DNA from: Squalus acanthias
Taxonomy: Eukaryota
Direction of reading: 5' to 3'
Assembly: GCA_030390025.1 (NCBI GenBank)
Contig: CM059432.1
Coordinates: forward strand, 23,314,001 to 23,378,000
DNA: 64,000 nucleotides
Within the stretch, counting starts at the first letter, position 1. Every line of letters starts with the position of its first letter. Both the position numbers and the translations under genes were made by a program. This document shows, piece by piece, positions 1-64,000 of the stretch. The notes beneath the pieces are model-generated. The model was not told the origin of the DNA. It searched no databases and was given only the letters and a program-made list of their open reading frames with translations.

Positions 1-47
1 GCCTTTCTGAATGTCAACACCACTGAATGGATGCACAATTATTTTAC

Positions 48-83
48 CTCATTTCCTTTGAGACCATGAATACCAGCAGAGCC
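48..83 (-). CDS. Collagen IX-like exon (36 bp, ~exon 25): [12 protein letters not shown]
   Basis: cttttcag|GGC...GAG|gtaaaa; 36-bp exon after the 72-bp exon as in COL9 genes. Confidence 0.93.
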
Positions 84-3000
84 CTGAAAAGACAAAACAA
101 ACGTGAGTTTACAGTATCTGAATAAACCATTAGCAATGACCTAATGTGATCATCAGTTTCTGGGGTTGATCAATCAGTGCAGGAAAGAACATGGCCTTGA
201 AATGATATTCTGGGGATAAACCCTTCAAAAGAACACAGTTCTGATGATGGTGGTCTGCATCCGTGGTGTTTGCTTTTTTCCCCCTTTTCAGTGCTGATGG
301 ATTGACTTTCACATAACTTGCACCTGTGGGGTTTTTTTTAGTCCAATTTTCCCCATTTCCTTGCCTTTTACATTGTGATCCTCATCCTTGTTTTCAAATC
401 CCTCCATGGCCTCGCCCTTCCTATCTCTGTAATCTCCTTCAGCCCCACAACCTCCTCCCCCCCCCCCCACCCCCCGAGATATCTGCGCTCCTCTAATTCT
501 GCCCTCTTGAGCATCCCTGATTATAATCGCTCACCCTTTGGTGGCCATGCCTTTTGTCGCCTAGGCCCTAAGCTCTGGAATTCCCTGCCTAAACCTGTCC
601 GCCTCGCTACCTCTCTTTCCTTCTTTAAGACGCTCCTTAAAACCTACCTCTTTGACCAAGCTCTTGGTCACCTGCCCTAAATTTATCCTTATGTGGCTTG
701 GTGTCAAATTTTTTGTCTTAAAATACTCCTGTGTATCGCCTTGGGACGTTTTACTACGTTAAAGGCGCTATATAAATACAAGTTGTTGTTGTTGAGAGCC
801 TCTCACCATTTTAGCTATTTGCACATTCTTCTGACCTCCATTGATGTCTTTCCTTTGCCTCACTACGATGATCTGTTATACCACTGAAGAATTTCCTGCT
901 TTTCTATTAAGCAAGTTGCAGGTGTTGCCATATTGGCAATTTTAGAAATGGGCATCATGTCCTTCAGTCAGGAAGGGGTGTGCAAAATGTTTCCCCTAGA
1001 AAATGTTCATTTTTTTTATACCATATTTGCTGCATTTTGCAGTTGAATGCATTAGTGTCAGTTGTAAAATGTACCGAATGCTGCACTGCTTTCCGGGCGG
1101 ACAGAAAACTTTCTTGCACAGAAATGAGTTGAATCCAACTCCCGTATGACCAACTCAAGTGCAGCACCATCCATCATCGGAATGGCCCCACATGCATTCC
1201 AAAGCGAGGCTGCTGCCTACGGGCACTAGGTCAAGCCCTCCTCCCATTTGCGACTCTTACTTCAAAGTTAGCATCTCCAAGAAGTATGTGCCACCATTTT
1301 TAGTGCCTGATAGGTGAGCAGATGCTTCTCTTGAAATTAAAAGTGGGTATATAGCGTATACCCTGACTACACCCTGGTCCCAGGTCTTTCAACCCATTAA
1401 CTTCCTTTCTGCGAATGGAGAATGCATAGAATAGCATAGAAACAGGAGGTTCAGTCCACCCAGTCCGTGTTGGTGTATTCCCCACAGGAGCGTGGTCCTA
1501 ATCCCATGAGAGCAGTGGTCCCAATCTCATGAGAGCAGTGGTCCCAATCTCATGAGAGCAGTTGTGTGCTCGCTCTGTTCCCATAGTCCTTCGTTCACCT
1601 TTTCTTCAACCACCGAACTAACCTATTCTTAAGTGTTGACATGGTCTCTGCTTCATTAACTAACTCTGATAGTTCATTCCTTAGCCTCAGAATCCACTGT
1701 ATATAAAAGGTTTCTCCTAGTCTCTGTCCTAAATCTCTTAAATTTAATATTATATCTATATCCCCTTGTTCGAAACCCCTCAATCACTGGAGACAGTCTG
1801 CTTCTACCTGCTCTGTCCCATCCCATCATAATTTTAAACATCACTATCAAATCACCCCTTAGCCCCAATTTTTTGAGTCCTTCTTTGTATTTGTATTTCC
1901 TCTTACCAGGAAGCATCCTAGTGAACCTGCGCTATACTCTACTGCTTTAATGTACCAGTGGGACTCCAACTTAGTCTTAATAAGATTTTACATAGATTCA
2001 CCATTACATCTCAACTCTATCCTAAAATGTTTGCATATCTTTAAATAAAGGGCCTTAACTGCCGAGTTGACTAAAAATTGAACCAACAAAAACAGATTAT
2101 CTGGTCATTATCACATTGCTGTTTGTGGGACCTTGCTGTGCGCAAATTGGCTGCCGCGTTTCCCACATTACAACAGCGACTCCACTTCAAAAGTACTTCA
2201 TTAGCTGTAAAGTGCTTTGAGACGTCCGGTGGTCGAGAAAGGCGCTATATAAATGCAAGTCTTTCTTTCATAGTGTTTATCTTAACACTGGTGAAAAATC
2301 TTACACTAATCCTTAACAAATACATAGAATACATAAGCTGTACAGTATATTCTTCCACTTTTTAACTAATTAATGCCTTACCTTATCTCCTCTTCCTCCA
2401 GGAAAACCAAGAGGCCCCTGAAGACCTGGACGACCACAGTCACCCTTTGATCCCTATTAATCAGAAAATACCAATTAGTTGGAAAAACAAATGAGCTATG
2501 GTCGCAAGTCAATAAGAAGCCACACTTGTACAGAATGTGGATCAGAGATAGGGTCAAAGCATTGTAGCCCCAATCTCCAACCCACATTCCTTGCAAGTGT
2601 GACTAACCATTGGAAACATGGAATCATGCAATTACACAGGCTCGAGGGGGTGAATCTGTCCTATGTTATTTAAATTTTAAAAGAGTTTGGGAGGCACAAT
2701 GGGTTAGCACATTTTCTTTTCACCTCTGGACACTGGGCACAGGCTTGATGAGTCAAGTGGCCAGTTGTGTTGTAACATTTTATCATGTACTAGCCCAGCA
2801 CAGACTATAGAATGGAAATCTCTGTGGGCTGTTAGGTTGCTACAGGAGATAAGTTTGGGCGGTGCCAATCTAATTCCCAGTCAGTGTGGATCTGCAGCAC
2901 AAAACCTTTCAAAATATGACAGGAGGCCCATCTCATTAACAAAGCTCTGCCTGCTTGAGTGTAATCCCCACCGCCCTCCCAAGGAATCCTCAAGAAATCT

Positions 3001-6000
3001 CTGGGCAATGCAAAGAAGGTAGAGACCCAGCAAAATGGGCCTCCACCCCTTTTTTTCTGTTCTGTGCAGGAAAACAGATAGCAATTAATAATATTAAATT
3101 TATAGCCTGGAGATTTTTGCTCGGTTACCCTGTAATTTCATAGTTTTCTCCTCTTTAAAGTCATGCCTCAGGTGATTAAATAAACTATAAAACACACCAG
3201 GATAGCTCGCCCAATGGTCCAGTGAATGATTCCAACTGAGCCACACAGACTATGAAGATCCCTGGTCCAATCTTGGGTTTATATTGAGCTTGTTGATCTC
3301 AGCAAGTGGTGGGAGCACTGAAATTCATCTTAATGCTTAGGCAGGGGGGTGGGGGGGGGGGGGGGAGAAGTTAATCTAGGGTTCCCACTCCTGATTTCTA
3401 TCCACCGACTCCTGCTGGAACAGAGTGTGTCTGAAGACGTTCGTGTGAGGATAGAATCAGGTTCGGCTGTGATGTTCCACACCTCTCAGTGGTAGCACAC
3501 TTATCTCTGAGGCAGAAGGTCGTGGGTTCAAGTCCCACTTCAGAGACATGAGCACAAAATCTAGGCTGACACTCCAGTACAGTACTGAGGGATTGCTGCA
3601 CTGTCGGAGGTGCAGTCTTTCAGATGCAACGTTAAACTGAGATCCAATCTGCCCTGAGTTGGATGTAAAAGATCCCATGGCACTATTCCAAGAAAAGCAG
3701 TTCTCTCCGGTGTTCTGGCCAATATTTATCCCTCAACCAATATCACTCAAACAGATTCCCTGGTCATTATCTCATTGCTGTTTGTGGGACCTTGCCGTGT
3801 GCAAATTGGCTGCCGCGTTTCCTACATTACAACAGTGACTACATTTCAAAATTACTTCATTGACTGCAAAGCGCTTTGGGATGTCCCGAGATTGTGAAAG
3901 GCGCTATATAAATGCAAGTTCTTTCTTTTTCCTATTACATGATCAAATAGTCTAGCGACACTCACAGTCAATGGCTACTTGGATGCTGATTGGCTGTGGC
4001 CTTATAGGCCTGCTGCAGCACAGTATTGCAGGAACCCTCTTTGCTGCTGTTTTAAACTTCAAAGAAAAAAATCTCATTTTTGAAAATGGTGCCTACGCCA
4101 AGGCAATCGATACACACTTGAATATGTCCACCCTTCTACACCCTTCAGTCACATCTGGCAGGAAATCTAGGATGTGACAGAGACAAAAGGAGGTGGGGGG
4201 TGGGGGGAGCTGGAGAAATGCTTCACAAGCAATTTTCCACCACGTTCGAGTGGATTCACACCAGTTCCTCGGCGTAACTCCAGCGGAAAATCATGGCTTC
4301 AGTGTTCATAAAGATAAGTGTGACAAGTTTCTCAACAACTTCATTTAATGTATGTCAGTTCAGTTGAAACCTGGTTTTACTTACAGAAGGGCCTGGCAAA
4401 CCAGGGGATCCAGTTAGTCCTGGCTCTCCAGAATTTCCCTGTAAAAAAGCATCATATTAATGTTTAGTAATGTAAAAATGCACGCTTTGTATTGCAAGTC
4501 TTCCAATAGCACACAAGACTTTCCTCGGGTAAAGTAATGGTTGAGTCTGGCAAATAGAAACTGAAGGGATATTGGGGCTGGTTTTATTATCCCGTCCGTT
4601 TTTAGGCACAGTCAGGATCTTAAATCTAGCGGAAATGAGTTCTGCCGACTTGCCACCTAATTTGTGCCTTGCTCCATTATATGGTCAGTCCTTAGGAGGG
4701 CCTTGGAAGCTCCTATTCGAAGCAGCTGATAGCTTCTTTAAGGTATTCAAAAGGCCCACAGAAAGTGTCTTTAGACCTTATCTGGACCCTTCTTGACTAA
4801 CTATTATGCTGGAATTGTGACATGCCATCCTTCACATGGTACTGCATGAGTGTGCAAGAGCCAACATCGCCTGTTTGGCCACACTTGTCAAGATGGCACC
4901 AACCATTTCTGCAGGGCCTGTGATCTGTTTTCTCAAACGGGGTTAGGTGCTAGGTCGCTCCGTCACTTGTCTGCAGACCAATGTCTAAATTCAGGGTTAC
5001 TTTCCCCTTCATTTTTCCGGCTAATTTTAATCCTCTGCCATTTCAGCCTTCAGAAATGCTGCTGATGGGTTTAGATGCCTTTTAAGGCTCTCGAAAAGCT
5101 TGCTAAAATTTTGTCTCCTCACTATGATACGACCCTTTAATTGTCCCCATCCCTTTAAATTTCGCTTACATGCAATTTTCCTCTCCACCACTAGTGTCTT
5201 CCCTAAACCAGTCTCAGTTTGCTCTTGGAGCTTTGACGAATTCCTCAAATTAGCTTAGACTGGAGAATTGAGCACTATTTGCACTTGACCATTCTGGTGG
5301 ATTAGCTTCTGTTCTTAACGGTTTAGAACTAACTCTGACTGAAGGACAAAAATTGACCCTGAAGTCTGAGCAAAACAGCTGAGCCGCTGACAGTGTCAAT
5401 ATAATTTCACAGTATGCCAACCGATACAGTGTAGTTGGACATACTCCATTACACGGTTGGTCACTGGCATATCCGTTTCATCAACTACAGAATATTTCAT
5501 TATCATAGAATTCTAGAAATATAGGCACAAATGGAGATCATTTTGGCACATCATGCCTGTGCCACTCCATTCTCCTGTCCTTTTCCCACACTAATACTTC
5601 ATGGGCCGGATATTCCGATCCCTACGGGTGTGTACGCGCTGTGTACCCACCCGTAGGGACATCGGCATTTCTGATCTGTAAAGAAAGCTCTTGACAGATC
5701 CTCCGGCTGCCCTGGAGAAGGGCCTCTGCGGGCGGATAGTTCTGCTTTTTGGAGACCCTCCACCCGCAGAAAACCCTTACAATTCTTGCGCCTGGTAAAA
5801 GCAGGATAAGAGTTGAAAAAAGTTTTTTTTTTTAATTTCCACTGATTTATCATTTAAAAATACTTTTAAAAAAAGGGAAGTTTATTTTTAGCCCCATAAA
5901 AAACTTTAATTATTTTTTTCAAAAATTTAAAGTTTTGTTTAAAATAGTTAATTTATTTGTACTTTCAAGTCATTTAAAAAATTTGATTTTTAAAAAAATT

Positions 6001-9000
6001 TATTTGAAGTTTTACTATGTTTTGGGGGTGATCTCCATTCATATATTTGACAGGTCTTCCTGTCAAATGTATGAAGGGAGATTCCCTTCTTTGATTGGCT
6101 CCCCATGGCCCACGTGATCCCAGGGACGCTGCAAGCTACCAGTGCCTCTGGGATACGTGGGCCCTGCGCACCGGCAGTTTGGAGAGGCCCAGCAGCAGAA
6201 CTCTGCACCTCCTGGGAGCTCTCAGGTAAGGGCGCAGATTTTTCCGCGGGAGGCCTGCGATCGGAATATCTGGGCCCATGTGTTTACCTAACTCCTCAAC
6301 ATTAATATTGTCAGCCTTGGCTCTGAGTCAGAAGGTTGTGGCTCAAGTCCCATTTCAGGGCATGAGCACATAATCTAGGCTGATACTTCAGTGCAGTACT
6401 GAGTGAGTGCTGCATTATCAAAGGTGCCTTATTTCAGACATTAAACAGAGGTCGCACCTGCCTGTTCAGGTAGATGAAAAAGATTCCGTGGTACTAATTA
6501 AAGAGTAGAGGAGTTCCAGTCAACATTTATCCCTCAACCAACACTGCAAAAACAGAATGGTCCAGATTTTGCGGTCGGTATGACAGCGTACTCTGAGAGT
6601 ACCACCTTTGAAATGGACAGTAAGTTCAGGATAATTCTGAACTTACGATCTGTCAAGTTCCGACTTGACAGATGATCCGCATCGACATGGAAATCTTCAT
6701 TGCTGGGGCAGAGTGGAGCTAACTGCCCAGCAACTGCCCAGCAATTACGCATGAAAATTTTACGGCTGGTGCAAACAGGTGCAGCAGCCTGTTTGCACAA
6801 CGCAAGGGGATACCCATCAATAACAAATCTTAATTTTGAAGAAAATCCTTTCCTTTACTGGTTATTAGCTGTCTGCAGACTTTGATACTTAAACAGGATT
6901 TAGAAAAAAATCAGTTCAGTAATGTCTATTATTGCATTATATGTTCCTCCACAGCATGTTTTATTGTGAGGGCTCCACAGCAATCTTACTTTCTCCCTCT
7001 TTTCAAACTGGAACCAGCTGGCCATAAACCATCTACAGCCAAGAGGGTAGACAAGTGACTTGCTCCCTGGTCTTTCTCCAAAGCCACTCCATTTGAGTCA
7101 CTGGAAGGTGTACAATCTGATTGGAGCACCGGCCCACGTGACCCCAGGTATGCTTCCGCACACGGGACGCCGCTGGGTTCCGTGGGCCGCTACGCTGCGC
7201 TCAACTCCGCAGCGTCTGACAGGAACTTTTCGTTTGGGGCCTTGCAACAGGTAAGTGCGCATTCAATTCGGATGCCGGCGGCGTAATCCTTAATTATGCC
7301 GCCGACCGCAAAATCAGGGCCATTATTGTCATTTACCTCATTGTTGTTTGTGAAATCTTGCTGTGTGCAAATTGGCTGTCGTGTTTGCCTACATTACAAC
7401 AGTGATTACACTTCAAAAGTACTTCATTGGTTGTAAAGCGCAATGGGATGTCCTGAGAGCATGAAAGTTGCTGTATAGATGCAAGTGCTTTCTTTACTTG
7501 TGGTAATGTGTTCAATATTCTAATATCTCTTTGCATGAAAACATTTCTTTTAACTAAACTAACTTTGTTAGTTGAAAAAGGGAAGAGTATGGTGTTCACT
7601 GTGAGATAGAAGCACACAATTGAGAAATGGGACAATGAACAGAATCTTTTGGAGATTTTTTTTGTCTTTTATTCATTCAACTGCAATGTGTGACACAAAT
7701 CCCAACAAACTTCCAGGACTGCTAAGTCCTAAGAAATTAGTTTGCTGGACTTAGCTCAGTTTGATAGCAATAAACTAACTACAACCTTGGCAACATATAA
7801 CATCCATTTAAAGCCTCATTGCCATTAAGTGACTGCTAACATATGCCACATGGACTGGTCCTTGCCAGACCCAACCTGAAGAACGTAGATAATACTATCA
7901 CTAGGACCAGCATCATCAGGAGAGGATGGTAGAATAAAATGAAGGAAAGTGGGGGGGGGGGGGAATAACTTGAGGTTGCTATGTTCTTCAAAGCTGCAAT
8001 AATGGGCCTATGCGATTCCTGGAATCTGCCAAAATATTTACTTGGCCGAATTGGATCAGATAAATTATTCCAGTCTCGCTCCCCCAGTTGGTCAATTCTG
8101 AACTCATGGGCTTATTATACAATCAGAGTATACACAAGTAATGCAATAACTCAGTTTGCATGCCACCATCACAAAGGATCCCAATTCTTGGCTTGACATA
8201 GTGCAAATGGTGTAAGATGGATGACCCCACTATAAATACAGATACTTCAGAATAAGGCTGGCTGTATTGATGGTAAGCTCTTTTTTTTTTAAAGCAAGAC
8301 CAAAGATCCCACTCTGACTAATTTTCCCATCTCTTTCCTGAAACTGGTAACTCACGCTGGGTTCTACAGGGGCTGGCTATCCTCCAGCTCATTATGCAAA
8401 AGGCAATCTTTCAACAAGTGCTGGAAGGCAATTTGTGTGTGGGAGACATCACAGCCAAGCCTTGTCCTGTCCACCTGTCATCCATGTATGTGCACTTCCC
8501 AGCATGAATAGAAGCTGTTATTCTTCCCTCATTAGCTGATAATTTCTCTTCCTTAGCCTAAGAGCATTTGAGACCAAATGTAGCTCCTCAGTGCAGTGGT
8601 GAGAAGTGATATTGGCTCAGAAGATCAAGATGTAGAATCGGTTTGGGTGGAGATAAAAAATAATAAGGGGAAAAAGGTCTCTGGTGGGCGTAGTCTACAG
8701 GCCCCCGAACAGTAGCAATGCTGTTGGACAGAGTATAAATCAACAAATAATGGAGGCCTGTAAAAAAGGTATGGTAATAATCATGGGTGATTTTAATCTC
8801 CATATTGATTGGACAAATCAAATTGGCCATGGTAGCCTGGAGGAGGAGTTCATAGAGTGCATCCGGGATGTTTTCCTAGAACAGTATGTAATGGAACCAA
8901 TCAGGGAGCAGGCTATCTTGGATCTGGTACTATGTAATGAGACAGAATTAATAAATGATCTCATAGTAAAGGATCCTCTAGGAAAGAGTGATCATAGCAT

Positions 9001-12000
9001 GATTGAATTTCAAATTCAGTTGGAGGGTGAGAAAGTTGTATCCCAAACCAGTGTCCTGATCTTAAACAAAGGCAATTACAATGGCATGAGGGCAGAACTG
9101 GCTAAAGTGGACTGGAAAAACAAATTAAAGGGTAAGAAAGTTGAAATGCAGTGGCGGACATTTAAGGAGATATTTCATAACTCTCAAAAAAAATATATTC
9201 CAGTGAGAAAGAAAGATTTTAAGAGAAGGGAACACCATCCGTGGCTAACTAAGGAAGTAAAGGATGGTATCAAATTGAAAACGAAGGCATACAATGTTGC
9301 CAAGATTGGTGGGAGACCAGAGGATTGGGAAATTTTTAAAAACCAGCAAAGGATGACTAAAAAATAATAAACCCCACCTCATTGTCTTAGCTGTATTCTG
9401 CTGTGTCTTTGATGTAATGCCTCCCTGACGGATTGTATCTCTGCAGACACATTGTTCTCTGTCTATATATGCCTTGTAACTGATTTTTATTCCCTCACTG
9501 TACCTGACGAAGGAGCAGTGCTCCGAAAGCTCGTAATTTCAAATAAAACTGTTGGACTGTAACCTGGTGTTGTGCGACTTCTCATTTTTTTTAAATAATA
9601 GAGAGAGAAGATGAATTATGAGAGTAAGCTGGCAAGAAACATTAAAACAGATAGTAAGAGCTTCTACAGGTATATAAAAAGGAAGAGGGTAGCTAAAGTA
9701 AACATTGGTCCCTTAGAGGATGAGACTGGGGAATTAATAATGGGGAATGGGGAAATGGCAGAGACTCTGAACAAATATTTTGCATCTGTCTTCACTGTAG
9801 AAGACACTAACAACATCCCAATAATGGATAATCAAGGGGCCACAGGGAGTGGGGAACTAAAGACAATCACTATCACTAAGGAAATAGTACTCGGTAAAAT
9901 AATGGGACTAAAAGATGACAAGTCCCCTGGACCAGATGGCCTGCATCCCAGGGTCTTAAAAGAAGTGACTGCAGAGATAGTGGATGCATTGGTTGCAATA
10001 TACCAAAATTCCCTGGACTCTGGAGAGGTCCCAGCGGATTGGAAAACCGCTGATGTAACACTCCTATTTAAGAAAGGAGGGAGACAGAAAGCAGGAAACT
10101 ATAGACCAGTTAGCCTAACATCTGCCATTGGGAAAATACTGGAGTCCTTCATTAAGGAAGCAGCAGTAGCAGGGCATTTAGAAAAACATACTGCAGTCAA
10201 ACAGAGTCAGCATGGTTTTAGGAAAGGGAAATCATGTTTAACAAATTTGCTGGAGTTCTTTGAGGATGTAACAAGCAGGGTGGACAAGGGTGAGCCAGTG
10301 GATGTGGTGTATTTGGATTTCCAGAAGGCATTCGATAAGGTGCCACATAAAAGGTTACTGCATAAGATAAGACCTCACGGAGTTGGGGGCAATATATTAG
10401 CATGGATAAAGAATTGGCTAACTAACAGAAAGCAGAGAGTCGGGATAAATGGGTCATTTTCTGGTTGGCAAACGGTAACTAGTGGGGTGCCACAAGGATC
10501 GGTGCTGGGGCCCCAACTATTTACAATCTACATTAATGACTTGGATGATGGGATCAAGTGTAATGTAGCCAAGTTTGCGGATGATACAAAGATGGGTGGG
10601 AAAGCAAGTTGTGCAGAGGACTCAAAGAATCTGCAAAGGGATATAGACAGGCTAAGTGAGTGGGCAAACATTTGGCAGATGGAGTATAATGTGGGAAAGT
10701 GCGAGGTTATCCACTCTGGCAGGAAAAATAAAAAAGCAAACTATTATTTAAATGGAGAGAGATCACAAACTGCTCAGTTCAGAAGGACCTGGGGGTCCTT
10801 GTGCATGAAACACAAAATGTTAGCATGCAGGTACAGCAAGTAATCAAAAAGGCAAATGGAATGTTGGCCTTTATTTCAAGGGGGTTGGAGTATAAAAGCA
10901 GGGAAGTCCTGCTGCAACTGTACAAGGTATTGGTGAGACCACACCTTGAGTACTGTGTACAGTTTTGGTCTCCTTATTTAAGGAAGGATATACTTGCACT
11001 GGAGGAAGTTCAGAGACGATTCACTAGGTTAATTCCAGAGATGAGGGGTTTGACTTATGAGGAAAGGTTGAGCAGGCTGGGCCTATACTCATTGGAATTT
11101 AGAAGAATGAGAGGTAATCTTATCAAAACATAAGATACTGAGGGGGCTCGACAGGGTAGATGCAGAGAGGATGTTTCACCTCATGGGGAAATCTAGAACT
11201 CAGGGGCACAGTCTCAGAATAAAGGGTCGCCCTTTTAGAACTGAGATGAGGAGGAACTTCTTCTCTGAGGGTCGTAAATTTGTGGAATTCTCTGCCCCAG
11301 AGAGCTGTGGAGGCTGGTTCATTAAATGCATTTAAAGTGGAGATAGAAAATTTTTGCAAGATAAGGGAGTGAAGGGTTATGGGGAGCGGGCTGGGAAGTG
11401 GCTTTGAGCCCTAGATCAGCCATGATCTTATTGAATGGCGGAGTAGGCTCGAGGGGCCAAGTGGCCTAATCCTGCTCCTATTTCTTATGTTCTTATGTTC
11501 TCAGTCACTGCCCTGGCTGAAATCAGCTAATTCTAGGATCTAGTCTATATAGCCCAGTTCCAAATGGGCAAGTTACTTACCAACTGAGTCATTAGGGGCC
11601 ATGAAAGTTTTTGTTTCACTGTAACACTAATAATTCAGTCTCTCAAGCATTACCTATTGTGATAGAAGATTAATGACATCCCTTCCATCTTATGACACAT
11701 GGTTGAGATACTAAATGAGTACTTTGCATCTGTCTTCACCAAAGAAGATGATGCTGCCATAGACATAGTGAAGGAGGAAGTTGAGGAGATACTGGATGGG
11801 ATAAAAATTGATAAAGATGAGGTACTAGAAAGGCTGGCTGTACTTAAAGTAGATAAGTCACCAGGACCGGATGGGATGCATCCTAGGACGTTGCGGGAAG
11901 TGAAGGAAGAAATTGTGGAGGTACTGGCCATAATCTTCCAATTCTCCTTAGAAATGGGGGTGGTACCAGCGGACTGGAGAATTGCAAATGTTAAACCCTT

Positions 12001-15000
12001 GTTCTAAAAAGGGTGTAAAGATAAACCCAGCAACTACAGGCCAGTCAGTTTAAACTCAGTAGTGGGGAAGCTGTTAAAAACAATAATCAGGGACAAAATT
12101 AACAGTCACTTGGACAAGTGTGGACTAATTAAGGAAAGCCAACACAGATTTGTTAAAGGTAAATCATGGTTAACCAACTTGATCGAGTTTTTTGATGAGG
12201 TAACAGAGAGGGTTGATGAGGGCAATGCGGTTGACATGGTGTACATAGATTTCCAAAAGGCGTTCAACAAAGTGCCACATAATAGGCTTGCCAACAAAGT
12301 TGAAGCCCATGGAATAAAAGGGACAGTGGCAGCATGGATACGAAATTGGCTAAGTGACAGGAAACAGAGAGTAGTAGTGAACAGTTGTTATTCAGACTGG
12401 AGGAAGGCATACAGTGGTGTTCCCCAGGGATCGGTTCTAGGACCACTGCTTTTCTTGATATATATTAATGACTTGGATGTGGGTGTACAGGGCACAATTT
12501 CAAAATTTGCAGATGACACAACTTGGAAGTATAGTGAACAGTGAGGAAGATAGTGATAGACTTCAAGAGAACAAAGACAGGCTGGTGGAATGGGCAGACA
12601 CATGGCAGATTAAATTCAATGCAGAAAAGTGCGAAGTGATACATTTTGATAGAAAGAATGGAGAGAGGAAATATAAACTATCCTAAAGGGGGTGCATGAA
12701 CAGAGAGACCTAGAGGTATATGTGCACAAATCATTGAAGGTGGCAGGGCAGGTTGAGAAAGCAGTTAAAAAAGCATACGGGATCCTGGGCTTCATAAATA
12801 GAGGTCATGATGCACACTTCACCTGAGGAAGGAGCAATCGATAGCTCCGAAAGCTTGTGATTTCAAATAAAACTGTTGGACTATAACCTGGTGTTGTGCG
12901 ACCTCTCAATTTCATAAATAGAGGCATAGGGCTGGATTTTGTCAATGGGGACGTGATGGAGGCGGGACTCCCACTTTTTGGGTTGCAGTCCCGCCTCCAT
13001 CGATTTGTGGCCAACCCACGCTGCTTTCCCTTGATTGACCTTGTTAAGCCCGCCCAGCGAGCTCAGCAGGCCAATTAAGGGACACCTGGATACTGGTGAC
13101 ATCAGCGATTGACATTTCATCTGTCAAGAGCTTTTGACAGATGAAATATCAGCGTTTGACAGCTCTGTGAAGCTGTCAAACACTGACAATCTGTCTTCTA
13201 ACTTGAGTCCTTCTACTCAGACTCAGTTAGAGAGCTGTCCAGACCAGAAAGCAGAGGCTGCAGCTTGTGACAGCTCAGCGGCCATTCTACTTTCTGTGCC
13301 GGTGAGCTGAGGGACTCCCGAGACCTGAAGGGAGGAAGCCTGGAGGAGAAAGTAAAGGTAAGTAAAACTTATTAAAACACTTTACACACACCAAACACAC
13401 TTACCTCTGCACTCATGCACCCATCACTCACTTGTACACCGGACATCTCGACCCCTCCAAGCCCTGCAGACCGACAGTCTGCCTCGCTAACTTGGCGTGG
13501 TTTGGAGCCGTCGGGCAGCCCACACTTCAGGGCTAAAAATAGGGATTAGCCAAAAAACTGCCTGTTAACAGGCAGTTAATTGGCACTAATCCCCTTCCCG
13601 CCTCGGGGAGGCGGCTCCCAGCACAGGTCGGGTACCCGCCTCCTGGGACATTGGCATGGAGGCGGGTTGGGGGCGGGATGGGTACATAGAAACATAGAAA
13701 CATAGAAACTAGGAGCAGGAGTAGGCCATTCGGCCCGTCGAGCCTGCTCCACCATTCAATATGATCATGGCTGATCATCCAAATGCAGTACCCTGTCCCT
13801 GCTTTCTCACACAGAATCCCCATCGAGCCTGCACCAACACATATCCCACCCTATCCCTGTAACCCCACGTATTTAATTCCCCCCTAACATATCCCATCCT
13901 ATCCCCGTAACCCCACATATTTAATCCCCCCCTAACACTAAGGGTCAATTTATCATAGCCAAATCAACCTAACCCACACATTTTTGGACTGTGGGAGGAA
14001 ACCGGAGCACCCGGAGGAAACCCACGCAGACACGGGGAGAATGTGCAAACTCCACACAGACAGTCACCCGAGGCCAGATTCGAACCCGGGTCCCTGGCGC
14101 TGTGAGGCACCAGTGCTAACCACTATGCCACCGTGTTGCCCTGAATCTGCAATTTTCCCACCACTCCCGCCTCCAAACCCGCCTCCACGGGGCTTGGAAA
14201 ATCAAGCCCATAGAGTACAAGAGCATGGAAATTATGATGAACCAGTATAAAACACTGGTTCGGCCTCAACTGGAGTATTGTGTCTAATTCTGGGCACTGC
14301 ACTTTAGGAAGGATGTGAAGGCCTTGGAGAGGGTGCAGAAAAGATTTACGAGAATGATTCCAGAGATGAGGGACTTCAGTTACGTGTATAGGCTGGAGAA
14401 GCCGGAGTTGTTCTCCTTATAGCAGAGAAGATTGAGAGGAGATTTGGTGGAGGTGTTCAAAATCATGAGGGGTCTGGACAGAGTAGATGGAGAGAAACTG
14501 TTCCCATTGTCAGAGGGGTTAAGAACCAAAGGACACAGATTTAAGGTGATTGGCAAAGAACTTTAAAAACTTTTTTTACGCAGCGACTGGTTATGATCTG
14601 GAATGCACTGCCTGAAAGGGTGGTGGAGGCAGACTCAATCACGGCAAAAGGGAGTTGGATAAGTACCTGAAAGAAAAAAATTTGCAGGGCAACGGGGAAA
14701 GGGTGGTGGAGTGGGACTAGCTGAGGTGCTCTTGCAGAGAGCCGGGGCGGGCTTGACAGGCCGAATGGCCTTCTTCCGTGCTGTAGCCATTCTATGATTC
14801 TATTGTACAATTTGAACAAATGCAAGAATGATACAGGAAATGCCAATGTTAAGTACTTACAGGAGAGCCTTGCAGTCCTTGAGATCCCCTTTGTCCTGGG
14901 GTTCCTGGGTCACCCTTAGGAATAAAAGCACCACAATTAGCAAGTAGAGGAATATGAGAAACAGTGTAAATGGTGTAAGATGTCATTTTACAGCCCTATC

Positions 15001-18000
15001 TGTTGCATTGTGGGAAGGTGTTGAAATTAAAGATGGCTGTCAGAGTAATGAGTGAGTAATTTTCTTCAACTTCATCCTTTTCTCTGTGTTGAAATCAGGA
15101 TTTTTACACAGTCTGCTACTCTACCTCATTCTTTCCTAGGATCTCAAAACTGTAAAATTCCTCATTTTTTTTTTATCATTCTTCGGCATGTGGAAATTTA
15201 GTACCCATCCCTAGTTGCCCTAGTGAAGGTGGCAGTGGGCCTTCTTCTTGAACCACTGCAGTCTATGTGGTGAAGGTGCTCCCACAATGCTGTTAAGTAG
15301 GGAGTTCCTTCACAGGTTGTCTCAAGGGGTGGAGCTGGAGAGAGGTGCAGACACACAGGACGTCAAAAGAAAATTTTAAATAAAGATCAAAAATGGGCCA
15401 CAATAATTTAGCCAACAAAGGGAAGGTCAACAGTAACCATCATTCCTTTAGTCACGGGGGGTCTATGGGTGACAGCATAGAGTTGGAGTTTGGGGAGCCC
15501 ACCCTGGTGGGGGTCACTGGGACCCTGCTGCCCCCCCCCCCCCCCACCCGCCTCCCGCTATGAACCCCAGCTTACCACAGGGTGGTGTAATTATCAGGAT
15601 AAGGTGAGAAGTCGGATTTTGACCCAGCGACAATGAAGGCGATATATGTCCAAGTCAGGATGGTGTGTGACTTGGAGGGGAGCTTGGAGGTGATGGTGTT
15701 CCCATGTCCCTTCTGCCCATGTCCTTTTAGGTGGTGAAGGTCGAGTGTTTGGAAAGTGCTGCTGAAATAGCCTTGGCGTCTTGCTGCAGTGCATCCTGTA
15801 GACACGACACACTGCAGCCACAGTATGCAAATTTTGTTTAAACTTCTGTTAAAGATCGTGGATTAGGTGTTGCTTTGTCCTGGATGTTGTTGAGCTTCTT
15901 AAATGTTATTGCAGCTGCACCCATCCAGGCAAGTGGAGAGTATTCCATCACACTCCTGTTGGTGGTAGAGTCAGGGGATGAGCAACTTGCCAGAGAATAC
16001 CCAGTCTCTGACCTGCTGTAGTACCAGGTTATAGTCCAACAGTTTTATTTGAAATCACAAGCTTTCGGAGCTACCTGAGGAAGGAGCAATCGATAGCTCC
16101 GAAAGCTTGTGATTTCAAATAAAACTGTTGGACTATAACCTGGTGTTGTGCGACCTCTCAATTTTGTCCACCCCAGTCCAACACCGGCATCTCCGCATCA
16201 TGACTGCTGTAGTAGCCATGGTATTTATGTGGCTGGACCAGTTGACTTCCATGAGTCTTCCTTTCTTTCCACTATCTACAGGATTTTAAACCCCAAACCT
16301 GGCCTCACCAAACTACTACAAAAAGAAAATACTGCAGATGCTGGAAATCTGAAATAAAAACAGAAAATGCTGGAGATACTCAGCTGGTCAGGCAGCATCT
16401 GTGAAGAGAGAATCAGAGTTAATGTTTCAGGTCATCGACGTTCTGACGAAAGGTCATCAACCTGAAACATTAACTCTGTTTCTCTCTTCACAGATGCTGC
16501 CTGACCTGCTGAGTATCTCCAGCATTTTCTGGTTTTATTTCACCAAACTACTTCTTGATTTACTTCACCTTCTCTCCTATTCCTTTCAACCTGGGTGGTG
16601 TTCTGTATTATATGTCTTGGCCTTTCCACTAGGTTTCTTAACAATAAAAATAAATTAACTGATGGAGTTAGATGCTATGATAAACCACAGGACCACAGAT
16701 TGTACTCACGCTGTGCTCTGTAACATTTGTTGTAAATATACACAATGGTATCAAAGTAAAATCAATGCTAGTGATGCAAAATCAGTGCAAATGAGATTAA
16801 ATCAGTGCTAGCAAATGAAATCAATGCTAGTGACAGTAAACGGTACAGCTGAAATGTCAGATTGGACTTTGAGCAGACGCTATGATGTCATCATACCAGA
16901 ATAATATGATTCACAAGATGTTAAAAAAACTGAGATAACCTCTTGGATCCCCATCGAGTTCAAAGATATTCCCATCTCCTTGGAATGACTGGTTTTGTTT
17001 GTTTGCAATTCATGCACTGTGACATTGAGAAGCAGACTAATTTTACAGTGTTAAACCTACTCCTGCCCTACAGTGAATCCTTAAAGAAATAGCTGGCTCA
17101 GAGAGTATGGAATCTCCCTGGACATGTTGATGCTCTGGGGGTTAACCTGCACAGTGTGTTCAGAGTTTGACCCGCAACCTCCGGTGTTGTTGTCCTTCAG
17201 ACTGCCGCTTGACCAATGTTCAACTCAGGTGTTACCTCCTGGGTTATTTTTCGGGAGTTGCCCTGAGTTAACCACATAGTGCAGGACTGGAGTCACATGT
17301 AGGCCGAACCTGGTAGGGGTGGCAGGTTTTATAACAATCTGTCAGCTGGTGCTAGCCCACATATTACCAGATTTTTGAATTTAATGTCTCAACTTGCCAT
17401 GGTAGGTTTTAGCTCAATAACCTCTGGGTCGCTAGTCCAGTAGCATAACCACTAGGCTACCGTACGCTCCTGTCCCATTACCACATCTGACAAGAAACTG
17501 TCTGAATAGTTTCTTCGACAATGGCTGACGTAAAAATAAAAGCAGTTAATAAGGGAGTTATAAATTCTCTAGCAGTTATGTTTGTGAGTAGCTAGGCCAT
17601 ATAGAACAGAAGGGTTTAGCTTCGATCCCCATTGTGTGCTGAGTTAGCTGATCTCAGTCAATGTTGTTGGCCTTAGCTGCTCGGGGTTAGATAGACAAAA
17701 TCAGGATGTCCACTATCCAGCGCCCCCTACTGGAATTGCATGTATGTAGTTGTTGGGAGTGAACAGGACCACGCATGATGAATAGTCACTTGCGGGAGCT
17801 ACCCATCAATGAGTTAAAACCTTAGGGTGGGGAGGGGGGGGGGAAGAAAATTGTCTGAACAAAGAGGAGAAAGGCATTTAAAAAAAAAATCAATCTCATT
17901 ATAGCTCCTTGGATGTCCAAGTATTTATCTGCAAGAATTCTTTAAATGATTGAAATGATACTTACAGGCTCTCCTGGGGTTCCAGGAAGTCCCACATCTC

Positions 18001-21000
18001 CCAGCTCACCAGTATCACCCTGTAATACATACGATATACATAAGTGAGAGTTTTACATTACACGACACAGCTGGAAAAATGTATGGAAAACAAAGTAAAA
18101 GAAGAAAGGTGTGAGCAACAGAACAGAGAGAACGTTAAGTGGGAGAGAGAAGTAAGTGAGCGACGGGGAGAGAAAGAACTAAACAAGAGAGGAGAGAGAA
18201 CTAAATGAGGGGAATAGAAAGAAAGCAAAACTAGAGAAAGAAACTAAATGAAGGAGAGAGAAAACTAAATGAGGGAGGGCTAGAGAGAACTAAATGCGAG
18301 GGGGCAGAGAAAGATTTAACAAAGAGAAGACATAAAACAAAATGAGGGGGATTGTGAACAAAATGAGAAATAGACAACTAAACAAGGGCAGAGAGAGAAT
18401 TAAACAAGGGAGTATAATCTAAACAAGATGGAGAGAAAACTAAATGAGAGGAGGAAGAGAGTAGAAGAAAATGAATTGAAGAGAGAGGGGGAGAAAGAAT
18501 GAGAAAATTAAGAAACCTTGGGGGAGAAATGGGGCGATAACTTTAGCGGTAACAAAAAAGTAGCGCTGGGCACTACGCCAATGAATCCAACACGAACTTC
18601 AACTTTAGCCCTCCAGAAAGGAAGTGGAGCACTAAATCAAGCGCTACCATTTCTCTTGGAGCGCTAAAGTTCGGCAAGAGGGGCGGTAGCGGTGCAGCGC
18701 TGCCCAATGTTGAGAGCAGCGCTGCCGGGAACGGAGGCTCCTTCCCTCCCTAAAGGGAAGGGCCATTGCTGCAGGCTCTGCACTAAATCGATGTCCCTCA
18801 TTGCCGACAGCAGCCGTGATCCGCGACAATCAGCCCCAAGCACTCTAACAGAGTGCAGGGCTGATCAATCGCAGCACAGGAAAAAGTGGAAAAAAACAAT
18901 CTAAGGGGTGAAAACAAATTTTTCATTGGCACAAGCGGCCTTACCTTTAAATACCGCTCCCCAAGCGGCCGGCCTCCCTAACAACGCCTCCTGCAGCTGT
19001 CGGTGTTACCGCCCGGCGATGCTGCAGGGGGCGGAACCGAAGTTCGGATCCAGGGCGCTACCGGGACGCTGCACAGCCAGATGACGTCACGATCTCCGGG
19101 CGCAGGAGATCGTGGAGCTAGTGGTTACTGCTGTCGTAAACCTCCACGCCAATTTCGCGGGCGTCGGTGCTATCACCCGGTCGCAAAGCCGGTAGCGCCC
19201 CGTTATCGCCCCCCAGAGGCGCTAACGGGAGGCGCAAAGGAGGCAAATGTCTAGCCCAAAGACCTTAGTGACGGAAAGACTGGAGTGAAAGAAATTAGTG
19301 AATGATACAAAGTGAAAGAGAAAACAGTTTGAAAGTGAAGTTTGAGAAACAAACTCACTTTAATTCATTACCACAAAAATGTGATACTGACCTCCTGTTT
19401 CAGGTCTTCTTTCTACTAATTAAGCGCCTTGGGACACTTTACTACGTTAAAGGCGCTATATAAATGTAAGTTGCTGTTCTTTTTGTTGTTTCTACACCCA
19501 CCTCTATCTTTCTGTCTTTTCCAACCAACCTCAATGAAACCTTTGGGAATATAACAGCACTCTGGGAGTACCTTCACCACACGGACTGCAGCGGTTCAAG
19601 GCAGCGGCTCACCACCACCTTCACAAGGGCAATAAATGCTGGCCTTGCCAGTGATGCCCACATCCCATAAACAAATAAAAAAAAATCTCATCTTTCTCTT
19701 CTCCAGCTCTTTGATTTGTACATTGACTTTACCATCTTCTGACTTATTTGCATTTTCCATGCTTATTTCTCCCATTCATGCCTTTTCATTTGGAGCTGTT
19801 GTTTTTATTTTGGAGCAGATGTGATACTGTCCTTTTTGCGCGACAGCCCAAGACAAATTTCTCCCCACTTATGTATTGTTCAGTCCTATTCAGGAACAAA
19901 TCACTTCCCAGTGTCCTGTTCTGATGAAGGCTCCACATCCAAAACAATAACCTGTCTTATCTCTTCCTGCCCACCTTGCTATGCAGCTCTAACAGTTCCG
20001 GCAACTTTTAATTTTATTTTGTTGGTCTCAGGATCCCAAAGCTCTGGGAGTTTGTAGTACAGCAACCTTTACTTTATTTCTCAAATATTTAAAAAAAAAC
20101 AGATTACCTTTTCCCCAATTGGTCCTTTCTGTCCTGGTGATCCATGCAATCCCTTAAAAAGAACACATACAAGATATTACACATTTTCTCCCACTGGTTT
20201 AATTACAAGGCTATTGTCACCTCCTGTAATCAATAGCCTGGTATTGTGAACAATCACAGTACTGCCAACATTCATTACTTACCTTTAAGAGTCATAGAGT
20301 CATACAGCACAGAAAGAGGCCCTTCGGCCCATCGTGTCCGCGCCGGCCATCAAGCCCTGTCTATTCTAATCCCATTTTCCAGCACTTGGTCCATAGCCTT
20401 GTATGCTATGGCATTTCAAGTGCTCACCTAAATGCTTCTTGAATGTTGTGAGGGTTCCTGCCTCTACCACCCTTTCAGGCAGTGAGTTCCATATTCCAAC
20501 CACACTCTGGGTGAAAAAGTTTTTCCTCAAATCCCCTCTAAACCTCCTGCCCCTTACCTTGAAACTATGCCCCCTAGTTATTGACCCCTCTACTAAGGGG
20601 AAAAGTTCCTTTCTATCTACCCTATCTATGCCCCTCATAATTTTGTACACCTCAATCAGGTCCCCCCTCAGCCTTCTCTGCTCTAAGGAAAACAACCCCA
20701 GCCTGTCCAGTCTCTCTTCATAGCTGAAGCGCTCCAGCCCAGGTAACATCCTGGTGAATCTCCTCTGCACCCTCTCCAATGCAATCACATCCTTCCTATA
20801 GTGTGGCGACCAGAATTGCACACAGTATTCCAGCTGTGGCCTAACTAGCGTTTTGTACAGCTCCATCATAACCTCCCTGCTCTTATATTCTATGCCTCGG
20901 CTAATGAAGGCAAGTATCCCATATGCCTTTTTAACTACCTTATCTACCTGTCCTGCTGCCTTCAGGGATCTATGTACATGCACACCAAGGTCCCTCTGAT

Positions 21001-24000
21001 CCTCTGTCCTTCCTAGGGTCCTACCATTCATTGTGTATTCCCTTGCCTTGTTAGTCCTCCCAAAATGCATCACCTCACACTTTTCAAGGTTAAATTCCAT
21101 TTGCCACTGTTCTGCCCATCTGACCAACCCGCCTACATCATCCTGTAGCCTGAGGCTTCCCTCCTCGCTATTTACCACTCCACCAATTTTCGTGTTATCT
21201 GCGAACTTACTGATCATACCTCCTACATTCATATCTAACTCATTAATGTACACTACAAACAGTAAGGGACCCAGCACCTATCCCTGCGGTACACCACTGG
21301 ACACAGGCTTCCAGTCACAAAAACAACCTTCGACCATCACCCGCTGTCTCCTGCCACTAAGCCAATTTTGGATCCAATGTGCCAAATTTCCCTGGATCCC
21401 ATGGGCTCTTACTTTCTTGACCAGTCTCCCATGCGGGACTTTGTCAAAAGCCTTACTGAAGTCCATGTAGACTACATCAACTGCACTACCCTCATCCACA
21501 CACCTAGTCACCCCCTCGAAAAATTCTTTCAAATTGGTTAGACATGATCTCCCCCTGACAAAGCCATGCTGACTATCCTTGATTAATCCTTGCCTCTCCA
21601 AGTGGAGACTAATTCTGTCCCTCAGAATTTTTTCCAATACTTTCCCTACCACTGATGTTAGACTCACTGGCCTGTAATTCCCTGGTTTATCCCTAGTACC
21701 CTTCTTGAATAATGATACTACGTTAGCTGTCCTGCAGTCCTCTGGCAGCTCCCCTGTGGCCAGAAAGGTTCTGAAAATTTGTATCAGAGCCCCTGCAATC
21801 TCCTCCCTTGCCTCACACAGCAGCCTGGGATACATCTCATCTGGGCCTGGGGATTTATCCACTTTTAAGCCCGATAAAACCGCTAGTACCTCCTCCCTCT
21901 TAATGCTAATTTGTTCAACTATATCACAATCCCCTTGCCTGATTTCTATGCCTACATCATCCTTCTCCATAGTGAACACAGATGCAAAATATTCATTCAA
22001 AACCTCACCTACATCTTCCGGCTCTACACACAGATTGCCACTTCAGTCCCTAATCGGCCCTACTCTTTCCCTGGTTATCCTCTTGCCCTAATATACTTAT
22101 AAAACACTTTGGGATTTTCCTTTATTTTGCCCGCCAGTGTTTTTTCATGCCCCCTCTTCGCTCTCCTAAATTCTTTAAGTACACTTTCTATACTCCTCCA
22201 GGGCTTCCACTGTTTTTAGTCCTTTGTATCTGCCAAAAGCCTCCCTTTTTTTCCTAATCCATTCTTGTATATCCCTTGACATCCAGGGTTCCCTGGACCT
22301 GTTGGCCCCACCCTTGACATTTTAAGTCCTGTGATTTGTGGAAGTATCTATTAATGCTCACATTTTAGGCAGAAAATTCAAACGTGCAGAAAGCTGCATT
22401 TAAATTTCCTACAAGTGTTTAAAAAAAAACTTCTTCAGCTCACAGTACCTGCTAGTGAATCAGAAGTGTTCACAACACTCTAGTCACTGATTGTAATTAT
22501 GCTGTTTTTTCCCTCAAATTTTAGTAAAGAGCAACTTACACTTTATCATGTCTCTCAGAAGTATCATAAAAATGCTTCACACAATGAATTACTTCGGAAA
22601 TGTTGTCACTGGTTTTAGGTTTAGACAACAGCCAATTTATACACAGCAAAATACCACGAACAGCAATAGGGTAAATGGCCAGTGAACATTTTGGTGGTTT
22701 TAGTTGAGGAAAGAATATTGGCTAGGGTGCTGGGAGAACTCCCTGCTCCTTTTCAAAATAGTGCCACGGGATCCTTAGGGCTCGATTTTCCAAGCCCTGA
22801 AGAGGCGGGAGCGGAGTCGTGTGAGGTAGTAAAATCGGAGAAATTGCCACCCGCCCCATCCCGCCTCCGTGCCCTTTTGCCAGGAGGCGGGAGGATGTGC
22901 AGCTTCGGGTCCCGTCTCCTGGAGGCGGGAAAGGCTTTTAATCCTTTTAACTGCCTGTTAACAGGTAGTTAACAGGCAGAAAAAGGGATTAGTGCCATTT
23001 TACCTTCACATGTGAAGGCTTCCCGACCTCGGAGAACCCCGCCGGGTTGGAGGAGACGTGAAAGAGGTCTGCGGTGGTCGGAGGCACCTGGAAGTAAGGT
23101 GTAGAGGTGAGTGATGGGTGCAAGTGTGGAGTGGTAAGTATGCAAGGTGAGTGATAAGTTTAAAAAAGTGTTCACTTACCTTTTTTTACTTCTGTAGCCT
23201 TTAGCCGTGCTGGATCGGGAGAGCGGACATCCACCTTGTCAATTTCAGGTAATGGCTGATGGACCCTCCGATCCATCAGACATCTGAAATTTACTTTTTC
23301 ACAATGTTTTCAGTCCTCACCACAAAAACGAATTAAACTCAAGAGAATGTCAGTGTTTGACAGCTTCACAGAGCTGTCAAACGCTGTCATTTCTTCTTTC
23401 AAGAAGTCTTGACAGATAGCACGTCTGACGTTGACGTGATCTGTCAGTGACTTCTTCCCTAATTGGCCTGCTGAGCCCGCAGGGCAGGCTTAACAAGCTC
23501 AATCAGGGAAAAATCCCTCTGAATGGTCAGGCGAGGATGGTGGCGGGACATTGACATGACAAGCAGCAGTCCTGCCTCTAAGTCGCCTCCATTGACAAAA
23601 TCCAGCCCTTAATGTCCACCTGAACCACGGGAATGGGAAGATGGGACCTCAGCTTAACATCTCATCTGAAGAAAGATACCTCCAGTACTGCACTAGAATG
23701 TCAACCTAGATATTACAGGTTCAGGTGGGACTTGAATCCATGACTTTCTGGCTTAGAGGTGAGAATGCTCAGTCAGCTTGACAATTTCAAACTGATATAA
23801 GCAAAGGAAATAAATCATTCATCCAAGTAATTTTTTTTGTCACAGTATAAATACTTACAGGTAAACCCGGAGCCCCAGTTTCCCCCATTCGGCCTGGTAT
23901 TCCAGCATCACCCTATATTAAAGACATAAGAGCGTAAGTATTTGTCGGAACAGTTAATGGCCATTACCCAACAGGCCTGACCCTTTTTAGACTGAGTGAA

Positions 24001-27000
24001 ATATCATCTACCCAAGGCAGGGGAGGGGCGGGGTGGCAGGTTGGGGGGGGTGGGGGGTACTGCACGATTCTGGAGGCAAGTGCCAGCACCACCTCAGACA
24101 TTGGCACTCCATGTGGCTTAGGTAGTGAGTTTGAGCGGTGTGCACGTGACGAATCACAGAGAACCAGTGATCAACAGCGGGTACTGGTGGCAGGAACAGC
24201 ACAAGAGACAGCTCACCGAAGGGCGGGGTTCTGTCTCAGCACTGCTCAGGAGAACACAGGTGATGACTACAGGGACCCAGCCACATAAAGAAAGTTACTA
24301 ACATCACACAAACTGCTGTAAGAGTTATTGGAAGGCCTGCCAAGGAGTTTCACCACTAATAGTGACAGTAAGGAGGAGTCTACTTCCAGTCTGTGTCCAT
24401 CAGCACTCTGCAAGCATTTGCTGTTTCCCTTTAAATAATAGGCCATCATTTGCTGTAGCAGGGCAACGAACGGCATCCACCATTAGTTAGACTTGCCCTT
24501 GCCTGTTAAATCATGATGATACTTTGCGCCGCAAGTTGCTGAAAGTGCGAGCTGATAATGTCGCAGTGAGGGAAACCGGGCATCTGGGACCTGAGTGAAC
24601 AGATACAACTGTGTATCTCCTTAACCAATCAGGTTGAAGGATTGTGAAATTAACAGCACAAGGACTGAGAAGGAAGTATAAATTAGAGTGGGTGAATTCA
24701 ATGTCAAATCAGGTACAGAAAGAGAAATAAATAGAAGGAAAGGACGACTGGATTAAGAGAGAGAAAAATGAGACAGAACGGAAAAGTTAAAAAAAATTCT
24801 AATTTTAAATTTTACATTTTAAAAATCTCTTTTTTTTAAAAATCCATGCTTGTAATAATTAATTTTCAGTGCCAGCGAGGTTGTTTAGCAGTAGTTAACA
24901 CTTATGTCGTTAAAAGGGTACTTAGACTGAAACAGATAAGACATAACTTTGTGGCGAGTTTAGTTCGTATCTACCTCGCAAATACAGCAACTTCACGGTG
25001 TTCAATGCATTTAAATGGTGAGCCAGACGGTGAGATGCTGTTTTTGCAAAGCTAATGACAACTTTTGATTTCCGCATTTCGCCACACATCTGACCGCACT
25101 TGAAGTTGCGCATAAATAACGACGAGTGCCATTAGCCTCACTGTTATTTTGACAACAAATTATGGCCCATTATAAATGTATTTGTGTAGAAGAGCTATTG
25201 TCAATTTAGCAACCAAGTGTAGCATCAACAGAATTCTTGTTGTTACCTTTGTGCCTTCAGCTCCAGCATTCCCATCCCGTCCAGGATGCCCAGTAACACC
25301 CTAAAATAATGAACAACAAATGTAAGTAAATTGTGAAATAACAACAGAAAACGCTGGAAAAACTCAGCAGGCCAGGCAGCATCCGTGGAGAGAGAAAGAG
25401 AGTTGACGTTTCAGGTCGATGACCTTTCATCAGAACGGTCATCGTAAATTGTGGCTCCACCATCTATTGTTTCTTTTTTCTTTTGAAAATTTCTCCCTTC
25501 TGAAGCCGGCGACTCCTTCCCAGGTTGCAGTTCCACAGACACTTGCCCCAGTGCCCATTATTCATGTCTGGACCTCGACAGGGAGTGTCAGCAGGATATT
25601 TGATCTGTGGGGGGGGGCATCGCAGCCAAGCCTTATCCTGTCCTGACCTGACATGTACACACGCCCACTTCATCGCAAAAGCCACAGGATAGCGATCTGG
25701 AGCAAGAACCCTGGAGGATTTTCACCTCCATTGCAAGACCCAGTGCGACACCACAAAGATTGGCCGAGCTGAGGTCAGCTAATTCAACACAGAGTTGGAA
25801 TCGAACCTAGGACCTTCCTGGTTAGCTACTAAATGGGCAATAAAAACAGAAAATGCTGGAAATACTCAGCAGGTCAGGCAGCATCTGCGGAGAGAGAAAC
25901 AGAGTTAACGTTTCAGGTCGATGACCCTTCAGCTGCCTGACCTGCTGAGTATTTCCAGCATTTTCTGTTTTTATTTCAGATTTCCAGTATCTGCAGTATT
26001 TTGCTTTTGCTAAATGGGCAAACTCGCTGAGCCATCAGGGGAGCCCTCCCCTGTTGTTTTATTTTCAATTAATTTATATCCGATTGGGTACCAGGCTTCT
26101 GGTGGATGCCAATGCACCATTGAAATGCAGAGCACGTTATTTAGTCAAATTTAGTGAAACTCCTTCCTGCCACTCCATGATGCAGTACACTCACATGCTA
26201 CCCTACATCACGGCCCTCATGGGATCAGCTCCTAGTGACCCACTATCACCTCACGTTTCCACCTCTTTTCCAATTTTAAACAAACAAGTTATAAAGTGGC
26301 TCAGTTGGCATTTAGTGGAGGACTCAGTAATGATGCGAATGGTGGACTAATATGTCATTCATGGAGGTATTTTAGCAGAGGGATTAGAAACCTAGAGGTC
26401 CATGGCAGATTGTGAAATTCAAATTAATAAATCTACTAATATCACTAAATTAAAAACAACTGGTTCACTAATGTCCTTCAGGGAAGGCAATTTCCAAACC
26501 CCTACCTGGTCTGGCCTACTCATCTTTCCACACTATTAATGTCTGCTGACATGGCCTAGCAAGTCACTAGAAATTGGTAATGAATGAGGCCTTGCCAATA
26601 TCACCCACATCCTGAAAACAAATTTTTAAAAAGTGAATACTGCACTCCTGTCATCAAGAAGCTGTCTTTTTAACCAATATACTGGACACGACACAGGTAC
26701 ACACTGCCAATCTAGCTGTTATTCTGTACTTAACTTTAATTTGATGTTAGAGCTCTCAACAATGCCACTTTTCCTATTCCAGCCAGCTGCCCCTCGCCTG
26801 TTTAAATGGAGCAGAGATGTGGGGCTAGTTACCCAGGATTTTTTTTTTTATTCGTTCATGGGATGTGGGCATCGCTGACAAGGCCAGCATTTATTGCCCA
26901 GCCCTAGAGGAGATAGAGGTCAGCCACCTTCTTGACAACTGAGTGGCTTGCTAGGCCATTTCAGAGGGCAGTTAAGAGTTAACCACATTGGGGGTCTGGA

Positions 27001-30000
27001 GTCACATGTAGGCCAGACCAGGTAAGGATGACAGATTTCTTTCCCTAGAGGCCATTAGTGAACCAAATGGGTTTTTTATGACAAAATGGTAGTTTCATAG
27101 TCACCATTACTAAGGGGGAAAAACTGAGTTGCGCCCTGAAATAATTAGCACCCCCGTGGCCGAAATTCATCGGTAGCGCCCAAAAAGGGAAGCGGGGCGT
27201 TACTGGAAGCGCCCCACCTCCCTCTTGGAGCGCTGCGAGGGAATATCGCAGCGCTATGTGCCGCGGTAATGCAGCCCTTCCTCCCCTTCTTAAAGGGAAG
27301 GGGCATAGTGAAGCATGACCCGGGGCCCAGCTCGGCCACCAGTGATCGGAGTGCCGGCAAAAGAGCCCGGCACTCAAGAGGAGTGCCGGGCTCACGGAGT
27401 GCAGCTGGCACTCCGCGGGGAGGCTGCTAAGGAGGCCGGGGACGGCAACGGGGGCAGGTGCTGGCAGGCGGCCAGCAACAAAAATGGCCGCCCGGCACCT
27501 CGCCTTTAATTAGCGCCGCCCCGGCCGTAGGCAGGCCCCCCTGACCCCGTCGGACATAGTGTCCGGCAGTAAGTCAGGGGGCGATACTGAAGATCGCGGC
27601 CGGGGCGCTGCACAGCGATGATGTCATCGCCGGTGGCACAGCGCCGCGGGGCGCTAATGGTTACCGCCGCCGCTAACCTCCCGCTGAATTTAGTGGGAGG
27701 AGTTGGCAGCTCCGCGCCCAGGCGCTAGTTCCTTTGCAAAGCAACCGAATTTTTCCCCCTAACTTCTTAATTCCAGATTTATTTAATGAACTGAATTTAA
27801 ATTCCCCAGCTGCTATGGTAGGATTTGAACTCACGTCTCCAGATTACTAGTCCAGTAACATAACCACTATACTACCATACCACTATTTAGGGGATTTCCT
27901 TCCTTACTGCCACTGCCACAATCAATCCCCAGGAGAGGGGTGACAGTGTACCCTGAAACAAAGGCTTCAAGCCTTCTCTTTGTAAGGAGAGGGCCTAGTA
28001 GTGTCCACCGTTCCATCTCTTCAGCCCCCATACCGTTTCCTGAAGAGACTGTTGCTCACTCAGAGCCCTTTCGTTGCCTTGTTAAAAAATTCTTCAGGGC
28101 ACGTCTGCCCACTTTAAAGCAGGCAGCTCCTCGTTGAGGTGTTGTGTGCCACCTCGTTTCCTTTGGCAGGAGCGGCAGACTGTGTGTTGTAGGGTAATCC
28201 ACTCGGAGCCTAATTAATGAGCCCTGACCCAGGAAGGATTGGTGCAGCAGGCAGAAATCCGTCCTCAACCCTGTTCTGGCCGCTAATCCAAGCTAGAGAA
28301 AAATCCAGCCCCAAGCCTGTGACTGCCTCTCCGTAGCACAACTCATCAATGTTGTGTCTTTCCAAATTAGTTATTTTTCTGCAGCCTCAACTGCTGTCTA
28401 AGAGGTAAATGCCTGGAAATCACGCAGAGGGTTGTTGGTGGAACTTCCCCCCCAGAAATGGAATACATATCTAAAAACAGCCATTTACACCAATCTCCCG
28501 CCAAAGTTTCAGGGTCAAAACCTCTATCTCTGTGTTATGTAGACCAGGAAGGCCCTAGCTTTGAGCCACCCTGGTATGTGCAGAAATAATTAATGCCTAC
28601 CAGGGAATGGATCCCAAAATTGGTCACAGTGCCCGTGAATCAGGGAAGGAAACAACAGCTTTGGTTCCTATTTTTGATCACCATCGCCCCCTGCTAGTAG
28701 TGTGCATGCAGTGAGGACAGAATTGGGCCCGGCCACAATATCCTCCAGTCAGATAGCCCACTGGCACTCAGTGTCATAGTTTATGTGTGAATAATGGCTG
28801 TTTGGGCATCCAGCCAACCACTGCGTGTGCAACTCTATCCCAGTAAGGGGAGGGGAGTTGGGGCACCTTCAGGAAAAGAGGGAGAAAATTAAGAAAATTA
28901 TTTTCATAAAATAATAGGATAGTCATTACAAAGTTAGCCCTACAATGTTAAATACTTACAGGTTCGCCTTTAGGTCCGGGAGTACCGTATGGCCCTCGAG
29001 GCCCCTCTGAACCCTAGAAAACAAAGAATAACTGTAAAAGGATTCAGTGCACACAAACGTGTAGCTATCTTTGGAGTGAATGGTCTTTATTCTTTTTTAT
29101 GTTCTGCTTTATTTTGAAGTGCCAATTTGTCACTTCAATGTCGGTTTGAACCTTGGGCTGTGCCGAGTTAGCTCTTTTCCGCCAGACAGCAGTGGGAGCC
29201 CTCCTGCTGATCGCAATCCCTTCGGTTCAGGGAGAAAGCAAATCAGCCAAGGTGGTCACTCTTGCTATTTAGCGATCCGGCTGGAATCTGGATATTGGGT
29301 GATATTAGGATTCGATTCTAATGCCATCCTGCAACAGTTGAATAGCCTGGCAACACTCGCAGGTGAAGGCAAGCAAGATTTCAGGGAGAAGCTGGCAGCT
29401 GTGGAATTGTATCCCAACATACGTCAACGCCCTCAGGACAGAAAATTGGGACAGCGAGAGAATTCTTTTTTTTTTAAATCAGCTTTTTATTTTTACTTTA
29501 AATTTAATTTAGATTTCTGCCTTGTAGTCACTTACCAGATATTCACTATTTTCCAGAAAAACTATCATAACCAACAAATTACCCTATATTACAATAGAGA
29601 ATATTGCACATTTGTGTGTAAGCATTGACTCAAATAATAAAAAGAGAGCTGAATAAAAACTTACTTTGGCACCTTTGAGGCCTGATTCTCCGTTTCCACC
29701 TCTTGGACCTTCTGGCCCCTATAACAGAAGACTGATTGATGATACTCTTTCAACCACTTACAGTTGTTCTTTATTAACAGGGGGCACTGATATCTGAGCA
29801 ATACTGTTGTCCAAACTTGACTGTATTTCTAAAAATATTTTAACATACAGTGTCAAAAATAAATGTGGTTTCTATTTATTTTGCTACCTTCTTTTTCATC
29901 TCCACAAGTTATATTCCCATAATAATTTCTTTCTCTGAAAGAACATCCGAGTATTCAACTCCCTCAGTGAGTGGAGGGAGAGTGAAAAATCCCTGTATGA

Positions 30001-33000
30001 GGGTGGACCCCATGGTCATAGATAGTCCAACCCACTTACTAATATATGGTCTGAGATCTGTCAGTCAAATTGCTAAGTCACTGGCTACTGTTCCTGAGTG
30101 TTAGCTTGCCTCAGTTAGCATCACTCCCACCTTTGGATCCGAATGTAGTTTTGGTTTAATTCCCTCATATTAAGACTTGAGCACATAATCTAGGCTGACA
30201 CTCAACTGCACTGTTGTCAGAAGGGCTGTCCTTTGGATGGACATTAAACCAAAGTTAACTGTCCCATTGCCTATGCCAAGCTACAATCTGCCTGTTCAGA
30301 GGCACGTTACAGTTGGAAGGGTAAGGCTAAGGCTGTGAGATCAAATGGAGCAAAGGGCTTTTTACATCTGAACATACCGTATGAAATCAGATGAGATTCC
30401 CAGTGAGACAGAGCAAAATGGCCCTTCATCCGGCCTACTCAATGGATGCCAACTGTCTACTGTCTGATCCACTGATTCAGTTCGTACTTGTGCCAAGCTA
30501 TTGAGAAGGTACCAATATATTCTGGTTGAGAAATGTAGGTTAAAAGGAGCAGTCTCAGGGCTGGATGGCCTTTTCTCAATCTATACTTTCTAATGGTTTT
30601 AGCTTCTAATCTCTGACCTGCCTATAGAAAAAGAAATTGCACTATGGATCACTGCACCTTTAACTTAAAAGGAGCATAAAATAATTGAATACTTACAGTA
30701 GGCCCAGCTGATCCCGGAGGCCCCGGCAAACCATTAAATCCCGGAATGCCCTGAATGAAAAATAAATCACTTTAATTTTCGGGAAGTTTTATATACTATG
30801 TTTCCTTCTTGAACGCTGTTTGAAAGCTAGCTAGAAGCCTCTTTTGTTGCAGAATGCTTTTAACAGTGAGTTTATATGTGTTCTCCCTGTTGTGAGGAGC
30901 CATATAAAAAGGACAGTGTATTACAAATCATGCTATATGAGAGAACATTATAAAACAGTATTTAATGGCTGTATTAAAACTTGAAAGTTACAGAATTCAT
31001 AAAGGTTTGAGACTGTTTTAATCCAGTAATCGTTATCCTGATAGTAACTGACAGCAGGGCGTGTAATGCTAGCTACAAATCACACCCAGCCAAAGCTTAA
31101 ATGTTGCTAAATGGTTCATGGACAAACTGTGGGACTTCACAATAAAACAATGGTAATGAGCAAAAAGGTTGACTTCAAAATCTTTTAATTAGATTTGGGC
31201 AATTAGCAGTTCTAGATAATTCAACACCAACACATACCTTTGTTCTTATGTCTATTATACAGGCTTGACTTGAAAGCCTAGAAATTGGGTCATGTAGCGC
31301 TCCTTTTTCAGGCGCCACATGGCCTCTTAAGTCACTAAAGTGACGTGTAGGAAGTGCCCGCCATATTGGATAAGAACATACAAGAGGCATCCTTTACACA
31401 CACCTGAAGCAGGTGTTAGTCCATTTGCATATGTAAATAAGGGGCCTAGCGCCTAATTCAGGTCCCCGCTGCAACATTGGTTTGTCCTGATGCAGCCAAC
31501 GCTGACTGCACTCAGGGAAACTAACTCTATGGATAGATGCAAAAAATAGTTGCTACTTACATGTAAAGCACTATCCCAATCACTGCCACTCCCAGCCCTG
31601 AGATCCCTTACCCCCGACCTCCAATCTTCCTCCCCCCAGACTCCGACTCCAGACCTCCAATCTCCCATCCACCAGGCTGCAGCCCCCGACCTCCGATCCC
31701 TCTCCCCCCAAGCTCCGACCCCCGACCTCTCTCTCCTCCCAGGCGCCGACCCCCCAACCTCCAATCTTCCTTCTCCGGCCCCTGACCTCCAATCTCTCTC
31801 CTCCGGCTCCCGATCTCTGATCCCTCTCCACTCAGGCTCCGAATCCCAAGCTACAATCTCTCTCCATTCAGGCTCTGAACCCGGTCCTCCAATCTCACTC
31901 CTCCCAGACTCTGGCCCCTCATCTCTGCCCCCGCCCCAAGGCTCTGTCCCTCAACCTCCGCTCTCACTCTCCCAGGATTTGGCCCCCGACCTCTGACCTT
32001 TGATCACGCTCCAGCCCACGACCTCCTTATCCCCAGGATCCGGCCCCAAACCTCCAATCTCCCTCCGCCCAGGCTCCAGCCCCCGACCTCCCTCCCCCTC
32101 AAACTCAGGCCCCCGACTTTTGATCTCTCTCTCCCACAGATCTCCGTCACCCCAGGCTCTGGCCTCTGATCTGCCACGCACACACCCCCGCAACCCCCGC
32201 TCACACAAGATCGCTGACCTCCAGGCCCCAATCCCGTTGGCCGCTGCCTGCTGATTATACCCCTCCCCTCACCATCGATAGCTCCCCCAAGACCCGCGAT
32301 TCCCCCCACCGAGGTACACGCTCGTCCCCCACCTATCCACGATCCCCCCAAGGCCCCACCCCCACCCCGGAGGCCAACACTTACTTTTGCCCTGTCAGCG
32401 TCCCAAACTTACTTCACTTCCCTGATTAGAGCTCCTCCCACAGCCCCATCTCTATAGGAATGAAGACCAAGGCCCAACATCTGGACCTCACTATTTGTGC
32501 ATAGGGTAACTGCCTTGCGCAGGGGGGGGGGGGCGGGGGTGAGGCTTCCTAATTGTTAGCCAATATAGTTACAACCAAGGTTGAAATCCATGAGACATTC
32601 CAACTCATTTGCCATCATGTAATCAGAGACGTGTCAGCCAGACAGTTAGGTGAGATTCCCTTCATGAAAGAAGGTAGCAATCCCATGGCTAATGCAGTGG
32701 ATATAGAATGCCTGCTGGCTGATATTGTTATTTGAGTCAGTCAGTCGACTAAGAACGCTGTCAAAATGCACAGCTTGAAATCGTTGCCATGACAACCACC
32801 GGGGACAACATTTTGGACACAGCTCTCTCAAAGATTAAAGAGAAGAGTCTTTTCACAAAGGATGTGCTATGGTAATAGGAATGTGGGAGGTTTTTTAAAT
32901 TAAAGCCTCTATGAAGGGCACCATTAAGACTAAGAAAAAAATTAGGCTGCAAGTTAATAAGAATTAGTGATTACCTTTAGTTTTAAAAGTCTTTAGTTTG

Positions 33001-36000
33001 TAAGAGGAGGGATGGCAGAAATATGAAATAATTATTTTGCTTCAGTATTTACCAGGGAGATAGAACAGGTGGACATGACATTGGATGATGAGAGTAGTAA
33101 TGAGATAAGCGCATTTAAAATAAAAAAAAAGGGATATATTAAATAAATTAATCAAACTCAATGAGGATAAAACTCCTGGTCCGGATGGATTGGATCCACG
33201 CATTTTAAAATAATTTAGGGAAGCGATAGCAGAGGCATTACTGAACATATTTAATAATTCATTCGAAAACGGTGTAGTGCCAAAGGACTGGCGGATAGCT
33301 AACGTAATACCGATATTTAAGAAGGGGGATAGAACATGTCCAGGGAATTATGGACCAGTCAGCTTAACATCGGTGATAGGAAAAATAATGGAATCCCTAC
33401 TAAAAGGAGAAAATAGAAGAACATCGAGAAACCAAAAATATAATAATGAATAGTCAACATGGATTTCAAAAGGGAAAGTCTTGCTTTACCAACCTTATTG
33501 AATTTTTTGAAGAGGTAACAGAGAGAGTAGACAATGGTAATGCAGTAGATGTAATTTATCTGGATTTTCAAAAGGCTTTCGCTAAGGTACACCATAATAG
33601 ACTGATGAACAAGGTCAGAGAATGCGGAGTCAAGGGACAAGTAGCAGAATGGATTGCTAGCTGGCTTCAGGACAGAAAGCAGAATAAGTTTTCGAGACTC
33701 GATCACCTGTCAAGCCAGAGAACCTTCTCGGGACATGGCTATCTGTTTTGTGTGTCCCTACAGAGAGGAAATCGGCATGCCGATCCAGACGTGAGAAAGC
33801 ATGGGACCAGCATTACAATAAAGCCTATGGCCAGGTTTAGGGCGAGCCTTAATTGTTTTTATTAAAATGAATAAAGTTTGTGATCGTGTATTATTCTTTT
33901 TTTCTATGTATGTACTATATTTTTCCAAGTGGTGCAGGGGTGTTGGACCCCCTCCGTGCTTGGATGTGAATGTAACTGAATTCTTACCTGTGTCTGTATA
34001 TAAACCCTACACCTAAAGGGGAATGTATGTTTTGGGTCTTAGATAGGTAAACTACAGGGGAAGGTTGGCACTCGAGGATCAGGAATTTTGCTGACCCAGG
34101 ATGATACTCTAGCGGGTAAAGTATCAGAGGGGGGACTGTAAGATTCTCAAAATTTGCAGATCCCCAAAAGCTAAGGAAAAAGGACTTTGGAACAACCTCA
34201 GTGATAAAAATGCATTTGGCCTAACATAAGGAACTTAAGACCAAAAACCAAGTTTTGGCATTTTAAAAACATGTCTGGGCCTGTAAAGGGACATGGAGGT
34301 GGGTTCGACCTCTGTAAAAGCAGTTTGGCTATTGCAGTTAATTACACTGTCTGGGGAACCAGGATGACCTCACTCAAGCCCCAGCAGACATTAGCATTTT
34401 GACAATAGACCCAGGGAAAGAGCAGTCCCACCCAAAACATAGGCCCCATCAAAACCGATTACAGGGCCCATCAGAAACATGCATAATACAAATCAGTTAG
34501 GCCCATTTCTATAGAAAGACCGAGTCCAGCCTAGAAAACCAAACACAAATCCAATCAACTGTAATCAACCAAGGAGATCGACAGGACACAAGCCATCCCA
34601 AAAGCCATTTGACACTTAGTAAAGTCGTTACCGTTAACGAGCCCTCCAAAATCTTACAATGCACAGATAAGGAAGCTTCAATTAATATAATTGAAAGGCT
34701 GTTTTCTCAAGAAGTCAGTTCAGCAGTTACAACAGTTCAAGTTCGAGTTCTCCAGTAGAGTTACACAGCAGCAAGGAATTCAGCAAGCAGTCCGGCAGAA
34801 GACAGTTACAGTTCTGCAAGAAGGCAGTTCCACAGCTCTGAAGAAGACAGTTTAAACAGAGGCAGAGTTCAACAGAAAGAAGTTCAACAAAGAAGGCCAA
34901 CAGCTCCAGAAGTAGGCCGACCCGCAAGAAGAGACCAGAGCGACCGCCTCAGTGACCATCGGACACCTCGCGACAACAAGGGCCTTACGAAACTTTTTAC
35001 TCAAAAGACTCTAAACCCTAACTCTCAACTGTCAAGGATTCGTTTGGTGAGCATTATCCCTGGTTCTCTGGAGTCCAACTTAGCTAGTGAAATGGGATTG
35101 GGAGGGGTGAAGTATTCTTCTAATGTTATTTCCCTCGCTTGTACCGAAGTGTTCCCCACTTTTAGAGTGTTAAGAGTGTTTGTGTTGTGTTCTACTTTCT
35201 TGAATAAAGATCGAAGTTCTTTCATCAAACTCAGTTGTCTGCTGCACCTTTTATCACAACCCCCAAATAAGTCCAAGGTCTAGAACCAAGGGAGTGGGAG
35301 CGATTCGAACCACTCAGAAGTCAGAGGTGAAGCTGACACAAACCACCACCCCCTACAAAGGTGGGTAGTGGTGTTCCACAAGGATCAGTGCTGGGACCAC
35401 TGTTGTTCACAATTTACATTAACGATTTCAACTTCAGAATCAAAAACACAATTTCTAAATTTGCGGATGACACCAAATTGGGGGGGATAGTCAATACTGA
35501 GGGGGACTGCAACATGTTACAGGAGAACATTAATAAACTTGTAGAATGGGCAAATAATTGGCAAATGAAGTTCAACACAGATAAATGTGAGGTATTACAT
35601 TTTGGTAGTAAGAATAGGGAAGGTCACTTATCACTTGGAGGGTGCGAGTCTATATGGGATAGAGGAACAAAGGGATCTAGGAGTACAAATACACAAATCA
35701 CTAAATGTTGTGACACAGGTTAGCAAGGCCATAATAAAAGGAAACCAAGAACTAGGGTTTATTTCTAGAGGGATAGAATTGAAAAGTAGGGAAGTTATGC
35801 TAACCTGTATCGAACCTTGGTTAGACCACACTTCGAGTACTGCGTACAGTTCTGGTCGCCATATTATAGAAAGGATATAGAGGGACTGGAGAGGGTGCAG
35901 AGAAGATTTACAAGGATGATACCAGAAATGCAAGGGTATACATATCAGGAAAGGATGAAAGGCTTGTGGGGAAGAGCATAACTAGAGGCCTTCAATATAA

Positions 36001-39000
36001 GATTGTCACCAAGAAATCCAATAGGGAATTCAGAAGAAACCTCTTTACCCAAAGAGTGGTGAGAATGTTGAACTCGCTACCACAGGGAGTGGTTGAGGCA
36101 AATAGTATAGATGCATTTAAGGGGAGGCTAGACAAGCATATGAGGGAAAAGGGAATTGAGCGTTATGCTGATAGATTTAGAGGAGGAAAGACGGGAGGAG
36201 GCTTGAGTGGAGCATAAACGCCGGCATGGACTGGTTGGGCCGAATGACCTGTTTCTGTGCTGTATATCCTATGTAATCCTATGTAAAATTGAGGGCAGTA
36301 TGGAGTTCCACAGTTTTAAAGTAGTGGGAAAAAATGACTTATGAGTAGGATTTAGTAATGAATTAACTGGGAGATAGTTAGTACTAGCCTTCGCAAGATC
36401 TGTTGATATGCTCTCCTGCGTGGAATATTGTGTGTCACATAATTCTTGGGATAAAGATGTGACTCTGTAACTCTGTTAGATTTTGTGACTCAACCCGAGT
36501 TGCCACAGGTGGAGGCCAGTTGGTTCCCCTAGAGCAAGGGTTTCTTATACCTTCCGTATTGGAAAGGCCTAGGAGAAGACTATTCATCCAACCTTATAGC
36601 TAAAGAAAATGGAGGAAAATCATCCTAAAAAAAAATACAATTTTCAGGAGAGGTTTCCGTAGGGATGTAGTGACTGAATGATCAGCCTCCAGTGAAGCAA
36701 GCACAGGATGATATGACTCACATGAGGTAGAATGTGGCCGTGGAAGGATTTAAACACTAGGATGAGAATTCAGGAAGTCAGTTTGTTGGGACACAGGGAT
36801 GATGGGTTGTGGAACTTTTTGCAAGAGAGGTGCCTGATTGTGGAGTTCCGGATTCATTGAAATTTCTTAAGGCAGGGAGGCCGGTGAGGAGAATATTGCA
36901 GGCGTCAATCCATGCAGTATTGGTGGCAGTAAACAGTTTAGCTCAGGGTCTAATAGGTTGCACATCTGGATTTGTCCTGAGAAGCCAGCTAGGGAGGATG
37001 ATGAAGTGAGTGCCAGTAGCACTTGGGTGCTGCTGGGAGCTGAAAAGGATGATTTCAGTTTGGATTGAGCTGAAACAAATGGTGTCTTACCTAGTTCTTG
37101 ATGTTTCTAGTCCAGCAACACCTCAATTAAAAATTCTCATCCTCGTTTACAAATCCCTTCATGGCCTCACCCCTTCCTATCTCTGTAACCTCCTCCAGCC
37201 CTACAACCAATGTTCCCCCTTATATTTTTTTGGGAGCGTGGCCCCTTCAAAGTTTTGCGAAACTTTACACTGAAAAAGCCAGTCCCGGGCTGCGTAGGAC
37301 CAGCAGAGAGGTGTGCGGCTTGTGCACCTTAGAGAACATTGCTTACAACCCTCCGAGATCATTGCATTCCTCCAACTCTTGTGTATCCCCGATTTTAATC
37401 ACTCCACCATTGGTGGCCGTGCCTTCAGCTGCCTGGACCCTAAGCTCGAGAAGTCCCTCCCTAAGCCTCTCCGCCTCTCTACCTCTGTCCTCCTTTACTG
37501 GGATGGGAACACCATCACCTCCAAGTTCCCCTCCAAGTCACACACCATCCTGACTTAGAAGTATATCGCCAATCCTTCATCGTCGCTGGGTCAAAATCCT
37601 GGAACTCCCTCCCTAACAGCACTGGGGGAGTACCTTCACCACACGGACTGCAGCGGTTCAAGGCGGCGGCTCACCACCACCTTCTCAAGGGCAATTAGGG
37701 ATGGGCAATCAAATGCTGGCCTTGCCAGCGATGCCCACATTCCATAAACAAATTTAAAAAAACATGAAAGTCACTATATAAATACAAGTTGTTATAGTCA
37801 GGCAGTGAGAAAGCCTTGGTGGCGGTTAAGAAAATGATTTGGGTGTCATTGGCATACATATAGAAACAAATGCAATTTTTCTGGATGATGCCACCAGAGG
37901 GTAACATGTAAAAGAGGAAAAGGGGGGGGGGGGTTAAGGATATAACCTTTGGGGTTCGCCAAAGGTGACTGCAAGGACATGACAGTAAACCACTGAGGAG
38001 ATGTATTGACTGTGTTGGGACATAAGGGGAACTGTGAGAACTGCTGCAGAAATGGTTGGGAGAGGAGGGGCAGTGAAGGAGAAAGAAGTGATAAACAATG
38101 TTGAAGGCAGCACAGAGATTGCAGAGGAACAGGAGAGGAGGGAAACTGCTGGAAGAAAAATATTAAAAAAGAAGAGAATTAAGTGAAACATTGCAACCTT
38201 TTTCACTGATACTAACATGCACCATGATGGCGAGAACAGCGAGCGATATTTCCTTGCAGGTGTAGCTGACTATAAAATGACTGGCAATTACAATATACAG
38301 CCTCTGTGGAAAATGCAGTCATGCCAACTCACGAGACACGTGCTTTTCAATGAAAATTCCCCCCAACTCGCGATTTAACTCAGAAAACTCGCGAGTTGAA
38401 TGGTTAATTCCAAACCAGAATTTCTGTTCAGAAAAAGCAAACTCTGCCTGTATGCCTCGAGTCTATATACAATGCTGCAGTTCTGAAAGGGGGCGGGCTC
38501 CCGTTATCGGGACACTGATTGATTGACAGGTACGTTTCGATGGAATCTTCACAAAGCATAAAGAGGCGTCACCGTACCAGGAAGACACTGACTGATTGGC
38601 TCTGCAGGATGATCAAGGGGGGGGGAAGGGCAGTGCTAACTGTTTGTCCGCTGGTTGAGTTTAGATCGTATATGATAGCAAATTTTCAGTGCCGGCTCCG
38701 GGGTAGTGTTGCTCCTGACCGATGACCTCGGCTACGGGGACCCAGGTTGCTTCAGGCACCTGAGCTCCCGGACCCCCAAACTGGGCCGGCTGGCGGCGGT
38801 GGGCTGGAGATTCAGTGATTTCCATAGTGCGTCCAGTGTCTCCAGCCTATCCCGATGAAAGGGGGTTCCCGTGGACTGGGAGCGGGACAGGATCAATAAT
38901 CTGCCTTGATTAAAATGCAACAATCTGCATAGTCCAATATGCATTAATCTGGTTAATATGCAATAATTAATCTGCAATTAATATGTAGTAAACTGCAATG

Positions 39001-42000
39001 ATTAATATGCAAACATCTGATTAATATGCCATAATGAATCTGCGATGATTAATATGCAACAATCTGCATAGATTAATATGCAACAATCTGCATAGATTAA
39101 AATGCAACAATCTGATTAATATGCAATAATTAATCTGCAAGGAATATGAATTATCTGCAATGATTAATATGCAATAGTCTGCACTGATATGAAATTTTGG
39201 TCTTATATGATAGCAAATTTTCAATGCGGGTTAAGTATGCGGCATATAAGGTGGGTGTCAAAACAATTCTTTATGGTTCAAAACTATGAGGTGTGCAACA
39301 GAAGGCTTCCTTTAATCCATGTGTGAAATCCAGAAACCAAGCTGTGAGGGGAGTTGTAGCAAAAAGGGGAAACAGTTTATGAAGGTAGGTGCAGGAAATA
39401 TGAACACTAAATCCTGCGCAAAGAAAGAGACGAGGCAGCTGAATGTTCTGGCACCAATTTTCAGATGCAGTATTATAGTTTTTGTAAAGAGCTGTGACCT
39501 GTTGGAGATTAAATTAAGCCACTAATGAGGTTTATAAACCAACTGTCAATCTATATTGGTTTATGTTTGAAAAAATATCAACTTATGATTTCTTACCACA
39601 TGTTATGATGTTTAAGAGTTTGTCTTAATGATTTATGAGACAGTGGGGTTGGCATTACTAATATATTACATGCTACTCACTTTGCTTCCTTTATCGCCTG
39701 GCCCACCAGGAAAGCCTCTAGATCCTCGAGAACCCTGTAAGAAACAATTACATCTCAGAGTGAAGTAAATACTACAATGGAATAAAAACAAAGGGCCTGA
39801 AATTCTGTGGTCACTACTCCGCTGCTGGAAGTGCGGTGAGGTGAGACTTCCATCCGTTCTTCGAAAGCCTTTGACCCTGTCCCTAATCCTGGGGACAGAA
39901 TAATTTTAATATTTGTGGCAGTCCGTGTCTACAATAGAGGCACCCGGCCTGAGGAGGTGCTGCAAAATCGGAGTAGCTTCCTGCCGCTACAATGGAGGCC
40001 TACAACAGGCCGAAGATTAGAAGTCAAAAATGAACGAGGGAAATGAGGACATCCCTCTGCTCTCGGCAGCCATGGGATCTGCTGGGCCTATAGGATGCTG
40101 TGCTGTGCAGAATTGACAGAGCCTCCCCTGAACGCTCTGGTAGATGCAAGAGGAGCAGGCATAAGAAGTCGCCGCCACATCCTCTGCCAGATCAGAATTT
40201 GTGGTGGAGTGTAAATGGAGCAGAAACCGGATGGATCCAAGTTCTGCCCCAGGTTCCTGCTCTCCGCAGGCAAAACTCCTGATCAATCCTTCCCCAACAC
40301 CAGATTTTCTGACCCCAAAATTTAAAATAACAAAGTTTTCAGTTTAAAATTATTACTTCTTTGTCATCCTAACTAATCTGTGCACCATACCAAACTTCTT
40401 TTTACACTCTGGGGTTTATTTTAACCCGACCCACATGGTGCAAACTGGGCAGATAAAATCCATTGGGTGATTTATCCACCGATGTCCCTCCCAGATTACA
40501 CTGTTTCCGATTTTTACCGGCACTTCTGGACAGGTGGCTAAGCTGCCCAAAGCTAGGTGGAATCCTTCTTTAAATTTGCAGATCGGGGTCCAATGACGTC
40601 ACCGAGCCCCAACTGCAATTTTTAACTCTGGCCTAAGCAGGGAAGCCACTGCAGCTTTCCTGCCAGGCGAAGGCCTGTCAGAAAAGGATTGGAAGCAGAA
40701 GAGGCCATTCAAGGTAAGTTTCTTAATTTCCTTTGTGGGGCCAGGAGGAGCAGGAGTGCTCCTCCGAGCCCCACAAGAAAAGGTTAGGCCTCCACTTCAT
40801 CGGTGTCCCTCCCCCTTTCCTATCGAGGGAGGCTTGGTTTCCGCCAGGCGTGCAGCATTAAAATCACTCCCCTAAGTACTTGAATTTAAGCCCATTTGGG
40901 ATACACAAAACCCACGATGATGCGGGGAGGGTGGGTGGGGTGAGTTAATTTTGGTCTTTCGGGCTCCCAGGGCAGAACTTTGCACACTGACAGTGCACGT
41001 CTGGAATTCAGCCGTGCATCCAATTCGTGGCCATCACGATTTTCCACCCATTAAAAGTACTGGATGCATAATCTATGGGGGTAAATCAAGATGGTGCCAA
41101 AATTCTGGACGTACATGCAAAGCTGCATGCTGGGAGTGCTAATGAGTAAAATTTATCCCTTTGTGGTTTCATATCATGAATGGACCAGCTATGGAGCTCC
41201 CATCAGTATAGATACAGTTTACATAGATTACATAGAAGATAGGAGCAGGAGTAGGCCATCCGGCCCTTCGAGCCTGCTCCGCCATTTAATGAGATCATGG
41301 CTGATCCTCCAATTCAGTATCCCGTCCCCGCCTTCTCGCCGTAACCCTTAACCCCTTTTGCCTGTAGAAATATATCTAATTCCCTCTTAAATATATTTAA
41401 TGAGCTGGCGTACACTGCCCTCTGTGGCAATGAGTTCCACAGGTTCACCACCCTCTGAGTGAAGAAATTCCCCCTCATTTCTGTCCTAAATGGTTTAGCC
41501 CTTATCCTTAAATTATGTCCTCTAGTTCTGTTCTCACCCGCCAAGGGAAACATTCCTTCTGCATCTAGTCTGTCTAGACCTGTCAGAATTTTATACACTT
41601 CTATGAGGTCCCCTCTCAATCTTCTAAACTCCAGTGTGTACATCCCTAAACTACATAGTCTCTCCTCATAGGTCAATCCCGCCATTCCTGGTATCAGCCT
41701 GGTGAATCGCCGCTGCACCCCCTCCATGGCAAGAACATCTTTCCTCCGATGAGGCGACCAAAACTGTACACAGTACTCGAGGTGTGGTCTCACCAGTGCC
41801 CTGTACAGCTGCAGCAAGGTATCCCTGTTCCTGTATTCCAACCCTTTTGCTATGAAGGCCAGCATACCGTTTGCCTTCTTGACCGCCTGTTGCACCTGCA
41901 TGCTCGCCTTCAGTGACTGGTGTACAAGAACACCCAGGTCTCTCTGTACTTCCCCCTCTCCCAATTTATTGCCATTTAAATAATAATTTGCCCTCCCGTT

Positions 42001-45000
42001 CCTGCACCCAAGGTGGATAACTTTGCACTTGTCCACATTATAGTGCATCTGCCATTTATCCGCCCAATCACCCAGTCTGTCCAAATCGCTCTGGAGCTTC
42101 CTGGTCTCCTCCTCTGAGCCCACCCCCCCTCCTAGTTTAGTGTCGTCTGCAAATTTGGAAATGCTGCATCCGACTCCCTGATCCAGGTCATTAATGTAAA
42201 TTGTGAACAGCTGGGGACCCAGGACAGATCCCTGTGGTACCCCACTTGTTACTGCCTGCCATTCAGAAAATGAGCCGTTTATTCCAACTCTCTGTTGCGC
42301 CCCTCTCTCCCACAACTGTCTCATTTTCCCTGCTGAGCAGTGACAGCGATGCTTGCCTTGAACTGCTCTTTGTTACTGGTCACACAAAAATATGTTGAGA
42401 AAAATTCTGTGCACACTGTAATAAGCAAGACACAGACAGTATGAAGGCATAACATGTTGCTGATTGCATTGGGATTTAAAAACTTTATTTTCAATGAGTC
42501 TAACATTTCAACGGATGGAAGAGAAGGCTAACTTAAAATCTGAAAGAGAAAACCAAGATACCTGCCCTACGCACTATGGTTTGAAATCAATATCCAACAT
42601 GTATGAGGCTAGAAATAATTGTTGTGGGTGTTATTATACAAACGTTTAACTTTCTGTATCAAATTCCTCTCTCCTCTACTTAACGGACCCATTTAAAATA
42701 AACCACTTAACACTTTTGTTAAAACGGCAGAGTGAGGAACTTGATATGAGCATGTTAAGCATTTGTACAATATCACAGATAGTAAATTTTAGGCTATGGT
42801 GTTTATTAGGATGAATGGGAATTTAAATTCATTCAGAAAAAGTACCTTAAAAGAAAATCCAGTGTGTATTCTAGCATATGCTTCAATTGGATGATATCAC
42901 ATACATACCTCAGATCCAGGAGCCCCTCCAACACCTTGTGGCCCAGAAAAACCACGCTCCCCCTGTGTTTAGAAGCAACAGCATGAATTAATGCACATAC
43001 TGGATAAATCTGCTTGGTGCTGACACTGGGTGCCTAAACTGGGAAAGTGTTTCATTTCTGAGCAGGGAAACCCCTCACTTTGATGAATGCAAAATTCATC
43101 AGAAACTTGAACCTACAAGACTCATATTTGGGAACGGAGCTGCCCAGCGTGCAACTCAGCCATTCGGATCAGGAAGGTCCCAGTTTTGTTCCTCGGTCTG
43201 TGCTCAATACTTTTCCAAACAACTTTCTCTCCTGAATATGTTGACTTTCTTTTGGGGTACAGTTGCACACGGGCCAGATATCTTTCCTTACCTCACTCCA
43301 AGAAGTCTTTCTTTATGTGTGAGCCTACACACTGACTATCAGTAGGCTATTTCACCATGGGGTGATATTATAATCATGCCTGTTCCTGCTCTAGTCCACA
43401 GACATGCATAGACTCATTGATGTTTACAGCACAGAAGGAGGCTAGTTGGCCTGCAATGTGCATGCTGGCTCTTTGTTAGAGCAAAAGGTGCTGGAAAGTT
43501 ATCAGGAGCAGAGGACCTGGCTAATCTTTCCCTTTCTTAACACAGGACCAGCACTACTACCTGTAGCACTACCACCACTCCTGCTGAGATCAACTGACTC
43601 AGCAAAGACCAGAGATCAAACCTGGGACTTTCAGGATTGGTACTGCTCAGCTACTCACTGCCTTAATTAGTTATACTTTGGTCTGTGCTAAGTTAGCAGA
43701 GTTCAGCTGGAGTAGAGAATTGCCTCAGCAGTCCTGCCTTAGAGAGGGCAGGGAGGGAGAAAATCAGTCAAGGTTCCTAATGATATTATCGAATGACCAT
43801 TGCTAGAAACTGCCCAAATATGGCATTGGGTGAAAACAGCATCAGGCTCAGCTATAATGTCATCCCCTCCACTGCTCGAAAAGCCTGCAGTATCTAGATT
43901 CACTAAGTGTCCACTTGTACGATACCCCTGGAATCATATTATAGCGGGAGTCAGAACACTCGAGATCAAAGTGGTTAAAACTGGGGAGGGGGGAGGAAAC
44001 ACGGTATATCATCACCATTTGCTTACAAAAAAACAAACAGTGAAGCAGATAACGAAAATCTTCCTTCCATTTAGACACATTCCACCCATAAATCCAATGG
44101 CTCTGTCACAATCCTAATTTCAAAACTTCTACAAGCTCATGTCTCCCAATACAATAAAGCCAGTAAATGTTCATCCTAGCAAGTTTGCAACAACAATGTA
44201 TTAATATTTCTTTCAGGGAAATTAAATGTATTTAAGTTCAGTTCTGAAGACGGAGAAAGTTTAATATTATAGTTATTTAAACCTTTGCTGAAACCTTTTT
44301 GAACATTTTGGCTCTGGAGAAAGTATAGAGAAGAGCAATGAGTATGATCCTTGGCCTAAGTGTATTGAGCTATGATTTTCTGGAGAGAAGTAGACTTAGA
44401 GGGGATCTGATCCAGGTCTGTAACATTGAAAAGGGCATTGATAGCATATAGGTGGATAAATTATTTAAGGTCATGGGGCTCAGTGGAACTAGGATCCATT
44501 CACTTAAATTTAGGAAGTAGGGACTGAGGTTTGAACAGTGAGTGTTTTATTTTTCTCAGAGAGGGATCAAACTATAAATGTCATTCTGGTAATGGGAACT
44601 GACTTCTAGCAGTTCTTCAAGAGAGCATTTTTTAGAAAACAACTAAGTCGTAAGCTTTTGGGATATAACTAACTGGGGCTTGCCTAATCGCCTTTGAGGC
44701 ATCAGAGAGGAATTTTTGACAAAGGTTCCTAAATTGGCTTCTATTTGCTTGTCCAAATAGGTAGGAGGGGGGGGGGGGGGGGGGGGGGGGAGGCTGGAGA
44801 TATGGAGATGATTCCAGTAAGCAGTGGGGAGAGTGCATATGGGCCTTTTCTCATCCCGAGTATATAAGTTAACATTAGAGTAATTGAGTATTTTATATAT
44901 TTTCTCTAACTTGGAGAAATGTACTGTATCACGCATGAGGAAATTTGGCTCTGTTCACATACCTTTGGACCCTCCTTCCCGGCCTCTCCAGAACTACCTT

Positions 45001-48000
45001 TTTGGCCTTTATGGCCCTAGAAGAAAAAAGGTAGTTAGTTTAAGAATCAATATTTCTGAGCAGGCTCGTGGCACAGTGTGCAGGGGAACCAAAATACAGC
45101 ATCATAGGATGGAGGAACACAGGGTTGATCCACTTCACGTCCGAGCTCCCAGTCTCAGTCATGCTCCCCTGTTAGAGTAGAAACCAGACACGTCTTCACA
45201 AAAGGGGAGGGACAATTGGAGTAATTTCCTTGCCACTGTGATGCAAAATGAAGGGTGGCACTGGCAGAGGTCTGGGGGCATGATGACCACCCAAACACAG
45301 GAAGGGCATGGTCCAGCAACACATGTGCAGGTGGAAAAAACAGAAACACCTCATAAAAAGAGGATTTGTCTCTCCAAACCCTCGCATCACAGAGTGAAAA
45401 CCCTGTGCCGCCATTAGCAAAGCAAAATTCAAATTTATCAACACAACAGGAAGGCAAGCTGGCCTTTAAATGTCATCTTGGCTCAGTTGGTAGTATCCTC
45501 ACCTGAGTCAGAAGGTTGTGGTTTCAAGCCCCACTCCAGGACCTGAGCACATAATTTAGGCTGCCACTTTAGAGCTCCACTGTCAGAGGTCTGTCTTTGG
45601 ATGAGTCATTAAACTGAGGCCCTTTCTGTCCATTCAGGTGGATGTTAAAGATTCCATGGCACTACTCAAAGAAGAGCAATGAGCCAATCTGTGTCCAACC
45701 CAACATGCCTCCCTCAGCTTACAGCACCAAAAGACAGAACCTTCCCTCAAGACCGGTGATAGGCTCGATTATTAATGGATAGGGACAGAGCCAATTCATT
45801 TGACCTTTTCTTTTACCACGCTTTCTTATGTGATAGGTTTCAGGGCATTTACCAGGATGAAAAGTCCTCAGTAATTGTATTTATATGAGTTGGAGTAGCA
45901 TAATGTAAATGAATTGTTGTTTACCTTAAACCCTAGTAGCCCAGGGGGCCCAGGAGGGCCTGGAGGACAGGACATTGTACACTGAGAAGCAGAACAAAGA
46001 CTCTCTTAGTTATGTTGCATAAAAATAACATCAGACTAAAGAAATTCAAATATACAAATCATTGTTCAAGTAAGTGATTTATGTCCCACGGATGGGAGAT
46101 ACAAGAAGTTTCCTTGTTTCATATACAATTGCAATAGCTATCAGGCGTGGGCATCTTCCAATCCCCATCCACCTTACCAATTAACAAATAGAGTGGCCCA
46201 TCTAACCAATAGATCCAACTGACCAATAGAGTGGCCCCGTCTGCAGCATCTACCCAGATCCACTTCCCCAGTATCCAGCATTGCCTCCCTCTGCCCCGAT
46301 CCAGAACTGAGGACAAGAAAAGGACCTGCAATGGTCTCACTTGGTTGTTTTTCTATAATTCGCTCTTCTCCAATGTGGAATTATTTTTTTTCTTATATCT
46401 CATGTGATAGGTCAAAATGACTGGAGTGTTAGCAAGGGTTCCAGGACTAGGCCAAAGACAACTGGTGCATGCTTTCTTTTAAAAGTAGCAGCCTCCTTAG
46501 GATATCTGGATGCAATTAGAGTCTTATGATTTCCATCAATTAAGAAGTTTCAAAGTGAGCTTACTGTTCTGGGGCGTTCAGTGGGTGTAGCAACAGAGTA
46601 AGTGAGGCAAGAAGCCGGTGATGCCTCTCCTGCCTCATTTCCACCTATTTGCTGGGCCTGTACCTACTACAGTAAGTGCAAGTTCAACTCACCCCAGCCT
46701 ACTGGTGAAGCCAGAGAAAATGTAAAAGTTAAAGATACCCAACAAAACTGGTTAGTCCTGACCTCTGTGCCTGGGGACATAGGTGTTCTTTTCAGGTAAA
46801 AGTCAGGAAATTCAGCCCCTGAACTCTTGATCACTGCCTAATTCAACTGTCTTCATATTCCTTAACATCCTTAAATAAGTTTCCAGTTCCCTTTCAAACA
46901 TATTAATTGACACTGCGTCCATGGCCATTTGGCCAGTGTCCTCCATACACTTACAATCCTTTGTGCTAAGAAATTCTCTCTGGCTGAGTTAAAATTTTAA
47001 AATTAACATTTCCTGGGCATGTTCTGATTTACTTTTGCCAGTTTCATTAAATAAACTTCTCCAGCTTGACCATGTCTGATCTGATGAAGGGTCTCACCAG
47101 AAATGTTAACCAATCTTTTTCTTCCAGGTTCTGGTTGACCTGATGTGTATTTCTTGTTTTTTCTATTTTCTTTTTCTTTTTGGTCAGTCAGTTACATGTG
47201 GAAACCCATCACCATGGTCAAGGGTCTCCAAACTAAGATACTGTGAAATCCACACAGGGAGTGCACACTATATCTCTCTGGCGACACAAGCATGGGAACA
47301 AAGGCAACAAAGGGAAATGATTGCCAGGAGGGAGGATTTTGGCCTACACCAACCTGGAAGGAGAGAGCTTCACGGAGGGCACATTTCTGTGCCAAAACTA
47401 CTCAAAATGAGGGCCTGGATTAAATAGCTGGTGAGGAGTAAGCCTGGTACACAGCATTGCACTCGGATGCCTAAAACATCAAGGTGACTGGCAGATCGAA
47501 TGCTATATAGATGTTTATTTTTGAGCACCCTGTGCACTTACCACAACATCTCCACTTCCATCTCCTCCTGCCGTGCCAGGTGCGCCCTTTGCAAAGGAGA
47601 GAAGCAGCATTTAGTCATTTGTATTAAATTAAAAACAAACATGAAAACTGCAGCTTAATAAACATTTTTTGTTAATAATTAAAGTATTTTCTGCAATTTT
47701 GTTTTTGCTGCAGATTGGATCCATGCGTGTCACCGGGCTTTTTACACCTTGTTCAAGTGGACATGATGCATGGGACTGGACAGTGAGGGTCAACAGGCTA
47801 CTTAATTATGGGAGGCAGTACAGTAGAGATTAATTCTGTTCCCACAACAAAGTTAATGAATGTTTTGAGTAATTCAGTTTAAAAAAAAACTGGATCTCCC
47901 TTTGTAGGTCTTCTGAATGGAACCGGCACACAATCAACAACAAATATATGTACCAGGCAACTACCACTGGAAACACCTAAAGAGTGAAATATGAAAAGGA

Positions 48001-51000
48001 TAATGCAGAACTTACTTTGGGCCCTGGAGGTCCAGGCACGCCAACTGCTCCTTTTGTTCCAGGGTCACCCTAACATTCAAAATAAAACACAGCTAAGAAC
48101 TTCCTGTGATTTTGTAACACCGCAGTCAACAGTAGAATCTTCATTCTGGAGTTTGTCCAATAACACACATGTTCACACAATCGAATTCAAGTACACAGAC
48201 AATGCCTTGTGGCTACAGTCCAAACTACATAGTGCAACATGCAGCTCCCTACTCGTGTGGTATTTAATAGAGGAACAACAAAAATCAAATTAGAAAGTGC
48301 AAGAAATGTAAATAAAAAACATACATACTAAGCCCGGCATGATTGCATGGAAAAAAAAGAAAAAGATTTGCATTGATATAGCACCTTTTACGACCTCAGG
48401 ACGTTCCAAGGCGCTTTACACCAATGAAGTACTTTTGAAGTGAAGTGTAGTCACTGTTGTAATGTAGGAAACGCAGCAGTCAATTTGCATACAGCAAGCT
48501 CCCACAAACAGCAATGTGATAATGACCAGATAATTTGTTTTTGTGATGTTGATTGAGGGATAAATATTGGCCAGGACACCAGGGAGAACTCCCCTGCTAT
48601 TCTTCAAAATAGTGCCATGGGATCTTTTACGTCCACCTGAGAGGGCAGACAGGGCCTCGGTTTAACGTCGTCTGAAAGACAGCACCTCCAACAGTGCAGC
48701 ACTCCCTCAGTACTGCACTGAATTATGTGCTCCAGTCCCTGGAGTGGGACTTGAACCCACGACCATCTGACTCAGAGGCGAGTGTGCTACCCACTGAGCC
48801 ACAGCCAAAGCAACCAGCTCCTCCAAGGAGGGGAAGAATGTAACTTCAAGTCTACGTTCCCGCACACATTGAGTTTTCAATCTTAACTGTGCCACTGAGC
48901 TGGCGATCTGCACTTTTACACAGATAGGAAAAATGTAGTAACCTGTGAAATTCTGCACATCTTGATTTATTGGTTTCAGAGCTGCACTAACAAGGCCCTA
49001 TACAGCTGCCTGTCAAGCCTCTTGCATCGAAATACAAAGGCCCGGATTTTGCAGTCAGCAGCAAACGAACGGCGCTCACCGTTCATTATGCTCAGAGACT
49101 CTTAGTAGGCTTTTGCACGGCAATTTATGGTAATTAGAGAGCCATTTTAGCGCAGCGCCTTCTACAGGGGATCTGGGACCTGTGTGAACAGGGAAAGCAA
49201 TAGCGTATCTCTTCAGCCAGTCAGATTGAAAAATCCTTACTGAGGCACACAGAGTCTAATCCAGGAAGTGTAAGTTAGAATATTTAATTTAATGTAAAAT
49301 CATGTACAGAAAGCGAAATAAAGAGTTCAAGAAAGATGGGATTAAGAGAGAGAGATAAAAGAGGCAGAAAGAAAAAGTAATTGTTTTTTTAATTCTTTAA
49401 AAATCTCCAATAATAATTAAAATCTGAAGGAATGAGACCCCATGCTTGTAAAAATTAATTTTCAGTGGTTGTTTTGTAGTAATGAAGACTTATCACACCG
49501 TTAAAAATTCACTTGCACTTCAATGGACCAGCCCGAGCTTTTTCTGGTGAGTTTAGTGGGTATCTAGTGGGTAAGTACCACAACTTTACACCCTTCATGT
49601 GTTTGAATGCCGAATCTCTCAGCGAGGCACCCATGTCGCGAAGCTTGTGGAGGAGTAGGGCAACTCGAACAGCAACTTCCTGATTTCCGCGTTTAACGGC
49701 GCATGTGCAGACGCTGGAAGTTGCTGTCCGATTTACTCCATAATAACAATGAGCGCCGATAGCCTCACCATTATTTCTACTGCAAAATCCGGGCCGTAGA
49801 AGTCACAACATAGAAACAGGACATTCAACCCAACCATGCCTAGGTTTACTCTCCATACGAGCAAATAGTCCTAATCACATTTAGCCACCCTGTTCCATGC
49901 TCCTTCATCCTCTTTTCTTTCATCCACCTCTCCAATCTTATCTTGAATGTTGACATAGTTTCTGCCTGAACCATTAACCCTTGAAGTGAATTTCACAGCC
50001 ACACACCACTAAAGAAGTTGCTCTATGGTCCCTTGTTCTTGACCCCGTTAGCCATGGATGATGTGTGGAGTTGACAGACCCAAGCAACTTATGTTGTACA
50101 TGTTACATGTAACAAGTTGTACGTTACATTTTTTTAAAAATGTGACTTGAAAACACCAATGACCAAACCAAATTAAAGTAATATGAAATGAGAGAGAAAG
50201 AAAGGTTTAGTGTTTCAGGAGGGACAGACACTTCATCAGAATTTGGACCCTGTCTTTAAGCTTTCTGATGCTGACTGGACTGCTGTGCATTTTCTGTTTT
50301 AATTTCTTATTTTCTTCCACTTGAGCGACTTTATGCTGGCTATTCCGATGCCGGAATTTTGTTGCAGCTTAAATTAGGTGGCCAGAGTTGTTAAATGGGC
50401 AGTTTTCTCACCCCTCCAGAAATGCAAAGTTTGCATCCATATCTGAAGGCAATCGGCAGGTAATTCATGCTGACAAAGGCTCTGGGAAGCTGCGGCTATA
50501 GACCCAATGGTACCACTAGGATGCGTAAATGCTTGATTAACCTCAATTGGGCAGGATATGTGGTGGTAGGGTCACCCACCTCAAAGAGGCAGCCGTTTCA
50601 ATTATATATTAATTTGAGGGGGTATCGGTACCTCACACAATTCCTCACTGTTCTGGTGTGCAGGAGCCAGATGCGAAAAATGTCCATTTAAAATAGGCAT
50701 TCCTAGTTGGTAGTGAGTACACTGGAGGGCATGGAAAGGACACAGTGATAGAAAAGTAAGTGTATTTTAGCCTTTTTTTAAAAACTGTTTTTCTTCATTT
50801 TTGTTTGTTATTTTCTTTTTCCTGCTGGCTCTTAGATTCTCATAAGCCTTTGTCACAATTATTGTAAATTATTTATTTTTTTCCCTCAGGCCCATTCCGG
50901 ACACGAATGGGAATCCTCCTATCTGATGGGTTTGTTAAAAAAAGAGGGCCTATGGAGGGACGCCATCAGGTCAGGTATGCTCATGAAAGATGTTATGCTC

Positions 51001-54000
51001 CTACCCGTCAGTACCCACAGGTCAGTGGGTACAGTATCTACAGACTTTGGCAGGTAATTTATACTAATGATTCTGGGGGCTGGAGTACAAGGGGGTGGAA
51101 GTTATGCTCCAGTTGTATAAAGCTCTGATTAGGCCACATCTGGAAAACTGCGTTCAGTTCTGGGCACTGCACCTCAGGAAGGATATTTTGGCCTTCGAGG
51201 GAGTGGAGCGCAGAATGATACCGAGGCTAAAAGGATTAAGTTAGGAGGAAAGGTTGCATAGACTAGGCTTGTATTCCCTTGAATATAGATTAAGGGGTGA
51301 TATAATTGAGGTGTTTAGAGGGTAGATAGAGAGAAACTATTTCCTCTGTTGGGGGAGCCCAGAACAAGGGGGCATAACCTTAAAATTAAAGCTAGGTCGT
51401 GGTGATGTCAGGAAATGCTTTACACAAAGGGTAGTAGAAATCTGGAACTCTCCCCCAAAAAGCTGTTGAGGGTAGGTCAATTGAAAATTTAAAAACGGTG
51501 GTTGATAGATTTCTGTTAAGCAAGGGTATTAAGGGTTATGTAACCAAGGCGGGCAAATGGAGTGAAGATACAGATCAGCCATTATCTAATTGAATGGCGG
51601 AACAGACTCAAGAGGCTGAATGGCCTATTCCTGCTGCTATGTTCCAATGGCACCACTAGTATATTGGTGGCCGTGCCTTCTGTTGCCTAGGCCCTAAGCT
51701 CTGGAATTCCCTCGCTATCTCTCTTTCCTCCTTTAAGACGCTCCTTAAAACCGACCTCTTTGACCAAGCTTTTGGTCACCTGCCCTAATTTATCCTTATG
51801 TGGATCGGTGTCAAATGTTTTGTCTTAAAATATTCCTGTGCATCGCCTTGGGACGTTTAACTACGTTAAAGGCGCTATATAAATACAAGTTGTTGTTGTT
51901 GTTGAATGCTTGATAAACCTCAATTACTTATCCAAGTAATAATTGATTGATTATCCTCAGAAGCAGCTCAATCAGCAGGGAAGCTGTTGCAGTGTTGTAA
52001 CATCTGCTGCAAGGAAACCTGCAGCTACCATACAGCAAAGGACTGGCATGTCCAGTAAGAGTAACAAACAGCTGTGGCCTGGAACTTGGCAGCTCACCCT
52101 TGCTACGACGTTGAGCTGTTGGGATGGTGCTGTGGAGTGGCACAGAAGGCTACCCTCTTCGCAATCACCTCAGGCAGCACCACCTCCAAGGTCAGGTGCT
52201 CCGTCACTTGTATACAGCCTCATGCCTGCACCTTGGGTTTCCCTCTCCCTCAGTCTCTTCTTAGTCCTCTGCCATTTCAGTCTTGCCAAAGGCTGCGAAT
52301 GGGTTTTCAGATGCCTTTTGAGGCTTTCTAAAGGCTTTCAGAATTTTTGTCCTCGCATTGTGACACTCGCTTTTTAAATTGTCTCCATCTTTTAAATTTA
52401 ATTTACAAGAAACTTTCTGCTCCCATCACTAGTTTGCTCCATACATCTATCGGATCTACACTTATAACTATGATAGTGAGCTGAACTTGGAAGACTGGGC
52501 ATGAACCCTTCCCTTTCAGTCTGTCTAAACAAGGTAAATAACGCCAAATGTCGAAAAATCTAATGAATTCTTTGAAGTTATCTGCTTACAGGCTGCCCTG
52601 GAAGTCCAGGATCCCCAGGAAGTCCATTTTCACCAGATGATCCCTGAAAAATGAGAAGATAGCAGACGATGAGAGCACAGCCAATAAGAAGCATTTCATG
52701 AATTCCCTCAAATCGTTTCGAAAGATCTGTAAAGCAAATGGTGTTGATTAGTTTACTGGTCTTTTCTCATTCCATGGTTTCTTATGCTCTTAGAAATTTC
52801 GGTCAGAAAATCATGGGACTGGGCAATAAAGGAGTATTCAGATTCAACTGTTTCACCTCCTGTGAAACCATATGATGTAAGTAGTCTAAGATTGGATTAT
52901 GACTGTGCCAGTTTGAAGATAATAGCTGCAGTTGGCACAATGCCACAGAATCCAATCCTCTTCTTATCCTCACAATTTTATAGCCTACAGTAAACTCAGC
53001 TTACTTACTGGTGCCCAGCAGCAGATTTAAATGAGCGAAGCCCACACAAACTGGATCCTATGGCTTCTGCTGAAACCTGGAGTATGGCTGTGCATATACA
53101 GACATTCTGGGGGTAATTTTCATCAAACTCTCCAGGAGAGAAACGGGTGAGTTCAGGTCGACCGCCCGTTTTACACCTCGCCTGAAGCTAATGGAGCGTA
53201 AAATCAGACAGAGTGTAAATCAGACATCTGACCCGAACCCACCCACCATGTTAGGTTAAAATGAGCCCCTATGAGTCTGTTGATGTAGTTACGATGTACC
53301 AGTGCTGGGACTGCCGTTCATTAGATGCTGAACACCCTATATCCAAAAGAGCTGACTCCACATCATAATGTGATGTCAACCCATTTAGTGAATTTTCAGG
53401 CACTCCCTGCATAGTGTATGATATGCTGGGAGCAACACAGAGGGTCGGAGGCAGGAACGTCAGATGCCATCAGCCAGTGAAGGCCTGCTGGATTCCCATG
53501 AAACAGCAGCATTTTCGTGTGTCCCAAATGTGGTAGAGACTTGGGGCTAAATTTTCCAGGGTGGTAGCGGGGGAGATCGGTGGCGGGTCGGGTGGGAAAG
53601 TTGTTTTTTTTGACAGCGGGTCGGGAATCCGCTGTCAACTCGCTCCTACACGCCTTTCACCCAGGCGGGTCTGTCATCATGGAGCCGACCCAACCAGCAG
53701 TGACCCAATTCAAATCATTATGAGCTACTTTACAGGCACCCAAGAGCCTTTTTTCCCCAACTTTTTACATTTTCCTGCATGGTCACGGGATTCACACAGC
53801 TCGGGAACCATGTCTGTCAACCTGAGGCATGAGTTCCGTGGCCATTGCTCCAGCTGATTACTTGACAGCATGGAAAACAAACCAAAATAAAAACATGTTG
53901 ATTACATCAGCTAACAGATTGATGGAGATTCTGTTCTACTTGAAAAGCTACTGGTAAATGTTAATTCAGAAATTCCTGAAAGGACATAAACGCTGAGGGA

Positions 54001-57000
54001 AAAACATTTTTCACTGGCCATTCTTGGCTGTGCCTTCCAACTCAACAGTAATTGCAGTGAATTGATCTGCACTATAAATAATGACATATACCATTTCAAT
54101 ACATTTTTGTGTTGTTTTTGGTCGGGCTTTTCTCAGTATACTGTGATTGTCCAGTTACACATTAAATCAAGTCATCAACCGTAACAATTTTATTCTCATC
54201 ACTCATTCCACTGGTTCAATTTGCTTTCAGTCCTTGAATATGACTCATTTAATTTTTCAGTCTGAGACTGTAGGGTAAATTTCTGCGGAGGTTCTCTCAC
54301 TTGTCCATTGTTAACTTCAATGGAAGAGCTGCAGAAATCCCAGAAACACATTGTAAGCACCACTTACACAGTTAGGGTTTCCGCAGCTCTTCCGCTGAAC
54401 TTGCATAAGATTGTAAATCCACCCCTTTACAATTACATTTAAAATCTGCTATGTATTATCTATCACACACATCTCTTTTATTTGTACCAGTTACTGATAC
54501 AAAAGTCTATAGATTTGTGACTAAAGCACCAATAACGTACCAATTAATGTACTTTTTTAATTATGTTCTTGATCGTATTTGTAGATGGAGTCATATTACT
54601 TAATATTTAAATATTTCTTTGTCACTCATATATAACTTATTATATTATTGTACAGTAAAGATTCAACACCTACTATGTTAGATTAAACTTAAAATTTAAT
54701 GTAGCCAGGGTCCCTTTAAGGATCCTGGTTTAAAACGCATCATGAATGATGACACCAGACCCGCGCCATCTAATTGGGCCGGGTAACGTGCTGGGCGGGC
54801 TTAATAGGCCCTATTAAGATAAGTTCATTTTCTACAGCGGGATGGAACCAGCCGCGGGGTTTGGGACCCGCCACGGACACCGGCCGCACCAGACCCGCCA
54901 AGGTAAGGAAAATTCCAGCCTTAGGTTCACATGTACGTATTTGGTTGTAGAAATCCAGAAAAATGGGGACCAGTAAAAAAGGGTGGCCCTATAAGGAAAG
55001 GGCCAGCCCGAATCAAAATTTAACATTTTTGAGGCAGTTTTCACCTTCAGTGCCCATTGGGAATGATACTCCGGGGCTCCAATTCCATTAACTGCATCTT
55101 TTCTGGGGTCATAACGAGCCTTGTGCACAGTCTCTGAACACGGCAGTGCTTCGGGCTCACAAGGGAGATGAAGAGAGCATTGAGCACATGGTAGACCTTA
55201 AGCCCCCACATCCAATAGTACAGTATCATTAGGCATCCACCATCGCATTATCGAGTACATGCACAGTGACACTCTTCACTTCAAAAGGCAGTATAACGTT
55301 GGCAGTGCCAGTGAGGAACATGTTTAACATACCTTGGGGATAATTTTAACTTTAGGCGAAAGCGTAAAATGGGTGATAATGAATTAGCCACCCGATTGTG
55401 TCTTCGATGGAAAGGAATATCAAGTGTGTTGTATAATGGGCATGTAATTCGATATCGGCCATTTTACATCATCGTCCAAAGTTAAAATTACCCCCTTGTT
55501 TGCACCAGAACTCAAGTGTAAAATGGGCAAAAACCTGTTAAAATACCCACCTTTTATTAGAATAAGTCCTTCCAAACCAACCATTTTACATATGCCAACA
55601 AAACACATGTAACAGCCAATGCTCCAAATATGTGAAAGAAAGGAACAGCATAAAGCCTAGCATACAAGACACCCCTTTATTACGCACCTATCATTATAGT
55701 AAAAATACTTAGTAGTTTCACTGGTGAAAACTATAACTACAGGCACAGAAAATGTACTTTATTGCACAGTAATTACAATAGAAATATTATATAATTATTC
55801 TGTTGTAGAACAACTTCCTACATAAGATTTTGACATTATATTAATTTAAACGATTAACCATATTTATACAGATAAGAAAAGATATAAACTATGGAAAGTT
55901 TAGCTTTAAGCCAATTATCATGGAGGCTTCTCCCAGTCTGTCCAAGTTATAGAGGCCGAGTGGGATGAAGCCCCAAGGAAATTCCCCCCCCAATCACGTG
56001 ATGAAAGGGATGAGGGGAACTAAATTTACAATTACAAGCTGAAGGAAGATTTTTTTGGCATATGTGTATGTTGTATTTATTTAGAAATATGTCGAATTCT
56101 TAGTTTGTGAATGTGGAATGATTTTTTTTCCTTCCCTAATCTCCTGTTCCTCCTGAGATGAGGTCTTCACAAGCTAACCATCACCACTTTGGTAATTTCA
56201 TCTCTGGCCTTTCCGCTCTTGTTTCCAAGTTCCAAATAGACCATCTTGTCTGCTCTTCTTCCTCCCTGCATCTTCACTGTGTTGAAATCAACACTCCTAC
56301 TCATATTTCACTAAGTCATTCTTTACCAAAATCTCCAAACTGGAACTGCTTACCTCCTTCAGTCTTCACTTCCTCCAACAACCTGCAGCTTCTAAACCTG
56401 ATCTTGGTCTCATCTGACCACTACGGTTTAATTTACTTTTTTTTTACTTTGGTGATGATCTACACTATGTGGCCTTAGTTTCTCAATAAAAATTAACTTA
56501 AATCACAGGTACAAATAATGTTCCTCAACTACATTAAATTCAATTTCTGAATTTCTAAAGAAGAAGATGATATTTTTCTTCTTTGCATGAAGAATGATTC
56601 CACAATCCCACTCTCCCACTACAATCAAAGGAAGCATGGACATTGATAGCAGCGACAATACTGAAGCTCCAATTCTCCCAGCCCACCCCAGTTGCTTGTG
56701 GTCCCCTCCTGGTCGTTTGCGATCATGGACTCACTCCTTAAACTTTATGCAAATCATGTCAAGAATTACAGTTAATCCCACGTAAAGACCTTATTTACTT
56801 ACTGGGATTCCAATTTTCATTGGCCCCTGTTGAAAGACAAAAAGAGAAGCCCTTGTTAAACGTAACTCAATTATACAACATAAATTATTGTTTTTTTATT
56901 AACCAATACTGGGTGTTTTAAATGTCAATCGGATTGTCGGAAATATTTGATCTGCAGCCAGCCACACAGAGTGCTGAGTGTATTGCCATGCCTATTGACT

Positions 57001-58250
57001 TTTTCTGATGTCGTCAGGTGATTATGTTCAGACAAGAACTTCACAGCATAAGTTGCTGCTAGGGTAAGAACAGTAAGCCAAAATAATGGGAAGCAAAAAT
57101 GTGAACCGGGAGTTTCCAAGAAGAATTGACTGCACACAATTACATAACCACATATCAAGAAAAAGCTATTTGGGAAATACTGGAATCAAACAGTGGGTTT
57201 ATCAACACACAGCTTCTGGCTCCTTCATGTAAGTAAAATATTTGGTTACTGTATTCAATAGCTGCTACACATATTTGGGAAATGATCTGTGACATAATGG
57301 AGTCTAACTCATCTTTCTGTAGATACCTACAGAGGCAATTATCAAGTTGCATGCTCATCCAAGTTAGCCAATAAAAGAACCAAAGCCAGTGATATAACTA
57401 CACAAACCACGCCTGGCCTCTGTTGTTAGACCCTGAGCTTTCACGGTTAGGAAGGAGAATTACAAAGTTGATCTAGCTTGATTGTTCACTACGATAAAGG
57501 GTTCAATTGTCAAGAATTAAGAAATTGGGAGGTTAAGGAAAGTTAGACTGGTAACAGAATTATGGATTAAGGTAAGATAATTATGGGAAGGCCATTCAAG
57601 TAAACAGTCCAGACTCAAATATTTCAATGCTCCCCTCGCAGACCTCCCATCTTCGACCCTCTGTAGACTTCAGCTCACTTAAGACCCTCCTTAAAACCCA
57701 CAACTTTGACAAAGTTATTGGCACCCCACCTAATGTCTCCATGTTTGTTTCAGAGTGCATTTTTGTTTGATTATGCCTCTTTGAAGCACCTTAGGATGCT
57801 AACGGCGCTATTTAAATGCAAGTTGCTGTTGTGACAACAAATTGAGGGATATGGTACGAGGCAGGTAAATGGGACAGGCTTATTGGGCCTAATGACCCTT
57901 TTCTGTTCTTAAAAATGTCTGTGTTCTTATCATGCAAAAGAAGGTTCTGGGAACAAATAGTACAGCTCACGGACCTGTTTAAGTCCAGTAGATCATAAAC
58001 AAACTCTGGGGCAGCAACAGCTTTAAAAGTAGTTTGGCAGAATCCAAAATGACATGGTATTTGTTTCTGCTTCAGTATTAATTACTCAGGTCAGTCACTG
58101 ATCATTAGCATTCAGTAAAATCATCATTGGTTTAGTCTCTCACGCTCAGGCCCCCAGGCAAAACAACCTCAAAAACTTTCAATGTGGAATAGCATTACAA
58201 AGATTAATACTTACTGGTGGACCTTCTGGACCAGGCATGCCAGGAGGACC
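48..58250 (-). CDS. Type IX collagen alpha-chain-like gene (FACIT collagen), internal part: 20 coding exons covering COL3 end, NC3 and most of COL2; both gene ends lie outside the window
   Basis: 20 exons with canonical AG/GT boundaries, all phase 0, splice into a 339-aa Gly-X-Y frame with no stops. The size series 36,24,54,54,45,57,54x8,45,54x3,72,36 matches COL9A1/2/3. NC3 reads [19 protein letters not shown] (cf. COL9A3 [19 protein letters not shown]). Which chain it is remains unresolved. Confidence 0.93.
377..793 (+). mobile_element. L2-type LINE 3' fragment
   Basis: Peptide [13 protein letters not shown]...[15 protein letters not shown]...[10 protein letters not shown]; ends AAGGCGCTATATAAATACAA(GTT)n; near-identical copy at 51660-51903. 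Confidence 0.85.
1425..1945 (-). mobile_element. Degraded CR1-type LINE 3' fragment with a 23-bp tandem repeat (AGCAGTGGTCCCAATCTCATGAG x~3, ~1490-1562)
   Basis: ORF 1674..1916 has LRGDLI..FKIM.G.D and RTRGYRY, typical of the CR1 ORF2 C-terminus. Confidence 0.75.
2382..2453 (-). CDS. Collagen IX-like exon (72 bp, ~exon 24): [24 protein letters not shown]
   Basis: ttaatag|GGA...AAG|gtaagg; 72-bp exon as in COL9 genes. Confidence 0.95.
3200..3480 (+). mobile_element. Old, diverged SINE-like family (core TGTGCTGAGTTAGCTGATCTCAG); copies at ~8330-8580(-), 17590-17860, 25480-25830(-), 28530-28890, 29140-29460, 43140-43990, 61870-62050
   Basis: Recurrent diverged motif blocks read by eye; family not named with certainty. 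Confidence 0.6.
3484..3926 (+). mobile_element. tRNA-headed Deu-type SINE (SacSINE1-like) with L2-derived tail; other copies at ~2085-2269, 6315-7497 (split by a MITE), 22540-23770 (-, split), 45475-45735, 48355-48805 (-)
   Basis: A-box-like CTCAGTGGTAGC and B-box GGTTCAAGTCC; core GCTGACACTCCAGTACAGTACTGAGGG; tail AAGGCGCTATATAAATGCAAG shared with the L2 fragments. Confidence 0.8.
4385..4438 (-). CDS. Collagen IX-like exon (54 bp, ~exon 23): [18 protein letters not shown]
   Basis: ttttacag|GGA...TCT|gtaagt. Confidence 0.95.
5603..6276. mobile_element. Harbinger-type MITE
   Basis: TIRs GGGCCGGATATTCCGATC / GATCGGAATATCTGGGCC; 3-bp TSD CAT. Confidence 0.8.
6559..7321. mobile_element. Harbinger-type MITE inserted in a SINE
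   Basis: TIRs GGTCCAGATTTTGCGGTCGG / CCGACCGCAAAATCAGGGCC; SINE resumes after the element. Confidence 0.8.
9370..9592 (+). mobile_element. Penelope-like element fragment (family A) interrupting the CR1 ORF2
   Basis: TSD AAATAATA (9362-9369 / 9593-9600); contains a hammerhead core; shares its 3' block with the 12805 and 16024 copies. Confidence 0.8.
9501..9535 (+). ncRNA. Minimal type I hammerhead ribozyme motif
   Basis: tac-CTGACGA-a-GGAGC-agt-GCTCC-GAAA-gc-TC-gta: both conserved cores, stem II, short stem I, CUC triplet. Confidence 0.75.
12805..12910 (+). mobile_element. Penelope-like fragment (family A) with hammerhead motif at 12819-12860
   Basis: 14-bp TSD TTCATAAATAGAGG (12791-12804 / 12911-12924); tcac-CTGAGGA-a-GGAGC..GCTCC-GAAA-gc-TT-gtga. 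Confidence 0.82.
12929..14209. mobile_element. Harbinger-type MITE (same family as 22778-23608, opposite orientation)
   Basis: TIRs GGGCTGGATTTT / AAAATCAAGCCC; TSD ATA; removal restores CR1 GAGGCATAGAGTACAAG. Confidence 0.87.
13685..14135 (-). mobile_element. HE1-like V-SINE with CR1/HER1-derived tail
   Basis: V-domain GGACTGTGGGAGGAAACCGGAGCACCCGGAGGAAACCCACGCAG; tRNA-like head; (TTTCTATG)n tail; internal ~48-bp duplication. Confidence 0.85.
14861..14914 (-). CDS. Collagen IX-like exon (54 bp, ~exon 22): [18 protein letters not shown]
   Basis: ttcctaag|GGT...CCT|gtaagt. Confidence 0.95.
15620..16250 (-). mobile_element. Non-LTR retrotransposon 3' fragments (WNSLP-type end); related pieces at ~15180-15310, 19540-19685(+), 26850-27880, 37500-37762(+)
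   Basis: Shared blocks CCCTCCAAGTCACACACCATCCTGACTT and GCAGCGGTTCAAGGCGGCGGCTCACCACCACC. Confidence 0.65.
16024..16203 (+). mobile_element. Penelope-like fragment (family A) with inverted 5' duplication and hammerhead motif (16073-16112)
   Basis: 11-bp TSD CTGCTGTAGTA (16013-16023 / 16204-16214); perfect 50-bp inverted repeat 16024-16073 / 16094-16143. Confidence 0.85.
16318..16540. mobile_element. Penelope-like fragment (family B), fold-back, with hammerhead motif at 16440-16474 (+)
   Basis: 12-bp TSD CACCAAACTACT (16306-16317 / 16541-16552); ~80-bp inverted arms; gtt-CTGACGA-a-AGGT..ACCT-GAAAC-ATT-aac. Confidence 0.82.
17966..18019 (-). CDS. Collagen IX-like exon (54 bp, ~exon 21): [18 protein letters not shown]
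   Basis: attacag|GGT...CCT|gtaagt. Confidence 0.95.
18090..18515. repeat. Purine-rich degenerate tandem repeat (AACTAAATGAGG/GAGAGA units)
   Basis: Direct reading; becomes a long pyrimidine tract upstream of exon 17966-18019 on the transcript strand. Confidence 0.7.
18521..19257. mobile_element. GC-rich Harbinger-type MITE (related to 27114-27759)
   Basis: Ends GGGGAGAAAT / ATGTCTAGCCC; AGCGC-rich interior; shared block CCTTCC(C)TCCC..TAAAGGGAAGGG. Confidence 0.7.
20108..20152 (-). CDS. Collagen IX-like exon (45 bp, ~exon 20): [15 protein letters not shown]
   Basis: tttttaag|GGA...AAG|gtaatc; 45-bp exon at the expected position. Confidence 0.95.
20288..22310 (-). mobile_element. CR1-clade LINE RT fragment, nearly open
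   Basis: ORFs 21278..22000 and 20366..21277 are in the same frame, separated by one stop in GVPQG*VLGP; FADN at the active site; (CTATGACT)n tail. Confidence 0.95.
22778..23608. mobile_element. Harbinger-type MITE inserted in a SINE
   Basis: TIRs GGGCTCGATTTT / AAAATCCAGCCC; TSD TTA on both sides. Confidence 0.88.
23859..23912 (-). CDS. Collagen IX-like exon (54 bp, ~exon 19): [18 protein letters not shown]
   Basis: aatatag|GGT...CCT|gtaagt. Confidence 0.95.
24500..25167. mobile_element. Partial MITE of the 49039-49795 family
   Basis: Shared blocks ATCTGGGACCTG.GTGAACAG and AATTAATTTTCAGTG; degenerate right TIR. Confidence 0.6.
25247..25300 (-). CDS. Collagen IX-like exon (54 bp, ~exon 18): [18 protein letters not shown]
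   Basis: attttag|GGT...AAG|gtaaca. Confidence 0.95.
25336..25443 (-). mobile_element. Penelope-like fragment (family B)
   Basis: 10-bp TSD GTAAATTGTG (25326-25335 / 25444-25453); similar to 16318-16540. Confidence 0.82.
25402..25436 (-). ncRNA. Minimal type I hammerhead ribozyme with canonical GUC triplet
   Basis: gtt-CTGATGA-a-AGGTC-atc-GACCT-GAAAC-GTC-aac on the minus strand. Confidence 0.8.
25841..26009. mobile_element. Penelope-like fragment (family B), fold-back, hammerhead truncated
   Basis: 12-bp TSD CTAAATGGGCAA (25829-25840 / 26010-26021); ~44-bp inverted arms. Confidence 0.82.
27114..27759. mobile_element. GC-rich Harbinger-type MITE
   Basis: TIRs GGGGGAAAAACTGAGTTGC / GCAACCGAATTTTTCCCCC; TSD TAA. 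Confidence 0.85.
28960..29013 (-). CDS. Collagen IX-like exon (54 bp, ~exon 17): [18 protein letters not shown]
   Basis: ttttctag|GGT...CCT|gtaagt. Confidence 0.95.
29665..29718 (-). CDS. Collagen IX-like exon (54 bp, ~exon 16): [18 protein letters not shown]
   Basis: gttatag|GGG...AAA|gtaagt. Confidence 0.95.
30697..30750 (-). CDS. Collagen IX-like exon (54 bp, ~exon 15): [18 protein letters not shown]
   Basis: tcattcag|GGC...ACT|gtaagt. Confidence 0.95.
31590..32370. repeat. C-rich degenerate repeat (CCCCGACCTCCAATCTC-like units), probably internal to a MITE starting ~31276
   Basis: Direct reading; source of the Pro/Ser- and Gly-rich spurious ORFs. Confidence 0.7.
33010..36285 (+). mobile_element. 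CR1-clade LINE RT fragment split by an LTR element
   Basis: ORF 33446.. (DFQKAF, WLQDRKQ) breaks at 33683 and resumes at 35358 ([14 protein letters not shown]); ATCCTATGTAATCCTATGT tail. Confidence 0.9.
33684..35357 (+). mobile_element. Truncated ERV/LTR element: 3' internal segment, polypurine tract and 1221-bp 3' LTR (34137-35357)
   Basis: PPT AGAGGGGGGA (34126-34135) just before TGTAAG; LTR ends CTACA; TATAA ~34686; AATAAA 35203-35208. Confidence 0.78.
37208..37341. mobile_element. 134-bp hAT-type MITE inside an L2 fragment (~37125-37490)
   Basis: TIRs CAATGTTC / GAACATTG; 8-bp TSD CCTACAAC / CTTACAAC. Confidence 0.75.
38895..39185. repeat. AT-rich minisatellite, ~24-bp unit ATTAATATGCAACAATCTGCATAG
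   Basis: Direct reading; about a dozen degenerate units. Confidence 0.8.
39681..39734 (-). CDS. Collagen IX-like exon (54 bp, ~exon 14): [18 protein letters not shown]
   Basis: cttacag|GGT...AAA|gtgagt. Confidence 0.95.
39793..41159. mobile_element. Two adjacent degenerate Harbinger-type MITEs (~39793-40316 and ~40411-41159)
   Basis: Ends GGGCCTGAAATTCTG / CAGATTTTCTGACCCC and GGGGTTTATTTTAAC / GTAAAATTTATCCC. Confidence 0.55.
41221..42295 (-). mobile_element. CR1-clade LINE 3' fragment with open RT C-terminal frame
   Basis: ORF 41314..42324 ([27 protein letters not shown]); microsatellite tail. Confidence 0.95.
42909..42962 (-). CDS. Collagen IX-like exon (54 bp, ~exon 13): [18 protein letters not shown]
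   Basis: aacacag|GGG...GAG|gtatgt. Confidence 0.95.
44963..45016 (-). CDS. Collagen IX-like exon (54 bp, ~exon 12): [18 protein letters not shown]
   Basis: ttcttctag|GGC...AAG|gtatgt. Confidence 0.95.
45925..45981 (-). CDS. Collagen IX-like exon (57 bp, ~exon 11, NC3/COL2 junction): [19 protein letters not shown]
   Basis: cttctcag|TGT...AAG|gtaaac; 57-bp exon with two Cys is diagnostic of COL9 chains. Confidence 0.96.
47542..47586 (-). CDS. Collagen IX-like exon (45 bp, ~exon 10, NC3 start): [15 protein letters not shown]
   Basis: ctttgcaaag|GGC...GTG|gtaagt; position of the variable-length NC3 exon. Confidence 0.9.
48016..48069 (-). CDS. Collagen IX-like exon (54 bp, ~exon 9): [18 protein letters not shown]
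   Basis: atgttag|GGT...AAA|gtaagt. Confidence 0.95.
49039..49795. mobile_element. Harbinger-type MITE
   Basis: Perfect 17-bp TIRs GGCCCGGATTTTGCAGT / ACTGCAAAATCCGGGCC. Confidence 0.82.
51050..51903 (+). mobile_element. Degraded CR1 3' fragment (to ~51645) followed by an L2 3' fragment (51660-51903)
   Basis: CR1 C-terminal and 3' UTR blocks; L2 end near-identical to 540-793. Confidence 0.8.
52590..52643 (-). CDS. Collagen IX-like exon (54 bp, ~exon 8): [18 protein letters not shown]
   Basis: ttttcag|GGA...CCT|gtaagc. Confidence 0.95.
53544..54920 (+). mobile_element. Non-autonomous Harbinger derivative related to the element at 62489
   Basis: TIRs GGCTAAATTTTCC / GGAAAATTCCAGCC followed by TTA; block CAGCTCGGGAACCA.GTCTGT shared with ~62750. 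Confidence 0.7.
55336..55494. mobile_element. Short palindromic MITE (similar element at ~53108-53269)
   Basis: GGGGATAATTTTAACTTT / AAAGTTAAAATTACCCC inverted ends. Confidence 0.65.
56803..56826 (-). CDS. Collagen IX-like micro-exon (24 bp, ~exon 7): [11 protein letters not shown]3 helix interruption
   Basis: ctttcaacag|GGG...CCA|gtaagt; size and position match the 24-bp COL9 exon. Confidence 0.88.
58215..58250 (-). CDS. Collagen IX-like exon (36 bp, ~exon 6): [12 protein letters not shown]
   Basis: ttttgaag|GGT...CCA|gtaagt; Gly-X-Y. Confidence 0.93.
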
Positions 58251-60865
58251 CTTCAAAAATAAAGAGATTATTGGAAAAATATTACATTAGAACATTACAG
58301 ATCACATTTACGCAAATCTCATTAGTTTATGCAATAAAGGCGGACATAGGATAAGTGAACCACTCTTATGTTACTGCTGATGTTATTCTTGAAAGAGCAA
58401 CCTAACATGATTCACTATATTTTCTCTCCTTTTACATAGCGGCCCTTCGCTGTGTCACTGCAATGAGTCAGGATCCCTTTGCATATATGCTAACAGTCTG
58501 CGTTTGACATACTCTCTACATGCCAGCATTTATCGACAAAAATAAGCTCCATTCTTAGCCTCTCGTCACAAGACTGCTCTGGAACTCCTGTTGCTGCACC
58601 AATTTTGCTCCAAACTCTCATGAGATCAGAAGTTTCCACTTCAGTGTGCAACGGCATTCAAAATCAGAGCAACAACTACAGGAGGTAGGAGTCCCACAGC
58701 GAGGTGTGGAGGGAATCCAAGAACAGTGCCTGGGAGGGAGAGAAGGGAAAGTATCACTGGTGAGGAAGAAGGAGAAAATAAAGTCTGAGGGTAGCACTGG
58801 TAGGGAGGGAAGAGAGAGGGGCGGCATGTTGGTGGGGAGGGGGAGAAAAGGAAGCCCAAGTGATGCTGATTGGGGGGAGGGGGAGAGAGAAGGGAAATGA
58901 GGAAAAGCCTGAGAGTGGCGCTTGTGAGGGAAGGAGAGGAGGAAGATTGAGAGTAGCACTGGTGAAAGAGAGCAAGAGGAAGAAGTTTGAAAGCAGCACT
59001 TGTGGATGGAAGGAATAAGAGGAACCCTGACTGCAGTGTTGAGAAGGTGTGTGCCAGTGTGAACTGGGTGGGGCTAGGAAAGTGCAAGCATAAACGGGAA
59101 GAAAGAGTGCTAGAATGAACTGAAGGTCGTCTTTATGAACTGGGGATGTTGGAGGAGGAAAGGCCCTTTGTGGACATGGGAAGAAGACATGTTGGGGATA
59201 GCCCTTGTAAATTGAACTCGAGGAGAAGTCAGGATCTGGGGCTGTTGCAAGGGGAGAGCGTTTAATAATAATCAGAATACATTGTTTTTCATGTAACACT
59301 TCAACATTTTCCAGGAAAAGCACCTCCCCAGGTCTGGGAAGAACTAAGTACAATGTTAAATTTGCTGCCTACAGTCCTGCGTATATCCACAACACTGGGG
59401 TTAAAACCTTCATTTGCTATTCAACAATTGATTTAAAAAAAAATAAACTTAACTAAAACTTTTTTCTGTCAGTAAAAGATTATCTGCTGAAGAAAAAAGT
59501 TTTAAGATATATGAAGAAATTTCCAAATGACAAAGAAATTAGTTTTCAACTGAGCAACTGTTCCTTCATTTTCAGATTTAAAAAAGCACAATTCCCATGT
59601 ATATTATAGAATCTAAAATGCTGGAAAATGCACCAAATTATGTGCAAAAATAATTTAACATTTTAAGAGAGGGGGAAATTTCCCCAATTTTGATTTCAAC
59701 ACTTGTATTCCTCTTCAGACTTCCAGATATTTCTCTTCTTGTCCCTCTAATATGTGAAGAAATGTTGGGCATACCTAGAGCTTAAGTTAGAAGCCCATGT
59801 TCCATTGCATCTCACCTCTTTCCACACATATATTTAGGCCAGTTTTGGATTTGTCAAACTTTTCTGGGCCTTGGTCATCTTTTTGAAGCTGTTGGCCAGC
59901 TCTGTTGGTTTTTCTAGGTTGGCATTTATGCTTTTCCAGCCCAAATCACATGGCACACTAATAAAATTTTGATTATCACGTAAATCGAGCGGGCATTGGG
60001 TGGGAAATCCAGGGGTTTCTTCACGGTGCTAAGCCAGAAGTATGTCATAAAAGTAGGGTGGGGGGGGGTGGCAATCCCAGGAGGTGACCGCAGAGGGAGG
60101 AATTTTTGTATGGTCAGGAGACGCATTCATTAGAAAAGTAGTAATTTCCCTTTTTTTGGAAAACCTGCAGTAGTCCCTTTAAGGACCGCTGGTTTGGCTG
60201 CTCAAGGCTGTTCAGAGGAAGGTGAAAATTGTTTAATGTAGAACCCTGATTTAAATATTTTAATGAGGATCCTGCCTGCTTTAAACGGGAGTGTTGGCCG
60301 TCTAAATCGAAGCCAGCTCGAAAATTGCATCAGGCAAGACTCGGGCGTGAAATCGGCACAAAGTGTTTTTTAAGATTGTCAATCTGCTATCTGCTACTCA
60401 CACTGAAAAGCGAGGCAGTAGGCAAATGAAAATGGCCCCCTACCCGTTTAATGCGTTCTGCAAACATTTTCATTTGGCTGTAAATTATCTATGTAAAGTG
60501 TTGTTATGACGTTGGTAGTGGTGAAAACATGTGAGGACACGTAAATCACGAGACAGGCATTTACTTTTCACAAGAACAATAAGAATTAACCTCGACTTTG
60601 CCCAACAAGTACTTCAAAATTATCAGTTCCACTGATCATTAAAAGACTATGGTGCAGTAACAGCACTGTAATGCACTGTTGGATGATTCCCAAATGCTGG
60701 AATGTTGGAAACATCATGCCAAGGAAGGGCAGGGATGTATACTGAAGGACGCAAGGTTAGATAGATATTGTGGAATTTTAACAAGTGGCAAGGTCTATAT
60801 CTAAAGTGCACTATTAACTCTCCCTAACCCCACCCCACCCCCGCTAAAAAAAAAGCTATATATAT

Positions 60866-61230
60866 GAACATAAGAACATAAGAAATAGGAGCAGGGGTAG
60901 ACCATTTGGCCCTTCGAGCCTGCTCCGCCATTCAATAAGATCATGGCTGATCTTCTACCTCATCTCCACTTTCCTGAACTATCCCCATATCCCTTGATTC
61001 CCTTAATATTCAAAAATCTATCGATCTCTGTCTTGAATATACTCAACGACTGAGCCTCCACAGCCCTCTGGGGTAGAGAATTCCAAAGATTCACCACCCT
61101 CTGAGTGAAGAAATTTCTCCTCATCTCAGTCCTAAATGGCCGACCCCTTATTCTGAGACTGTGACCCCTGGTTCTAGACTCCCCAGCCAGGGGAAACATC
61201 CTCCCTGCATCTACCCTGTCAAGCCCTGTA
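60866..61230 (-). mobile_element. CR1 3' fragment
   Basis: ORF 60960..61199 ([20 protein letters not shown]); (TTCTTATG)n tail. Confidence 0.9.
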
Positions 61231-62488
61231 AGCTATAGCTTTACTGAACATTATTACATACCCTTGAAAATCCAAGTATGATATCTAACAGCTTTTTCTA
61301 TTCCAAATGTCTGTTAATTCAACAATATGCTTAATTAAAGCCAACTGTAGTTTGCTGCCACATTTCAGTGTTACATGTGTTCTTAGGTTGCAGCAGGAAA
61401 TGACCTTATGCTGTCAATTAGCAGCTAATACACATGGGAACGTTTTGCTGTAATCTTTACCATTCACCCTGACAACGATTCATAAACTTCTATTGATAGA
61501 AGCAGAAATTGAATTTGTCGCTCGCTCTATTCAAACTACTGTAAAGGTCAGCCTGTTTAATGGGGCAACCTTCATTATTACCTTAATGGCAAGATTACAG
61601 TATAATGAAGAAAAGAAAGGAGACGTTTTAACATTTGAATAATCGGAAGGTGACTCATTACATTGACATAACTGTCTCTCGTATTGGTTATTGGCTTCTC
61701 TCTGATATTTTTTTTTAATTGAAAAAGAAATAAACTTGTCACTCTACTTGTCATCCACTTTTTTCTCCTTCTGGTTTTCCAAAGCCATATTCCAGGGGAG
61801 GGGGGAAGAGCAGATTATGAGTATTGAGGTGATGTAGTAATTTGAAGCACCAATGCACAGCACCATTTAATGGCTGGATTCAGGTATGATTCCCACTTTG
61901 CCCCATCCTACTGAGTTCCTGATCTCAGCTATGCTGCTGTGAAGAGGTGTGATTTGCAGGTCAATCATCTCCGCATGGGAGCGGGAGTGGATAAATTCAG
62001 AGGGAGAGTCATCACAGGCTCTTGTTTCATACCTCCTCGAGGCCAGTAAAGAACAACATGAGAAGAAGTTTGGGAGCAGGAACTAAATGGCCTGATGAAA
62101 CCTATAGGAAGAATAAAAAGATCTAAGTCTAAGTTAGCCACTTGAAGGCATAGAAGAATGGCTCTGGAACAATATCAATTTTTCTCCAGTTCTGTGAAGA
62201 AATGTCTGATCTTACCTCACATCATTGCCGTTGAGTTTGTGAACTCAGTGAAATGACAGAACAATGAATGTCCTTTTGGGTATATGAGCGTGTTAATCAT
62301 TCTTACGTAGACTTTGTCAATTGGAACTTTGGCATTCAAGGGGAAGCTACATTAACTCATGAGGGAGAAAGGAATAGGATATGTTGATGGGGTTAGATGT
62401 AGAGGGGTGGGAGGAGGCTCATGTGGAGCATAAACACCGGCATGGACCTGTTGGGCCAAATGGCCTGTTTCTGTGCTGTAAATACTTT

Positions 62489-64000
62489 GGCCGGAATTTT
62501 CCGGCGGCTATGCGTGCGAGTTTGGAGGCGGGTCGGCAGTAAAATTTGCAGAAGCTGGGAGCGGGTTTGGAACACGCGGTGATCCCGCATCCTCGCGCCT
62601 TTAAATCGGGCGCGTTTGCCAGCGCACCACAGACCCGAATGGCAGAGGCGGGCGACCTAATTAATCTTATTAACTCCTTGTTGTGAGACCCCTAACAGGG
62701 ATTTTAAGTAGACCTTTTGAATTTCACTGGATGACCACGGGAATCACGCAGCTCGGGAACCACGTCTGTGTAGCTGAGGTGGCCATTGATCGAGGTCATT
62801 AATGCAGAGCATGGAAATCCCAATAAATACTCCCACATGACACCTGATTACTTGCCTACGGGAAAGGCTCTTGCTGACTCCATTTTGTGCAGAGATTTAG
62901 ATGTTTACAGTTTGCAAGTCTTTTCTGCAACCTCAGAAGCCACTCTCACCACATTGCTAGTAACTATCACAACACTGACAGATTGCTCCTCTGATCTCCA
63001 ATTGACCTTCCATCTATTACATCAGCATGGGTGCCCCTTATACTGTCTCCTCTTGGTCATCAGAATCGGACCATGACGAGCCCCAACACCAGCAGGCACA
63101 CAAGCAACAACAACCTTCTCCTCAATGACCTGATGTTGCACAGGACAGAGGTCGTCAGCGCAGGGCTGCACCGCGCCGGAGGCGACACCCCCAACACAGG
63201 GTATACAGGCAGAGGATGAGCTTCCTCAACATGAGTGAGCAGCAGTGCCAAAGGAGGCTCAGGCTATCACGCCAGGTTGTTGCAGACATTTGCAGCTTGC
63301 TGGGGCAAACCCTGCAGCCCAGAGGAGCGGGTGGACACTCCTTGCCAGTGGCTGTCAAAGTCACCAGCCCCTTCAACTTCTTCACCTCAGGCTCCTTCCA
63401 GGGATCTGCAGCAGACATTTGCAGCATCTCGCAGTCGGCCGCCCACAGATGCATCACACAGGTCACCGATGCCATGTTTGGCAAGTCAGCCAATTATGTT
63501 AACTTTTCCACTGGTGCAGCTAGTGTTACTGAGCAGGCGCTCGCCTTTGCCACACTGGCTGGCATCCCACGGGTGCAGGGCCATCATCGACTGCACACAT
63601 GTGGGCATCAGGGCACCCTCACATCACCCAGGAGTGTTTGTGAACCGCAAGGACTTCCACTCACTCAATGTGCAGCTCGTCTGCAACCACAGGGAGATCA
63701 TCATGCATGTGTGCGCCGAATTCCCTGGCCGCTGTCGTGACTCTTTCGTCCTGCGCAAGTCCACCTTCCCTCAGCTCTTCGCACTGCCAAACACACTTAC
63801 TGGCTGGCTGCTTGGAGTCAAGGGCTATCCACTGAAGACGTGGCTCATGACACCCTTGAGGAGGCCAAGCAATGAGGCTCAGGAGCACTATAATGAAAGT
63901 CACATGTCCACCAGATGTGTCATAGAGTAAACAATAGGCAGGCTGAAGATGCACTTCAGATGCGTTGACAGATCTGGAGGAGCCCTTCAGTACGCACCAG
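62489..64000 (+). mobile_element. PIF/Harbinger DNA transposon, left part (runs off the window)
   Basis: TIR GGCCGGAATTTTCC; GC-rich subterminal region; transposase remnant downstream. Confidence 0.88.
63027..64000 (+). pseudogene. HARBI1-like DDE transposase pseudogene
   Basis: Motifs [54 protein letters not shown]. Lesions: in-frame TGA 63126-63128, frameshift ~63580, LGD>LGV at a catalytic Asp, TAA 63928-63930. Confidence 0.9.

Follow-up and report, generated by a model that had tools for sequence, protein, structure and literature searches.

Organization of the locus

The window, by which we mean the whole 64,000-nucleotide stretch of Squalus acanthias DNA analysed here, contains the middle of a collagen IX-type gene, comprising part of the COL3 helix, the NC3 hinge and most of the COL2 helix. 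A six-frame scan of the window finds Gly-X-Y blocks nearly confined to the minus strand, and splice-site scans define 20 exons there, every one in phase 0 with an AG acceptor and a GT donor (19 came from the scans, and the 24-nt exon at 56826-56803 was added separately). Exon sizes are, in order, 36, 24, 54, 54, 45, 57, eight of 54, 45, 54, 54, 54, 72 and 36 nt, and the introns between them range from 429 to 10422 nt. Spliced together, the exons make up 1017 nt encoding a stop-free peptide of 339 residues, the final 87 triplets of which are uninterrupted Gly-X-Y. A chance control, a scan for Gly-X-Y exons of 36, 45, 54 or 72 nt bounded by AG and GT, gave 19 matches on the minus strand (17 exons and two nested alternative acceptors), one on the plus strand and none in each of 30 shuffles. 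These scans bear out an earlier note on this DNA, which had described 20 short exons in the COL9 size series, and the 339-residue peptide that it proposed to splice is open throughout. Exon scans of 58251-64000 found no additional exon; the gene's two ends are therefore placed outside the window, and we infer that the gene continues past both window ends. The exons are as follows.

w1: 58215..58250, minus strand, 36 nt, Gly-X-Y, COL3-type helix
w2: 56803..56826, minus strand, 24 nt, helix imperfection
w3: 52590..52643, minus strand, 54 nt
w4: 48016..48069, minus strand, 54 nt
w5: 47542..47586, minus strand, 45 nt, COL3 end and NC3, Asp-Gly-Ser-Gly-Asp, a candidate glycosaminoglycan site
w6: 45925..45981, minus strand, 57 nt, Cys-x3-Cys-Pro-Pro-Gly junction and COL2 start
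w7: 44963..45016, minus strand, 54 nt, COL2
w8: 42909..42962, minus strand, 54 nt, COL2
w9: 39681..39734, minus strand, 54 nt, COL2; contigs from two related organisms cover it
w10: 30697..30750, minus strand, 54 nt, COL2
w11: 29665..29718, minus strand, 54 nt, COL2
w12: 28960..29013, minus strand, 54 nt, COL2
w13: 25247..25300, minus strand, 54 nt, COL2
w14: 23859..23912, minus strand, 54 nt, COL2
w15: 20108..20152, minus strand, 45 nt, COL2
w16: 17966..18019, minus strand, 54 nt, COL2
w17: 14861..14914, minus strand, 54 nt, COL2
w18: 4385..4438, minus strand, 54 nt, COL2
w19: 2382..2453, minus strand, 72 nt, COL2, lone Cys within the helix; best PDB match alpha3(IX), in register
w20: 48..83, minus strand, 36 nt, COL2

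The 45-bp NC3 exon with a Ser-Gly pair that had also been described is present at 47586-47542, where the pair is flanked by acidic residues (Asp-Gly-Ser-Gly-Asp). In the partial peptide, the hinge cysteines are at residues 72 and 76 and the lone helix Cys of w19 is at residue 309. The latter occupies a Y position in COL2 and has no Cys in register in the three PDB chains considered below; judged from the sequence, an additional disulfide between chains could form there.

In two related organisms, contigs span the locus with ~4-6% difference, and the differences listed for exon w9 in these relatives include one synonymous change and one Ser-to-Pro change. Two presumed RNA runs leave the bins of w6 and w7 nearly uncovered, with no exon-exon joint among those shown; because repeats swamp this output, it is uninformative on expression either way. 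The introns harbor LINE fragments at 8657-10840 (plus strand) and 41317-42372 (minus strand) with endonuclease and reverse transcriptase Pfam matches, and further ORFs resembling LINE fragments lie at 12008-12541, 20369-22042 and 33404-33862. ARAGORN calls a tRNA-Thr at 27809-27882 (minus strand), which has no Rfam match and is probably a tRNA-derived SINE head. ORFs at 63129-63927 (plus strand) resemble what we take to be a Harbinger-type transposase fragment; the one ORF scanned there gave no Pfam match.

Membership in the collagen IX family

The window gene is a collagen IX-family member. Its exon series (36-24-54-54-NC3-57-8x54-45-3x54-72-36) is the same as that of human COL9, and its COL3 helix is followed by a short NC3 with the Cys-x3-Cys-Pro-Pro-Gly arrangement that is a collagen IX feature. 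The human NC3 exons measure 33, 48 and 42 nt for alpha1, alpha2 and alpha3, respectively; our literature search found no printed source for the human COL9 exon sizes, these three included. The COL2 helix is, moreover, colinear in HMMER-printed alignments with the collagen IX chains of PDB entry 9WXP, with in-register identity above background (by-eye counts, given below). This entry contains segments of alpha1 (chains AJ/BJ), alpha2 (BK) and alpha3(IX) (BL), from a species that we take to be mammalian. From w11 to w19, the window gene, alpha2 and alpha3 each count 141 residues, one more than the deposited alpha1 (140). The top PDB match of the 72-nt exon w19 is 9wxp_BL 146-169 (alpha3; E 0.28), and the exon also matches 9wxp_BK 144-167 (alpha2; E 0.55), both in register; at such E values, the evidence is the register, not the score.

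Homolog searches with single exons (2 candidates) and with four exons (530 candidates) returned no match at E<=10. Simulated queries of these styles have almost no power, so these blank searches mean little. A 17-exon stacked profile had no COL9 chain among the matches listed (at least 150 generic collagen-like; at least 120 mostly COL21 and MARCO), and we rejected an identification as COL21 or MARCO from this ranking, which reflects composition. A metagenome motif scan gave 119 loci with no vertebrate COL9 exon, further PDB searches gave no more in-register COL9 sequence, and an Atlas search with the NC3 exon gave nothing useful.

Distance to the alpha1, alpha2 and alpha3 chains

X/Y identities were counted by eye within the HMMER-printed stretches, which were chosen by the queries and cover less than half of the protein; the 9WXP structure lacks COL3 and NC3. 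Counted in this way, the window gene matches alpha1 at 37/147, alpha2 at 20/70 and alpha3 at 26/93 positions, each above (P<1e-4) a background of 11.5 +/- 2.8% with a maximum of 21.2% (1865 in-phase placements, 68 fetched collagens), and the three identities are indistinguishable from one another (P=0.83). Where all three chains are printed (64 positions), the window gene shares 19 with alpha1, 18 with alpha2 and 16 with alpha3, and the chains share 28 (alpha1-alpha2), 23 (alpha1-alpha3) and 18 (alpha2-alpha3) among themselves, all by eye. The window gene is no nearer to any chain than alpha1, alpha2 and alpha3 are mutually, an equidistance that a fourth paralog predicts.

Identity to alpha1 (37/147) lies below that between alpha1 and alpha2 (28/64; Fisher P=0.009, by eye and on different position sets), contrary to COL9A1 orthology, although a faster rate could mimic this low value. 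The corresponding comparison for alpha2 (20/70 versus 28/64) gives P=0.07, and that for alpha3 (26/93 versus 30/89 for alpha1-alpha3) gives P=0.43, again by eye. Four-point sums over the 64 shared positions (84, 87 and 91 differences) give a weak pairing of the window gene with alpha3, and exon w6 has as its top Atlas match a CO9A3 cluster at 0.96, but with 72/256 features shared; these two results fit a paralog sister to alpha3 and an alpha3 ortholog equally well. Two mammalian COL21 orthologs share 30.5% and 28.3% of X/Y positions with bamboo shark COL21, from which it follows that an ordinary ortholog can diverge as far as the window gene has.

The earlier note had read the peptide as a mosaic of motifs from the three chains. 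Its GTK triplet is indeed found in register in alpha1. The accompanying GRDG occurs in register in alpha3 as well and is thus not alpha1-specific, and at GSPGLPG, also called alpha1-like, the printed alpha1 has Pro at the window's Ser. Residues inherited from a common ancestor are the best reading of this mosaic, GRDG being an example. As for the broader proposal of a fourth paralog that is not alpha1, alpha2 or alpha3, the COL9 family assignment holds and no chain is recognisably closer, but a fast-evolving alpha3 ortholog also fits.

A candidate fourth chain and its counterparts in bony fishes

Published work describes an extra COL9 gene in Polypterus, in bowfin and in zebrafish. In the passages of the Polypterus study considered here, the col9a1-like gene LOC120515855 is described as "absent from tetrapod genomes," and col9a1b, col9a2 and col9a3 appear in an endochondral list and Col9a-like in a dermal list (PMC12923738). 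Passages from a bowfin study place col9a3-like a/b, up 417- and 19-fold, together with actinodin (PMC8423624); the corresponding models, AMCT00021755 and AMCT00021756, have adjacent IDs and could be either a tandem pair or two parts of a single gene. In zebrafish, an EGFP-Col9a1c fusion (col9a1c, LC546948) expressed from an actinodin promoter, with no rescue test, localises to actinotrichia (PMC10119692), and excerpts from two other reports tie col9a1c mutants to disordered actinotrichia (PMC11409509, PMC13120675). The catshark passages name COL9A1, Col9a2 and COL9A3 as the only COL9 members among skeleton-biased genes, a list in which 256/654 transcripts are unannotated (PMC13188829), and an excerpt on lamprey reports col9a1 expression in cartilage (PMC10161429). 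The name of the fin-fibre gene follows a different chain from one annotation to the next, as would be expected if it were an equidistant paralog. A tetrapod-lost fourth COL9 gene is already known; what our literature search did not turn up is a shark ortholog or a tree that places the gene as a fourth ohnolog, its coverage of the col9a1c literature, which may discuss the gene's range, being partial.

We consider it likely that the window gene is a fourth paralog of some kind. We lean, with less assurance, toward a candidate chondrichthyan ortholog of zebrafish col9a1c, Polypterus col9a1-like (Col9a-like) and bowfin col9a3-like. More tentatively, the gene may be the missing fourth COL9 copy from the vertebrate duplications, with COL9A3 as its sister and zebrafish col9a1c as its ortholog. 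FACIT chains trimerise through NC2, lie with COL1 and COL2 along the fibril surface and project COL3 from the NC3 hinge. If the window chain behaves as its family does, it would trimerise via a C-terminal NC2 beyond the window, its COL2 (with COL1) would align it along the surface of collagen I/II fibrils, and COL3 would project from the hinge at NC3, where the cysteines would carry disulfide links and the acid-flanked Ser-Gly may bear a glycosaminoglycan. By analogy with the bony-fish genes, we infer a fin-fibre role, in which the chain would coat and align fin-fold fibres, in sharks the ceratotrichia, and would stay out of the alpha1/alpha2/alpha3 cartilage trimer.

Orthology to col9a1c would make the fin-fibre collagen named three ways in three papers one ancient gene, which would predate the shark/bony-fish split, have disappeared from tetrapods along with the fin fold and provide a testable marker for ceratotrichia-actinotrichia homology. 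Were it also the alpha3-sister fourth ohnolog, a dedicated fin-fibre FACIT would date to the first jawed vertebrates, as a ceratotrichia component, possibly homotrimeric and bearing a glycosaminoglycan site of its own and an extra helix cysteine, and would join actinodin among the genes lost at the fin-to-limb transition.

Unlikely, but to be taken seriously, is a fast-evolving ordinary ortholog, most likely COL9A3 (COL9A1 or COL9A2 being less likely), that works as part of the standard heterotrimer of cartilage, on collagen II/XI fibrils; a divergent alpha3 would be an ordinary gene. The Atlas match of w6, the best PDB match of w19 and the weak lean of the four-point sums all point to alpha3, and shark-mammal FACIT orthologs can fall to about 30% X/Y identity. 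The alpha3 identity (26/93; 16/64) is, however, no higher than that to alpha1 or alpha2 and is below that between alpha1 and alpha3 (23/64), the 45-nt NC3 exon is unlike all three human sizes, and the w19 Cys is absent from all three printed chains. More doubtful is a reading along the lines of the earlier note, in which the gene is a paralog retained or duplicated in cartilaginous fishes alone, distinct from the bony-fish fin gene and part of a non-standard shark cartilage trimer. The equal distance to the three chains and the NC3 Ser-Gly, an alpha2 feature, would suit this view. Yet ray-finned fishes without the teleost duplication already have an extra COL9 gene, so that one shared gene is simpler and the supposed restriction to cartilaginous fishes finds no support in the published record; the altered cartilage trimer likewise sits poorly with the association of the bony-fish gene with actinodin and fin-fold fibres and with the three standard COL9 genes of the catshark passages (PMC13188829), much of that list being unannotated.

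We regard as very improbable another FACIT collagen (COL16, COL19 or COL22-like) or a silent relic. Another FACIT is suggested by the predominance of COL21 and MARCO among the matches listed in the stacked-exon search, and the comparison set was without COL19 and COL16; against this, the best ungapped identity among 267 fetched proteins was 37/173 non-Gly positions, versus 25-29% in register to COL9. A relic is at odds with intact AG and GT ends in 20/20 exons, an open frame over 58 kb and orthologous DNA in the two related organisms.

Three known systems invite comparison. COL21A1 is a FACIT with a 339-residue helix following a Cys-Cys linker, but we rejected a COL21 identity: ten COL21 proteins match the window at 16-19% of non-Gly positions in register, within the 7-20% found off register, and COL21 has a VWA domain and no upstream helix, whereas the window has COL3. 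Neither the ortholog-level identity nor the absence of a COL3 helix that would mark COL21A1 is found in the window. Also set aside was a short peptide encoded by a zebrafish col9a1c primer, which ends in Thr-Val-Cys-Pro at residues 43-53 and resembles the window NC3; this likeness was dropped as orthology evidence because shark COL21 carries the same four residues just after VWA, at the thrombospondin-type start, and zebrafish col9a1c possesses a thrombospondin-type domain. The fish COL21-like proteins P0210, P0254 and P0116, set against P0256, share ~20% X/Y with bamboo shark and macaque COL21 and mutually (ungapped), and may reflect either poor gene models or an additional COL21 paralog in fishes.

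Mammalian-type COL9A1, COL9A2 and COL9A3 resemble the window gene in a colinear COL2, a 72-nt exon in register and X/Y identity well above background. The window gene differs in that its 25-29% X/Y identity to each is at or below their mutual 28-44%, and in its 45-nt NC3 exon and extra COL2 Cys. The fin-fibre collagen IX of zebrafish, Polypterus and bowfin is likened to it by gene inventory rather than by sequence comparison, from passages that contain no shark ortholog or tree, and the likeness is that of an extra COL9 gene beside the three standard ones.
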